A stretch of 64,000 bases of DNA from Marsupella aquatica. Taxonomy: Eukaryota > Plantae > Marchantiophyta. Shown one piece after another: positions 1 through 64,000 of this stretch (its first letter is position 1; the number at the start of each line of letters is the position of its first letter). The stretch lies in NCBI GenBank assembly GCA_973895155.1, contig OZ316899.1:1015573-1079572 (forward strand), given 5' to 3'. The notes below the pieces were generated by a model. That model was not told where the DNA came from. It made no database searches and saw only the letters and a list, made by a program, of their open reading frames with translations. Made by a program: the position numbers and the translations under genes.

Positions 1-447
1 ATGCAGGGTGACCATTACTTTGGTGGATTTTGACAAATGCATAGGCATTGTGGGAGCTTGGGCATCTGAAAGGTACAAGGTGTATGTATTGGTGTGGTTT
101 TGTTTTTCATTGGACATATATATTTTGGCAAATATATATATATTTTTAGGGGCCCACAACTTGGGGTAAAAGAAGCATTGCAACTTGAGTTGCATACAGT
201 TTTTCCCTCCTACTCTTAGATATGGTTTTTTGAACCATAAGACTATTAGGCACTATTGAGCCCAAGCTCCATAGAGGTATTTTCCATACTTCATTTGAGG
301 TTTACAATTTTTAGGGTTTTCCAAGGGTCTAAAGTGGTTCTCTTCTAGAGTTGTTGAAGGGAGGGAATTGAATGAGTTTTTCTCTGTTTGGGTTTATCCT
401 AACAAATGAGGAAATAAATCTATGCTTACATGATACATTGCAGGCCA

Positions 448-1687
448 TGTGATGCCTAGCCAGGAATCACTAAGCCCGGTTTACATGGTAGAGCAGGAGT
501 GTACCCTGGAAACACCTTAGTATAGGACCAAAAACAAGGAAAATATAAACAATTAAGGGTGACTATGGAACCCGGGCCGAGGCTGGAAGTAAGGACGCCG
601 GGGGAGAGAACACGATTAGGGTTAGGGCGCGCTAAGCGTCGGCGGCTAGGGGTGACCAACGGGAGGGGAGACCAGAGGAGGAGAGGGGTAAGGACCGCTC
701 GCGAGGAATAGTGGCTCATTTGCAAGAACAAACTAGGCAAACGACTACGGGAGGCCAAATGCTGTTAGCTGCTTAGACAAGCACTCGGGGTGGGAACAAA
801 TACCAACGATCGACTCAAGGAGGGTATGAGCAACGTCAATCAAGCGGCACATTTTTGGGGATGCCTGTTCGAACGGGCAGGTGAGTACGTCAGGACTTAC
901 GAGGACGAAGAATCGGAGAGAGCAGCTCAAGAATGGCAGGAGCTCGCTCGGCTCTGGGAACTACAGAAGATGGCTTTCTTAGGAGGAGAACTTATCAAGG
1001 CCGAGTTCTTGTGGACTCCTACTGCCAATCAGCTTGACGACCTTCTGTTTTGCGAAAACAGAATCGTCGGCATCCGGGAAGCCATAAATCGCTGCAACGA
1101 CCTACACTGGGAGTTGAAGGGTAACACGGAGGGGTGGACAAAGGCAACCTTGCTAGGAGAAACATCCACGGTAGCCGAGATGAAGAGGAAAGGAAACAAC
1201 AACGAAGAGGCCACACCGGCAAAAAGAACGAGGTCGGCGGCACCTAGGAAGCCAGCAGAGCAGTAGAGCAGGACAAGGGGAGAAGCCGATGAGGAAGAGG
1301 TCGATCCCATCAATGCCATTCCAACAAACAATAACACCTGGAAAGGCTGGGCGGCGACCCTACCGGAGGAAGTGCAATTACACTTTGCACGGGAGGAGGA
1401 TGCATGCTTTACGGCCATGCAGACCAAGAAGTACCAAGGCTTCATGGCCGGATCCGGCTTGGAAGCCTTCGTAAGATTACCATGGCTGAAGCCGGAGGTG
1501 CCGGACTCAGACTTATTAGAATTCGTGGGATCATGGGAACCCGAGACCAATTCCACGAGGGTGTATGGGAAGGATTTCTATCTCACTCCCCGGGTGATTG
1601 TTGAGGTGTTTGGCTTGCCGATGGGTAATAAGACCAAGGTTGATACCAGGAAGACCTTACCTGACAAGGAGTTCTGGTCATTCCCAG
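448..1687 (+). mobile_element. 5' part of a family B' LTR, interrupted by the family D LTR
   Basis: Starts TGTGATGCCTAGCCAGG, nearly matching the family B LTR start TGTGATGCCTTGCCAGG at 36227; its ORF is homologous to 36465-36962. Confidence 0.8.
790..1687 (+). pseudogene. LTR-embedded accessory ORF of family B' (FW domain plus start of LPW/FGLP domain), disrupted and truncated
   Basis: 790-1266 QAAHFWGCLFERA..IVGIREAI matches 36465-36962; 1372-1692 GLEAFVRLPW..EFV..VFGLP matches the central domain of the 878-aa ORF. Confidence 0.7.
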
Positions 1688-4600
1688 TGTGAGATAAGGA
1701 TGTTTATAAAGAAGGGTTAACTAACCATAAATTTTAGAATTTTTACGTTTAAGATCTCAAATGAGGCTGAAGAGGGACCTGAAGACTACTTTGAAGTGTT
1801 ATGAGACTTTCAAGCCCATCTGAGGTCAACCCGGATTGATATTAGAGAAGGAGGATCGACCCGGAACTTTTTACTATAAGCCTTGAATGAGATATAAAGC
1901 TTATACCAAGACTCTACTCAACAACAGCTGTCCATTGCCAAAGTTTTTAAAACCATAAGTCAAACACAGGCACGACCACAGCAGAATCCGGATATAAGGA
2001 ATGAAAGTCGATCCGGCCTCTCACACCTCTCAAAGCCGAACTTAGTAGGTTTTGAGCTCCCGAGCGCATTAGGCTATTTAAGCAGTAGAGTGAGGAGGCT
2101 CTACCCTTTTGGTAGAGGATCTTGGGTCCGGATTATAGGACCAATCTTGCATTGCATGATGAGAGCCTGGATATGAGGGTACTGACTGATTCGTTGTGAG
2201 GGGAATGCCTACTCCACCGCTGGAAGTGAAGGCAGGAAGTTTGAGATCCTGATCGTGGATACATCGGTTGTGAGAAGGGAGGCCAGGTCGACCCGGACAT
2301 TACCATTGGAGGCCCGATTGAGTCCAGCGTTTCCCCATGGTAGATGACCCTGCATTGTGGTTAACAAAATCTTGATGCAATTTTTCCGAAACAATTTTCA
2401 GTTGATCAGAAACGCTGCTGCCAGGTCAACCCGGACATTTGTACCAGTGGTCGACACCGAAGAGATTGAACATTCTGAAGTCGCATCATTGTAGAGCTCG
2501 CCGTAGAGGAGGCAGAACATTTACCAGAAATCAATTTTCTGCTTCCAAAAATCCTATGGAGCAAGGGGCGGATCCAGCCAGAATGTCCACTTCTCGCGTC
2601 TCTAAGGGGCATTCAACCTCAACATCACCTGCACCTACTCCGGTTAAAGCCCCTGTGAGACGATAAAGAGAAAGGAGGTCCCCATTGCCATGAAAATTCT
2701 GAGGCCAGCTATTCCGGACAGTGAAGCTGAGAAGGTCAAACTGAGGGAGTCTTTGCTCAGGATGGGTTGTGAGTCTCTCATGGAGCTACCCTGGAGTTAT
2801 CAGAGCGAAGATATGGTCAGAGAGATCCAATCCAAGGAGTGTCCGGCTGAGTTTAAGGATACCTCCAGAGGCCGACCTGAGCGATGGACTCAGATGATGA
2901 TTGCAGGAGCTTTTGTATTGGAAGATGAAGAAGAAGGTCCAGTGGGGAGAGCTGTCAACCTAATCCTTCCTTACTTCAAAGGAGCCATCAACAGTAAGCA
3001 CGGGTTCAATGTTTCTAAGTGTTTGGATCCTGATCTGAGACGAGTCTTCAGCTTTCTGCTACCCCTGCTGTACCCTGAGAAGCCAAGAAGAGTTACTGTT
3101 GGAGTTGGCTCTACCATTGTTGCTGCTTACAAGGGAGAAAGAAAAGTCAACTAGGCTAAGCTTATCTTTGACTTAATAAGGAAGTTGGTACAGAACCTGT
3201 CCAACAAGAGTCCTACTCCCCTCTCCTGCTACCTGGCACATCTATATAGTTTTGAAGGAGTCTTGTTCAGAGAGGAGAAGAAATTACTATTGGCCAAGTT
3301 CAACTTCATAAAGTATGGAGAGACAGATCCAGATATCACCCAGGCCACCTCTGATGACAGTGAGGATGAGGAACCAGCAGAGACAAATCCTTGAAAGACC
3401 CGGTCTGCTGCCCGGAACCTCGACCCGGACTTTGCCGACCCGGCCTTCGTCGACCCGGCTGAATTTCCGGATGCGCCTGGCCATGCCTCCCTAGACACCC
3501 TAGCTGATTTCCAGATCATCTCAGATACATTCCAGAAGGTGAAGAGGAAGACCACTGTGATGGAGAAGGCCATCACTGACATTTCTCAAAAGTTAGGAGT
3601 AAAACCAGGGCAGATTCTTGAGAAGATCTCCACCATGAGTGATGCCATAGATAAGAGGAAGTTGGAGAAGGAGAATGAGTTCCTCAAGAAGAAGGTATCT
3701 GAACTCAAACAGCAGTTGGAAAGGAGTAAGAAGAAGAATGAGCTTGAGCATACTCTCCAACTCAGTATCACTCAATCTTTGGATCTGATTGAGCCTTTGA
3801 CTAAGATAGCTTCTCTGGATCTTCTTAAGGCCCAAATTTATGATGAGTATTTGGCCAAGAACACCACACCCATCCTTTTCTCCAAGATTAACCATTTAGT
3901 GGTAGATGTGAGTACCAAGGTGGATGATGCACTTACGGGTCTCTCAAAGACCTGTGAAGCCTTAAGGGAGATGAGTGACTTGACTACAGAGGAGCTATTA
4001 GCTGATACTGAGATTCCTGCCTTTACTACCAGATTTTTCTCTCCTAGTCCTCATGAAGGAGTCTATTCCACTGGCCCCTCATCACCCCTCAACCCTCCTG
4101 GTTTCCCCACTCCCAGTACACACTTCCACTCCCATTCTTACACTTATTCTCATGACCCAAGTGCCCATCAGGAGAACATGGATATTGACCCGTTCATCCC
4201 TTTTACCACTGGCCAACAGGGAGTTTTCCTTCGACCAGAACCCCTTGCCATGGCTAACCCTGAGGAGGTTCCTTCCCAAAAGCTAGGACCAGAATAGAGT
4301 TATATTTAGAGAGTTAGAGCCACATTAGTTTAGACTTAGAAATAGTTATATAGATTAGTATATGAGTAAGTAGACTCCAGTATTTTGTTGATGTATCCAT
4401 TGGAGACTCTACTCCATTTTTGACTAGGATAGTTCACTTTTATTTACATATTTCTTTAGACTTGGGTTTTGAAGAGGCATGTCTTTTCATAATCTCCACT
4501 TTTAGTACAAAAGGAGGAGAACCCAAAGTCAACCTTGGGAGAGAGAGATGCATTTGATTTCCCCATTTTGATTTTGGAGAAATCTATGTCTTTTCTTCCC

Positions 4601-5287
4601 TTCTTTTTACCATGGTTAAGTAAAGAGAAGTTTCAAGATTAGCAACCCTTTGAGTTGTTGTGCAATATTCAATGAATACTAGCGTGTGCCTATGATGATA
4701 TTGGAAGATCAGCAAGGTCTGTGACCAATTCATATAGAAGATTCACCAAAGAGAAATTGGAATTTGCGTGAAACTCAAATAAGCAATCTTAAGGATAGTA
4801 GGAGAAGTAAACCAATTCGAGTATCCTAGTACCATCTTAAGCAAGACCAGAAAAGTGTCCCGGGTTGATTTACATTGTTGTCTTCTAAATTCAAGAGATG
4901 GAGAAGAGTTGCTATGAGAAATCAAAAAGCATATACAATGTTGATTTCCGAATCTTAAATTAGGCCATAATCCTTATTGAAGGAGTGGTGATGGTCGGAA
5001 TTCAATTTCCTTGCGCTTTGAAACCTCCCACCTACTCTCTCTAGTTTCAATCTTTGTTAATTCTAGTCTTTATTATTGCACTATGAATCCTAAGGATTAC
5101 CCACTTGAGTTTGTGGTTAAACACTTATGTTAAGGAGATCATTAGAAATCTCTCCAACCTAAGAATGTTGGTGTAAACTTCTCAAATTGTGTTAATTCAG
5201 TCTTTTTGATCTTATCCACTCCTAACGGGAACGAAATCGAGTTGTTAAAGAGTAAATAGTCATTTATCTCTTTATCACCTTGTTACA
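1688..5287 (+). mobile_element. Family D solo-type LTR (~3.6 kb) carrying an accessory ORF
   Basis: Begins TGTGAGATAAGG, ends CCTTGTTACA (imperfect terminal inverted repeat, TG..CA); shares ACGGGAACGAA near its 3' end with the LTR ending at 59392; no PBS or gag follows; flanks CCCAG and CTCTT do not match. Confidence 0.65.
2690..4297 (+). pseudogene. LTR-embedded accessory ORF of family D (LPW domain, acidic linker, coiled coil), two in-frame stops
   Basis: Track ORFs 2690-3154, 3185-3394 and 3539-4297 share one frame; MGCESLMELPWSYQS, FSFLLPLLYPEKPRRVT and LSCYLAHLY align with 39070-40203. Confidence 0.75.
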
Positions 5288-6124
5288 CTCTTGCATGGCC
5301 TCCAGCCGATCAAGTAGCTTTTCATGCTTCCCTTGGGCTGCGGCCAAGGCCTTCTCGCTTTGAGTGGTCTGGTCTTTAGCCGCCTTCCTAAGCCTATCGA
5401 CTTGCCAATTAAGACCCTGTACCTCTTCCTTTGCATCGGCTAACTCCAACTGCACCTTTGTCAATTTCTCTTTAATCTGCTGGTTATCCAATTGGTAGTT
5501 TTCCAATTGGTTGTTCGCCACCTCTAATTCCTGCTCTTAGCCAAGAGATCCTGCTGTGCTTGTTGATCCACCCTTGATTTAGCCACCTCTGCTTCCATGC
5601 CACAAAACCGAGTGATCACTTCCTCCGTATCTACAAATGCCATTTTGTGAATTCCCCACAATTGCGCAAGCTTTGCTTGTTCTCTAGCTGCGCGCTCCGG
5701 CTCAACGTCTTCATACGTAGGTATCAGCTGCCTTGCTTCTTCAAGCAAACAGCCCCAAAACTTCCCTGCCTGATTCACCGTGTTCATTCCACCAAATGCC
5801 AAGAACTTGCGCAATTTCCCAATCCACCACATGCACTCGACTGACAGTCGCTCCTCAATGTCAAGACCGTGTACACGAGAATGCAAAATGGCAGAGTATT
5901 GGTCTCCTCACTTTGAAGTTGCCACTTGAAGGTCTTTGTGATCAAGCATGGATTAGGTCATAACTCAAATCCTGCCGGATCTCAACCGTTGGATCCTTTC
6001 CCTTATCATCTAACACGTAGTAATCGACATCAGTCTTTATTGTTACCTTATACTCTCTATCTATCCTTATTTAGCCATTATTTTAGGCTTAATTATTACT
6101 TCGTGATCCTGGCAAGGCATCACA
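5288..6124 (-). repeat. Partial 3' LTR of the family B element
   Basis: Direct repeat of ~14360-15193; starts TGTGATG on the minus strand. Confidence 0.9.
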
Positions 6125-7372
6125 TAGATCCCCACTTAATTGTGAAGCGTCCTCGCAAACATCTTCAAACTCATACATATAGTATTTTTTAAGCCTATCA
6201 TAGTGTATTCTTACAAGATAAATCTTGCCCGTGATATTGGCTAGTTGGACTGACCCATTGGAGAACATCATTTCCACCTTGTACGGTCCTAACCAGCAAG
6301 TGTAAAGCTTCCCAGGAAATTTTACATACCTGTTGTCATATAGTAACACTAGATCTCCAGTCTGAATACAGATTGGTCTTAACTTCTTATCGTATCACTG
6401 CTTCATTAGTTCCTGTCTATACTTCAATCTTTCTGATGCTATCAACCTAGCCTCCTCCAATGCTTCCAGTTGGTACAACCTTGCTCTCCTACTCTCGGCT
6501 TCCAACAGACGTTGTTGTATAGTAACTCGATAAGTGGGAACCTCCAACTCCATTGGTACCAAAGCCTCCTGCCCAAACGTTAGGAAATAAGGTGTATGTC
6601 CCGTAGTCGTCTTGTAGGCCAAGTTGTAAGCAAAAACAGCAGCGTACAGCTTGTCATCCCAGTCATCCTTGTGGTCAGATACCATCTTGTTTAGTATCTT
6701 ACCAATGATTCCATTTGCACACTCGGTAAGTCCATTGGCCTTTGGATGATAGGGAGTTGTAGGCCGATGCCGAACCAAGTATTGCTCATTAAGCCGACCA
6801 ATGATATCATTTAGGAAATGAGTCCCCTGATCGCTGACCAGCTCTAGAGGTGCCCCATACCTGGTGAAAATCTGCTCGTATAAAAATTGAGCTGTCGTGA
6901 TTGCATCATCCCTCATGGTCGGCCTAGCTTCCACCCATTTGGTCGCATAATCAGTGGCCAAGATGATGTACTTATTCCTTCGAGGATATGTTTTTGGTTT
7001 TAGAGGCCCAATGTAATCAATCCCCCACTTTTCAAATGCGGCAAGGGGTAAAATTGGATGCAATGGATGTCTACTGGCAGCCCTTGGTCCCCCCGCCCTT
7101 TGACAAGGATCACATTCCTTAATGAATTGATGAACATCCTTGTGCAAGGTTGGCCACCAGTAACCGACATCCAATATCTTACGTGTGGTAACTACTGGTG
7201 CAAAATGACCTCCGGCCTCTTCTCCGTGCATTGCTTCCATTACCTTCCGGGTATCATCCCTCTCCAAACATCTTTGGAGATTACCATATGCTCCATCCTG
7301 TGCAACACTCCCTTGATGACCTGATAACGTGCTGCCTTTTGCAAAAACACAACCTTCTGCTTTCTGGTCCAT
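6089..7372 (-). pseudogene. Integrase (zinc-binding domain, DDE core, GPY/F region), frameshifted
   Basis: MHGEEAGGHF, CDPC, WGIDYIGP, LVSDQGTHF, GLTECANG, WLGPYKV. Confidence 0.92.
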
Positions 7373-7584
7373 GCCGTATTCAGTCGTGCTGTACTCAAAA
7401 ATCCCAATATCTCAGGGTACTAGGTATTCGAATCCTCGATCTGAAATAATTCCTCATCCGGAAAACGGTCGTCAATGCAATCTGTTGCCGGGTCACCTGG
7501 TACTCTGGAGAAGAAATCAGCATTTGCGTGTAACTTCCCAGGTTTAATCCTTAATTCGTAATCAAATTCCTGCAATAGAAGTAT

Positions 7585-8100
7585 TCATTGGGCCACTCGT
7601 CTTGTAAGATCTGGCTTATTCACTAAGTACCTCAAACTTTCATGATCTGTATGGAAGATCACACGGTAACCCAATAAGTAATGTTGAAACTTCTTACATG
7701 AGTAAATGACCCCCAGCGCCTCCCTCTCTGTAGTCGTGTAGTTCTGCTCGGCTACAGCTAACTGTTGGCTTGCAAAATAGATGGGGTGGTCCTTTCCCTT
7801 ATCATCTAACTGACTTAGAACGGAGCCGATGCAGAACCCTGAAACATCCACAAACACATGAAAATCCTTATTCCAATCAGGCGCCATCATGACGGGTGCT
7901 TCAACCAACTTTTGCTTCAACTGTACCACAGCCGTAACCCGTTCAGGTGTTGCTTCAAAATCTGAACCTGTTTTGAGCATGTTGGTTAACGGAAGTGCTA
8001 GCTTGGCAAAATCCTTGATAAACCTTCGATAGTAACCAATACAACCCAAGAAATATCTGACATCTTTTATATTCTTGGGTTGCATGATATTGAGCCACAC
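7585..8100 (-). pseudogene. Ty3/gypsy RNase H remnant
   Basis: FHVFVDVSGFCIG, NYTTTEREALG, FHTDHESL. Confidence 0.9.
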
Positions 8101-8181
8101 GGCTTATTTTCCCTTATCAATTTTGATACCTTTTTTGGACACCCTGTGGCCGAGCAGGACCCCCTCAATTACTCCGAAAAA

Positions 8182-9399
8182 TCATTTATCCGGATGTAAC
8201 TTCAGTCCCACCTGTCTGCATCTTTTAAAGGTTCTTTGTAAGTACTTGGCATGTTTGGACGCCTTCCCAAACATAGCAAAATCATCAAATAATATCTCCA
8301 GAAACTTCCGGAGGGAATCATGAAATATGTTAACCATCAACCTTTGGAACATAGCTGGTGCATTACATAATCCGAAAGGCATCCGATTAAACACATAGAT
8401 TCCCCACTCAGGAATGAAAGCAGTTTTGATCTGATCCTCTTGCCTGATTCTGATTTGATTGTATCTAGAGTAGCCATCCATGAAAGAATACAACTCATGG
8501 CTAGCTACAGTGTCTAGCACCATATCAGTAAAAGGTAACGGAAAATTATCCTTCAAAGTGGAGTCATTTAGCTTCCTATAATCCTGGCAAACCCTTATCT
8601 TCGGCTTGCCATCCGGTCCTGCCTTCTTGGGTACAATGACAATAGGAGACACCCAGTCCAAATGGAGAATTGGCGTAATGAAGCCGGCCTCCACCAACTT
8701 GTCAATTTCTGCTTTTACCAACAAAGAATACTTTGGATTCATCCTTCTCATTGGTTGCCAAAACGATTTGGCTCCCAACATAAGGTCAATCCGATGCTCC
8801 CCCAATTTTGGGTCCACTCCTTGTAAATCAAGGTGACTCCAAGCAAAAACATCCTGGTATTCCACAAGTAACTCACTGATCTCCTTTTTGATTTTGGGAG
8901 CAAGATCCCTACCCAGATTTACCTCCCGACCCTCACCCAACTTGAGCTTCTTGTATTGCTTTGATTGAATCATGTTCATTTGCTTCTTTAGATTTGGATC
9001 TAGGTCTGCTTCCAACCAGGCCAACCTCATTCCTCCATATACTGGAATTTCAGGCTCCGTGGTTGTTTCCATCACCTCTGCTTTTGTCTCCCCACTGGAA
9101 GAAGTAGCTTCTTCAATGATGGTGTTGATCTCCACTGGAGTAGATTCGTTCGGCTTCAGCTTCTCTTTTAGCCTTAGCATTTTCAACCTCATTTTTTTAG
9201 TAGCCGGTCGACATCTTAGTCCGCTTGGAACAATTGACTCCAAACTCACCTTATTTATTGTGATAGCAGGTACTCCCTCTTGAATTGACTGCAACGCCTC
9301 CTGATTTGTCTGCGTAGCTGCCTGGTCTGACAAGTGAGTCTTTGTAATCGGAGTGACCTTTTTATCAACCAGCGCTGCCAACTCTGGCCACTGTGCCAC
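8182..9399 (-). pseudogene. Reverse transcriptase remnant
   Basis: WVSPIVIVPKK, CQDYRKLN, FMDGYSRYNQI, MPFGLCNAP, ILFDDF. Confidence 0.92.
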
Positions 9400-9421
9400 A
9401 GCGCTTGATAAAAATCCACCA

Positions 9422-12400
9422 TCATGGCGTTGGGATCCTTTGATAGAACAAGTTCCTCCACTTGAACCTGTGATTCATTTTCTTATCCATGATAATTGAT
9501 TCCAAAAAGGCGGCCTCAATTGCAAAGCAGCTGTCAGCCGGGACTTCCTGAAATTCTGAATCGCCTTCCTCTATGATGGGTTCCATCCGACTCTTTCTTG
9601 CTAACATTAGTGGAATTGAAATGGGCTCTTCCTCAAGTTCCGGAATGATTGGCCGCATGGAATCTGTGTCTCCCATCCAAAGTCCATTGGGGGGTGTATC
9701 AGGTCCAAACACACTCGCTTTTGATAAGCATTCCAGCCAACGCACATCATCGGTAGATTCTAACCCAGTATCATAGCCGTCTGCTTCCCGAATCATCCTG
9801 GCTGCTTCATCCTCTACCTCCCATGACATGGTAATAGGTGGAGTTCCGAATGTAAACTGTTTTGTGCCCCAATTTTCCACAACTTTCGCAAGGTACAACC
9901 AGGGTCGCCCTATCAACATCGTAAATGAGGTAGGGTTCACCGGCTTCATCATAATGTAATTAATGTTGAATGCAATACCATCAATCTCTGTGCGTATTCC
10001 TCAAAGAATGCCAGTGGGAACAACTTGGTAGCCATTAGCCATATTCAATACCCTACCAGTCAATTCTGGTTTTAAGCCCCAAGCCGCTGCTGTTGAATCA
10101 ATGAGTATGCATACCCCAGACCCTCCATCGATTGGTACATGCATAACCTTTTCTTTATTGATGATGACTGGTAAGCAAGGGGCTCCCCTATTCTCCTGAA
10201 TCATCATGACATCCGTACGAGTGGCTACTCTAGGAAGCCTCGGGTTCCCGACAATGGCTTTTTTCAATTGCTTCCAAAAATACGGGCTATTTTTTAATAA
10301 TTGACCCACAGTAGCCGTAACGCGTGATTCCAACACATCCTTTGCCAAGTTGTATGGCACCAACTGTTTCCCTGTGTCACCCTCCTGGGGTAATTTAATT
10401 GCTCTAATAGGATTCTCCTCAGTTGGTAATGATTCTGGTTCCTTTGGTTCTAGAGGTGTGCTTGGTGAAGTTAGTGGTGACACACTTCTGTCCTCCACTG
10501 TTTCCATTGAAGCGGAAACAATTTCCTCCTTCATTTGCTTGACAGCTCTCTTGATATCCTTCTGGAGTGCAACCTCATTCTCGTCCTTTTCCAACTCTAC
10601 CAATTGCTCCTTCACACTAGTCGTGACTGCCGGAAAAAATAAACTTGGATGCGTTCAATCAAAATCACTATCCTGGGAAGGACTGGGATCACCAGGTACA
10701 ACTTGCGGGTCCTCAGTGACAGGGGCTTTGCCACTAGAACCCAAAGACGTGGAATCAGACGCATCTTCCTTCCACAGCTTCTTTTTCTTGGTAATCCCCT
10801 CCCACCTTTGCTTCCTTCTAGTGGATCTAGTGGACACACGGTAACAATCGGCATCAACCTCTTCTTTGGAATAAGTGGACAGGGCGTCTGCTTCATCGTC
10901 AGAAGGTGCAAATTCCCCTTGTGCTTCTTCACGCCATCCTAAGTCAATATGATTTACCTTGGCTCCTCCTAGCATAGTTCCTGCTGGCAGTACCTTTGGT
11001 GCGATTTTGATAGGTACAGCAGCCATCCCGGCTAACCAAATAGGGCATTGGGTAAGTATATGCCCTTCTCCTTTGCAACCCATACAAAGCTTGACTAGCT
11101 GACCATCCGCCTGCTTCCTTGCATTGGTGCACTCCCGGGAGAAGTGACCTGGTTGACCATAGTTGTAGCATGCTGCAAATCTCTGAACATTTGGTTGTGG
11201 AGGTGTAGTTGGACTTTGAATGATGCGTGGATACATCTCCCCTGCATTGGTTCTCAATGCTCCCCACAAAGAGGTGGGTCGGTTAGCCAAATCTTGGGCT
11301 CCGGCCTCATTGATGCCGAACACACTATCCGCGGCATCTCCAAGTATGTACTCCACCTCCAACTCTCCTATCGTTCCCTCGGTTATCAATCAAACATGCT
11401 TTTTACCACGCTTTGGACAGACATCCTTGTGATGTCTGGTGGTATAACAGTGAGCGCACCATACTAAGGTGTCATCGGCTGCCTCCCTCTTCTTTGGCTG
11501 GGAGTTGGCTAATAACGTCTTTAACTGCTTTGTGATCGCTGTCAATTGATCCAGAGATGCTTTCTTAGGATCAACCTTGGTTCTCACCTTCTCCACAGCC
11601 TTATCCTTCTTTTTGAATTTCTTTTTTTACTCTTTTCATCATCCTCCAAACTGGAAGATGTTTCACTCTTACTAGTATCACTCTCAGAGCTACTACTCTC
11701 CTCCTTGGCTTTCTTGGATCGCTTCTTCTTGGCCTTTTTCTTGCCTGATTCCTCTTCTGAAGATGAATCCTCAAACTTATAGTGCTTTTTCCGGCTTGTG
11801 ATATCAGCATTGATGTATAGCTGAATATCACAAATCACCTCTACCAAAGACTCCGGATTCCCCTTCCAAATTGCGAAACTCATCTTGTGAGGTAGGGCAT
11901 TAACCAACCACTACAACTGCATTTTGTCTGATGCATTGGTCTTGGTTCGTCGCACCAATTTGTGGAATTGCTGCAAAAATTTCTGGAAAGACTTGTTCTC
12001 CTTGAATTGAAGCCGTCCTAGCTTCAACATTGCCAATTCAGACATCCCAATGGGATGGAATTCCTTGACAACCAGCTGCTTGAAGGTGACCCATTCATTC
12101 TGCTCCCCTGGTTCCAAATTGGAGTACCATGGTCGAGCATCTTGATAGCAGACTCTCCATTAGCAGTTGCAGTCCCATCAAACTCCTCAAGCCAGTCATC
12201 CGGGTCCTCCTCATGTTTACCATGAAATGCCTTGTAATGGATTTGTGATCTCTGACTGGGCCGTGGTGCTGCTCGCCCACCAAATTGTGGATCCGGCTCA
12301 CCCATCTCTTGCACTGGTGAACTGGGTTGGGTACTGGGCGCGTTACTACTCAACAGATCCCCTTCCTTGTTCTCCAGTTCTACTCCAAAAGCACTTTGTG

Positions 12401-12521
12401 AACCGCCGTTGCCGCTTGCAGTCTTCACCCTCTTTGCCTCCTTCCACCTTGCAATTTGCTGCAACCGCGCTTCTTCCCTCAGTGTTGCTCGCTCTTCCCG
12501 TGGTGTGAATTCGTTCATCAC
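9422..12521 (-). pseudogene. gag and aspartic protease remnants of family B
   Basis: HYKAFHG..DPDDWLEEF, zinc knuckles (CAHCYTTRHHKDVC, CYNYGQPGHFSREC, CMGCKGEGHILTQC), protease-like VPIDGGSGV; many frameshifts. Confidence 0.85.
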
Positions 12522-12558
12522 CTAACACTGCGCAACAAACAATTCACAGGTAAGAATG

Positions 12559-12577
12559 CCCCCTCCATCTAGCGCCA
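12559..12577 (-). promoter_or_regulatory. Primer binding site, tRNA-Asn type
   Basis: TGGCGCTAGATGGAGGGGG on the minus strand, 4 nt after the LTR end; one mismatch to the plant tRNA-Asn(GUU) 3' end as I recall it. Confidence 0.8.
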
Positions 12578-12581
12578 AAAA

Positions 12582-15193
12582 TGTGGCGCATTATCCAAGA
12601 CCTCTAACCCCAAGAACTACCTGCAACCAATCATAAACCACTGGTTTATGTCCGTCCTCTTGCCGTATGGCAACTATTTGGCTTGGAAACGCGATCCTCT
12701 CCTTCGATCCACACTTGCCAGACCGATTCTTTCACTGGGCTTGTGAATTGTGCACAACTAAGACACCTAATTCCTCTTTAACTTCTTCAGGTATATTTGT
12801 ATTCCACCCCTGGAATGTACCTCTACGGCTTAATTTCTTAAGCCGGCTGACGGTTTTTTTCAGACTGACTCAACCCACACTTCACCGACTAACACTCTCA
12901 ATCCTCACTTTTCTCTCAGAGTTTGATTGGGCAGTCTCCAATCAAGACAATGCGATTGTACTTTTCTCAACAGTTCACCCTATCTGACTTAAATCGATCA
13001 AGCAACAGATATCATAACACTCAACTTCTTGGATGGCAAGAATCTGCAAACTAGGCAACGAGGCCAACTCAATTCAAATAGTTGCTCAGAAATCCAAGGG
13101 AACTGGTGGTTTACTAATACTCACTTCCTGTGCTCACAACAATACAGATTTTACACTAGAGCCTTGACTAAGAAAACGACCCCCCTAGCCATGCTGCTCG
13201 AGTTTTTATCCTTGCAGCATGATTGAAAGCAGCGTGGAAATCCTACCCCTGCAATCCCTACCTGCCACCGTGATAATCCTTTTTATTTAACTAAAACAAA
13301 ACTAATCTGCCTAAGCCGGAAACCCGATGGATCCGGACCTCTAACACTAATCAAATTATTCAAGCCGTCAGAGCGCTACTTGCCCTGTCCACATCCTACA
13401 ACGGCTGCGCCCTCTTGGCCCAAGCCCTTCTCCTTCCGCCACATCCTCCTTCCAACTGACGATTGGCCCGCCTTAATTTTCAGATGACCGGTGGTAATCC
13501 TGAGCCGTCCGACTCTGCACCTTCCCCGTACTCGGCTTTGGCTGACTCCCCTCGACCACGTTCACTACAGCTTTGGGTTCGGCCTTGGCTTCATCCACAT
13601 CGGCAATGGCCTGGAGAGCTTTTGCCTTAACTTCCTCAATCCAAGCCTGCTCCCCAATGCGCTCGGTCTCAATAATCCACGGCTTCACGTTCTGGGCGTC
13701 CATAGAAGCAATACCATCATCTGAACCTGTCACCGCAGCTCCAAGTTGATCTGCAGTACTTACCTCTACCACAACTGCCTTTGGGGCCACAGTACCGCAA
13801 ATGTGAGCGGCCATGCTCTTGACTTCCTCTGGAGTGGCTTTAAGGGGCTTAACTTTATTATCGCCCAGCCCCATGAACGTCTTTGCCAAATCTGCCACCA
13901 ACTGCATGGCTTTGCCCCCAGTCACACTTGACAACAGTGAGCTCGGCTTTGGCTTCACTATATTTCCGCCTGCCATACTGCTGATGGGAAGCCTTTCAGT
14001 TGGTGACCCATATCCCACTTTGGCATACTTCTTCAATTTCTCCGTTTGATTATTGGCACGCCTCTGCAACCCAATCATCTTATCCTTGGCCTCCTCCAAC
14101 TCCTGAGATACGTCTTCAACTTCATTGTTAAGCCGTAGTATCTCAGCCTTGGCCGTCTTTAGCTCCTCATTTTAAGATCTGCACGATCTCCAACTCTTGC
14201 TTAGCTACGACTGCCTTCAAGGAGTCGTTGATGGTTTGTGACCTCCTCTTTCCATGCCTTCTTTGTCTTCTCTATATCCCCTGAAGCTCTTTGCGTATTT
14301 GCTGGGCTCGGCTTAGGTGATCATTGGCCGCTGTACTCATGGCGTCCTCATGTTTATCCCGCATGGCCTCCAGTCAATCAAGTAGCTTTTCATGCTTCCC
14401 TTGGGCTGCAGCCAAGGCCTTCTCACTCTGAGTGGTCTGGTCTTTAGCCGCCTTCCTAAGCCTATCAACTTGCCGATTAAGACCCTGTACCTCTTCCTTT
14501 GCATCGGCTAAGTCCCGCTGCACCTTTGTCAATTTCTCTTTAATCTGCTGGTTATCCAATTGGTAGATTTCCAATTGGTTGTGTGCCACCTCTAATTCTT
14601 GCTGCTTAGCCAAGAGATCCTGTTGTGCTTGTTGATCCACCCTTGATTTAGCCACCTCTGCTTCCATGCCGCAAAGCCGAGTGATCACTTCCTCCGTATC
14701 TACAAATGCCGTTTAGTGAATTCCCCACAATTGCACAAGCTCTGCTTGTTCTCTAGCTGCGCGCTCAGGCTCAACATCTTCATACGTAGGTATCAGCTGC
14801 CTTGCTTCTTCAAGCAAACAGCCCCAAAACTTCCCTGCCTGATTCACCGTGTTCATTCCACCGAATGCCAAGAACTTGTGCAATCTCCCAATCCACCACA
14901 TGCACTCGACTGACAGTCGCTCCTCAATGTCAAGACCATGTACACGAGAATGCAAAATGGCAGAGTATTGGTCTCCTCACTCTGAAGCCGCCACTTAGTG
15001 GTCTTTGTGATCAAGCATGGATTAGGTCATAACTCAAATCCCGCCGGATCTCAACGGTTGGATCCTTTCCCTTATCATCTAACACGTAGTAATCGGCATC
15101 GGTCTTTATTGTTACCTTATACTCTCTATGTATCCTTATTTAGCCATTATTTTAGGCTTAATTATTACTTCGTGATCCTGGCAAGGCATCACA
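12582..15193 (-). repeat. 5' LTR of the family B element (2612 bp) with decayed, internally deleted accessory ORF
   Basis: TGTGATG..CGCCACA followed by the PBS; ORF pieces 14713-14955, 14374-14688 and 13473-14099. Confidence 0.85.
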
Positions 15194-16607
15194 AGATAGC
15201 CCGGGATACCGGGGAGTTCATGGCTCAGAAGTAGCCTACTTCTTCAATCAAGAGTTGGTTACCGCAGTAAAGGCAGGTCGGGCTCAGTTGGAGGCCCTTC
15301 AGCGGATAGAGCGGTACCGGGTTGAGTTTGTGTACCTAAAGGATGAAGTTACGGCTCAAGAGGCTGAGCTTTTGCAACTATGACCCAAGGTTGCAGCCGC
15401 CAATGAGTTGTTAGCAAATGCGCCTTCCCTTACCGCCTTAGCCGAATAGGCCAAAGCCGGGAAGGAGGCCCAGATTGCACGGTTCCGGACCCAGGTTGAC
15501 AGTTTGAAGAACCAAACTGTCATCTGGCAGAAAGACCTAGAGGAGGCCGAAGAGCGGGCCTAGTGTGACACTACGGAGATTGCCACCCTGCAGGCCGAAG
15601 TGGCACGGATTCAAGCCAAAGCCGAGAAACAAACCCAGGTGGTGGACAAGCTGACAAGCAACTAGAAGAGGCATGCCAGGAGGCAGCTGAGGAGACGGAC
15701 GCGGCAAAGCGAGAAAATGAATCTCTGCTGGACCAAGTCCAGCTCCTCAAGGCGGACAACGATAGACTCTGTAGGCAGCAAGATGGCCGCTCCCACTCGG
15801 ACGGCTCTGGCAAGCGCACCAGACATTAGCAGAGGGTTAGGCTTAGAATAGACTTAGGAGTAGCTAAAACAGGCTGGTAGGACAAGTGCCGGCCAGAAGA
15901 TAGCGACGCTGACACATTAGCCAGCCTGTGTAGAATAGGTTAGACTAATAGGACAAGCAGGCACCAGCTTAGCAAGGATATAAGTTAGCATAGATTTGGG
16001 CATGAGGCCAGGCCGGTCCTCAGCCCTTAGTATTTAGCGGCCCCCCAGTAGAGGCAAGGGGAGGGGGATTTTAGAATCAGAGGTTAGCCATTCGCAATAC
16101 GCGCGGGGAGTCCCGAACTCGGTGAAGTACCGGAGTGCCAAGGGGAGGGTATACGACTAAGCTCATTGGGCGAGTGCGGACCCGGGCTCCGTTGTAGTGT
16201 ATACTCCTTGGCCTTGGGCCCGTTCGTTCACGAGGTGTCGGGTCAACCAATCGTAAAGTGTATGATCATAAATGAATGAAATCCTTTCTCCTTAATTCCT
16301 TCGTGTAAATCAAGATTTCTGTTATGTATGAATGCATGTATGAGTCTTGTGTGCAAGTATCAACGTCGGGCCAAACATGTTATGCCAACCGTGCACGCGG
16401 TGCCGGATATGGGTACGGGGTTGTGAGCCCGGGTTGAGCCCTTGTACTAATGGATCCGGATCAAAGGCGGTAACACGAAGGCTTAGCAGTCCGTGAGCCG
16501 GGGTTGACACCGTGTTGACTAAGGTACATTCCGGCAGCGGAACACAAACTATACCTAGGAGGTGTCTGTACATAACAGTAAGCGCACTTAGCGCTAGTTT
16601 ACGTGAG

Positions 16608-17375
16608 CCTTTGGAATTAGTAAGCGACCGTGGAACACACTTCCTCAATGACACCGTAGCACGGCTTACGGAGCGTTACCTAGTCAAGCACCGCAGGACT
16701 ACCCCGTATCACCCTAAAGCCAACGTGCTGACGGAGAGAGCCAATGGTATCATAGGGAAGATCCTCAACAAGACAGTGGCCGTGCACAAAACGGATTGGG
16801 ATGATAAGTTGTACGCAGCGATGTACTCGAATAATCTAGCTTACAAAACTACAACGAGTCATAGCCTGTACTTTCTCGTGTTTGGCCAATATTCGTTGGT
16901 GCCCGTTGAGTTTGAAGTACACACTCCATGAGTCAGCATTCGGGATCGCTTACCCAAACTTGAAAGTTCATCCGACCGAGCTTATCAAATTGAAGCCTTA
17001 GAAGAAGCACGGCTACTAGCAGCTTGGCACGCCGTAAAGCAACAAGCTGCTTTCAAGAAGCAGCACGACAAAGGACTACGGAAGGTCGATGTCATGACAG
17101 GCGATCTAGTCCTGTTGTACGATAGCAGGTACATGCAGTTCCCCGGGAAGCTTTATACCTGTTGGTTAGGGCCTTTCTTGGTCAATCAGATCTACCCTAA
17201 TGGATCTTTGGACCTTGCGACGTACGCCGGCGATTTACTCCCCATGCGAGTCAATTACGATTGTGTGAAGAAGTGCCACCATCAAGACGACGACGTCAAT
17301 AGTGATGTTTGCGAGGACGCTTCACAATTAAGCAGGGAGCTATGTGACATCGCTGGTACGGTGGCTAATAAATGA
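16608..17375 (+). pseudogene. Integrase C-terminal half of A2
   Basis: Close match to the integrase in 47832-50276, with in-frame stops. Confidence 0.9.
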
Positions 17376-20300
17376 TTCGGCCTAACCACGCTTAGCACGC
17401 GCAGTAGAGGTATCTTAGGCCGTAATTATTAGCATAAGGACAGTATTTAGGTAGCCATTATGAATAGCAAATCATTAGTCAATAAGGGGCGTTCGTGTTT
17501 GGGCTGGCGGCGGGTCGCTATTCGCACGCCTGGGTTGCGAGCGTGTAATGGGCCCTCCCCTTTCCCCCTCGGGTCCGTATAACAAACTTTGGGAGGCAGC
17601 CACTGACACGCACTGACCCGGACTGGCGGAGTGGCCGGTACACTGCAAGCGTGAAAGGCTCGGCCTATAAGCGATGAGGAGGCGACGGGCGATCAATGAG
17701 CTCTCAGGGTATAAAAAGGGGGCCGATCCTTTGTAGTGCACCAATTCTTCAGTCCACGCGCCAGCTTCGACCCTAGTTCTCTTGCTTATCCTTAGTCGCC
17801 TTCCATCTCCTCTGAATGTCGCACACAATCCTTTCTAGTTTGGCCATACGATTCTGGACGCAGTTCCTATCTATCGGAGGGCACTTGGCCAACTCGTTGA
17901 AACACGCCAACCCGCGATGATATGAGATCAAACATGAGTACAAGAGAGCCATTCGCCTAGCAGGCCGCCATCACTAACTCCTTAACTTTGATTACCCGTC
18001 CTAGAGCAAGCTTTACCGACCCAAAGAAATATCAGGGTACTTCTTCAACGGAGGCAAATATATCGGCTTCTGGGAGGCATTGCTTTGGCTCCCGAACGAG
18101 GTCTTCAATATCCTGGGCACGATTGACTTACATCGGCACCACTTTGACCACATCCCCGCTCGGGTCCGGGACATCATCAACAACGAGTCCAGCGCTACCC
18201 ATCTACAAGGGCGTCTACACTTGCATCAGAAAACCTCTACCGGCACCTACAAAATTTCATGGCAACTACACCATCGACCATCGGCGCCAGCCTAGCCATG
18301 CCCGTACCCGCACCAGTCCAGGCTCAGGCTCAGGCTCAGTCAGCCTCAACCTCAACCTAGCCGATCCCCACCGCCAATCGCCCCGCCACTACAAGTACGC
18401 TTCGTCGTCAATGTTGTGGACCTCAGCAACGACAAAGACGATACCTTACCCCTGCTCAGGCGGCCTAGAGGAGCAAGCACCCAGGGAGCCGGCACTACCT
18501 CGCCCCTTCCCCAGGCCCGGACCCGAGTAGCAGCTCCAGCGGATAACACGGTGACCGTAGCCTCCCCGGCCCCAATACTAACGGTGGTGGCACTACCCAT
18601 ACCCGATCAGGATGATGGGGAGGTGTCACCCTCCTCGAGCCATCACAGGAGCCAGTCTCGGGGAAAGAAGAGGAAGGAACCCGCAGCTGTATCCGGGCTA
18701 CCCATGGCCACGGTAGCCGCGGCCAAGGTAACAATGCACCGCATGGGGGAAAACGTGCATAAGAACATCCTCCACCCCAAACATGCGGTGTACTTGAAGA
18801 CTCAGGGGTTCGAGCACCTCGCCTCTCTCCCCTGGAACACCTGCAGATACTACGGGGAGGACATGACGGAGTTCATCAAGAATTATGACAATGTCCGTCA
18901 GCATACTCGGATGCGGGGAGGAGTATGTCCCTCACAGAGGAGCGGCTCAGGATGATCTTTGGGCTACCCAAGGGCAATCACCGAGTCAAATCACGGGCTC
19001 CCGGGGACAAGGGAGCCAAGTACCAATCCTCGAGTTTTCCCTCTGAGGGGTCAGTGGACAACGGGTTCGTGATGAGGACCTACCTCATCCCCGAGATAGT
19101 TGAGCGGCTGGAGTTCCAGAGGTACGCCCTCCACATGATGGAACCCCGAGGTGAGAACTCCGTTGCCCAGGTTATCCAGGTCGAGAACTATTGACCTAGG
19201 AAGTGGGCTTCATACTTTGCTAAGAAGTTCCATGAAGAGATGGAGTGGCAAAGGAAGTCACTATACATCGGTGGGAAGGCATATTTTGTGAGCCACATCG
19301 AGATCATTCTCGAGTGGTACGCCCGGTTTGATCGACAAACCCTTCCTCCGGTCAACGTAACTAAGTTGGTCCCGACTAAGTGGATCTTCCCAGCCTTGGA
19401 GAGACGGCCTCAACCCGAGGCCCAAAGTCTGGCGGCGACGCAGGCCTCACCCATCCAACCTCCACAGGTAGCGGTAGCCATGGCCGAAGAAGTACTGGAA
19501 GAGGCAGTGATGGCAACCTTAGACACAATCAACCAGGCCAGGCCTGGTGCAGAAGTCAGGGCGGTGGAGGCCTTGCCCAAGCCCGAGGGTCCAGAAGACC
19601 CACCAGTGGCTATTCTAGAGGACAGCCCAATGGTGGAGGACACTCCAGCCCCTTCCAACACTATATCCCTAGGGTTGGATGTCACTACCCCGGCTCCCAC
19701 GCGAGTTAACGTCTGCCCGTGCCCAACTCCAGATGGGCATAACCTGGAACACCCGGAACTCTTTGTACCGGGTACATTCTAAATGGGCTTTTGGGAGATT
19801 TCTCCCAACAGATAGCCCGGGATACCGAGGAGTTCATGGCTCGGAAGGTAATCTACTTCTTCAATCAGGAGTTGGTTACCGCAGTAAAGGTAGGTCGGGC
19901 TCAGTTAGAGGCCCTTCAGCGGATAGAGCGGTACCGGGTTGAGTCCGTGTACCTAAAGGATGAAATTGCGGCTCAAGAGGCTGAGCTTCTGCAACTACGA
20001 CCCAAGGTTGCAGCCGCCGATGAGTTGTTAGCAAATGCGCATGCCCTTACAACCTTAGCCAAACAGGCCAAAGCCGGGAAGGAGGCCGAGATTGCACGGC
20101 TCCGGACCCAGGTTGACAGTTTGAAGAACCAAACTGTCATCTGGCAGAAAGACTTAGAGGGGGCTGAAGAGCGGGCCCAGCATGACACTACAGAGATTGC
20201 CACCCTACAGGCCGAAGTGGCACAAATTCAAGCCAAAGCCATGAAACAGACCCAGGTGATGGACAAGCTGACGAGCAACCCCCAGCAACTAGAAGAGGCA

Positions 20301-21338
20301 TGCCAAGAGGCAGCTGAGGAGACAGACGCGGTGAAGTGAGAAAACAAATCTCTGTTGGACCAAGTCCAGCTCCTCAATGCGGACAACGACAGACTCCGTA
20401 GGTAGCGGGATGGCCGCTCCCACTCGGACGGCTCTAGCAAGCGCACCAGACATTAGCGGAGGGTTAGGCTTAGAATAGACTTAGGAGTAGCTAAAACAGG
20501 CTGGTAGGACAAGTGCCGGCCAGAAGATAGCGGCGCTGACACATTAGCTAGCCTGTGTAGAATAGGTTAGACTAATAGGACAAGCAGGCACCAGCTTAGC
20601 AAGGACATAAGTTAGCGTAGATTCGGGTACGAGGCCAGGCCGGTACTCAACCCTTAGTATTTAGCTGTCCCCCAGTAGAGGCAAGGGGAGGGGGATTTTA
20701 GAATCAGAGGTTGGCCATTCGCAGTACGCGCGGGGAGTCCCAAACTTGGTGAAGTACCGGAGTGCCAAGGGGAGGGTATACGACTAAAGCTCGTTGGGCG
20801 AGTGCGGAGCTGGGCTCCGTTGTAGTGTATACTCCTTGGCCTTGGGCCCGTTTGTTCATGAGGTGTCAGGTCAACCAATCGTAAAGTGTATGATCATAAA
20901 TGAATGAAATCCTTTCTCCTTAATTCCTTTGTGTAAATCAAGATTTCTGTTATGTATGAATGCATGTATGAGTCTTGTGTACAAGTATCAACGCCGGGCC
21001 AAACACGTTATGCCAACCGTGCACGGGGTGCCAGATGGGTACGGGGTTGCGAGCCCGGGTTGAGCCCTTGTACTAATGGATCCGGATCAAAGGTGGTAAC
21101 ACGAAGGCTTAATAGTCTGTGAGCCGGGGTCGACCCCGTATCAACTAAGGTACGTTCCGGCGGCGGAACACAAACTATACCTAGGAGGTGTCTGTACATA
21201 ACAATAAGCGCACTGAGCGCTAGTTTACGTGAGTTAGGAGCATTCTGTGCATCCCTCCCTGCCCAAACCCTCATATTTACGAAGGATGTGCCTGTCTAAG
21301 GTAAAGCCCGGGTTAAGGCCTAGGCTGACGACGTGATA
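17343..21338 (+). repeat. 3' LTR of A2 (3996 bp)
   Basis: Starts TGTGAC after AAGCAGGGAGCTA, ends GTGATA (mutated GTGACA); colinear with the 4002-bp A LTR. Confidence 0.9.
17816..20456 (+). pseudogene. Decayed orthologue of the 878-aa LTR ORF
   Basis: Starts MSHTIL, contains LKTQGFEHLASLPWNTCRYYG, ends ..SKRTRH*; several stops and frameshifts. Confidence 0.9.
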
Positions 21339-22883
21339 GCTGACTCCGACGCCGAGCTCCCTTATGGTCCAAGCCCGGATAGGCCATCCGGGGAGGACTT
21401 AGCATGGGGAGACTTGTGAGCAACGAGACGTGGCGCTAGGAAAGGCAAGGAGCCAAGCTGGTGACACACACTAAGGACTTGGACTAGCTGGGAGTTGGTC
21501 GGGTCAAAGGAAAATGGGCCAGGCTTAAGGACAACCATCTGGACTTCCAGATGGTCCTTGAATTCTGAGGGCTTGGGTGTGAGCTCCTCTTGGGCCCAAG
21601 GCCCATGGAGTTGATGCCATGGGCAACGGACGCTTGGGGTGCAAGTTATGGCCTGATCCGGGTTGGGCCGATCGGGGCCCCCCAGTGGCAATGAGACCTG
21701 AGGGCCTAGGCATGAGCACTGGGTCGGCCCAATCACAACAGGCTAAGGCACTCCGCTTGCGGACGCCTAACAAGAAAGTTATGGGCGTTGCCAGTTGGTG
21801 GCGTGCCCAGTATGTGCGATAGGATCCGGGTTGGAGGCCAAAAGTTTAGGGACCAAAGTTGGTCCGGGGGTGGCAGGTCTCCAGAAGCATATATGAGGGG
21901 AGTGGTGTCTCCCTAGGGGCTAAGGGCGAGCCAAAGTCGTGAGCCGCGGCGGTCGCGACACTAAGGGAAACCGCCAAACGGAAATGGCGATATCTTCCTA
22001 ATGGGAAGTCCATTGGAGGACTTCTTGGGTGCGTTGGAAAGCTCTCAAAGAGGGCTACCCTAAATCCTAAACGTCTGAGCTCAGATAGATCTGGAGGCAC
22101 CTTTGGGTTCTCGGGGTTTGCGGGTGTTAACTCGTCCGCTTGCCAAATCCTGCCGAACAGCAGCCAAGCCGTGTTTAGTCTCTCAAGGGAGCTTGCATCA
22201 GGGAGGCAAGGCCAAGTAGGTATGGAGGCTGAGTTCCAAGTGTGCTAGATCCCTAGACTGTCAGTGGGGCAAGTCGGGAGTTGGTTGCTAGAGGCGGGCC
22301 ATTCTGGTCCCAGCGTGTTGGGACAAGCTTGGGACAAGCTTTAGGACAAGCTACGCTACTTGGGCCATGAACATGTCTTGAGGTGAGGGCGGTCAGTTGG
22401 TGATGGATAGGTACGAGGGGGAACCCAGGCCGCACCCAAGGAAGGAGCTGTTTTGGACGAATAGTGGGCGTGGGTTATGGTTCCGGCTTATGGCATCGGG
22501 AGGACCTATCGCTGACCTATTTACCAACGTCTGTTGAGCTTGAGTTAGGATGCTAGACTTGGCGAGTTCTAGATCCTGAAGGGTTACTTACCGAGGTGCT
22601 TGGTTGGTTGTGTAGACAGTGAGGATCGTTGAGTAGCGGTCGTGTAGGTGAGCAAGCGTGGCTTCATATGGGGGGGGCCGCTGGCGGTGCAAGGGGCACT
22701 AGGGTGCTTGATCAAGGTATTCTGTGGAAGCATTTGGGCATGAGGGGCACTTAGGCGCGAGTGCTGGGATTGGTGAGGGCGCTGGGTGGCAAGGTCCACC
22801 TCCAACGTGGATGGAAGCGATGACGATGTTGAAGTTGAATTGGAGGAAGAGGGTCAGGACCAGAGGAGGAACTGATCGCAGCC

Positions 22884-25800
22884 TTGAGAGGGTTGGATGC
22901 GGAACCAGAGGATGATGTCGAGCCAAACGTCATTGTGGATAATTTGACCAAGCAGAACCAGGGCAATGCGGGTGATGCCTCAGTCCCAAGAGGTCATGGT
23001 GCTCACAAGACGCGGGTGGTGTCACCAAAATCCACGAGAGAACCTAAGGACAGGCGGCCCGCAAAAGAAAGACGGTTGGAGGACCGTCCTCATACAACCC
23101 GCAAGGGCCCAGCCGCTGACGACGGATTGGGTCCATTGACTCAAGACCAACAACTCATTTATGAGCAGTTGGAACACAACAAGGGGGCCCAGATTAAGTA
23201 CTTACTTAGTCTGGGTAGTCAGAGTGTGACGCATCCAGAGGGGGGAATGGTAGTTGGACGGAGTATGTTCCAAGTGAACCAACTACCAACTCCTCCAACT
23301 TACGACGGGGCCTATGAGCAAAGTGGACAAAAGTTCCTGAGTTGGCTCTCCACGATGGAGATTCATCTCCAGGCGTGTGTTGAGCGATCCACTTGGGCTA
23401 CCGCAGCCGCTCCTTACTTGAAGGACTATGCCTTGACTTGGTACAAGTCATGGAAGAAGTCGAGAGAAGACTCCTCCTTGCCATTAACTTGGGGAAACCT
23501 GGTTGAGGGTCTTCGTGCTCATGTCACCACTAAGTACCCAGAGCGACACGCTCAGAAATGCGTAACGGAGATGAGCTTTAGGGGTGATATCCAAAAGTTC
23601 ATCACTTATTACCAAAACCAGTTGGCATGTATCCCGGTGGGGCAAGAGACCCTACATACACAACTTCACAACTTTATAGTGAAGCTCCCGCCGTTGCTCA
23701 GGAAAAAGTTACAGGAAAAGCGTCACAAGTTCAAAATGCTTTCTGACGCCCTTGACAAGGCCACTACGTTAGTGAATAACTGACCGGACTTGGCGAAGGT
23801 GGGTGGCAAGGGATCCAAGGGGGAAACTGGAAAGCAAAAGGTCCCAAGAATAAGCGAAAGCAACTTGAGGGGGCGGGGGCCGGTGGTTTGGACCCCTAGC
23901 CCCAGAATGGAGAAGCTAAGCAAAACCGGAAGGCCGACAACTTCAAGAAAGGAACCTCATCGGCGCAAAAAGCAAAGAAGCAGGCACTCATGGAGCAAAG
24001 GCGGACGGAAGGTTCATGCTTCACGTGTGGTGCCATGGGCCATCAAAGTAAGGATTGTTCCACAAAAGGTGGCAAGCCAAGCGGAGATGGAGGGCAGAAG
24101 AGCATTAAGGTAAGTATCGCTCTAACCAAACACTTAGTAGCTGACAAGGTCCCTGTAGGGGATGTTCCTGCCGGAGAGAAGGTGTTGTTGCGAGAGAAGA
24201 TACCTAAGGTTAAGACAATGGATCCTGAAAAACTGATTTTTGTGAATGTCACTTCTAACGGTAATCTGGGTGTTGCTTTGGTGGATATAGGCGCGACCAC
24301 CTGCTTCATAAGTGGGCAGGCGGCAACACGTCTTGGGCTGGACGTGCAAGAGTTGCTACAACCGTTAGTGTGCAAGTTTGTCAACGACACAAATGGGGTA
24401 GTGTCAAGAGTAGTACATAGACTTTGAGTAGAGGTCATAGGCAAACAACAAAATTTTGTTAGTCAAGAGATGTTCTACGTTCTAGACGGTCTAGCCGTAG
24501 ACTTCATTTTGTCGGTAGGTTATCTCAGGAAGCACAAAGTTACCTTGAAATTGGGGGGTGAAGTGCTCCATTTTCCTAATAAGGGCGGTGAGCCCATCGT
24601 TGTACACGAAGTTACCAAAAATAAATAAAGATTTCTCAAAGCAAGTAAAGTGTTGTGGTTGTCTTCGTGTGTATCGGCAAAGCAATGGTGGAAAGACTTC
24701 AAGGGTGGACATGAATGTTTCTTCTTTCATCTCCACCCAACTAAGGAGGCTGCTTTCCAGCCAAAAGTCAAGTCAGCTAAGCTCGGGCTCGACTCCGGTC
24801 GAATTCCCAAAATTTTAGAGGAATTCAATGACGTGCTCTTGCAGAAGCTACCTAAAGGTTTACCCCCGCGGAGAGAAGTGGATCACCAGGTTGAGTTGGA
24901 GCCAGGTTTGGCTCCTCAGGCTAAAGCTCCTTGTCGTCTAAACCTGAACAAACGAATGATGTTGAAGAACGCCTTGGAAGAGTTGATCAACCAAGGGTTC
25001 ATTCGTCCTAGTAAGAGTCCTTATGGGGCGCCCGCGCTGTTTGTGTCCAAAAAGGATGGTACTTTGAGATTGTGCGCAGATTATCGGGCCCTCAATAAGC
25101 AAACGGTAAAGAACAAGTACCCGTTACCTCATATGGATAACCTCTTTGATTGCCTCTCTGGGGCTAGGAAGTTTTCAAAGGTGGACTTGCGGTCTGGGTA
25201 TTACCAGATCCGCATGGCTAAGGGAGACGAGTATAAGACCGCGATGCGCACAAGGTTTGGATCCTATGAGTTTTTGGTTATGCCGTTCAGGTTGTGTAAT
25301 GCAACCGCAACGTTCATGAAGATGATGAATACCATCTTTCATGACTTGTTGGACCAAGGAGTGGTCGTCTTTATTGACGACATCCTAATCTACTTGAAAA
25401 TGTTGGAGGAACATGAGCAGTTGCTCAGAGAAGTGTTCTCTCGCCTTTGTAAGGCTTGTCTCTTTGCTAAACCTAGCAAGTGCAAGTTTGCGATGAATGA
25501 GATTCAGTTCCTCGGCCATACCTTTACCCTGGAAGGGATTACGCCTAGTCAGGACAAGCTTAAGGAGATCAAAGAATGGGAGTGCCCGTCCAATGTAAGG
25601 CAGGTTAGAGCCTTCTTAGGATTTACGGGGTTCTATCAAAGATACATGAAAGACTATGCGAGGATCGTGAGGCCCCTAAACGCGCTAACGTTGAAAAACA
25701 AAGTGTTTGTGTGGACACAGGATTGCGAGTTAGCATTCCTAGAACTTAAGCGGTTAATGATAACGCCTCTGATTCTAAAGTTACCTGAGATGGGGAAGCC

Positions 25801-27668
25801 GTTCAAGATTGGACAGGCGCAAGTGAGATTGGGATGCCTGTCTTCACCAAGATGGGCATCCTGTGGCCTTTGAGTCATGTACGTTGGAAAATCATTGGAT
25901 CACACCTAAAAGGGAAATGTATGTTGTGATCTATGTGTTGAAGAAGTGGGAGATTTACCTTAAGAACGGTCCCAAAGTGGTAATCCACACAGATAGCTCG
26001 TCGGCCGAGTACTTCAGTTCTAAGCCAAGGCTGAACCCCAAGGAAATGCGCTGGCAGATGTTCTTGGCGGATTTTGATTTTGAAGTCCGTCACGTTCCTG
26101 GGAAGACAAACACGGCAGCTGACGCATTATCGCGTAAGGACCATCATCGTGTCAATGGGATCACGAGGCTCGAATTTGAGTGGCCAAAGGTTCTGGCCGC
26201 AGCGTATGAGGATGACAGGTTGGCTAAGGAATGGCAAAGCAATGGGGGTAGCAAAGGCAAGGTAAGGCACGTGTCATTGGGGTTGGATATGACGCATAAT
26301 GTTCAGGTATGGTGATGCAAGCAGAGGCGTTTGTACATACCAGAGTCTCTAAGGTTAGAGGTTCTGCAAAAGTACCACGACTCGCCCTGGGGAGGGCATG
26401 GAGGAGAATCCGCTACATATCGCAGCATGTCGCAAGATGTGTATTGGCCAGACATGAAGCAATCGGTCCTTCGCCACGTGCAAAGTTGTTACTCGTGCCA
26501 AAAGAACCAAACGGTCTATAGGGCAAAAGGAGGACTTCTGCAACCCTTACCGGTAGCTGCGGCTCCATGGGAGTCTATCTCCATGGACTTCATTGTTGGG
26601 TTACCTGAGTCCCACGGCAGTAACTCCATCTTAACAATCGTGGATCATTTTTCCAAGATGCGTATTTCTTGCCTACTATGAAAATCGTTTCGGCCCAAGA
26701 GGTTGCCGGTCTAGTGTTTGACAATGTCTTCGACAATGGGGATTGTCGTTGCATATCCTGTCCAATCGTGATACCAAGTTCACAGACCATTTTTGGAAGG
26801 CGTTGTTCCGGTTATCCAGGACGGACCTGACTAGGGGATCAGCGTATCATCATGAGACAGATGGCCAAACGGAACGGGTGAATGGTATCGTGGAGGACTA
26901 CTTGCGTCACTTTGTGATGGCCAATCAAAAGGATTGGGCAAAACACTTAACAATGGCCGAGTTTAGGTATAACTCGACAAGCATTCAGCAACGGGTTTTG
27001 CGCCGTTTGTATTGGCCATAGGGAGGATGCCGAGGGCGCCCTCCTGGTTTATAAATCCGGAAGCTTGGTGGATGGAAAGCAAAGTTCCTTCTGCGGACAA
27101 TTTTATTTGAGAGCAACGCCTAGTTGTGGAAGCGGCTACCAAGGGTATGACACTTGCCCAAAGTTGGTACAAGGAGCAAGGGGATAAACATCGACGCTAG
27201 GTAAGCTTTGAAATTGGGGAGAGCGTCTGGTTGCAGTTGAGACCTGAGCAATACCACGGGAACATAAGTAGGAAGCTAGGTCCCAGATATGCGGTGCCCT
27301 ATCGCATCATACAATGGGCCCACAAGCATAATCTGGTTTTGGTGGTGTTGGGGACACCCAAGGAAATGGACGTGGGCAAAAGCTACCATGTTAGTCGGCT
27401 CAAGAAGTTTGTCAAAGACAATGATCCCAAGCGGGATCAAGTCTTGCTTCCGGACGCCATGCTGGTGGAGGACGCTGAGGAGTTTGAGGTGGAGGCGATT
27501 CTGGATCACCGTTACAAACGCAAGTTGGGAAGGCAAATCTTAGAGTATTTGGTGAAGTGGGTTGGCTATGATCAGGCCAAGAGTACTTGGGAACCGGAAG
27601 AAAATTTGGGTAATGCCTTAGAGATCCTTGGAAGCTATTGTAAGCGAAGCGGCCTACCGCCGTTGTGA
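22884..27668 (+). pseudogene. Chromovirus gag-pol with C-terminal chromodomain, fragmented
   Basis: Gag core (FLSWL..ALTWY), CFTCGAMGHQSKDC, LVDIGA protease motif, KVDLRSGYYQ and FIDDI, HDSPWGGH..CYSC, ISMDFIVGLP, FEVEAILDHR..YLVKWVGY..STWEP. Confidence 0.92.
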
Positions 27669-29596
27669 ACTGGTACAGGCAATTGTAGCTACCTTTGTGA
27701 GTTGTATCCTAGATTCACTTCTCTCGGCCTCTTAAGGATAAAGTTGGATTGCGTTGGGGCTAGAAATTGTTGGGCGGCCAATTTGTTTTTGGCGAGTGGA
27801 AGTAGATGGTGCCCGCCTTACATCTATGGGCGGGCTGGTTTGAACTAAAGGGGAGTACCCCGAGGGGAGGACAATGGGTCCGACGTGTAGGGAGTTAGCT
27901 TACCCGATTGGACTGCCATCCTACTTGGATAAGTGGGATAGGTTGGAATTTCCTAAGTCTAGAATGCGCATACCAACTTGGTTTGCATCAGCCTTATGGG
28001 CAAACCATTTGTTACCTCATAAATTTTTTATTGCCCAAAGTGGTCTAGGCGTGTTGGAACATTTACTTAGGTCACGCGAACGTGACCATTTTTCAGGGGG
28101 GATGCAAGTCGCGGAACTCAACTACCTTAACACTTAGCTGTAGCGTTGCTAACTCTGACGCCGAGCTCCCTTGTGGTCCAGGCCCGGATAGGCCATCCGG
28201 GGAGGACTTAGCATGGGGAGACTTGTGAGCAACGAGACGTGGCGCTAGCAAAGGCAAGGGGCCAAGCTGGTGACACACACTAAGGACTTGGACTAGGTGG
28301 GAGCTGGTCGGGTCAAGGGGAAATGGGTCGGGCTTAAGGATAACCGTCTGGACCTCCGGATGGTCCTTGAGTTCTAAGGGCTTGGGTGTGAGCTCCTCTT
28401 GGGCCCAAGGCCCATGGAGTTGACGCCAAGGGCAACAGACGCTTGGGGTGCAAGTTATGGCCCGATCCAGGTTGGGCCGATCGGGGGCCCTGAACGCAAT
28501 GAGACCTGAGGACCTAGGCATGAGCACTGGGTTGGCCCAATCATAACGGGCTAAGGCACTCTGCTTGCGGATGCCTAACGAGAAAGTTATGGGCGTTGCC
28601 AGTTGGTGGCGCGCCCATTATGCGCGATAGGATCCGGGTTGGGGGCCAAATGGTTAGGGACCAAAGTTGGTCTGGGGGTGGCAGGTCTCTAGAAGCATAT
28701 ATGAGGGGAGTGGTGTCTCCCTGGGGGCTAAGGGCGAGCCGAAGTTGTGAGCCGCAGCGGTCACGACACTAAGGGAAACCGCCAAACAGAAACGGCGATA
28801 TCTTCCCAATGGGAAGTCCATTGGAGGACTTCTTGGGTGCGTTGAAAATCTCTCAAGGAGGGCTACCCTTAACCCTAAACTCTTGAGCTCAGATGGGTCT
28901 AGAGGCACCTTGGGTTCTTGGGGTTTGCAGGTGTTAACTCGTCCGCTTGCCAAATCCAGTCAAACAGCAGCCAAGCCGTGTTTAGTCTCCCAAGGAAGCT
29001 TGCGTCAGGGAGGCAAGGCCAAGTAGGTATGGAGGTTGATTTCCAAGTGTGCTAGATCCCTAGACCGTCAGTGGGGTGAGTCGGGAGTTGGTTGCTGAGG
29101 CGGGGCCATTCTGGTCCCAGCGTGTTGGGACAAGCTTTAGGACAAGCTATGCTACTTGGGTCATGAGCATGTCCTGAGGTCAGGGCGGTCAGTTGGTGAT
29201 GGATAGGTATGAGGGGGAACCCGGGCCGCGCCCAAGGAAGGAGCTGTTTTGGACGAACAGTGGGCGTGGGTTCTGGTTCCGGCTTATGGTATCGGGAGGA
29301 CCTATCGCTGACCTATTTACCAACGTCTGTTGAGCTTGAGTTAGGATGCTAGACTTGGCGAGTTCTAGATCCTGAAGGGTTACTTACTGAGGTGCTTGGT
29401 TGCTTGTGTAGATAGTGAGGACCATTGAGTAGCAGTCGTGTAGGTGAGCAAGCGCGGCTTCATATGGGAGGGCCGCTGGCGGTGCAAGGGGCACTAGGGT
29501 GCTTGCTTGAGGTATTCCGTGGAGGCGTTGGGGCACCAGGGGCACTTAGGTGTGAGTGTTGGGATTGGTGAGGGCGCAAGGTGGCAAGGTCCACCA
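27664..29596 (+). repeat. 3' LTR of chromovirus E (~1.93 kb)
   Basis: TGTGAAC..GGTCCACCA; direct repeat of 21339-22801; further copies at 32915 and 35975. Confidence 0.8.
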
Positions 29597-30900
29597 TTCC
29601 CGGACAGCCTTAGCAGAGCAGGCCAGGCTCGAAAAGGACGCCGAGATCGCATGGCTCCGGACCAAGATTGATGGTTGAAGGGACAAGCCGTCATTTGGCA
29701 GAAGGATCTGGAGGAAGCTGACTCTTGGTCTCAGTGAGACGCAGCCGAGATTGACACCCTGAAGATAGAAGTGGCGCGGCTTCAAGGAGAAGCCACAAAG
29801 TAGGCCTAGTTGGTGGATAAGCTGACGAGCGACATCCAGCAATTGGAGGAGGCATGCCAGGAGACCGCGGAGGAGAGGGACGCGGCAAAGCGAGAGAACA
29901 AATCTCTGTTGGATCAGGTCCAGCTACTCAAGCAGGATGCCGACAGGCTCAGGAGGCAGCGGGATAGCCGCTCCCACTCGGGCGGCTTTGGCAAGCGTGC
30001 TAGGCATTAGCGGTGGAGTAGGATTAAAATAGAGGTAGGAGTAGCTAAATTGGGCTATAGGGACAAGCGCCTGCCCTAGTTAAAGCGGTGTTGCCATACT
30101 GTCCAGCCTGCGTAGATTAGAATCTTCTAATAAGACAAGCCGTTTTCCGGCCTGACAACCAGCTTAGTTAGGATCTTAGTTAGTGAATATTTGGGCTCGA
30201 GGCCACTCCGGTCCTCGGCCCTTAGTATTTAGTGCACCCCTCGGTAGAGGCAAGGGGTTTTTAGTCTCAGAGTTGGACATCCACGGTATATGCGGGGAGT
30301 TCCAACCTCTGTGAGTGAAAGAGTACCAAGGGGAGGGGGTAGGACTAAGCTTGTTGGGCGAGTGCAGAGCCGGGCTCCATTGTAGTGTACACCCTTGGCC
30401 TTGGACCTGTTCATTCAAGAGCTTTTGGGTCAACTAAGTGTACGTGTATGTCCCCTATGTAGTAAAATCCTTTCCCATTATTTTCTTCGTGTAAATCAAG
30501 ATTGTATGCTTGTGTGTGTATATGTGTGAATCTTGTGTATGGGTGCCAACACTTGGCCGAATGCACTACCCAAGCCGTGCACGGGGTGCAGCTTGCGGGT
30601 AAGTGGTCGCGAGCACGGGTTGAGTGACCGTATCATCGAATCTAGATCGAAGGTGGACAACAAGAAGGCTTAAAAGCCCATAAGCAGGGGTCGATCCCGC
30701 TATCAACTAAGGTACGTTCCGGTGGCGGAACACAAACCATACCTAGGAGGTGTTCGTAAGTAACAGTAGATGCACTTAGCGCTAGTTTACGTGAGTTAGG
30801 TGCATTCCGTGCTTTCCTCCCTGCCCGAACCCCCATATTTACGAAGGATGTGCCTGTCTAAGCCAAAGCCCGGGTTAAGGCCTAGGCTGACGACGTGACA
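29597..30900 (+). mobile_element. Distal part of a family A LTR (A3), including the coiled-coil end of the LTR ORF
   Basis: Encodes ..RRQRDSRSHSGGFGKRARH*; ends GACGACGTGACA; no PBS follows. Confidence 0.88.
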
Positions 30901-31960
30901 GGCTTAGTTCGCAGACCTTGTGTATGAGAAATACTCCTTGTATGGCAATGGCATGGTATAACTTAGTCAGTAGGAGTCATCTTTCTAGTTGTGTGTCGCA
31001 TCAACTTGTGTGAAGATTGCCCACATCAACTGCAAGAGAGAAAGGAAGTTTAGGAGCAAGCGGCTACCCAAGCTGATTGGGCCTCATTTGGGGGCAGAAT
31101 CCAAACATACCTGAACAGAGACCGATATAAGAGAGTAAGGAGAAGCCTAGAGTAGGTCAGGTGCATATCTCATGACCCAATGAAGGATCTGTCCAATATA
31201 TGTGGTTAAAAAGTTAATAGAGTAGAGTTAGCAACGTCCCATACCGATAAGCCGCAGAACCGGCCTTGGCAGGAGCGAAACTGGTGGGAATCGGCTTGTT
31301 CAAGGAGGATTCTTGGGTTTAGAGAGTCATGGGACGCACCACATTTTTGGCGCTAGATGGAGGGGGAATTTCTTAAGCCGTGAGATATGGAGCTAAGTAA
31401 AGAAGCATAGGTAATGACTGAACCTACACCAAGGGAGGAAAGAGCGATACAATGAAGAGATCTCATTTGCAACAGATCGCCGAGTGGTAGGAAACATAGT
31501 GACTGAGAGTGGCAGATAGAGCTAGTAGCTCCGTAATAGAGAGTGGTGTTGAGGAGGAGGAATTAGACAAAGGGTCGGTTACCTGGAGTTTGTTCAATTC
31601 AAGCGCAGCTCCCCAACTGAGAGCATGGGGGAACCAGAGCCAAGACTAGGCGAGAGGGGAGGAACCAGGCTGAGTCAACAATTGCGCATCCATTACAAGG
31701 CATTTCATGGCAGAGGAGATTAGGATCCTGATGAATGGTTGGATGACTTTGAAGGGACTGTTGCAGCGAATGGAGAGTCAGCCAATAGGATGCAAAACCT
31801 TCTTGGTTAGTTCAAGGGTGAGGCAAGACCGTGGTACAGAGCACTAGATGTTGAGGAGTAGTCCACCTGGAACTCTTCAAATTGTTGTTTGTTAAGGAGT
31901 TTCGACCCATTTGACTCAAAGGCCACAGGACACCCATCTTGATGAAGACAAGTGCCAATG
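30901..31960 (+). mobile_element. 3' end of a B-like 5' LTR, PBS and gag N-terminal remnant
   Basis: Similar to the reverse complement of 12582-12950; LTR ends GCACCACA at 31343; HYKAFHG..DPDEW gag motif near 31690. Confidence 0.75.
31348..31366 (+). promoter_or_regulatory. Primer binding site, tRNA-Asn type
   Basis: TGGCGCTAGATGGAGGGGG, 4 nt after the LTR end. Confidence 0.8.
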
Positions 31961-32914
31961 GCGTAATCACTTGCGTTTGTCCAAATCTAGAACGGTTTCC
32001 CCATCTCAGGTAACTTTAGATATAGGTTTATGTAAGAAACTTGTCATTTTTTTTGCTTTTTGAACAAGGAATAGTAAGAAAGACGTTTGAGTGTTAGCAA
32101 AGTATTTAGGGTTTGCAACCCTAAGTAACTAGGGAAGGCTAGTAGGAAATAATGTAAGGGAAAAGATATGATGTTTCAAGAAAGTGTCAAGGGATAACTA
32201 AGGTCTTTATGGTAGGGCTTTAGTTAGAATAGACGACTAAATGGGGCCGGAAAATGACCCGACACTTGAAGTCTTGGTTTTGGTTAAAGATTTTTTCCAT
32301 AGGTGCTAGGAGGTCCTTAGAGCACCCCTGTGAAGTATGACGTCAAGTGGGGTCTCAACCTAGGGTTTCCTTGTGTTTTGGTGGGACTTAAATTAACAAA
32401 ATAGCGGGTCTCGGGAAACATAGTTGATGGGGAAGGTAGGGGTTCCAAGTTGGAAAGTAGGTTAAATATGGTCCACTCTATCCCTAGAAACTTGTGGAAA
32501 AACTTGGTTACCTTTGGTTACCTTTTGGGAGCATCTCAAAGTTAAGAAGTTTGGAAAATATAAGAATTAACCCTCTTTATCTAATTTTAGAAAATCATTT
32601 CTAAGATTTTGTGTAGATATTAGTAAACCGGGACATAGTCATATGTCTAGAGAATCTGTAGATCTACTCAAAAGTCATTTTGGACTCATGTGTGATTTTT
32701 GGGGGTGGTCCAAAACGGCCTGGAAATACTTTTTTCCAACAAAAAATCCAAAATTTTAAGTGTCAACCGCGTCGGCGGCGAACACGACTTTAGCAAGAGG
32801 CCGGGGAGACTCAAGCATGAGGTTAGGAACACCATAAGGGTCAATACATGAGATGCTTGCTTCAAATTGGGATCAAGAGGCAACTACGAAATTGAATTGA
32901 GCTGTTATAGCTAG

Positions 32915-34391
32915 TGGTGGACCTACCACCCAGCGTCCTCACCAATCCCAGCACTCACGCCTAAGTGCCTTTGGTGCTCGAATGCCTCCATGGAATACCT
33001 CGAGCAAGCAACCAAGTGCCCCTTGCACCGCCAGCAGCCCCTCCCATACGAGACCGCACTTGCTCTCTAACACGACCGCTACTCAACGGTCCTCACTATC
33101 TGCACAAGCCACCAAGCACCTTGGTAAGTAACCCTTCAGAATCTAGAACTCGCCAATTCTAGCATCCTAACTCAAGCTCAACAGATGTTGGTAAATAGGT
33201 CAACGATAAGTCCTCTCGATGCCATAAGCCGGAATCAGAACCCACGCCCGTTGTTCGTCCAGAACAGCCCCTTCCTTGGGCGCAGCCCAGGTTCCCCCTC
33301 GTACCTATCCATCACCAACTGACTGCCCTGACCTCAAGACCTGCTCATGCCCCAAATAGCGTAGCTTGTCCTAAAGCTTGTCCCAAGCTTGTCCTAACAC
33401 GCCGGGACCAGAATGGCCCCGACCCTAGAATCCAACTCTCGGTTCACCTCATCGATGGTCTAGGGACCGAGCACCCTTGGAACTCAACCTCCATACCTAC
33501 TTGGCCTTGCCTCCCCAACGCAAGCTCCATTGGGAGACTGAACGTGGTTTGGCTGCTATTCGGCAAGATTTGGCAAATGGGCGAGCTAACACTCGCAAAC
33601 CTTGAGACCCCAAGGCACCCCCAGACCCAGCTGATCTCAAGAGGGCGAGCCCTCCTCAAGAGCTTTCCAACGCACCTAAGAAGTCCTCCAACAGACTTCT
33701 CGTTGGGAACATATCGTCATTTCCGTTTGGCGGTTTCCCTTAGTGTCGCGATCGCCGCGGCTCACGACTTCGGCTCGCCCTTAGCCCCCAGGGAGACACC
33801 ACTCCCCTCATATATGCTTTTGGAGACCTGCCACCCCCGGACCAGCTTTGATCCCTAAACATTTGGCCCCCAACCCGGATCCCATCGCGCATAATGGGCG
33901 GGCCACCAACTGACAACGCCCATAACTTTCTTGATAGGCGTCCGCAAGCGGAGTGCCTTATCCCGTTGTGATCGGGCCGACCCAGTGCTCATGCCTAGGC
34001 CCTCAAGTCTGATCATCGCTCGGGGCCCCGTATCGGGCCACAACTTGCGCCCCAAGCGTCCGTTGCCAATGGCGTCAACTCCATTGGCTTTTTGCCCAAG
34101 ATGAGCTCACTCCCAAGTCCTCAGAACTCAAAGTCCATCTGGAGGTCCGGACGGCCATCCTTGAGCCTGGCCCATTTCTCCTTGACCCGACCGGCCATCG
34201 GCTAGTCCAAGTCCCTAGTGTGTGCCCCCAGCTTGGCTCCTTGCCTTGCTAGTGCCACGTCTCATTGCCCACAAGTCTCCCCATACTAAGTCCTCCCCGG
34301 ATGGCCTATCTAGGCCTGGACCATAAGGGAGCTCAGCGTCGGAGTCAGCGATGCCAGAGCTAAGTGTTAAGGTAGTTGAGTTCCGCGACTT
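32915..34391 (-). mobile_element. Truncated chromovirus E LTR copy
   Basis: Reverse complement of ~28100-29596. Confidence 0.85.
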
Positions 34392-35974
34392 AGCTTCAGG
34401 CATGGGATGTTGATTAGAATTGGCTGGCTGCCACGATGCTGCTGATTGGAATAGAGCTGCTTGCTATGGAGAAATAGGTTGTTGCTGATCAAGAGATGGC
34501 TGGCTGGCTGTGAGCTATGGTGGGCTACAAAATTGAAGGGCTGGAAGCTGATCAGACTGGCTGCTGCACTAGAATTAGAAGGGCTAGCTTCAAGCGCGAG
34601 ATGTTGAGTGCTGGCTGATTAGTAAGCATGCTGCAAGCTCAATAGGATTGCTGCTCTGCTAGCTACAAAGTTGAGAAGGGTTAGCTATAGCTGGCTGCTG
34701 GAGAATAGAGCTAGGCTGCTAGCAAATTGATTGAATGTAGTAGGGAAAGGACCAGCTGCAAGGAAGAAATTAAGAGGGCTAGCTGCAAATTGGTGGGCCA
34801 TGGCTGCTGCAAAAATCTGCTGCAATTTTGAATCACTTGCAAGGCTGGATGGCTATGGAGGTGGACTGAGAAGGTTGCTGCAAACCTGGTTGAGCTGTCG
34901 ATTGACCTGCTGCCATTCGAATCCAACAGAGAATGTTGCCGTTTCAGATTGAATTCAAGAGAGGAAAATGGTTGCGAAAGTTGATGTCCTTATCAAATTC
35001 TTCATAAGAAACGTGAGTATAATGAGAGTACTCTCCTCTGGTGACACCTAGAATCTCCATAAGGGGCGTGTAAAGAGTAAGTATAATTGGATCGCCGTTT
35101 ATACCCGCTTTACACCAAAAACAGGCCTTGGAAGAATGGGCATAACTTTGGCTAGGGGTATACGTTGGGGCCCAAATGTTTTGTGTTGCATTAGGGAAGG
35201 TAAGGCACCCCTTGGTGAAGTTGGAAACCCAGAAAAAAAACCACCCAAATATATTTTTAGCGGAGGCCACGAGGGGGTCCCGATAGCTTGCAAACCGAAG
35301 CCAACATACGGGAATGAACACCAGATTTAGGGACTGACCTTTCTCGCACTCATACCACTTTAGTTAGGCTCTAGGGAAGAGTAATTACCTTTGTTCAAAG
35401 GTGTAAGGCCATCAAGTTAAGAGAAGTAAGTATAGGGGGTAGGTTACTTAGGGTAATAAAAGGGGTACAAGTAAAATAAGGTCAACTTTGACTAGGCATA
35501 ACTTGAGACTCACTCACTCTTTTTGCAACTTTCAAGTGGGTTGGAAAGCTGGTGAGGAGGACCATAAGTGGGAGCAGGTTTGGAGGTCAAAGGATGTAAC
35601 TCATGTGTGGCATATTCTAGGGCTTGAAAGGAGGCAAAATAGCAAGTAGTAGGGTGGGCTATGAACTATAGAGTTGGACTTTGTGTGTTAGGAGGACTCG
35701 GGGGAGGTAGAGTTGGACCCAGGTCAAGCTTGGTGTGGTGTGGAAAGAGAATAGTATAAAAGAAGGAAGTTTTCCTTTGTGAGGGACCGGGAGTTTCATC
35801 TCTTAAGTGGAATCTCTACCTTGCCAAGGTAGGGCTAAGCTTGAGAAGGGAGAGGTGGCCCATGCTTAGTGTGGAGAATGTGTAGTGAACTTTTGTTGTA
35901 AGGATTGAGTATGCAATGAAAGGAGCCTTCCCAATCTTCATTGTGACCATTAAATGTGAGAGAATTTGCAGTAG

Positions 35975-38620
35975 TGGTGGACCTTGCCACCCAGTGCCCT
36001 CACCATTCCCAACACTCACGCCTAAGTGCCCCTAATGCCCGAACACCTCCACGGAATACCTCGAGCAAGCGCCCTAGTGCCCCTTGCACCACCAACGCTC
36101 CCTCCCATACAAAGCCGCACTTGCTCACCTACATGACCGCTACTCAATGATCCTCACTGTCTGCACAAGCAACCAAGCAGCTTGGTAAGTAACCCTTCAA
36201 GATCTAGAACTTGCCAAGTCTAGCACTGTGATGCCTTGCCAGGATCACGAAGTAATAATTAGGCCTAAAATAATGGCTAAATAAGGATAGATAGAGAGTA
36301 TAAGGTAACAATAAAGACCGATGCCGATTACTACGTGTTAGAGGATAAGGGAAAGGATCCAACGGTTGAGATCCGACGGGATTTGAGTTATGACCTAATC
36401 CATGCTTGATCACAAAGACCACTAAGTGGCGGCTTTGGAGTGAGAAGACCAATACTCTGCCATTTTGCATTCTTGTGTACACGGTCTCAACATTGAGGAG
36501 CGACTGTCAGTCGAGTGCATGTGGTGGATTGGGAGATTGCGCAAGTTCTGGGCATTTGGTGGAATGAACACGGTGAATCAGGCGGGGAAGTTTTGGGGCT
36601 GTTTGCTTGAAGAAGCAAGGCAACTGATACCTACGTATGAAGACGTTGAGCCAGAGCGCGCAGCTAGAGAAAGAGCGGAGCTTGCGCGATTGTGGAGAAT
36701 TCACAAAACGGCATTTGTAGATACGGAGGAGGTGTTGGAAAAGTTCTCATGGACACCCACCAGTGCAAAGCTTGACAAATTGCTGATTCGGGAGAATAAG
36801 GTCGTGGGGATTAGGGAGGCAATCAAGAACGCATGGCAACCACTTTGGGAATTGAAGGGTCACACTACGAAGTGGACTAAGGAAGCTATTCTTGGGGAGT
36901 ATTTAGGTATTGAAGAGATGAAGCGCAAGGGAAGGGTCCGCAACTCCAGCAAAGCAAACTAGGTCAGAGAGACCAATCAAGATGGAAGTCGGGCCAGTTA
37001 GAGATCGGGCTGTAGATGATAAATCCATGTCAGGATGGGCGTACAGGTTACCTACCGATTTACAATTATAGTTTGCAAGAGATGAGGATGAGGTCTTCAG
37101 TGCCATTTAGGATAATAAATATGTAGGATATATGAATGACACATGCTCATGGCCCAAATAGCATAGCTTGTCCCAAAGCTTGTCCTAACACGTCGGGACC
37201 AGAATGGCCCCGCCTCTAGCAACCAACTCCCGATTTTTCTCACTGATGGTCTAAGGACCAAGCACTCTTGGAACTCAACCTCCACATCTACTTGGCCTTG
37301 CCTCCCCAATGCAAGCTCCCTTGGGAGACTGAACGCGGCTTGACTACTATTCGACAAGATTTGGCAAGCGGGCGAGTTAACACCCTCAAACCCCAAGAAC
37401 CCATGGTGCCCCCAAACCCAGCTGAGATCAGGAGGGCATAGAACCCCTCAAGAGCTTTCCAACGCACCCAAGAAGTCCTCCAAAGGACTTCCCATTGGGA
37501 AGATATTGCCGTTTCCGTTTGGCGGTTTCCCTTAGTGTCGTGACTGCCGCGGTTCACGACTTTGGCTCGCCCTTGGTCCCCAGGGAGACACCACTCCCCT
37601 CATATATGCTTCTGGAGACCTGCCACCCCCGGACCAGCTTTGGTCCCTAAACATTTGGCCCCCAACCCGGATCCTATCGCTCATAATGGGCGCGCCACCA
37701 ACTGGCAACGCCCATAACTCTCTCGTTAGGCATCCGCAAGCGGAGTGCCTTAGCCCGTTGTGATCAGGCCGACCCAGTGCTCATGCCTAGGTCCTCAGGT
37801 CTCATCACCTCTTGGGGGCCTCAATTGGCCCAACCCGGATCGGGCCATAACTTGCGCCCCAAGCGTCCGTTGCCCATGGGGTCAACTCCACGGGCCTTGG
37901 GCCCAAGAGTAGCCCAATCAACCCTCACCCTAAACCCTAAACCCAAGCCCTCAGAACTCAAAGTCCATCCGGAGGTCCATACGGTTGTCCTTGACCCCGA
38001 CCCATTTCCCCTTGACCCGACCAGCTCTCAGCTAGCCCAAGTCCTTAGTGTGTGTCACCAGCTTGGCTCCTTGCTTTTGCTAGCGCCACATCTTGTCGCT
38101 CACAAGTCTCCCCATGCTAAGTCCTCCCCGGATGGCCTATCCAGGCCTGGACCATAAGGGAGCTCGGCGTCGGAGTCAGCAACGCTGGAGCTAAGTGTTA
38201 AGGTAGTCGAGTTCTGCAACTTTCACCCCCCCTTAAAAATGGTCACGTCCGCATGACCTCAGTAGATGTTCCAACACACCTAGAACACTTTGGGCCTTAA
38301 AATTTTTATGAGGTAACAAATGGTTTGCCCATAAGGTTGTTGCAAACCAGATTGGTATGCGCATTCCAGACATAGGAAATTCCAACCTATCCCACTTATC
38401 CAAGTAGGGTGACAGTCCAATCGGGTAAGCTAAATCCAAACTCGTCGGACCCATTGTTCTCCCCTTGGGGTACTCCCCTTTAGTTCGAACAAGCCTGCCC
38501 ACAGATGTTAGGCGGGCACCATCTTCTTCCAGTCGCAAAAAACAAATTGGCCGCCCAACAACCTCTAGCCCCAACGCAATCCGACTTTATCCTTAAGAGG
38601 CCGAGAGGAGTGAAACTAGG
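35975..38620 (-). mobile_element. Chromovirus E LTR copy, interrupted by a family B LTR fragment and cut by the D' LTR
   Basis: 35975-36226 and ~37138-38620 are reverse complements of parts of 27700-29596. Confidence 0.85.
36227..37095 (+). mobile_element. 5' fragment of an undeleted family B LTR with the FW-domain ORF (36465-36962)
   Basis: Starts TGTGATGCCTTGCC; matches the reverse complement of 14700-15193, then continues where those copies are deleted. Right end approximate. Confidence 0.85.
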
Positions 38621-41600
38621 TGTGATACCATGGTTATAAATAAGGAAATTAAAAAGTACACAAATTTAAAAAATTTCAACTTTTAGTGGTTAACGGCATA
38701 TACTTTGACCGGAAAAGACCATAACAAACTACTTTGCAGTATCGAATCCGGAAATATCCGGATAGCACCTTTTTTGTGGAACTCTTAAGTAACGACACCG
38801 TTGAGCCATGCGAATAGGCATGGGAGAATGAATATTAAAACCATAAGTCTGACGTCCGACCGGAGACCGGAAGCTGGCAACCGAGTTCTTAAGATCGTGC
38901 CAGACCGAGCATTCCCCGCACCACCAAACTACTTCAGAAATCTTTTGCGAGGAATCATAGGAGAGCTTAGAGCCGGACGAGGCTGCCGTTTTGAGGCAAT
39001 AGTTGAAAGGAAGTTGGTTACGGGGGAAGTGGGTGATCGTTTGATTGAGAGAGGAAGTTTGCAACTTGATTGAGATTTCCAGATTTGGGAATTCCGGATT
39101 TTGGAAGGATTTTAATTTTGGTTCTTTCTCTCCATCTTCTCATTATGGTGAAGAGAAAGGATCCGGATTTTGCCCCGGAAAAATCCAGAATCCAGATGCT
39201 ACCAAAGCGAACGACCAAGGAGCGGACAGTGATTGTGAATGAAAAGCCACTCCGACCGGAGATTCCCACGGATTTGGCAAGGAAGGACCGCTTGCAAAAG
39301 AACCTTGAGACCATGGGTTGTGCAAAGTTGATGGAGTTGCCATGGGGCTACCAGAGTGCAGTATTTGTGAAGGAGGTCCAAAATTGTACGACCCTTGCTT
39401 CGGAATTTCTGGATTCTATTCGAGCCAAACTGGAAAAGTGGACTGCGGCAGTAGTCTCTTCACTCTTGGATGTGCCTTTGAAAGGAGAAGGCTTCTTGAC
39501 CTCCAAGAATTCCTTTGCAGATAACTATTTTGATGGTGAAGTGGATCCGAAAGACGGTTGGAAGGTGTCCCAGTGCTGTAATGAGGAGTTTTATGACATT
39601 CTGTCCTTTTTGCTTCCACTTCTTTCCCCTGCCAAGCCTCGACGAGTTACAATCCGGATTGGAAATACTATTGCTGCTTCTTACATAGGGGAGAAGAAGA
39701 TTTCCTGGGCCAAAGTTTTGGAGGAAGTTATAGCCAACCAGGTCCGGAATCTTCATTTGAAGACTCCCACATCCCTTTCTTGCTATCTAGCCAATATTTA
39801 TGCGATGGACCGGATTCTTACAGATGAAGAAGCGGAGGAGTATGAGAATCAAGCCATGTTAGCCCAACTCGGAGATCCGGATCGACAACCATCTGAAGGG
39901 ACTGAGTCGGAAGAAGAACCGATTGTGGAAGTGCGACCTCCCAAGACGCAGAAGAAATTTGTGCAGAGTCCGGAACCGGATCCTGTTGAAGTTCCGGAAC
40001 CTGTCCGGAGACCAGAAAGTAGAGGAAGTCTTTTGGGTGTGACCCCCAGTTCGAAGTGGACGGCATCAGCAGAGTTGGAGCATGTCCGGATTTTCTTGGA
40101 GAGTGCGGCCGGAAAGACAAAACAACTTGAGGACCTTGTTGGACGGTTGCTGAGATGCTCAACTGCAACCCGGTTGTCATCGTTTCCACTCTGGACATGG
40201 TGATCAAGAGTCAGGCTAAGAAGCGGATCTGGGACTTGGAGGATCAGGCCTTCAAGGACAGACAGAGGACCAGTTGGATGCTGCACAGAAGAAGTTGGAG
40301 GAACACCTGAAGATCCGGAAACTACAAAATTTTGCAGTTACCGGAAGCACTTCATGTACCAGTCCTGAGCTTGTTGGAAGCTAACCTGATAGATAAGTAT
40401 TTAGCGACAGCCAACCCAGGCACCCTTGTTAAGGTTATTGAGTGCAATAACCGCTTTGCCAAGAAGATTTCCGGAACGTTTGAGCAGATGGAGAAAGTGA
40501 TTTTGGATGTGAAGTCCATGTTGACTCCTCCCAGAATCCGGAACGTCTCCGGTGTTGCAAGAGGAAAATGAAGCAGGAGGCACTCCACCCGGATTTGAGA
40601 AGGTTGAGTTCCGTTTTCCATTAGTGTCACCTCCGACTATCAGTCCAACACGTGGAACACCTTTTGATTTGAAGGACTTGGAGGCTACTGCGAGTTTAAT
40701 TACATCTCCTCCTCTGAAACCTGCTAGTCCAGTTGATCTTACACATGAGTCAGTTAGAGTAGATGTAGTTGATGATGCTCAGTAGATTAGTTGTTTTAGT
40801 TAGTTAGTTAGCATTTCCGGATCCGACTAGGATCTAAACCCGGATTTAGTAGTAGAACCGGAAATCAAAATCCGGATTTTGCCTTACATCCATTTCCGGA
40901 TTTTCCTTTGTTCTCTTTCCGGATTTTTATTGATAGTTACTTTTTCTTCCACGAAAACCGGAAATGACACTTTGTGACTTTTGGGATCCTTCCTTTGTGT
41001 ATCTTTGGAGGAACACAAATTCATTTTTCTTTAGTTCTCAGTTTTTGTTGGAAGCATAGAAGCTCCTCCTCAGGTGCTCCTGTTGAGCCTTGACCTGTTG
41101 TGAGTAGAACTGCAGACTCCTTCTCCTGTTGAGAAGTTAATACTTAGAAATTTTACCATCATACTTTGAAGTTGGATTTTGATTTGAATTAATTACTCAT
41201 ATGGATTCTAGTTAGCATTGAACTCCTACTGTTTCAGTAGTCGAAATGGAATGTTTCCTTTCCCATGAGTAATTATCTAAATTTGATTGAGAAGATATCA
41301 ATTTGACAATCTAGAAATATTTGTGTGAGAAGATACCAATTCAAGCATTCTAGTATCGTCACATTTGTTGACCAGAAAGAATTCTTGGTTTGATAGCTAG
41401 ATCAGCATGTCAATTTCTAGTTAATGTTTGATGTCTATTCTAATTCGACCATGTTATGAGCTCTGTTGCGTTCTGAATCTTAAAAATCCAGAATCCTGTT
41501 GATTTGCTGGGGATTGTCATTTTCCATCATCTCTTCTCATGAGTCAATTGATAAGACATTCTTACTAGTCCTTTTCCATGCCTTTCTTTAATTATTAGTT

Positions 41601-41700
41601 TTTGTGCATTGATTGTAAGTAGTGGGTAATTCCAAAAGCATGAAGAAACTGAATTTTTTTAAATTTTTTACAGTGTTTAGACTACAATTATTGCTAACTG
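38621..41700 (+). mobile_element. Family D' LTR (~3.1 kb) carrying an accessory ORF; right boundary approximate
   Basis: Starts TGTGATACC exactly where E-LTR similarity breaks; ORF homologous to family D; AT-rich 3' part. Confidence 0.6.
39145..40785 (+). pseudogene. LTR-embedded accessory ORF of family D', frameshifted after ~40150
   Basis: MGCAKLMELPWGYQS, LSFLLPLLSPAKPRRVT, ISWAKVL and LSCYLANIY align with 2690-4297. Confidence 0.75.
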
Positions 41701-41727
41701 TAACTGAAACAACATTCAAAGTTACTA

Positions 41728-41800
41728 AGTTCCTAAGTTACGAGTAAACTCAGTTTACGAGTTTACTAGTTCACTGCTTTACGAGTTTACGAGTTACGCC
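41728..41800. repeat. Degenerate 8-bp tandem repeat GTTTAC(G/T)A
   Basis: Repeated GTTTACGA/GTTTACTA units; same unit at 58222-58312. Confidence 0.75.
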
Positions 41801-42019
41801 TTAAGAGTTGGTGACCCTGTGATTGTGACATCTTACGACTAGTTCAACGGGACTCCACAACGGATGAAGTGCTCACCTTGAAAGGGAAGGAATGCAAGAC
41901 ATAGGCGCTCATTACTGACTTCTCTTCCACCTTACCTCTCAAACCCTAACCCACTTCAACCGGTACTTCAGAGATGTCAGATGGAGACTTCGACCTTTCT
42001 ATCACTAGTACATTTTGGG

Positions 42020-43610
42020 GCCTAGTCCGATTCTCACCTTCCGATGATGCCAAGGTTTCCGATTCTATTCTAATTGGATGTACGATCCAACCGTCCAAGC
42101 CAACGCGTATCGGACCTTGCCATTAAACTAGAATCGGACTATCACCATTCCAACCCAATCACAAACGGGCCGTCACTACGATGTAGGAAAAGTTGGATTG
42201 TTTATCAAAGCCAGAAACAATTGGACCGCTTGGTCCGATTCTTCTCCAATGCTAGATGAATTGGAACCCCTTTCCAAAGAAAAACATAAGCACGTTTTCC
42301 GATCAAATTAGAATTGGAAGTTGCCATTCAATACAAATTGGAAGTTTTCGATGCGCATGGAATTGGATATTCCAAGGTTTTCAGGATTGGACAATTGTTT
42401 CCAAGTGGTAGGCAATGGGATTCATATTTGCAATACAAATACAATGAGATCTTGGTCCAATTGTTGGTGCAATGGACTTTGTGGTCCAACTCTTTGGGAA
42501 TTGGAAGTGTGTCTACGATTCATTTAGAATTGGAACCTTTGGCAAGGCCAGGGTCATCCCTCATCTGCTCATGGAAAGTATTGACCGGTCCTGAATCATG
42601 TGTAGCATAGCCTTTGTAGTCTGTGTTCCTAGGATGAGAAATCTTATGCCAATGGCCATTCCTATCTTTACAATGCACTACCCTATAATGGTTACCAAAA
42701 GTTTTCGTTAAATTGTAAGTCAAAGCCTTTTGACTCGATGAAAAAAATTCTTGCGGTCAACAAAAACAGATGTCTTCATTGTCATCTAGGTCAAAATTCT
42801 ATATATATTGTATCCCTAAATGAACTTAACCATGCCCCAAAAGGAATTGTAGCAATTTGAGGAGGACATTGGTTTGTTTGGCGATCTAACATTGATAGGT
42901 AAATTGGTTCCCATATGGTCAACATAGAGCTTTCATAATTGACCATGCAACCCAATGTCATGATACGCAAGAATTCATCAAGAATTGGCCCAAACTGTGG
43001 ATCTAAATGAACTCAGAGGTGTATAAAAACCCCAGGCACTCTATAAGAAACATCAAATGTGCCTAAGGTTGCATGTACAACGCAAGAGCTAAGAACTAGG
43101 AAGTTAAGCACCTATTGAGAGGAATAGTGTTTGGGATGGGTGACCTGACTTCTCTAGTAGCCCACATCTCTAGTAGCCCACAGTCTTGCTAAGACTTGAA
43201 GCCTCACACAAAAGAATACACCAGTTAGCTAGTGATATGCAACCCGTGGAGGAGTAGGATCAGGCCGGGGCAACGCTAGGGCTGCCGATTGGGGTAATCG
43301 CACTTCAATTTTTGATTTGATTCTAATTGGGACCCCTGTCCCATTGTAGTACAATAGCACAATAGTTTCTGATTGCGAAGTACTTGGAAATGGTCATGCC
43401 ATTCTCACATAATTGGACAATTGTTTGCCATTTCTTTTGAATTGAATGCGTCTTTCCAATACTAGTTTAATTGGACAAGTCCAATCTCGGTCCGATAACG
43501 CTAACCCGATTGTTTGGGGATTGGATGATACGATGCAACTTCAATCGGAACATCGGTAAAAACTGCAACAATCCGCCGAAGGGGTCCGATTTGAGGAGAA
43601 TTGGATTATG
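42020..43610. mobile_element. Degenerate insert with long imperfect inverted repeats (probable non-autonomous DNA transposon)
   Basis: GCGTATCGGACC..TTAAACTAGAATCGGA (42104-42139) is inverted at 43455-43497; 42313-42340 is inverted at 43430-43460; termini too decayed to classify. Confidence 0.45.
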
Positions 43611-44761
43611 GGTGAATTCTATACTAGTGTATTCCAGGATGCTGAACTCTGATGAATTCCTGTACCATTATCCCCTAGTATATGTCGCCTCTTGCAACAA
43701 TTATGATGTAATTGGGATGTATAGAGAAGCCCTTCGTATTGATTCATGTTACTTAATGAAGAGAATGCCTCTGATGTATCCTGAGAGACAACTAAGATGC
43801 CTACCCTACTCTCGAGGATCCCCACGCCAAGCTGAGCTAATTGAAGTTACACATAATCAGACTGTCACGTCGTAGGCTTCGGCCTTAACTCAGACTTCAG
43901 CTTAGACGGGCACATCCCTCGTAAATCTGAGGGTTCGGGCAGGAAGGGAAGCACGTAATGCACCTTATTCTCGTAAACTAGCGCTAAGTGCGCATACTGC
44001 TAAATATGGACACCTCCTAGGTATGGTTTGTGTTCCGCCGCCGGAACGTACCTTAGTCGATAGCAGGATCGACCCCGGCTTAAGGGCTTCTAAGCCTTCG
44101 TGCTGTCCGCCTTCGATCCGGATTCGATGATACAGGTTCTCAACCCGTGCTCGCAACCACTTACCCGCAGGCTGCACCCTGTGCACGTCTCGGGTAGTGC
44201 GTTCGGCCCGGCGCTGCCACCCATATACGAGAAACCCACACACATATGCGCACACATGCATACAATCTCGATTTACACGAAGGAAAAATGATGGGAAAGG
44301 ATTTTTACTACAAAGGGAACATATGCGTACACTTAGTTGACACGACAGCCCTGGAATGCACAGGTTCAAGGCCAAGGGTGCACACTACAACGGAGCCCGG
44401 CTCCGCACTCGCCCGGCAAGCTTAGTCCTACCCCCTCCCCTTGGTACTCTGTCATTCCTAGAGGTCGGGACTCCCCGCATGTCCCGCGGATGTCCGACTC
44501 TGAAACTAAAAACCCCCCCTGCCTCTACCGAGGGGTGCACTAAATACTAAGAGCCGAGGAACGGGGCGTCCTCCCGCCGAAGATTCGCTGACCAAGGTCC
44601 TAACTAAGCTGACAGTCAGGCCGGAAAACGACTGTGTCTTATTAGAAGATCCTAATCTACGCAGGCTGGACAGCAGGGCAGCGCTGCCGTACCTAAGGCA
44701 GGTGCCTGTCCCAAGAGCCTGACTAAGCCAATCCTAATCCTAATCTATTCCTACTCCGCCG

Positions 44762-47398
44762 CTAATGCCTGGCACGCTTGCCAGAGCCGCCCGAATGGGA
44801 ACGGCCATCCCGCTGCCTTCGAAGCCTGTCATTGTCCGCTTTGAGGAGCTGGACCTGGTCCAGCAGAGATTCGTTCTCTCGCCTCGCCGCGTCCGTCTCC
44901 TCTACTGCCTCCTGACATGCCTCCTCCAGCTGCTGGGCGTCGCTCGCCAGTTTACTCGCCAGCTGGTCCTGCTTCTCGGCCTCGGTTTGGAGCCGCGCCA
45001 TCTCGGCCTGCAGCGTGGCTATCTCCGTCGCGTCCCGCTGGGCTCGCTCCTCGGCCTCCTCCAGGTCTTTCTGCCAGGTGACAGCTTGTTTCTTCAAACT
45101 GTCAATCTGGTTCCGGAGTCGTGTAATCTCGGCCTCGTTCCCAGCTTTGGCCTGTTCGGCTAGGGCGGTAAGAGCGTACGCCTTTGCTAACAACTCATCG
45201 GCGGCTGCAACCTTGGGTCGTAGTTGAAGAAGCTCAGCCTCTTGAGCCGCCACTTCGTTCTTTAGGTACACGGACTCCTCCCGGTACCGCTCTATCCTCT
45301 GAAGGGCCTTCGACTGGGCCCGCCCTGCCTTTACGGCGGCAACCAACTCCTGATTGAAGAAACAGGCTACCTTCCGAGCCATGAACTCCCCGGTATCCCG
45401 GGCAATTTGATGAGAGAAATCTCCCAGAAGCCCGTTCAGAAACGTACCCTGTACGAAGAGTTCCGGGTGGTCCAAGTTGTGCCTGTCCGGATTTGGGCAC
45501 GGGCAGACATCAACACGCGCAGGGGCCGGGGCAGTGACGTCCAGCCCTGGGGACATAACGTTGGAAGGGGCCGGAGTATCCTCCTGCAGCGATGTCCGGT
45601 TCTCCGGAATTGCCACCAGCGGGTCCTTGGGAGACCCGGGTTCGGGTAAGACCTCTGCCGTACCAACTTCTGTACTTAGCCCGGCTAGTTGGGTCGCATC
45701 AACGGTTGCGACGACCGACCCCTCCGACGCCTCCTCGGTTACGATTACAGCTATTTGTGGAGGTGGGGTGGGTAAAGCTGGCGTGTCCACTGGACTTCTG
45801 GCCTCGGGTTGGGGCCGTCTCTCCAATGCCGGAAAAACCCACCTAGCTGGGACCAGCTTTGTAACGTTGATGCGGGGAAGGGTTCGTCGATCAAACCGGG
45901 CATACCACTCAAGAATGATTTCGATGTGGCTAGCGAAATACGCCTTCCCGCCAATGTACAGCGTCTTCCTTCGCCGCTCCATCTCTTCATGGAATTTCTT
46001 AGCGAAGTACGACGCCCACTTCCTAGGTCGATAGTTCTCGACCTGGATGACCTGGGCGGCGGAGATCTCCCCCCGGGGTTCCATCAAGTGGAGAGCGTAC
46101 CTTTGGAACTCCAGCCGCTCAGCTATCTCGGGCATGAGGCAGGTCCTCATCACGAACCCGTTGTCTACTGATCCCTCTGAGGGAAAACTTGAAGATTGGT
46201 ACTTGGCCCCCTTGCCCCCGGGAGCCCGTGATTCGACTCGATGGTCACCTTCGGGTAACCCGAAGATCATCTTGAGCCGTTCTTCTATGAGGGACATATT
46301 CCTTCCCCGCAGCCGAGTCTGTTGACGTACGTCATCATAATTCTTGACGAATTCTGTCATGTCCTCCCCGTAGTACCTGCAAGTGTTCCAGGGGAGAGAG
46401 GCGAGGTGCTCAAATCCCTGAGTCTTCAGGTACACCGCATGCTTGGGATGGAGGATGTTGCTGTGAACGTTTTCCCCCATGCGATGCATCGTTACCTTGG
46501 CTACGGCTACCGTGGCTAACGGTAACCCGGATGCACTGGCGGATTCCTTTCTCTTCTTTCCCCATGACTGACTCGGGGAAGGTGATACTTCCCCATCCTC
46601 CCGATCGGGCCTGGGGAGTGCCACTGCGGTTGGTAACGGGCCCGGGGCGGCCACGGTCACCATGTTGTCTGCTGGGGCCGCTCCTGGGGTCAGAGCAGGG
46701 GGTGGGGACGGTATAGTGTCGGCCCCCCGAGCGCTTGTTCCTCTGGGCCGCCTGGTCAAGGGTGGGGTAGCCTCGTCGTCATCGCTAAGATCCACAGCGT
46801 TGATGACGGAGCGTACCTGTGCTGGCTGGGTGATAGGTGGTGGGGTTTGGCTAGGCTGCGGCTGAGGCTGAAGCTGAAGCTGAGGTTGCATGGGCACGGG
46901 TACGGGTACGGGTCCGGCTGAGTTGGTCATGTTGGTTGATGGCCGAGTTCCCATGAAGCTCTGTAGGTGCTGGTAGAAGTTCTCCGAAGCGAGTGCGGAC
47001 GCCCTTGTCGAACGGTTGGTACTGGACTCGCCGTTAATGACTGCCCGAACCTGGGCAGGGATGTGGTCGAAGTGATGTCGCTGCAGGTCGATTGTACCCG
47101 GGATATTGAAGACCTCGTCCGGAAGCCGAAGCAATGCTTCCCAGAACCCGATATATTTGTCTCCGTCAAAGAAGTACCCAGATACCTCAGCTGGTCGGTA
47201 AAGCTCGCTCTGAGACGGGTAGTCAAAGTTAAGGACGTAGTGGTGTCGTCCTGCTAGGCGGATGGCTCTCTCGTATTCGCGTTCGATCTCGTATCGGCGT
47301 GGGTTGGCGTGTTTCAATGAATCGGCCAAGTGCCTTCCGGTAGATAGGAACTGCGTCCAGAATCGAATGGCCGAGCTGGAGAGGATCGTGTGCGACAT
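44762..47398 (-). CDS. 878-aa LTR-encoded accessory protein (3' LTR copy), function unknown
   Basis: Uninterrupted ORF wholly inside the LTR; FW domain, LPW/FGLP domain, coiled coil, basic tail KRARH; homologues elsewhere in the window. Confidence 0.9.
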   Translation of the reverse strand: MSHTILSSSAIRFWTQFLSTGRHLADSLKHANPRRYEIEREYERAIRLAGRHHYVLNFDYPSQSELYRPAEVSGYFFDGDKYIGFWEALLRLPDEVFNIPGTIDLQRHHFDHIPAQVRAVINGESSTNRSTRASALASENFYQHLQSFMGTRPSTNMTNSAGPVPVPVPMQPQLQLQPQPQPSQTPPPITQPAQVRSVINAVDLSDDDEATPPLTRRPRGTSARGADTIPSPPPALTPGAAPADNMVTVAAPGPLPTAVALPRPDREDGEVSPSPSQSWGKKRKESASASGLPLATVAVAKVTMHRMGENVHSNILHPKHAVYLKTQGFEHLASLPWNTCRYYGEDMTEFVKNYDDVRQQTRLRGRNMSLIEERLKMIFGLPEGDHRVESRAPGGKGAKYQSSSFPSEGSVDNGFVMRTCLMPEIAERLEFQRYALHLMEPRGEISAAQVIQVENYRPRKWASYFAKKFHEEMERRRKTLYIGGKAYFASHIEIILEWYARFDRRTLPRINVTKLVPARWVFPALERRPQPEARSPVDTPALPTPPPQIAVIVTEEASEGSVVATVDATQLAGLSTEVGTAEVLPEPGSPKDPLVAIPENRTSLQEDTPAPSNVMSPGLDVTAPAPARVDVCPCPNPDRHNLDHPELFVQGTFLNGLLGDFSHQIARDTGEFMARKVACFFNQELVAAVKAGRAQSKALQRIERYREESVYLKNEVAAQEAELLQLRPKVAAADELLAKAYALTALAEQAKAGNEAEITRLRNQIDSLKKQAVTWQKDLEEAEERAQRDATEIATLQAEMARLQTEAEKQDQLASKLASDAQQLEEACQEAVEETDAARRENESLLDQVQLLKADNDRLRRQRDGRSHSGGSGKRARH

Positions 47399-47498
47399 TC
47401 AGAGGAGATAGTAGTGGCGACCTAGAGAGAACGAGAGAGCTGGGGTCGAAGCTGGCGCGCGGACTGATGGACTGGTGCACTACAAAGGGTTGGCTCCC

Positions 47499-47506
47499 CT
47501 TTTATA
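47499..47506 (-). promoter_or_regulatory. TATA box candidate upstream of the LTR ORF (also 57588-57595 and 17710-17717)
   Basis: TATAAAAG ~360 nt into the LTR and ~100 nt before the ATG; conserved in A2. Confidence 0.55.
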
Positions 47507-47831
47507 CTTTGAGGGCTTGTCGATCCCCGACGTCTCCTCGACGCCCATAGGTTGAACCGCTCACGCTTGTGGTGTACCGGCCACTCCGCCGGTCTGAGTC
47601 AGCGTGCGTCAGTGGCCGCTTCCTTAAGTTTGTTATACGGACCCGAGGGAGGGGCCACTCCATGCTCATAACCCGGGTGTGCGAATAGCGACCCGCCGCC
47701 AGCCCGAAGCTGAAGTCCCCCTTATTGCCTAATGATGTCCTACCCCTAATGATTACCTAAATACTGTCGTTATGCTAATAATAGCGGCCTAAGACCCACC
47801 TAACGCGCGTGCCGAGCGCAGTTAGACTGAA

Positions 47832-50800
47832 TCACTCATTAACCACCGTACCGGCGGCGTCACATAGCTCCCTGCTTAATTGTGAAGCGTCCTCGCGAAC
47901 ATCGCTATCGGCGTCGTCATCTTGATGGTGGTACTTTTTTACACGATCGTAGCTGATTCGCGTGGGGAGTAAATCGCCGGCATACGTCGCAAGCTCCAAA
48001 GATCCGTTTCGGTAGATCTGATTGACAAGGAAGGGCCCCAACCACCGGGTATGCAGCTTCCCTGGAAACTGCATGTACCTACTATCGTACAGAAGGACTA
48101 GATCGCCTGCCACGACGTCGACCCTCCGTAGTCCTTTGTCGTGCTGCTTCTTCGAAGTTGCCTGTTTCTTCACGGTGTGTCGAGCTGCCAGTAGCCGTGC
48201 TTCTTCCAAGGCTTCAATCTGATAAGCTCGGTCTGACAGACTTTCAGATTCAGGTAAGCGATCCCGAATGCTGACCCGTGGAGTGTGCACTTCAAATTCG
48301 ACGGGCACCAACGAATGTTGGCCGAACACCAGAAAGTACGGGCTATGACTCGTAGTAGTTTTGTAAGCTAGATTATACGAGTACACCGCCGCGTACAACT
48401 TATCATCCCAATCCGTTTTGTGCGCAGCTACAGTTTTGTTGAGGATCTTTCCAATGATACCATTTGCTCTCTCCGCCATCCCGTTGGCTTTAGGATGATA
48501 TGGGGTAGTCTTGCGGTGCTTGACTAGGTAACGCTCCGTAAGCTGGGCTACGGTGTCATTGAGGAAGTGGGTTCCACGGTCGCTTACCAATTCTAAGGGC
48601 GGTCCGAATCGGGTGAAAATCTGTTCGTATAAGAATCTGGCACTGGTTGCGGCGTCGTCCTTTACCGTAGCCCGCGCTTCGACCCATTTGGTGGAGTAAT
48701 CAATAGCTAATAGGATGTATCTGCACCTTCGCCTTCGGGTAACAGGAGTGAACAGTCCGATATAATCAATTCCCCATTTTTCGAATGGTGCCAATGGAAG
48801 CACAGATGTGAGCGGGTGATGATGAGCCCGCCTCGGGGCCCCCGCTCGCTGACACAAGTCACAGCCCTTAATGAAGCGCTGTACATCCCGATGCAACGTA
48901 GGCCACCAATACCCCGAGTCCAGAATCTTTCGGGCTGTCGTAACTGCCGCGAAATGGCCTCCAGCTTCTTCTTCATGCAGGGCCCGTATCACGATAAGTG
49001 TCTCCTTATACTCTAAGCAGCGTCGTAACTTTCCGTTAATACCTTCCTTATGTAGGTGACCCTGTATCATGACGTAAGGCCCGGCTTTCCGTAAAAACAC
49101 AGCGGCGGCCTCCTGATTGATGCCGTCAGGGATGCGGCCCGTTAAAAGGAAGGTGATTATTGAGCCGTACCACGTTGGTGTCCCTTCCCCTACGTGGAAC
49201 AACTCCTCATCCGGAAAAATATCATCAATTGGCTGATCGACTGGTACGCCGTCCAGTCGTGAAAAGAAATCGGCATTGAGGTGTACCCTTCCTGGCCGAA
49301 CCCGAACTTCGTAATTAAATTCCTGGAGAAGTAGCACCCACCGGGCTATCCGTCCTGTCACATCCGCTTTGTTGACCATGTACTTCAGGCTATCATGATC
49401 CGTGTGGAAAATGACCTTGTAGCCTAGCAGATAGTGTCGGAACTTTTTACACGAGTAGATTATTCCCAAAGCTTCTCGATCAGTGGGGGAATAATTCTTT
49501 TCGGCTGCAAATAGTTGACGGCTAGCGAAATAGATGGGGTGATCACGTCCATCCTCATCTAGCTGACTAAGTACGGATCCGATACAGAACCCTGACACAT
49601 CGACATACACGTGGAACTCCTTATTCCAGTCTGGGGTGACCATGATAGGCGCGGTGGTGAGTCGTTTACGGAGTTCCTCAAAAGCAATCCGTCTCCGGGG
49701 TGTTTCCTCGACCGCTGCGTCCTTCTTCATCATCTCAGTTAAGGGCAACGCAATTTTAGCAAAGTCTTTAATGAACCGGCGGTAATACCCTACGCAGCCC
49801 AAGAAGGATCGTACTGCTTTTTGATCCAAGGGGAATACCACCGCCATCCAGGCCGCAACTTTCTCTTGGTCCACCTCAATGCCCCGTTTGGACCCACGAT
49901 GCCCGAGTAACACCCCCTCCTCTACCCCGAAGAAGCATTTGGCGGGATGTAGTTTGAGGTTAACATCTCGGCATCGTTGCAATGTTCGTCGTAGGTGTTC
50001 GGGGTGCATGGCAACGGTTCCGAAGATGGCAAAGTCATCGATAAATATCTCCAAAAATTCCCATAGGAAATCGTGGAAGATATTCATCATAAGGCGCTGA
50101 AACATAGCCGGGGCGTTACACAGACCAAAAGGCATCCTCCGAAATGCGAACGTTCCCCACTCCGTAGTGAACGTTGTTTTGAGCTGATCCGCGAGACGAA
50201 TCCAGATTTGGTTATAACCTGAATACCCGTCAAGAAATGTATAGATTTCATTTCGGGCCACCATATCTAGAACCATATCCGTGAATGGTAATGGGTAATG
50301 GTCTTTTCGGGTTGCGTCATTCAGCTTACGGTAGTCCTGACAGATACGAATCTTAGGTTTTCCATCCGTACCTCCCTTCTTTGGTACAATGACAATGGGA
50401 GAGACCTAGTCGCTGGCCATTACCGGGTAAATGATATCGGCGGCGAGGAGACGATCAATTTCCTCCTTCACTAAGATGGAGTACCTCGGATTCATGCGAC
50501 GTTGTCGCTGTCGTACCGCATGGGCTCCTAGGTTCAGATCGATTGTGTGTTCTCCCAACTCGGGGGAGACGCCTGTTAAATCATGATGACTCCATGCAAA
50601 CACATCTTCATATTCCTTGAGCAAAGCTTGGATGGCTTTTTCAGCCTTCCCCGTCAAAGCGTGGCCCAGGTTAAAAGATTTGTCCATCCCAATAGTGTAC
50701 TTCCGGTAGTGCTCCTTCCTGATGACTTCAACCTGGTTTCGCAGACTCGGGTCCAGGCTCGCGTCAAGCTCAGCTAACCGAACCCCTCCGTACATGGGTG

Positions 50801-53800
50801 GGACCGGGATTGGTCTCGGGATGGGGTTTACTTCCTCCAATTGCGGAATGGACGGATCCCATGAGACTCGCTTTTTATGTCTCGGTCTCGAGTTTTCGGC
50901 CTCAGGCGGTTGTTGGGCTGGTTCATGGTTACAAGGCTCTGAAATGGAAGGAGTAGCCACGGCTCCCTGCTTAGCTGGAGCCGTGTCCTCCGTCTCGACG
51001 AGTTGTTCGTGCGTTTCCTCATCCCCTACAGTAGATGTACTTGGGGTGGACTCAATGGCAGCCCTCGGGTAATTTAGGAGATGTGTTTCTCGGGTTGCTT
51101 CAACTCCGAAGACATCTTCCTCGGATAGGGACGAGATGAGTTCGATCATATTGAGTTCCTCTTCCTCCGAGGTCTCCGAATCATATTCCTCGGGTCCTTG
51201 TGGGGTTTCTCCCTGATAATTGTCCATTGCCCAGGATACCCGTACGGTGGGTTCCCCGAACCGTAGCTCCTTCTTTCCCCAATCCGTGACTACACGGCCA
51301 CCGTACAGCCACGGCCTGCCCAGAAGAACCGGATAAGAGGAGGGACAAACCGGCCTCATGACTAAGAAGTTGAGATAGAACTCTACCCCTCCCACCAGAG
51401 TGAGCACTCGTGTGAGCGTGCCTAATGGGAGGACCCTTGCCCCGTTTGCTAATCTGATAGCTCGGGCCGTGGGTTGATACGTGAGGTATCCTAACTTGAC
51501 TGACGTTTCTTCAGTCATGATGTTGACTCCCGCTCCTCCGTCTACAAGGACCATCTTGATGGTACAGTTATTAATTTCGATCGAGATGTCCGGCGCTCCA
51601 AGGTCCTCGCATATCATGTTGCAGTCCGCACTCCCAACTCGGGGTAGTCTTCTCCTTCGGCGACCCATGAGCAACTCCCTCAGTTGTCGTCTGTACTGTG
51701 GGTTGTTCTGCAGCAGTTGCCCCACCGTCGCTGTAACCGGGCAACTCTTCACGTCCTCCTTAATATCATAGTCCTCCTTTGTTTCTTTCGTTGGCTGCTG
51801 CTTGGCTTCCTCTTGTTTATCTTGCTTTTCTTGCTCCTGACGCCGGGCTGTCTCGGCTGCTTTGATGTCCTTATCGATTGCCTTCTGGTATTCCCGAGCT
51901 TCGTAAGCCTCCAGTTGTTTCTTTACCAATTCTTCGATGCGGGGGAAAAATAGCTTCGGGTCGTCCCGTCGGTAGTCATCGTCCTTTTCCGGGGGTATAT
52001 TTATCGCTGGCTGCACTGGAGTAGTATCTTGCTTTTTCCTCCGTTTCTCCTCCGTCTTTTCTTCCTTCCGTTCGGCCCTTGTCGACACTCGGTAGCACTC
52101 GGCCTCATCCAATGGATTAGGGTGTTCCGCCACGTCCACCAGATTCACCCACTCGGTGTTGTCATCTTGCCATTCTACAGCAATCATTTGGACGACTGCA
52201 TCGCTCGTGACTGGTCCAGCCTGGGCCGGTCTAGCCGCACTCGTTCGAGCAGCGATTACCAACGGACAGTTGGCCGTGGAATGAGCCTCCGTTTTGCAAA
52301 CTTGACATAGTGGGGTGCCTCGGCCATCTCCCTGACGTCTTGGTTCGGTGCATTCCCTCGCAAAGTGTCCTGGCTTTTCACAGTTGTAACAAACCGGGGA
52401 CCGCCAAATCCCTGGCTTAGGAGGGATGCTCGGGTTACTGATAACCTGGAAACTCCGGCCATTACTTGGGTAGGGGTACGCAGTTCTACCCGCTAAATTA
52501 CGCGGACCAACCGTTGAAATCTGGTACACGGAATCAGGAGGGTCCTCAAAGAAATACTCCGTGGACTCCGATTCGGGGCCCGGGTTGTCAACATCATCCA
52601 GCTCTACTTGGTGAACTCGGTTCTTCCACCTTGGGCATTCCTGCACCACATGGCCGGATTGGAAGCACTTTGAACACCATGCATGGGCTCGAATCTCAGA
52701 TGGCTTCTTCTTCTCCACCGGCTTCTCCGCAAGATGTACTGACAGTGCTTTGAGTCGATCCGTGATTTCGTTCAGCTTGTCTGCTTCGGCAGCCTTCGGA
52801 TCTGGTATCGTTCTTCGCGCCCGGGGTTTAATCTTCCCCTCCTTCTTCACTCGTCTCTTCTTCTTTTTGCTCCGGCTTTCGCTCTCCAAGTCACTTCCTG
52901 ATGAACTGGAGGTAGAGGATCCGATGCTTGAAGCTGAATCCGAACTGGATTCCGTCTCGGAGCTGGACGAGGTCGAACGATGTTTCTTCTTCTTCTTCCG
53001 TTTCTTCTTCCTCTCGTCGTCCGATTCGGAGTCACTGTCACTGAAGGTTTCGTACTTACCCTTCCTGCGGCGTGCTCGCTGGCTCCGCCGGGAGTTATAG
53101 GTGGACTCCCGGTAAGTTTCGGCGCACGCTATGGCCGCCTGCATTGAAATTGGATTATTCTGGCGTACCCAGAATTGCATATTCGTGGGCAAACCATGAA
53201 GGAACCATGTAAGCTGGAGCGCGTCTCCTGGCCTGGGCCGAATCTTGGCCGCAAGTTTCTGAAACTTCTGAATGAACTTCCGCAGGGACTCTTTTTTTCC
53301 CATGCGAAGCTGGCCAATCTTTAATAGAGAACGTTGTTCTGATCCAATGGCACGAAACTCCTGCAGCAATGCAGCTTGGAATTGTGCCCAGGTAGTCCCG
53401 GGTGGTAACGAGTTGTACCATGGACGAGCTTCTCCCCGCATTACTCCCGGGAGGACGGTTAGCTTAATGGCCTCTTCCCCATTAGCTTTAGCAGTGGCTT
53501 CAAACTCATCCAACCATTCATCCGGATCATCCCCATGACGCCCTTTGAAAGGTCGATAATGAAATCGCGATCGTTGCGATATTTGTGGAGGCGCCTGAGC
53601 AGCGCGGGCCACCGGTGGAGCGGCTGCCATAGGTGGTGGTGGTGGTGGTGGTGGTGGAACCGCAGCAGGGCCGGTCGAACCGGACCCCGAAGATCCCGGG
53701 GGTATGTTCATACGTCGGGACGATTGCGAGTCCTCCGAGCCCGACGAGTCGGAGCTTGTTGTGGTTGCACTTTCTCGTTCGCTGGTCAATCTCCTCAAGT

Positions 53801-53828
53801 AAGCTGCTTGAGAACGAGTGACGGGCAT
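47832..53828 (-). pseudogene. Single-frame gag-pol polyprotein (~1998 codons) with one premature TAG at 50406-50408
   Basis: Track ORFs 50406-53828 and 47832-50276 are in frame; ASD*VSPIVIVPKK corresponds to RT WVSP; CCHC knuckles, LVDGGAG, FIDDF, RNase H and integrase motifs. Confidence 0.95.
47865..47877 (-). promoter_or_regulatory. Short polypurine tract candidate inside the integrase coding sequence
   Basis: AAGCAGGGAG-CTA immediately before the 3' LTR; identical at 17330-17342. Confidence 0.6.
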
Positions 53829-53920
53829 TTACTCATATAAATGCAATGGTTAGTACTACGTCCTGATGTATCCTGCCTAGGTGAATACGCACATGTCTCC
53901 CCTCTACGATATGTAGAGTG

Positions 53921-53939
53921 CCCCCTCCATCTAGCGCCA
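53921..53939 (-). promoter_or_regulatory. Primer binding site, tRNA-Asn type
   Basis: TGGCGCTAGATGGAGGGGG on the minus strand, 12 nt from the 5' LTR end. Confidence 0.85.
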
Positions 53940-53951
53940 AAACAAAGGCTA

Positions 53952-56900
53952 TGTCACATCGTAGGCTTCGGCCTTAACTCAGACTTCAGCTTAGACGGGC
54001 ACATCCCTCGTAAATCTGAGGGTTCGGGCAGGAAGGGAAGCACGTAATGCACCTTATTCTCATAAACTAGCGCTAAGTGCGCATACTGCTAAATACGGAC
54101 ACCTCCTAGGTATGGTTTGTGTTCCGCCGCCGGAACGTACCTTAGTCGATAGCAGGATCGACCCCGGCTTAAGGGCTTCTAAGCCTTCGTGCTGTCCGCC
54201 TTCGATCCGGATTCGATGATACAGGTTCTCAACCCGTGCTCGCAACCACTTACCCGCAGGCTGCACCCTGTGCACGTCTCGGGTAGTGCGTTCGGCCCGG
54301 CGCTGCCACCCATATACGAGAAACCCACACACATATGCGCACACATGCATACAATCTCGATTTACACGAAGGAAAAATGATGGGAAAGGATTTTTACTAC
54401 AAAGGGAACATATGCGTACACTTAGTTGACACGACAGCCCTGGAATGCACAGGTTCAAGGCCAAGGGTGCACACTACAACGGAGCCCGGCTCCGCACTCG
54501 CCCGGCAAGCTTAGTCCTACCCCCTCCCCTTGGTACTCTGTCATTCCTAGAGGTCGGGACTCCCCGCATGTCCCGCGGATGTCCGACTCTGAAACTAAAA
54601 ACCCCCCCTGCCTCTACCGAGGGGTGCACTAAATACTAAGAGCCGAGGAACGGGGCGTCCTCCCGCCGAAGATTCGCTGACCAAGGTCCTAACTAAGCTG
54701 ACAGTCAGGCCGGAAAACGGCTGTGTCTTATTAGAAGATCCTAATCTACGCAGGCTGGACAGCAGGGCAGCGCTGCCGTACCTAAGGCAGGTGCCTGTCC
54801 CAAGAGCCTGACTAAGCCAATCCTAATCCTAATCTATTCCTACTCCGCCGCTAATGCCTGGCACGCTTGCCAGAGCCGCCCGAATGGGAACGGCCATCCC
54901 GCTGCCTTCGAAGCCTGTCATTGTCCGCTTTGAGGAGCTGGACCTGGTCCAGCAGAGATTCGTTCTCTCGCCTCGCCGCGTCCGTCTCCTCTGCTGCCTC
55001 CTGACATGCCTCCTCCAGCTGCTGGGCGTCGCTCGCCAGTTTACTCGCCAGCTGGTCCTGCTTCTCGGCCTCGGTTTGGAGCCGCGCCATCTCGGCCTGC
55101 AGCGTGGCTATCTCCGTCGCATCCCGCTGGGCTCGCTCCTCGGCCTCCTCCAGGTCTTTCTGCCAGGTGACAGCTTGTTTCTTCAAACTGTCAATCTGGT
55201 TCCGGAGTCGTGTAATCTCGGCCTCGTTCCCAGCTTTGGCCTGTTCGGCTAGGGCGGTAAGAGCGTACGCCTTTGCTAACAACTCATCGGCGGCTGCAAC
55301 CTTGGGTCGTAGTTGCAGAAGCTCAGCCTCTTGAGCCGCCACTTCGTTCTTTAGGTACACGGACTCCTCCCGGTACCGCTCTATCCTCTGAAGGGCCTCC
55401 GACTGGGCCCGCCCTGCCTTTACGGCGGCAACCAACTCCTGATTGAAGAAACAGGCTACCTTCCGAGCCATGAACTCCCCGGTATCCCGGGCAATTTGAT
55501 GAGAGAAATCTCCCAGAAGCCCGTTCAGAAACGTACCCTGTACGAAGAGTTCCGGGTGGTCCAAGTTGTGCCTGTCCGGATTTGGGCACGGGCAGACATC
55601 AACACGCGCAGGGGCCGGGGCAGTGACGTCCAGCCCTGGGGACATAACGTTGGAAGGGGCCGGAGTATCCTCCTGCAGCGATGTCCGGTTCTCCGGAATT
55701 GCCACCGGCGGGTCCTTGGGAGACCCGGGTTCGGGTAAGACCTCTGCCGTACCAACTTCTGTACTTAGCCCGGCTAGTTGGGTCGCATCAACGGTTGCGA
55801 CGACCGACCCCTCCGGCGCCTCCTCGGTTACGATTACAACTATTTGTGGAGGTGGGGTGGGTGAAGCTGGCGTGTCCACTGGACTTCGGGCCTCGGGTTG
55901 GGGCCGTCTCTCCAATGCCAGAAAAACCCACCTAGCTGGGACCAGCTTTGTAACGTTGATGCGGGGAAGGGTTCGTCGATCAAACCGGGCATACCACTCA
56001 AGAATGATTTCGATGTGGCTAGCGAAATACGCCTTCCCGCCAATGTACAGCGTCTTCCTTCGCCGCTCCATCTCTTCATGGAATTTCTTAGCGAAGTACG
56101 ACGCCCACTTCCTAGGTCGATAGTTCTCGACCTGGATGACCTGGGCGGCGGAGATCTCCCCCCGGGGTTCCATCAAGTGGAGAGCGTACCTCTGGAACTC
56201 CAGCCGCTCAGCTATCTCGGGCATGAGGCAGGTCCTCATCACGAACCCGTTGTCTACTGATCCCTCTGAGGGAAAACTTGAAGATTGGTACTTGGCCCCC
56301 TTGCCCCCGGGAGCCCGTGATTCGACTCGATGGTCACCTTCGGGTAACCCGAAGATCATCTTGAGCCGTTCTTCTGTGAGGGACATATTCCTTCCCCGCA
56401 GCCGAGTCTGTTGACGTACGTCGTCATAATTCTTGACGAATTCTGTCATGTCCTCCCCGTAGTACCTGCAAGTGTTCCAGGGGAGAGAGGCGAGGTGCTC
56501 AAATCCCTGAGTCTTCAGGTACACCGCATGCTTGGGATGGAGGATGTTGCTGTGAACGTTTTCCCCCATGCGATGCATCGTTACCTTGGCTACGGCTACC
56601 GTGGCTAACGGTAACCCGGATGCACTGGCGGATTCCTTTCTCTTCTTTCCCCGTGACTGACTCGGGGAAGGTGATACTTCCCCATCCTCCCGATCGGGCC
56701 TGGGGAGTGCCACTGCGGTTGGTAACGGGCCCGGGGCGGCCACGGTCACCATGTTGTCTGCTGGGGCCGCTCCTGGGGTCAGAGCAGGGGGTGGGGACGG
56801 TATAGTGTCGGCCCCCCGAGCGCTTGTTCCTCTGGGCCGCCTGGTCAAGGGTGGGGTAGCCTCGTCGTCATCGCTAAGATCCACAGCGTTGATGACGGAG

Positions 56901-57953
56901 CGTACCTGTGCTGGCTGGGTGATAGGTGGTGGGGTTTGGCTAGGCTGCGGCTGAGGCTGAAGCTGAAGCTGAGGTTGCATGGGCACGGGTACGGGTACGG
57001 GTCCGGCTGAGTTGGTCATGTTGGTTGATGGCCGAGTTCCCATGAAGCTCTGTAGGTGCTGGTAGAAGTTCTCCGAAGCGAGTGCGGACGCCCTTGTCGA
57101 ACGGTTGGTACTGGACTCGCCGTTAATGACTGCCCGAACCTGGGCAGGGATGTGGTCGAAGTGATGTCGCTGCAGGTCGATTGTACCCGGGATATTGAAG
57201 ACCTCGTCCGAAAGCCGAAGCAATGCTTCCCAGAACCCGATATATTTGTCTCCGTCAAAGAAGTACCCAGATACCTCAGCTGGTCGGTAAAGCTCGCTCT
57301 GAGACGGGTAGTCAAAGTTAAGGACGTAGTGGTGTCGTCCTGCTAGGCGGATGGCTCTCTCGTATTCGCGTTCGATCTCGTATCGGCGTGGGTTGGCGTG
57401 TTTCAATGAATCGGCCAAGTGCCTTCCGGTAGATAGGAACTGCGTCCAGAATCGAATGGCCGAGCTGGAGAGGATCGTGTGCGACATTCAAAGGAGATAG
57501 TAGTGGCGACCTAGAGAGAACGAGAGAGCTGGGGTCGAAGCTGGCGCGCGGACTGATGGACTGGTGCACTACAAAGGGTTGGCTCCCCTTTTATACTTTG
57601 AGGGCTTGTCGATCCCCGACGTCTCCTCGACGCCCATAGGTTGAACCGCTCACGCTTGTGGTGTACCGGCCACTCCGCCGGTCTGAGTCAGCGTGCGTCA
57701 GTGGCCGCTTCCTTAAGTTCGTTATACGGACCCGAGGGAGGGGCCACTCCATGCTCATAACCCGGGTGTGCGAATAGCGACCCGCCGCCAGCCCGAAGCT
57801 GAAGTCCCCCTTATTGCCTAATGATGTCCTACCCCTAATGATTACCTAAATACTGTCGTTATGCTAATAATAGCGGCCTAAGACCCACCTAACGCGCGTG
57901 CCGAGCGCAGTTAGACTGAATCACTCATTAACCACCGTACCGGCGGCGTCACA
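53952..57953 (-). repeat. 5' LTR of element A (4002 bp)
   Basis: Direct repeat of 43863-47864; followed by PBS and gag. Confidence 0.97.
54851..57487 (-). CDS. 878-aa LTR-encoded accessory protein (5' LTR copy)
   Basis: Intact; 10 amino-acid differences from the 3' LTR copy. Confidence 0.9.
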   Translation of the reverse strand: MSHTILSSSAIRFWTQFLSTGRHLADSLKHANPRRYEIEREYERAIRLAGRHHYVLNFDYPSQSELYRPAEVSGYFFDGDKYIGFWEALLRLSDEVFNIPGTIDLQRHHFDHIPAQVRAVINGESSTNRSTRASALASENFYQHLQSFMGTRPSTNMTNSAGPVPVPVPMQPQLQLQPQPQPSQTPPPITQPAQVRSVINAVDLSDDDEATPPLTRRPRGTSARGADTIPSPPPALTPGAAPADNMVTVAAPGPLPTAVALPRPDREDGEVSPSPSQSRGKKRKESASASGLPLATVAVAKVTMHRMGENVHSNILHPKHAVYLKTQGFEHLASLPWNTCRYYGEDMTEFVKNYDDVRQQTRLRGRNMSLTEERLKMIFGLPEGDHRVESRAPGGKGAKYQSSSFPSEGSVDNGFVMRTCLMPEIAERLEFQRYALHLMEPRGEISAAQVIQVENYRPRKWASYFAKKFHEEMERRRKTLYIGGKAYFASHIEIILEWYARFDRRTLPRINVTKLVPARWVFLALERRPQPEARSPVDTPASPTPPPQIVVIVTEEAPEGSVVATVDATQLAGLSTEVGTAEVLPEPGSPKDPPVAIPENRTSLQEDTPAPSNVMSPGLDVTAPAPARVDVCPCPNPDRHNLDHPELFVQGTFLNGLLGDFSHQIARDTGEFMARKVACFFNQELVAAVKAGRAQSEALQRIERYREESVYLKNEVAAQEAELLQLRPKVAAADELLAKAYALTALAEQAKAGNEAEITRLRNQIDSLKKQAVTWQKDLEEAEERAQRDATEIATLQAEMARLQTEAEKQDQLASKLASDAQQLEEACQEAAEETDAARRENESLLDQVQLLKADNDRLRRQRDGRSHSGGSGKRARH

Positions 57954-58221
57954 CAGACTATTACCCTTGTGGAGTTACTCGAACCAGAAGACATCCGACA
58001 GCAAGCTTGAGGAGTAGTCTAAGTGTTTTTAGTTAGTTTTAAGAGTAGTGCATCTTATCTGATTTTTATAAATGCGTTCTAGAGCTTTGGAAGCTGTCAT
58101 ACTTCTTCAGTATATAGTTTGTACCTAGGAAAGCCTGCTGGCAAAACCTTTGAGTTTTCTGACTTATAGTTAGGAAGTTAAAAATAGTTGAATTCATCAA
58201 GTCTTTAAGAATACCGCATTA

Positions 58222-58312
58222 CAAGTTTACTAGTTTAAGAGTTACTAGTTTACGATTACGAGTTTTGCTAAGTAAACTTCTTACGAGTTTACTAGTTTAC
58301 TAGTTTACGAGT
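58222..58312. repeat. Degenerate 8-bp tandem repeat GTTTAC(G/T)A
   Basis: Repeated GTTTACTA/GTTTACGA units. Confidence 0.75.
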
Positions 58313-59399
58313 TCATACTTACCCATTTTTCCGGCTTTTCACTTATTGAATCGCCATTTTAACTTTTTGAAGGGTATGAAGAGGCATGTCTCTTTGACCC
58401 CGTGACCTCTCACTCGGTAGATTTTGACTATAAGATAACTCTACCACTAGTGTAGATTATGGTTAAGTTGTGCATTTTTGCCTCTCCCTCTTGTTAAGTA
58501 TTGATTCTGAACCTATGAGTTCTAAATCAGGCTTAATAACAGGAGAGACTTACCTCCTTCTTGTGTTTCTACACTTATCATAAACACAGGAAGTAAAATT
58601 GCATTTGTAAGAAATCTTTGGATCTTGTGATGACAGATTCCTCCTTGGTGACTCATTACAAATTCCTAAGTTCTTAAAGTTAACTCATTGAGTTTATGTC
58701 TTAATGAATTTGATGGATTTTCTTTCATGATACTTAGTACCATCTAAATGTTGAAGTAGCTACCTTTTAGATCTTATCTGAGTACCACTTAGAAAGAAAG
58801 GATAAGACATGTTGACGGCATTTTAAAAGGTACTCTAGTAAGCATTTTAGATCTGAAAAGCAAACGTGGATTTGAATCCTTAAGTTTTTTCATTTTGACT
58901 TATGTCTAAGGAGAAACCTTGGTCTATTCCAGACTCCCTTAGCATACTTTAAGATATTTTTGGTGTATTTTGTTAATCGTTCCCTTTTCATTAATTTATG
59001 GTTACCCAATGCTGAGTTACCATTAAAAACTACTCACCGCTGTGGAGCGATCTTCAAAATACCTTATTAAAGTAATCAAACTTGATTACTATGTGTGGAA
59101 AACATTTTTAGTTCTTTATTATTGTTTAAATCTATCAAACCAACCCCATCTTGTTCTTTACGGGAACGAATACCGAGTTTGAAGACCTTTAAGTATGTTT
59201 TTGGTTCTTCATAGCAAACTACATTGATTACTATCAATCCTCAGGAGAGAGAACTCCTTGGTGAGGTTATGCCAAATCAACATCTTATTTGATCTTTTTA
59301 GTACCAATTTGCTTTTCATTCACTCTTACACGGAATGAATTCAGGTCTTTAGAAGTTAAAGTGTTCTTTAACGGTCTGACCACTCTACCACATGCTTTT

Positions 59400-59415
59400 T
59401 GGCGCCGCTGCCGGG
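59400..59415 (+). promoter_or_regulatory. Primer binding site, tRNA-Asp type (Athila-like)
   Basis: TGGCGCCGCTGCCGGG, 7 nt after the LTR end; one mismatch to the Athila-type PBS TGGCGCCGTTGCCGGG. Confidence 0.85.
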
Positions 59416-60027
59416 AAGTGACCTGAGAAGTGAAGGTACTTTGATAGATTTGAGTTGTGCAGAGGTTGAAGTAATCAAAGGAGACCATTTCTAGAGAGAC
59501 CCCTCCTGAGTGGAAGGCCTTCAGAGCAAGCAGCCTCGAATCAATTCAAGTCAGTATTGGACGGAAGCGGTGCAATCAGCATAATGGAAGGAGTATATTT
59601 GAATGGATATGTTGATTCCGTAGAAGAATCTGAGCATGAAAAACATTCATTAAACTCCAGAAGCAAACCATATACAATCTTCAATGCTTCTAGAGCCTTC
59701 CAAGTGGAGTATGTGCATGCATTGGAGACCATGGATTTTGAAGAAGATCACTTTCCTTTGAAAGAACGGAAATGATTAATTGCAAAAATGAAGAGAATTC
59801 TAGCAAAGGGAAGCCGAGATTCAAAGAGGCACTCCAACAAGGAAGTATAGAGGAGTGGGAGTGAAATCCGGATTGTAGTGATATCCGGATTTTGAAGGAA
59901 GGATTGTGGTGATATCCAGATTTGGGAGGAAATCCGGACAGAAGGAATATTTCCGGAAGAGTCATCTCAAATTGGTAATAGTAAGTTGTTGATGATTGTC
60001 GAGACTTGTAGGCCAAGATGAGTAGGT

Positions 60028-61512
60028 ATGAGCGGAGTACCTTCAGGTGAAGCGGAGGAAACCGAGGAAGTTCCAAGTCAAGATCTTCACTCTTCCTCTC
60101 TACCACAAAGTGATTACGGGAGTCCACAGAACCCCCGTGTTGGTGCGGTATCTTCAGTTCTAGGATTGTGGACGAGCGGAGGAACACCAGACCAACCAAC
60201 CAGGACTAGACCTGCATACATGAATCTGAGGTTTGGGCCTAAACTCGTCATGCCTTCTCTTAGGGGAAAAAGAAGGACTTTGGCGCAACCGAGTACAACT
60301 TCAGCACAAACTCTGGCAACGTCACCAACACCACCACCACCAGGAGGACTTGCAATGGTGAGCCGGTTGAGAATTCAATACGATTACTTCAGAGGGAAGA
60401 AGTCTAACTTTGAAGCCTGGATGGAGAATTTTGAGGCTGTGGCGATGTCCAACGGAGATGATGCACCGGATATAAAAGCTAAAATTTTTGGAGGTCTCAT
60501 GAGAGGAGAAGCCAGAACATGGTACTCTAACCTGGAAAATACAGCTGATTGGGCTATGGTTAAACCAGAATTTCTGAAGGCCATCCGAGAAGATGGAGCC
60601 ACTGCTCGGGCCTTTACCCGATTGAATTCCATAATGATGAAGAAGGCGGACTCCTTGAGTGGTTACCTCCAAAGGATTAACAGGCTAATCAAGAAAGTTA
60701 CACCAGCTCCACTGGCTTACTTGATCAAGAAATGGTTTATCCAAGGCCTCTACCCTGGACTAAATAAGTTTGTGAGAAGGTCCAATCCTACCACGTTGAC
60801 TGAGGCTTATGATGTAGCTCAATCTTATATAGATGCCAATCTCTCCCAAAGGTCCCAGCTGGCAAAGGAGATAGAAGAAGAAGAAAGGAAAAAGAAAAAG
60901 AAGTCTAAGAAAAAGAAACAAGCCAATTCTTCCTCTTCTGAAGATGATACATCTAGTGAGAGTAAGGACAGTGGAGATGATACAGACAGCACTGATGAGG
61001 AGGAGGTGAAATCCAAGAAAGTGTCCATTGTAAAACATGCAAAAATGGCAAAAAGTGAAGGCAAAATGGTAGACATCATGGAGGGTCTTGCCAAACAGAT
61101 GAAGGGATTGGCAGTAAACCTTGCGATGAATAACCCACCATGGAGGCCCTTACAACAACAGAGGTACAATGTGTGGTGCGCGGTTTGTAAGAAAATGGGC
61201 CATTACCCTAATGAATGCCCTAGCTCAAAGCAAGTGAATTACATTGCAAGTGAAGATTATGAGGGTGAGATGGACTGTGATCCGGAGTTCCAGAGGTATG
61301 AAGATTCAGTGTACCAAGTTCAACCTCAGGGCCTTGTACAATACTTCCCTAGACCACCAGTAAGAGCTCAAGGAGGACCTAATAGACCTGTCTATAAGCC
61401 ACCTATGGCGCCACCAGGAGGATACCCACCACGAGGAACTTTGCCAAGAGGTGTATGTTGGAATTGTGGAGATCAGTCCCATTTTCACCAAATGTCCGTG
61501 GCCAAAGTGTGA
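60028..61512 (+). pseudogene. gag of family G, truncated by the family F LTR insertion
   Basis: FEAWMENFEAVA..GEARTWY gag core, CAVCKKMGHYPNEC and partial CWNCGDQSHF knuckles; the stop codon is supplied by the inserted LTR. Confidence 0.88.
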
Positions 61513-64000
61513 CACGGGTAACGTGTCACTTAACCAAACCCAGGTCGTAGATTAGGTCTTATACGGTCATTAGGACCATAGCCGTAGCGTAGAATAGCAC
61601 GTATAGCCGTCTGTTGCCATTATGAATAGATTAGGAGTAGGTTAAGTTGACAGAATGATTACGAATTTAGGAGGAGGATTATTACGCGCGACCAAGGTAC
61701 AGTGGCGGCGACGGAGTAAAAATCCGTTAGGAGCATCACGCTTGGACCGAGGCGCCGACTTCAGCTCATTACTAACGACCAAAATGGCCTGGCCTTCTCA
61801 CGCTCGGGCTCACCCTGGCACCTCCATAAGAGAGGAGCCAATGGCACTGCGGGCCATTTGCTCATTTCTACCTTTCGGAATTTGTGGACGCTGCCATTCA
61901 CTCACCTTTTTGCTCGAATCAAGCTGACCTTTACAAGGAGATTATCGAGAGATAAGAGCGGGTTGTGGCGAGATTTAGTTAGGACAAGGAAGGCCTCCAC
62001 CAGTAAGCAGACCAAACAGCGGGAACGCGGACTCGACAAACTAGACTACAAAGGTTAGTATGACCCTTACAGCCTTGGGATTTTGGACCTTGTTTGGCGA
62101 CGTAGGTGCTAAGTTCTCCAAGACTTACTAGTACTCTTGTCCCGAGAAAGCCGCTTATGAACGAAGATACGCAAAGCTGGTGGCCAAGGTAGCACAGGTT
62201 AATTGCGAGAAGACAGCCATCACCAGAGATTCCAGCTACAACGAGCTGCGAGACTACATCACCGAGCTATATCTCAACGAGGAAGGGCTTAGATCGGTAG
62301 CAAAGGCGATTCTTGAAGTCCCCGCAAAGTTCTTTAGGCTAAAGGGCAGCCAGCGGCTTACTCAAGCGGAGTTTGACAAGATCCCGGGGTACCTAGACCA
62401 GCAGATCGCAGCCGAAAGGCGCCAAGAAGACATCAGCAGACAACGGGAAGCGGCGCGTAACCTTACGTTCCTCGGGGAAATGTCCAACGCCTTCAACTGG
62501 GATATGGCAACACCAACACCACCAGCGCCTCAGCCGATGACCACCGGCGTACCACCGAACCAGTCCCAAGTCCGCCCCGTGAACAATACCGAGTGTTCTT
62601 TGGGTTTCGAGCGAGTTAGTCCGCATCTCGAGCAGCGTTCTTGTAAGCAGGCAAGAACGACGCCGGCACCCAAATCGACAACACGAACCAACGCCGCTCC
62701 TGCACCTGCCCCAACAAACCCCCCGGCCAACCAGACCCGACGGCCCCCGGATAATCCCAAGTCTAACTTATTACAGGTAATCCGCGTTCCCGAGGTAGTC
62801 TGGATCGCGATCAAGAAACTCAACCACACGGAATATCTCAAGGAGCATCAGTTAGAGCAGTTCGCTCACTTGCTATGGAGACCGTGCTTGGCCGGGCCAA
62901 AGGAGATTTGTGAGTTCATCTCCAATTTCGACACCGACGCATCGACCACTAAGGTTTCAGGGCAGACCTTATCACTCACGGAGCATCGGTTGGCACAGAT
63001 CTTCTGCATGCCAAGCGGACCGGTGCCGGTTGAACTCCGAATTTGGGATGAGGAGTATACACCTCGACACTTCAAACCCGAAGGTAAGACAAACAACGGA
63101 TACAAGCAGGGGTCATGCACCAACTTAATCTGCATGGAGCGGCTTAACTTCATACGGACTACCCTACACATGATTGAGCCACGATCCAAGATTTCCCTCT
63201 GCACGATCGTGCAGGTGGAACAGTACAAACGGCGGAACTGGGCCCAATTCTTTTACCGAAGGTTCTCGGGAGAGCTTAAGCGGGCTCAGGGAGGTATGGC
63301 TATTGGGGGGAAGACTTACTTGGGAAGTCATATCGCCATCATCCTCGCCTGGTACAAAGCACGGCGGGAGGCCAGGGGAAAGAATATGGCCACCTCAGCC
63401 CCGACTAATGTCACCCCCGCCCCAGAAGAGGCAACCCCAAGTGGGCGGACTACCGTCCCTTGGGCAAACCCCAAGCCGGAGGCCCCGACTAATACTCCGT
63501 CACCTCCTCCTGTCAAAATTCCGCCGCCCCCTTCCGTCGAGCCTCCGCTACCCGCAGTACCACCACCCCCAATTCCTCCACCACCTGAAGAAACCTTCCC
63601 CTCCCCAGCGCAGACTACGGAGGAGATCATTGCCCCGCCCGAGGAACCACCGGTACCCGAGAGGATGGAGGACTACCAAATAGCCCCGGAGACCATGGCC
63701 TACGACCTGGTCCAGAAGTTTAGCCAGACTATGTTTGGGGAGCTGGCGATGTACATCGAACAACAAGTCTCGACGTACTTTCAACCAGCCTTCTTCATGT
63801 TAGAGCACCAACCACGGATCGTCGGCCGCTTGGAAGAAGAACTCATGGCGAAGGGGAATGAGATCGGGCGACTCCAAATGCTGGTGGAACACCTCGAGGA
63901 GGAGGCCACTACCCGCCGCGAGGAGTTAGCCCGCACCGTCGAACAGCGAGACGGACTAACCCAGGAGTTGAGTGGGGCACAAGCAGATCTCAAGAAGCTG
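61508..64000 (+). mobile_element. Family F LTR (5' part, runs off the window)
   Basis: Starts TGTGAC in the middle of a gag knuckle; carries a homologue of the 878-aa ORF. Confidence 0.8.
62060..64000 (+). pseudogene. LTR-embedded accessory ORF of family F; one early TAG (62129-62131), otherwise open to the window end
   Basis: Manual translation: ALGFWTLF, EFDKIP, YLKEHQLEQFAHLLW..EFISNFD..LAQIFCMP, RRNWAQFF, IGGKTYLGSHIAIILAWY, Pro-rich linker, coiled coil. Confidence 0.85.

Follow-up and report, generated by a model that had tools for sequence, protein, structure and literature searches.

A protein-coding gene within the long terminal repeats of Ty3/gypsy retrotransposons in a liverwort

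The stretch of 64,000 nt analysed here (hereafter the window; Marsupella aquatica, assembly GCA_973895155.1, contig OZ316899.1, positions 1,015,573-1,079,572 of the forward strand) is a nest of liverwort Ty3/gypsy LTR retrotransposons. A preliminary description of its sequence had proposed that one protein family is borne by the LTRs of at least five element families, as an old trait of the lineage and not a one-off capture. The question raised by this locus is whether a gene can reside wholly within the LTR of a plant retrotransposon and, if so, what its product would be. To our knowledge, genes inside LTRs are not known from plant retrotransposons; extra ORFs of plant LTR retrotransposons are known to us, as a poorly understood class, only from the internal region. 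No report of an LTR-borne ORF in these elements was found in the literature searched, and an LTR-located ORF is not mentioned in a review (PMC7264820).

The LTR gene of element A

One clade of these Ty3/gypsy elements carries a sense-strand protein-coding gene wholly within the LTR. In element A both copies of this gene are intact. The features of the element are as follows.

43863-57953, minus strand: element A, with two 4002-bp LTRs that are 99.5% identical
53952-57953, minus strand: 5' LTR (4002 bp), which starts TGTGACGCC, ends GTGACA and is followed by a primer-binding-site-like motif
57588-57595, minus strand: TATA box GTATAAAAGG at LTR position 359, the sole TATA box in the LTR
54851-57487, minus strand: ORF of the 5' LTR, intact, 878 aa, with FW and LPW domains and a coiled-coil tail
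53921-53940, minus strand: primer-binding-site-like motif TTGGCGCTAGATGGAGGGGG, 12 nt past the 5' LTR end
47832-53828, minus strand: gag-PR-RT-RNaseH-INT in one reading frame (domains by Pfam)
43863-47864, minus strand: 3' LTR, which starts within the last 11 pol codons, directly after a conserved polypurine block
44762-47398, minus strand: ORF of the 3' LTR, intact, 878 aa

Self-BLAST of the window aligned 43863-47864 with 53952-57953 at 99.475% identity, and the two LTRs differ at 21 positions. The two ORF copies are 98.9% identical in amino-acid sequence. The ORF starts 466 nt into the LTR and stops about 0.9 kb short of the LTR 3' end. The pol frame is interrupted by a single stop in place of a conserved RT tryptophan (about 50406-50408).

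Direct terminal repeats with TG...CA-type ends surround gag-pol in A (TGTGAC...GTGACA), in element B and in locus L002 of the liverwort Calypogeia fissa, and a conserved purine-rich block at the end of pol directly precedes TGTGA. The motif TTGGCGCTAGATGGAGGGGG also occurs at 12578 (minus strand), at 31347 (plus strand) and in Calypogeia loci. A conserved motif, TTGGCGCTAGATGG, lies 4-12 nt beyond the LTR end in A, B and the Calypogeia loci L002, L004 and L007; a tRNA scan of the window found no tRNA gene. AGTC is present on both flanks of A and may be read as a 4-bp target-site duplication, or as a 5-bp one with one mismatch. No chromodomain was detected in these Ty3/gypsy elements. Because the gene sits inside the LTR, each full element holds it twice, and each insertion, possibly each solo LTR, brings one copy of it. 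Each LTR is then a possible gene, and a solo LTR a possible expressed gene, which alters the concept of the LTR.

Recurrence in other LTR families and in a second liverwort

Further copies and fragments were located in the window.

448-1692, plus strand: B' LTR, starting with TGTGATGCC at 448; ORF 826-1692
2690-4297, plus strand: D, a D-type central domain and coiled-coil-like tail with two stops
5293-6124, minus strand: B 3' LTR, truncated at 5293; its ORF has the deletion junction seen in the 5' LTR
12583-15193, minus strand: B 5' LTR, about 2.6 kb; ORF start about 14856
15194-16607, plus strand: truncated 5' LTR of A', with the C-terminal part of the ORF kept (15190-15826)
17343-21336, plus strand: 3' LTR of A', preceded by the end of pol at 16607-17343
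17816-20453, plus strand: ORF remnant in this LTR, with frameshifts and stops
29597-30904, plus strand: 3' fragment of an A-like LTR, with the coiled-coil end of the ORF at 29604-30007
36227-37141, plus strand: B-family LTR fragment, cut off by a C-family LTR; ORF 36444-36959, FW domain undeleted
38621-40203, plus strand: D' LTR, starting with TGTGATACC at 38621 and adjoining a C-family LTR
61508-64000, plus strand: F LTR, starting with TGTGACACGG at 61508 and adjoining a gag truncated inside the zinc knuckle

At the DNA level only A and A' can be aligned (78.7%); B, B', D, D' and F align neither with one another nor with A. Pieces of one protein family are nevertheless present in at least six LTR families (A/A', B, B', D, D' and F), so that the recurrence first proposed for at least five extends to at least six non-alignable families. 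A common LTR terminus, TGTGAYRY, was found in A, A', B, B', D' and F, and the ATG follows it at 466 nt (A), 473 nt (A'), 337 nt (B), 378 nt (B'), 524 nt (D') and 552 nt (F). The earlier statement that the ORF begins a few hundred nt inside the LTR start is therefore correct for these six (337-552 nt) and could not be extended to D, for which no LTR start was identifiable in the window. Within the window the LTR status of B', D' and F is based only on the terminus motif and the junctions with neighbouring elements and is not provable there, nor is that of D.

The copies are preserved to different degrees. The ORF of F (62060-64000) encodes a full A-type protein with one stop (62129) and runs past the window end. 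The ORF of B' retains the FW domain and, of the central domain, the first half; it has a stop at 1264 and decays after 1690. In the B 5' LTR, the first ~45 residues of the FW domain are fused directly to the coiled-coil region, the central domain being deleted. The D' ORF (39070-40203, first ATG at 39145) encodes 377 aa with a D-type central domain. Downstream of the A-like fragment lie the primer-binding-site-like motif at 31347 and a gag fragment at 31667-31903. The ORF is absent from the C-family LTRs (21339-22800 and copies); a weak HMM match at 21716-21913 was rejected as a relic of the domain, its translation being nothing alike.

Two observations bear on how far the D' LTR reaches across the A insertion: the region upstream of gag at 60028 resembles the region upstream of the first gag of L004, and related tandem motifs flank A on both sides. 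Alignment of the D' LTR start with that of L004 gave only an AT-rich resemblance.

All motifs quoted in the preliminary description were present, in frame and at the expected places, including IGFWEALL, VGIREAI, FDHIP and FDKIP. The others are at the following positions.

57463 and 47374, minus strand: SAIRFWTQFL (A, N-terminal)
14841 and 5772, minus strand, and 36579, plus strand: QAGKFWGCLL (B, N-terminal)
841: QAAHFWGCLF (B', N-terminal)
62069: TALGFWTLF (F, N-terminal)
56509 and 46420, minus strand, and 18803, plus strand: QGFEHLASLPW (central)
1453: SGLEAFVRLPW (B', central)
62849: QLEQFAHLLW (F, central)
2762: MGCESLMELPW (D, central)
39313: MGCAKLMELPW (D', central)

The domains are not shared by all families. 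The FW domain is common to A, B, B' and F, but D and D' have none, and the central domain of B is deleted in both LTRs.

Homology between the families was examined at several levels. A, F and B' are joined by direct searches: in tblastn of the window, the central domain of A matched that of F with E 1.8e-31 and that of B' with E 1e-5. An N-terminal HMM built from A, A', F and the library relative P0022 matched the B fragment (E 2e-5), the B LTRs (4e-3) and B' (0.016). The D and D' domains showed no significant pairwise match to the other families; HMMER gave reciprocal top matches with E about 0.5-1, and hhalign with thin profiles gave P 5.7e-4. When deeper profiles were built from library relatives, hhalign linked D and D' to the family with a probability of 98.5% and E 4e-15 over 168 columns. 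The kinship between families thus holds at the level of profile-profile alignment, and none of the complete elements had a homologue in the internal region.

An exhaustive HMMER search of the library yielded 423 relatives at E<=1e-3; they form two subtypes connected by bridging sequences. All of the named relatives are from the leafy liverwort Calypogeia fissa, and no named cellular protein was among the relatives sampled. Word-indexed protein searches with the whole A protein, the central region or a 64-sequence profile returned essentially no relatives; because low-complexity words and the length window defeat the word index, the exhaustive search was needed. In Calypogeia fissa the ORF is always found past the polypurine tract or ahead of the primer-binding site.

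L002: ORF 10001-11557, inside a 5' LTR that ends at a primer-binding site at 13655 and that begins again beyond pol
L004: ORF 812 nt past the polypurine/LTR junction
L007: one case in a 3' LTR and two cases in 5' LTRs

The ORF occurs in three pol clades, whose RT-INT identity to one another is only 37-68%, in a tree that leaves out A', of which only the pol end is present, and the gag-only elements. The presence in at least six LTR families, three pol clades and a second genome, together with purifying selection (see below), supports the proposal of an old lineage trait over that of a one-off capture. Liverwort genome annotations can be expected to include many 'unnamed protein' genes that are really ORFs of LTRs, and the boundaries of such elements may be misplaced by LTR-based annotation tools.

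Architecture and proposed function of the LTR protein

The protein has an FW domain at its N-terminus (about 130 aa, only in the A, B and F types) and a globular LPW domain of ~200 aa at its centre, joined by proline-rich linkers, and it ends in a coiled-coil-like C-terminal tail. The linker after the FW domain bears basic KKRK-type patches, and a second linker follows the central domain; the tail is proline-free and heptad-rich. The central domain is predicted to adopt an alpha/beta fold in confident models (pLDDT 89.5 and, for D' by AlphaFold2, 95.3). The family offers a tractable, well-folded domain with hundreds of members for studies of what such accessory proteins do.

Judged by Ka/Ks between A and A', which is 0.10 in the central domain, 0.13 in the N-terminal domain and 0.23 over the whole ORF, the LTR gene is under purifying selection. 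The ORF is also the most conserved part of the LTR, with conservation peaks in its domains, and the least conserved part is LTR positions 3079-3669, downstream of the ORF.

Searches for known proteins gave little. No above-threshold Pfam match was obtained for the LTR protein, and single ORFs of the window gave coiled-coil noise only; a sequence-profile search of the PDB gave no match, and Foldseek against PDB and BFVD gave nothing at E<=0.001. The near-invariant columns are almost all aromatic or aliphatic, and the central domain has no invariant catalytic-looking residues. The central domain of the A/F type is basic (median pI 9.5). Because of these properties, the basic patches and the heptad-rich tail, binding seems more plausible than catalysis, and the most likely role of the protein is that of a non-enzymatic, oligomerising, nuclear accessory factor that binds nucleic acid or chromatin. 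The central domain of the D type is not basic, which is a point against this proposal.

It is worth noting that the B element transposed with a gutted copy, since both of its LTRs share the deletion. The gene would then be dispensable in cis, and the protein may act in trans for its family, for example as a shield against silencing or in the handling of the family's RNA or DNA. VANC21 of the DNA transposon VANDAL21 is a sequence-specific DNA-binding anti-silencing protein (PDB 9lnj). Like the LTR protein in the role proposed here, it is a non-enzymatic accessory protein encoded by a transposon, although of another transposon class. VANC21 was the top Foldseek match in the PDB for the A-type central-domain model (TM 0.45, 198 columns, E 0.9, probability 0.41). 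Kinship of sequence or fold was rejected: no DUF1985 or DUF287 match was listed in the Pfam scans of members, the Foldseek match is not significant, and VANC21 is absent from the best 50 matches listed for the better D' model. We use it as an analogy only.

Transcription, alternative readings and origin

The position of the ORF relative to the promoter is central to any account of its expression. In both LTRs of A (also at 47499-47506 in the 3' LTR) and in A', the TATA box lies about 107-108 nt upstream of the ORF ATG, and the leader between them is CT-rich and free of ATG. Because this sole TATA box is directly upstream of the ATG with a clean leader, we think that each LTR may be a self-contained transcription unit. 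Transcripts that start at the TATA box would have the ORF as their first cistron. They could end within the same LTR to give an ORF-only mRNA, which 3' LTRs and solo LTRs could make too; alternatively, they could read through and serve as genomic RNA. A Logan contig (L005) was indistinguishable as RNA or DNA and had no informative ends for a transcription start or poly(A) site.

The favoured reading, in which a selected LTR-borne gene with its own transcription unit encodes a trans-acting binding factor and is the liverwort counterpart of Athila/Tat-type extra ORFs, is in our view reasonably probable as a whole. Some facts count against it. The exact TATA box is found only in A and A'; no TATA[AT]A lies upstream of the ORF in B, F and L002, and in L004 and L005 a TATA box is at other distances from the ORF. 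In addition, an ORF in R/U5 would imply a minus-strand strong-stop DNA of about 3.6 kb and a gag that lies behind an 878-codon ORF, both of which are unusual.

The long strong-stop DNA and the long ORF ahead of gag would be avoided if the ORF belonged to U3, and the lack of a TATA box upstream of the ORF in B, F and L002 also speaks for such a location. The promoter for genomic RNA would then lie in the last ~0.9 kb of the LTR, and a spliced or sub-genomic RNA from the 3' part of the element would serve to express the ORF. In origin the ORF would be an Athila-like 3' extra ORF, taken into the LTR by a shift of the polypurine tract to the pol end. The established retroviral precedents for LTR ORFs are all in U3: MMTV sag, for which the term 'LTR-encoded' is in use in the literature, lies entirely in the U3 of the LTR, and HIV/SIV nef overlaps U3. 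As in those cases, an accessory protein gene is physically within the LTR and so is duplicated on integration; the present ORF differs in its plant host, in its much larger size (878 aa) and in showing no similarity of sequence or fold. Its position, on the sense strand 0.4-1.6 kb downstream of pol, is where 3' extra ORFs are found, and the polypurine block overlaps the pol C-terminus. However, the presence of the only TATA box of a 4-kb LTR upstream of the ORF in A and A' suggests that the ORF is not in U3. Downstream of the ORF, the LTR of A has neither a TATA box nor an AATAAA signal, and it is there that conservation is lowest. A U3 location is thus a possibility that we hold to be real but the less likely one. 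With either arrangement, it has to be asked how reverse transcription proceeds with an R/U5 or U3 of several kilobases.

Another interpretation is capture from the host: the ORF would be a gene or domain that has cellular relatives and that reached the LTRs by transduction or by LTR recombination between families and not by ancient vertical inheritance. One A/F-type relative (P0099) is on a metagenome scaffold of 60% GC beside a DEAD-box helicase gene, where neither gag nor pol occurs within 7.5 kb, and the ORF type is imperfectly congruent with the pol clade: the clade closest to A in pol is paired with a D-type ORF, and the L001 clade, which is more distant, with one of the A/F type. The LTR of L004 also appears chimeric. 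On the other hand, wherever the surroundings of the ORF could be examined in an assembled genome, they are an LTR from this clade of elements, and six non-alignable LTR families carry the ORF at the same offset from the LTR start. The sampled relatives include no named cellular protein, and L008 could itself be a solo LTR. We therefore regard host capture as improbable. An artefact, with segmental or tandem duplications mistaken for LTRs or chance open frames in GC-rich repeats mistaken for genes, is effectively refuted by the exact termini beside the polypurine block and primer-binding-site-like motif, the Ka/Ks of 0.1-0.23, the 423 relatives, the high-confidence fold predictions and the same architecture in a second genome, even though the region is heavily nested with several fragmentary copies and B', D, D' and F are not provably LTRs within the window.

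In the favoured reading, the LTR ORF would correspond to the extra ORFs of Athila/Tat elements, from which it would differ in structure solely in that the polypurine tract sits at the pol end and so places the ORF inside the LTR. It is an additional conserved sense ORF in Ty3/gypsy elements but never lies between the primer-binding site and the polypurine tract. The 5' extra ORFs of Retrosat2, RIRE3 and RIRE8 (ORF0) and of Tekay belong to the internal region, where they lie between the 5' LTR and gag (PMC3485330, PMC11728184). Likewise, the 5' LTR copy described here is upstream of gag on the sense strand, in elements with LTRs of more than 3 kb, and the proteins are in both cases partly disordered and proline-rich with nuclear-localisation-like patches (PMC3485330, PMC11728184); no sequence similarity was detected between them, and the present ORF is upstream of the primer-binding site. 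A shift of the boundary set by the polypurine tract or the primer-binding site would be a simple route for the interconversion of 5' and 3' extra ORFs.

A bolder version can be formulated, which we consider rather doubtful. Each LTR would be an autonomous cassette of promoter, ORF and terminator, expressible from solo LTRs, for a family-specific, VANC-like anti-silencing protein that binds DNA or chromatin as a coiled-coil dimer, and the LTR-borne state would be the hub from which the Tat/Athila 5' and 3' extra ORFs (PF20167) of seed plants arose by such boundary shifts.

The resemblance to Athila-type 'plant transposon protein' domains that had been suggested at first received weak support. 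PF20167 (Transposase_32), a 'putative plant transposon protein' family that is said to be related to PF03078 (ATHILA ORF-1), is the only Pfam family matched by more than one of 64 members. At E<=5 it matched five of them, all of the D type (best E 0.0016) and all below threshold, and none of the 16 A/F-type members; no match to PF03078 was found. The LTR protein differs further by its FW domain and long coiled-coil tail, and its ORF by lying past the polypurine tract, inside the LTR, and hence being duplicated. The PF20167 domain has been reported in an Athila 3' extra ORF (PMC11728184); such an ORF, like the present one, is an accessory frame of a Ty3/gypsy element that follows closely after pol on the sense strand. 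The EF...G...FGLP pattern of the LTR protein fits the resemblance proposed in the preliminary description. In the one match shown in detail, that of P0111 (15.7 bits, under the 45-bit gathering threshold), residues 99-185 are colinear with positions 76-162 of the 177 in the profile.

Layout of the window and the ORF in the LTRs

Self-comparison and protein mapping showed that the window is a nest of Ty3/gypsy LTR retrotransposons. The observation of a gene borne by the LTRs, with an N-terminal FW domain, a central LPW domain, proline-rich linkers and a coiled-coil-like tail, is real and robust.

Elements of the window and the intact LTR ORFs
43863-57953, minus: element A, with two 4002-bp LTRs
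54851-57487 (5' LTR) and 44762-47398 (3' LTR), sense: intact LTR ORF of 878 aa, one per A LTR
15194-21336, plus: A', related to A (LTR identity 78.7%), interior mostly absent
29597-30904: 3' fragment of an A-like LTR
5293-15197, minus: B element; 5' LTR from 15193 to ~12583, 3' LTR truncated at 5293
36227-37141: B-family fragment
21339-22800 and 28148-29595, reversed copies at 32916-34349 and 37141-38620: C family, 1.46-kb LTRs; internal RT at 24650-26973
B', D, D' and F: each a single LTR piece

The two LTRs of element A are 99.5% identical (21 positions differ). Both open with TGTGACGCC and close with GTGACA, and AGTC is present on either flank of the element. The 3' LTR begins directly after a purine-rich block within the final pol codons, and the pol ORF extends 11 codons into it. 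The motif TTGGCGCTAGATGGAGGGGG is located 12 nt past the end of the 5' LTR; since it was also seen after other LTR ends, both in the window and in another genome, it probably marks the primer-binding region. In each A LTR the ORF starts 466 nt into the LTR and ends 900 nt short of its end. The interior encodes gag (Retrotrans_gag, zf-CCHC), protease, RT, RNase H and integrase, and a domain search of it returned no chromodomain. Gag-pol is a single frame with one stop at a conserved RT tryptophan (~50406-50408, minus); the stop coexists with the nearly identical LTRs and the two intact LTR ORFs.

The C family is a distant Ty3/gypsy lineage unrelated to A, the RT-INT identity between their pol proteins being only 31-35%. 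The LTRs of this family (1.46 kb) are without the ORF and thus provide a negative control within the window. A relative of the C element is present, reversed, in L004, a locus of the leafy liverwort Calypogeia fissa.

Short tandem arrays of TTACGAGT / TTACTAGT were found on either side of the A insertion (41738-41809 and 58219-58313), which is also flanked by repeated ATCCGGATTT-like motifs (39077-39106, 40871-40927 and 59870-59931). These facts suggest that A was inserted within one long D'-type LTR or leader reaching the gag at 60028. This gag ORF (60028-61512, 494 aa) is interrupted within its CCHC knuckle exactly at the LTR terminus of F, and two short stretches of it show 76-81% DNA identity to the gag of a Calypogeia element with a D-type ORF.

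Relationship among the LTR ORFs

The preliminary description had proposed that one protein family recurs in at least five LTR families, and all the motifs that it quoted were found in frame. At the DNA level only A can be aligned with A'; since no two of B, B', D, D' and F can be aligned, the count of at least five is correct. Its placement of the ORF a few hundred nt inside the LTR start also agrees with our data, the ATG lying 337-552 nt past the common LTR terminus TGTGAYRY in A, A', B, B', D' and F. The LTR status of B', D' and F in the window is based on this terminus and on junctions with neighbours (D' adjoins a C LTR, and F adjoins the gag truncated within its zinc knuckle). No recognisable LTR start was found for D. 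The description also needs correction in that D and D' are without the FW domain, and the ORF of the B element is without the central domain.

In tblastn searches of the window, the A protein matched a frameshifted A' copy (68-74% identity), two C-terminal remnants (15190-15826 and 29604-30007), the central domain of F (E 1.8e-31; N-terminal match weak, E 0.006) and B' (E 1e-5). Among ~1000 sequences, an N-terminal HMM built from A, A', F and one library relative scored the B fragment at E 2e-5, the two LTRs of the B element at 4e-3 and B' at 0.016. The central domains of D and D' are 38% identical (E 3e-44). Their similarity to A/F within the window was marginal: the HMMER matches were reciprocal best with E of ~0.5-1, and hhalign with thin profiles gave P 5.7e-4.

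When the library was searched exhaustively with the joint profile (alignment A1), 423 proteins scored at E<=1e-3, 183 of them at E<=1e-10. Scored with separate HMMs, the relatives fall into two clear-cut types, A/F and D, and each aligned member was unambiguous in its own subtype (E 1e-20 to 1e-70). Several relatives score with both HMMs (P0022, 1e-31 and 4e-5; P0106, 4e-6 and 1e-19). The A/F (n=16) and D (n=48) alignments, built separately though from members first retrieved by the joint profile, matched each other in hhalign with a probability of 98.5% and E 4e-15 over 168 columns, in a register that agrees with the MAFFT alignment of the window copies alone. As judged from these profiles, the library search settles that D and D' belong with the A/F family. 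The named relatives are all 'unnamed protein product' entries of C. fissa (GCA_965154635.1); the others come from Logan, ENA or JGI assemblies. One A/F-type homologue (ORF 5617-6504, 295 aa), consisting of the central domain and a short coiled coil, adjoins a DEAD-box helicase gene (1490 aa) on an ENA scaffold (L008, 7516 bp, 60% GC). No gag or pol was found on this scaffold; the homologue may belong to a solo LTR or else represent a copy outside any transposon, from another organism of high GC content.

Ka/Ks of the whole LTR ORF, measured between A and the decayed A', is 0.23. By region, the value is lowest for the central domain (0.10), followed by the N-terminal domain (0.13), the tail (0.23) and the linkers (0.30-0.38). 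The LTR identity is highest in the central domain (84-92%) and tail (85-94%), is 76-81% upstream of the ORF, and falls to its minimum of 55-75% just downstream. AlphaFold2 models of the central domain were confident for both A (pLDDT 89.5, pTM 0.83) and D' (95.3, 0.91). Almost all of its near-invariant columns are aromatic or aliphatic, which fits a binding module rather than an enzyme. The A/F type is basic (median pI 9.5) and the D type neutral. Proline makes up 13-17% of the linkers, which also have KKRK and KRAR patches; the C-terminal ~190 residues contain no proline and are rich in heptads, with weak matches to coiled-coil Pfam families.

Location of the ORF in Calypogeia fissa

The element in the fetched C. 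fissa locus L002 is complete, with a pol 68% identical to that of A. Its A-type ORF (10001-11557) lies within the 5' LTR, which ends at the primer-binding motif (13655), and the same LTR sequence begins again beyond the polypurine block where pol ends. In L004, a D-type ORF starts 812 nt past the conserved polypurine/LTR junction, next to a pol 55% identical to that of A; the L004 LTR is possibly a chimera with the element that follows. In L007, one ORF comes after a polypurine/LTR junction, and two others precede primer-binding motifs that lead into gag. In the window and the C. fissa loci fetched, we found no ORF between primer-binding site and polypurine tract, and no complete element with the homologue in its interior.

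A tree of RT-INT sequences places the ORF-bearing elements in three clades (A/B/L002; L004 element 1; L001/L002-upstream) with 37-68% identity, separate from the ORF-less C lineage. Since the pol DNA identity between the window and C. fissa elements is only 72-76%, the window does not come from C. fissa, or at any rate shares no element family with it. We conclude that the protein family is an accessory gene borne by the LTRs of a liverwort Ty3/gypsy clade, and that it is ancient and under selection.

Several features of the borders were also observed. The end of pol reaches ~11 codons into the LTR start (window 47832-47900, 6092-6162 and 17310-17350; L002 ~19900-19945; L007 ~5663, minus). The block TTTGCG.GGACGCT.CACAATTAAG..GGGA.CTA right before TGTGA is kept across families and species. 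The LTR start of L002 (~19990-20260 and 8850-8990) has, upstream of the ORF, an array of imperfect palindromic GCGCTTA...TAAGCGC repeats of variable copy number, which are candidate protein-binding sites. The elements of the clade all share one and the same primer-binding-site-like motif, TTGGCGCTAGATGGAGGGG, in both genomes.

Sites of TTGGCGCTAGATGGAGGGG
Window: 53940 (minus), 12578 (minus), 31347 (plus)
L002: 13655
L004: 11887
L007: 13871 and 18250 (minus)

Known extra ORFs and possible expression

No member reached the Pfam threshold. The only Pfam family matched by more than one member was PF20167 (Transposase_32, 'putative plant transposon protein'), with five of 64 members, all of D type, and a best E of 0.0016; residues 99-185 of the library relative P0111 correspond to profile positions 76-162 of 177. 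A study on sunflower reports PF20167 from an Athila element, in its sense 3' extra ORF, and links the domain with PF03078 (PMC11728184). The suggested Athila-type resemblance is thus a reasonable lead, short of established homology. Foldseek searches of PDB and BFVD gave no significant match. The top-ranked structure for the A model, VANC21 in complex with DNA (E 0.9, TM 0.45), was not recovered with the D' model.

One review (PMC7264820) puts extra ORFs in the internal region, on either side of gag-pol, where ORF0 of Retrosat2 also lies (PMC3485330), and a description of liverwort Tat elements does not mention LTR ORFs (PMC13468544). In the literature searched, the coverage of which was incomplete, extra ORFs were found only at these internal positions, and 'LTR-encoded' referred mainly to animal retroviruses and vectors such as MMTV, never to a protein-coding ORF of a plant element. 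While the known plant extra ORFs lie in the internal region, the liverwort ORF lies within the LTR. We rate the kind of gene as already known and its location as the novel feature.

How the gene is expressed and what it does, like its link to the Athila extra ORFs, we infer. The 4-kb LTR of A has its sole TATA box (GTATAAAAGG) 108 nt upstream of the ORF ATG, followed by a CT-rich, ATG-free stretch, and this layout is kept in A'. These facts favour a transcription start ahead of the ORF, which would make each LTR a unit of promoter and ORF. The ORF would lie in R/U5 as the first cistron of LTR-initiated RNAs and be expressed as an ORF-only mRNA or within the genomic RNA. This reading is not secure. 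Other families have no exact TATA box, which counts against it, and an R/U5 of 3.6 kb is awkward to reconcile with strong-stop synthesis and gag translation. Both points speak for the main rival, in which the ORF lies in U3 and is expressed in the manner of retroviral sag or nef; the TATA box and ATG-free leader of A and A', however, are difficult for it.

Both LTRs of the B element have one common deletion (junctions 14686 and 5617) that removed most of the ORF, and the B-family fragment at 36227-37141 retains the complete N-terminal domain. Reverse transcription and integration thus went ahead from a copy whose ORF was gutted; the protein, if needed, works in trans.

What the first reader, a model, noticed from the sequence alone, without database searches (positions are those of the whole stretch)
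43863..57953. An intact 878-aa gene inside both 4-kb LTRs of a complete gypsy element
Seen: TSD CAGAC, TG..CA termini, PBS and PPT positions fix the LTRs at 43863-47864 and 53952-57953. Each holds a full 2637-nt sense ORF, two thirds of the LTR. Established: extra ORFs of Athila/Tat/Ogre elements normally lie in the internal region, between pol and the 3' LTR or upstream of gag. Coding LTRs are known from retroviruses (MMTV sag in U3; HIV nef overlapping U3). Inference: this element replicates an accessory gene as part of its LTR, so every insertion carries two copies and every solo LTR retains one. I know of no described plant equivalent but cannot search.
Basis: partly seen in the sequence, partly recalled or inferred. 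Interest (0 to 1): 0.92.

Follow-up and report, generated by a model that had tools for sequence, protein, structure and literature searches.

The report
Conserved protein gene inside retrotransposon LTRs
A liverwort Ty3/gypsy retrotransposon carries a complete, evolutionarily conserved 878-aa gene with its own TATA box inside each 4-kb LTR; I found no published plant case, and the protein's core folds like the transposon anti-silencing factor VANC21.

Summary
Two gap-free 4002-bp direct repeats (43863-47864 and 53952-57953, 21 mismatches) have TG..CA ends and a CAGAC target duplication, with a PPT and a PBS inside them. Each holds an intact 878-aa ORF on the element's sense (minus) strand.

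The ORF is a real gene:
- Against a ~78%-identical sister LTR in the window, dN/dS is 0.24 overall and 0.10 in the folded core.
- A conserved TATA box lies about 108 nt upstream of its first ATG.
- A conserved AT-rich signal block follows its stop codon.

The layout is not a one-off. Two families in an independent Calypogeia fissa assembly show the same order: LTR start, gene, an identical PBS, gag-pol, then pol ending in the 3' LTR. Two LTR-only loci there, with no gag or pol within 10 kb, also keep the gene.

The protein has only 41 detectable relatives and no Pfam hit on record. Its core (pLDDT 94) matches one solved structure, VANC21 bound to DNA (TM 0.57). A 220-aa coiled coil follows the core.

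gag-pol has one in-frame stop. Where transcripts start and end, and so whether the gene lies in U3, R or U5, is untested. I found no paper describing a gene inside a plant LTR. Verdict: new variant of a known kind, interest 0.72.

The parts
53952..57953 (-). 5' LTR of element A (4002 bp, TG..CA)
   Evidence: Gap-free 99.48% repeat of 43863-47864. Identity ends exactly at both termini.
43863..47864 (-). 3' LTR of element A (4002 bp)
43858..43862 (.). Target-site duplication CAGAC (left)
57954..57958 (.). Target-site duplication CAGAC (right)
54851..57487 (-). LTR gene (aORF), 878 aa, intact, copy in the 5' LTR (LTR positions 467-3103). Layout: N-terminal helices 1-122, disordered Pro-rich linker with a KKRK cluster, folded core about 300-505, second linker, coiled coil 650-866.
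   Evidence: dN/dS
44762..47398 (-). LTR gene (aORF), 878 aa, intact, copy in the 3' LTR; 10 amino-acid differences from the other copy
57588..57595 (-). TATA box (TATAAAAG) at LTR positions 359-366, 108 nt upstream of the aORF ATG, with no other ATG in between. The same site in the 3' LTR is at 47499-47506.
   Evidence: Conserved in sister LTR B. A similar box with a CT-rich leader stands before relative P0005 in L006.
54314..54453 (-). The only AT-rich zone of the LTR (GC 0.42, LTR positions about 3501-3640), 400-500 nt after the aORF stop. Candidate polyadenylation region. The same zone in the 3' LTR is at 44225-44364.
   Evidence: GC profile and AGTAAA. Blocks conserved in four LTR copies. 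Function is inferred.
53922..53939 (-). PBS-like block, 12 nt from the LTR end
   Evidence: Exact 18-mer also at 31348-31365 (+) and 12560-12577 (-) in the window. A 22-nt exact match is found in C. fissa locus L005, and the 13-nt core with identical surrounding sequence in L008 and L011.
47865..47877 (-). Polypurine tract abutting the 3' LTR; it lies inside the end of the pol reading frame
   Evidence: The junction block is conserved in copies B and D and in C. fissa.
47832..53828 (-). gag-pol in one reading frame of 1998 codons, broken by one in-frame stop. It has three CCHC knuckles and the order protease, RT, RNase H, integrase. The frame ends 33 nt inside the 3' LTR.
17343..21338 (+). Sister LTR (family B, 3996 bp, 78% identical, collinear throughout), preceded by a pol 3' end at 16607-17342. 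Its aORF homologue (17816-20453) is decayed, with 2 frameshifts and 9 in-frame stops.
15196..16606 (+). B-type LTR fragment holding the 3' part of the aORF (2 frameshifts, 3 stops)
29604..30900 (+). B-type LTR fragment (3' 1.3 kb, with the end of the aORF, 3 stops), upstream of a PBS (31348-31365) and a gag fragment (31667-31903)
61508..64000 (+). Third, distant family (C). An LTR-like start (TGTGAC) is followed about 550 nt later by an aORF-family reading frame (62061 to the window end, one in-frame stop; core 38% identical to A).

Best explanation
Element A is a non-chromoviral Ty3/gypsy LTR retrotransposon of a liverwort, related to elements of Calypogeia fissa. Its LTR is not only regulatory. 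It contains a whole accessory gene: a TATA box at LTR position 359, a short pyrimidine-rich leader, an 878-aa ORF at 467-3103, and an AT-rich signal zone at about 3500-3640.

Because the gene lies outside the PBS-PPT interval, reverse transcription copies it to both ends of every new insertion. Solo LTRs keep one copy. This much is shown, or follows directly from the LTR replication scheme.

My inference is that the conserved TATA box is the LTR promoter, so the gene lies in R or U5 rather than U3.
- If the AT-rich zone is the polyadenylation site, R would be about 3.2 kb.
- Transcripts ending in the 5' LTR would then be a monocistronic mRNA for the gene.
- Read-through transcripts would be the genomic RNA.

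The product is probably a nuclear, oligomeric, DNA-binding protein: basic KKRK and C-terminal clusters, a VANC21/PMD-like core, and a 220-aa coiled coil. It would act in trans on the family's own LTRs. The most likely role is to modulate their chromatin or transcription state, as VANC proteins do for VANDAL transposons. The function is inferred from fold and architecture only.
For: Architecture:
- establish the LTRs, the TSD and the termini.
- Searches show two intact sense ORFs.
- One search shows sister LTR B collinear over 4 kb.
- Searches show the same order in two C. fissa families: LTR start, gene, an identical PBS, gag-pol, and pol ending in the 3' LTR. The 3' LTR repeats the first 290-510 nt of the gene up to the locus end.
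- Searches show LTR-only loci (L007, L010) carrying the gene. L010 shows that the ~5.1-kb LTR encloses all of it.

Selection:
- A versus B gives dN/dS 0.24 overall.
- By region: 0.10 in the core, 0.17 in the N-terminal domain, 0.22 in the coil, 0.31-0.41 in the linkers.
- The two post-insertion copies of A differ by 5 synonymous and 10 non-synonymous changes.
- Nucleotide identity along the LTR tracks the protein's domains.

Promoter and terminator:
- TATAAAAG lies 108 nt before the first ATG and is conserved in B.
- A similar box with a CT-rich leader stands before the 41%-identical relative in L006.
- The only AT-rich dip comes after the stop, with blocks conserved in four LTR copies.
- A second TATA-like string downstream is not conserved.

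Protein:
- AF2 model of the core has pLDDT 93.7 and pTM 0.90.
- Foldseek against PDB gives one meaningful globular hit, VANC21 with DNA: prob 0.99, TM 0.57, 240 columns. All other hits to the core model have prob 0.02 or less. It is again the only globular hit for the full-length model.
- VANC is reported as structurally homologous to the PMD protein MAIN and as oligomerising through a coiled coil (PMC13547354).
- PMD domains are known in angiosperm gypsy elements (PMC5418596).
- Short motifs are over-represented on one strand in the noncoding LTR flanks: (A)TTAGGA in A and C, and a TAAGCGCTTA-type palindrome in C. fissa.
Against: - No transcript data exist, so the TSS, the polyadenylation site and therefore the U3/R/U5 assignment are unverified. 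A 3.2-kb R would be unusually long.
- With the gene as the first cistron, how gag-pol would be translated from the genomic RNA is unexplained.
- The VANC21 match is fold-level only: 8% identity, Foldseek E 0.015, rmsd 5.3 A. No sequence or profile link exists to any PDB chain. No Pfam hit is on record for relatives P0042 and P0023.
- The motif enrichment was noticed by eye before it was tested, and the same motif does not recur in L005. Repeated motifs are also common in LTRs in general.
- The PBS-like block lies 12 nt from the LTR end in A, which is further than usual.
- This copy has a stop in gag-pol, so it is probably not autonomous now.
Confidence: 0.55

Rival explanations
1. The gene is a nested cassette in U3. 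Genomic RNA would start from a TATA-less promoter in the last ~400 nt of the LTR, so only the 3' LTR copy is part of the genomic RNA. This is the position of MMTV sag or HIV nef. The gene would be expressed from its own upstream TATA box or from a spliced RNA.
For: - The last 200 nt of the LTR are well conserved between A and B (84%), as expected for a compact R-U5 and att end.
- The AT-rich terminator-like zone lies upstream of that segment, so the cassette could be self-contained.
- The pol frame and PPT overlap the LTR start, as in retroviruses with coding U3.
- This model avoids a 3.2-kb R and the first-cistron problem for gag.
Against: - The only conserved TATA box in the LTR is the one upstream of the gene.
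- The TATATG string downstream is not conserved in B-type copies.
- No polyadenylation-like signal zone is seen in the last 350 nt.
Confidence: 0.3
2. The gene is a genuine LTR-borne accessory gene, but its product is not a VANC-like DNA-binding regulator. It could instead be a structural or RNA-handling factor comparable to Ogre ORF1, Retrosat2 ORF0 or Athila ORF1, for example in particle assembly, nuclear traffic or RNA export.
For: - Plant gypsy elements often carry extra ORFs of unknown role next to gag (PMC7264820; PMC3485330).
- The Athila domain is also reported to oligomerise through long coiled coils.
- The fold match is modest and there is no sequence-level link.
Against: VANC21 bound to DNA is the only globular structural match, and nothing resembles capsid, envelope or RNA-binding folds. 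The gene has its own promoter-like and terminator-like signals, which suits a trans-acting factor.
Confidence: 0.3
3. The ORF is a functionless passenger, such as a captured host gene fragment or a chance open frame that hitch-hikes in a long LTR.
For: The family is tiny in databases: 41 hits among 1.84 billion representatives. It has no Pfam annotation. Older copies in the window are decayed.
Against: - dN/dS is 0.10-0.24, with the domain-wise pattern expected for a folded protein.
- The same three-part architecture is kept at 32% identity in P0042.
- The gene is kept in at least five families in two genera.
- Every genomic context examined lies within or beside retrotransposon sequence; L009 was not resolved.
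Confidence: 0.04
4. The 4-kb repeat is an assembly artefact, a segmental duplication, or two separate elements flanking a third.
For: The window is a dense nest of retrotransposons.
Against: - The termini are exact, with a 5-bp TSD.
- The PPT and PBS lie at the inner edges.
- The repeats carry 21 scattered mismatches and are not identical, and the window has no N.
- The same layout recurs at several loci of an independent assembly of another genus.
Confidence: 0.01

Closest known systems
Extra ORFs of plant Ty3/gypsy elements next to gag (Ogre ORF1; Retrosat2/RIRE3/RIRE8 ORF0)
   Same: A sense-strand accessory ORF sits 5' of gag in an element with very long (3-5 kb) LTRs. Its function is unknown and it evolves faster than pol (PMC3485330; PMC7264820).
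   Different: Those ORFs are described as lying in the internal region, upstream of gag-pol. Here the ORF lies upstream of the PBS, inside the repeat itself, so it is present twice per element and in LTR-only copies. No sequence similarity was found.
VANC21, the anti-silencing factor of the VANDAL21 Mutator-like DNA transposon (PDB 9lnj)
   Same: It is the only solved structure that the folded core resembles: prob 0.99, TM 0.57. Both are transposon-encoded accessory proteins with a globular domain plus a coiled coil. Both elements carry short repeated motifs in their noncoding regions.
   Different: Identity is 8% with no profile-level match. The carrier is a retrotransposon of a liverwort rather than a dicot DNA transposon. 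DNA binding and anti-silencing are untested here.
Plant mobile domain (PMD, PF10536) proteins: MAIN/MAIL1 and the gypsy-encoded PMD-A clades
   Same: PMD is known to be carried by angiosperm gypsy elements. VANC is reported as structurally homologous to MAIN. The core here may therefore be a very distant PMD-like fold.
   Different: No Pfam hit is on record for relatives P0042 and P0023. No PMD structure or model was available for direct comparison. The published PMD surveys I read cover angiosperms only.
Retroviral genes inside or overlapping the LTR (MMTV sag in U3, HIV/SIV nef overlapping U3)
   Same: Coding sequence lies inside the terminal repeat. The pol end and PPT overlap the LTR start, so the repeat is duplicated together with coding capacity.
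   Different: This comparison rests on general knowledge and was not tested here. No homology was found. The conserved TATA box lies upstream of the gene, so the gene may sit in R or U5 rather than U3. The whole gene with its own signals is inside the LTR.
ATHILA ORF1 (PF03078)
   Same: It is an accessory protein of a non-chromoviral plant gypsy lineage, reported to oligomerise through extended coiled coils.
   Different: It could not be compared, because no structure or sequence of it was reachable with the tools. The Athila ORF is internal, not in the LTR.

Membership tests
LTR retrotransposon, Ty3/gypsy (Metaviridae) | Two near-identical direct terminal repeats with TG..CA ends and a 4-6 bp target-site duplication | tested here: met
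   4002-bp repeats, 99.48% identical, TG..CA ends, CAGAC on both sides
LTR retrotransposon, Ty3/gypsy (Metaviridae) | PBS next to the 5' LTR and PPT next to the 3' LTR | tested here: met
   A purine tract abuts the 3' LTR. The 18-nt TGG-initiated block is conserved across families and genera, but it lies 12 nt from the LTR end in A, and the primer RNA was not identified.
LTR retrotransposon, Ty3/gypsy (Metaviridae) | gag with CCHC knuckles and pol in the order protease, RT, RNase H, integrase | tested here: met
   Three CCHC knuckles and that domain order are read from the translation. Homologues carry RVT_1, RT_RNaseH, Integrase_H2C2 and rve. There is one in-frame stop.
Chromoviruses | Chromodomain at the integrase C-terminus | tested here: not met
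   No chromodomain family appears among the Pfam lists of the 120 closest homologues. This is indirect, because no Pfam scan of the protein itself was possible.
Tat lineage (liverwort 'Z2' type, without the extra RNase H) | RT phylogeny with Tat; presence or absence of the added archaeal-type RNase H | not tested
   No REXdb or DANTE was available. PMC13468544 reports liverwort Tat-like elements lacking that domain. The 814-aa C-terminal part of pol leaves no room for it.
Internal additional ORFs of plant gypsy elements (Ogre ORF1, Retrosat2 ORF0, Tat/Athila 3' ORFs) | The ORF lies in the internal region, between PBS and PPT, once per element | tested here: not met
   The ORF lies wholly inside both LTRs, outside the PBS-PPT interval, in A, in B and in C. 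fissa families.
PMD / VANC fold | Sequence-profile membership (PF10536 or detectable similarity to VANC or MAIN) | tested here: not met
   No Pfam hit is on record for P0042 and P0023. Neither phmmer nor the family profile finds any PDB chain, VANC21 included.
PMD / VANC fold | Same three-dimensional fold as VANC21 | tested here: met
   Core model pLDDT 93.7. 9lnj_A gives prob 0.99, TM 0.57 normalised to the query, 240 columns and rmsd 5.3 A. It is the only non-noise hit.
VANC-type anti-silencing system | The protein binds short motifs repeated in the noncoding DNA of its own element and removes silencing marks | not testable with these tools
   Strand-biased motif over-representation occurs in the LTR flanks, but it was found post hoc and the motifs differ between families.
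PF20167 (putative plant transposon protein) | Profile similarity to a PF20167-bearing protein | tested here: inconclusive
   hhalign of family alignment A1 against P0134, the one PF20167-annotated protein the tools returned, gives probability 1.4%. This was a single-sequence target.
PF03078 (ATHILA ORF-1) | Similarity to Athila ORF1 | not testable with these tools
   No Athila ORF1 sequence or structure was returned by any search.
Retroviral U3-encoded accessory genes (sag, nef type) | The ORF lies in U3, downstream of the PPT and upstream of the transcription start | not testable with these tools
   The transcription start is unknown. The conserved TATA box is upstream of the ORF, which argues against U3.

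The most novel reading that the evidence does not exclude
In a whole lineage of liverwort gypsy elements the LTR is a self-contained gene. The LTR promoter drives a VANC/PMD-like DNA-binding protein, and R is about 3 kb long. The choice of polyadenylation site in the 5' LTR decides between accessory mRNA and genomic RNA. Every solo LTR remains a dispersed expression unit for a factor that acts in trans on the family's own LTR motifs to counter silencing. This would also place retrotransposon-borne PMD-like domains at the base of land plants, which bears on where host PMD silencing proteins came from.
Probability: 0.2. Interest if true: 0.88.

Novelty: new variant of a known kind. Interest (0 to 1): 0.72.

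Why it matters
LTRs of plant retrotransposons are treated as non-coding regulatory repeats. LTR finders, annotation pipelines and solo-LTR analyses all assume so.

This lineage carries a selected protein gene with its own signals inside the repeat. Several consequences follow.
- Gene dosage is doubled at each insertion.
- The gene survives the LTR-LTR recombination that removes gag-pol.
- Hundreds of solo LTRs could keep supplying a trans-acting factor.
- LTR-based age estimates mix coding and non-coding sites.
- Gene predictors will call these ORFs as host genes, as the C. fissa annotation does.

If the VANC/PMD-like fold reflects function, this would be a retrotransposon counterpart of the VANDAL anti-silencing system in an early-diverging land-plant lineage. 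It would also be a lead on the origin of PMD proteins. The question is directly testable with existing liverwort RNA and methylome data.

Tried and rejected
**Searches that gave nothing**
- Word-indexed protein search with the whole protein and with residues 296-560: no hits. The exhaustive search was needed.
- Exact look-up of the protein: not on record, so the source genome's proteins are not in the collection.
- PDB sequence searches with the protein and with the family profile: only coiled-coil noise, or nothing.
- NCBIfam: only SMC-type coiled-coil noise.
- BFVD fold search: nothing credible.
- hhalign against the one PF20167-annotated protein in hand: no relation.
- tRNA scan of the window, to find the primer: none.

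**Ideas rejected or left unresolved**
- That a shift of the PPT captured a 3' internal ORF. The pol-end/PPT/LTR-start block is conserved in A, B, the relative D and C. fissa, so that boundary looks old.
- That element D (5293-15197, pol 61% identical to A) is a clean short-LTR sister lacking the gene. This is only partly usable. Its terminal repeats align for 838 bp, but its PBS lies 1.78 kb further in and its 3' repeat looks truncated. It has no aORF-family similarity.
- TTAGG as a universal target motif: not replicated in L005.
- The Logan contigs L001, L003 and L004 could not be classed as RNA or DNA, so they give no expression evidence.

- Outputs of my scripts list HSP or open-frame bounds of broken copies. 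The places of breaks can be read from these.
The dN/dS pooled codon counts from separate in-frame HSPs without building a sequence.
Full report
**1. The observation**

The window holds two gap-free 4002-bp direct repeats, 43863-47864 and 53952-57953, with 21 mismatches (99.48%). Identity stops exactly at both ends. The termini are TG..CA, and CAGAC flanks both sides.

All long ORFs are on the minus strand. The 5' LTR is therefore 57953 down to 53952, and the 3' LTR is 47864 down to 43863.

Each LTR contains an intact ATG-to-stop ORF of 2637 nt (878 aa) at LTR positions 467-3103. The two copies differ at 15 nt, 5 synonymous and 10 non-synonymous, which is what neutral drift after insertion predicts.

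Between the LTRs, gag-pol (47832-53828) reads in one frame of 1998 codons with one in-frame stop. It has three CCHC knuckles and the order protease, RT, RNase H, integrase.

The pol frame ends 33 nt inside the 3' LTR, so the polypurine tract is coding. A TGG-initiated 18-nt PBS-like block lies 12 nt from the 5' LTR end.

The one correction is that the element is structurally complete but not fully intact.

**2. Host and lineage**

The pol protein's best named relatives are from liverworts: Calypogeia fissa (68-70% identity), Riccia sorocarpa and Marchantia. Homologues carry RVT_1, RT_RNaseH, Integrase_H2C2 and rve, and none lists a chromodomain.

A recent survey reports liverwort Tat-like elements without the extra RNase H (PMC13468544). 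I could not run an RT classification.

**3. The ORF is a gene**

The window holds a diverged sister LTR, family B (17343-21338, 3996 bp). It is collinear with A's LTR from first base to last at 78% identity, and it follows a pol 3' end at 16607-17342. Its copy of the ORF is decayed, with 2 frameshifts and 9 stops.

The substitutions separating it from A are still strongly biased:

| Region of the protein | dN/dS, A versus B |
|---|---|
| Whole ORF | 0.24 |
| Folded core | 0.10 |
| N-terminal domain | 0.17 |
| Coiled coil | 0.22 |
| Two disordered linkers | 0.31-0.41 |

Nucleotide identity in 200-nt bins follows the same pattern. It is 86-90% over the core and coil and 66-70% in the 3' non-coding stretch.

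Two further B-type LTR fragments carry the end of the ORF (15196-16606 and 29604-30900). The second lies upstream of a PBS and a gag fragment. The ORF-bearing LTR is thus seen next to a pol end, and an LTR fragment with the ORF's end is seen upstream of a gag start.

**4. The layout is a lineage trait**

An exhaustive HMMER search found only 41 relatives among 1.84 billion representatives. The named ones are all 'unnamed protein product' of C. fissa.

Loci from that independent assembly show the following.

- L005 and L011 are one family. The LTR starts with TGTGAGG and the gene begins about 980 nt into the 5' LTR. A 22-nt match to A's PBS follows in L005, and L011 carries the same core with identical surrounding sequence. 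Then comes gag-pol, with pol 66-70% identical to A and ending in the 3' LTR. The 3' LTR repeat runs to the locus end and covers the first 330-510 nt of the gene.
- L008 is a second family with the same order.
- L007 and L010 carry LTR sequence with the gene and have no gag or pol within 10 kb. L010 shows that the LTR extends about 5.1 kb and encloses the whole gene.

More distant family members lie downstream of pol on the same strand: L002, and a second element in L008.

In the window, a third family (C) has an LTR-like TGTGAC start at 61508 and an aORF-family frame from 62061 to the window end.

No copy was seen with the gene only between PBS and PPT.

**5. Signals around the gene**

TATAAAAG lies at LTR positions 359-366, 108 nt before the first ATG, followed by a CT-rich leader with no other ATG. 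It is conserved in B. A similar box and leader stand before the 41%-identical relative in L006.

The only AT-rich dip in the LTR (GC 0.42) lies at positions 3501-3600, 400-500 nt after the stop. It contains blocks conserved in four LTR copies. A TATATG string just beyond it is not conserved.

The simplest reading is one promoter upstream of the gene and a polyadenylation zone downstream of it, both inside the LTR. If these also serve the genomic RNA, the gene lies in a roughly 3.2-kb R. A 2-kb R has been predicted in silico for rice Retrosat2 (PMC3485330).

The alternative is a nested cassette in U3 with a TATA-less genomic promoter in the last 400 nt. This cannot be excluded without transcript ends.

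**6. The protein**

AF2 with the family alignment gives five regions:
- moderate-confidence N-terminal helices at residues 1-122;
- a disordered Pro/Gln-rich linker with a KKRK cluster;
- a folded alpha/beta core at about 300-505;
- a second disordered linker;
- a coiled coil at 650-866.

The core modelled alone reaches pLDDT 93.7 and pTM 0.90.

Foldseek against PDB returns one meaningful hit, VANC21 of VANDAL21 bound to its target DNA (9lnj_A). It has prob 0.99, TM 0.57, 240 columns and 8% identity. Every other hit has prob 0.02 or less. It is again the only globular hit for the full-length model.

There is no sequence-level link, no Pfam hit on record for relatives P0042 and P0023, and no relation to a PF20167-annotated protein.

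According to PMC13547354, VANC is structurally homologous to the PMD protein MAIN and oligomerises through a coiled coil. PMD domains are known cargo of angiosperm gypsy elements (PMC5418596). VANC proteins bind short repeated motifs in the noncoding DNA of their own transposon.

Here, (A)TTAGGA is the most over-represented short word in the noncoding LTR flanks of A. It occurs 10 times forward and never in reverse, against about 1.4 expected. It is also enriched in family C. The C. fissa LTR flanks instead carry about 20 copies of a TAAGCGCTTA-type palindrome. I found this post hoc and treat it only as a lead.

**7. Comparison and novelty**

The nearest known arrangements fall into four groups.
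- Extra ORFs of Ogre, Retrosat2, Tat and Athila elements. These are described as internal.
- PMD carried by angiosperm gypsy elements.
- VANC of DNA transposons.
- From general knowledge, retroviral genes in or overlapping U3.

The present case differs from the plant precedents in the defining point: the gene lies outside the PBS-PPT interval, inside the repeat. Seven literature searches found no description of a gene inside a plant LTR. The library does not cover everything.

I classify this as a new variant of a known kind. The architecture is well supported, at about 0.9. The expression model and the function are inferred.

**8. Declared slips**

- Script outputs show HSP or open-frame bounds of broken copies.

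Noticed in passing
window 53922-53951; 31348-31365; 12560-12577; L005 14148-14169; L008 13656; L011 13445: The same PBS-like block (TGGCGCTAGATGGAGGGG), always preceded by a T-run, is shared by families with only 61-70% pol identity and by two genera. In A it lies 12 nt from the LTR's terminal CA, further than usual. No tRNA gene is in the window, and the primer RNA is unidentified.
   Followed up: partly
window 30901-31347: In the B-type copy next to a gag fragment, 447 nt of unique sequence separate the A-type LTR end (30900) from the PBS. The roughly 45 nt just before that PBS resemble the sequence before element D's PBS rather than A's. This may be an insertion, a longer U5, or a recombinant.
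   Followed up: partly
window 5293-15197 (minus strand): Element D is a related gypsy element (pol 61% identical to A) that shares the pol-end/PPT/LTR-start block. Its terminal repeats align for only 838 bp (5293-6129 and 14361-15197, 95%), yet its PBS lies 1.78 kb further in. That stretch holds a 208-aa ORF unrelated to the aORF family. D abuts, and probably truncated, a B-type LTR at 15196/15197.
   Followed up: partly
window 60028-62131: A gag-like ORF (60028-61512, 33% identical to A's gag) ends exactly where an LTR-like TGTGAC start begins (61508), with no pol in between. The expected matching 5' LTR is not found upstream. This may be a deletion derivative or a chimera. Element A is inserted about 2 kb to its left.
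   Followed up: partly
window 21339-29596; 32915-34391; 37141-38620: Another retrotransposon family has ~1.5-kb LTRs (83-88% identical copies at 21339-22800, 28106-29596, 32915-34391 and 37141-38620) and a distant gypsy pol at 25142-26973. The window is a nest of at least five LTR-element families.
   Followed up: no
window 1267-3151 (+): Degenerate remains of a further aORF-family gene (HMM E 2.6e-14 and 0.008), on the strand opposite to neighbouring element D.
   Followed up: no
A LTR flanks (57488-57953, 53952-54850); C 61508-62060; L005 and L008 LTR flanks: Family-specific short motifs are piled up in the noncoding parts of the LTRs and are nearly absent from the ORF and the internal region. 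In A and C the motif is (A)TTAGGA, on one strand only. In C. fissa it is a TAAGCGCTTA-type palindrome. Upstream of the ORF in L001 there are two telomere-like TTTAGGG units.
   Followed up: partly
L010 12098-17134: In C. fissa, the 3' 1.68 kb of the gene-bearing LTR is tandemly repeated three times next to two head-to-tail LTR copies, with no gag or pol nearby.
   Followed up: no
C. fissa records CAM6086213.1, CAM6101870.1, CAM6082161.1 and others: The public annotation of Calypogeia fissa calls these LTR-borne ORFs, whole or in pieces, as ordinary protein-coding genes ('unnamed protein product').
   Followed up: no
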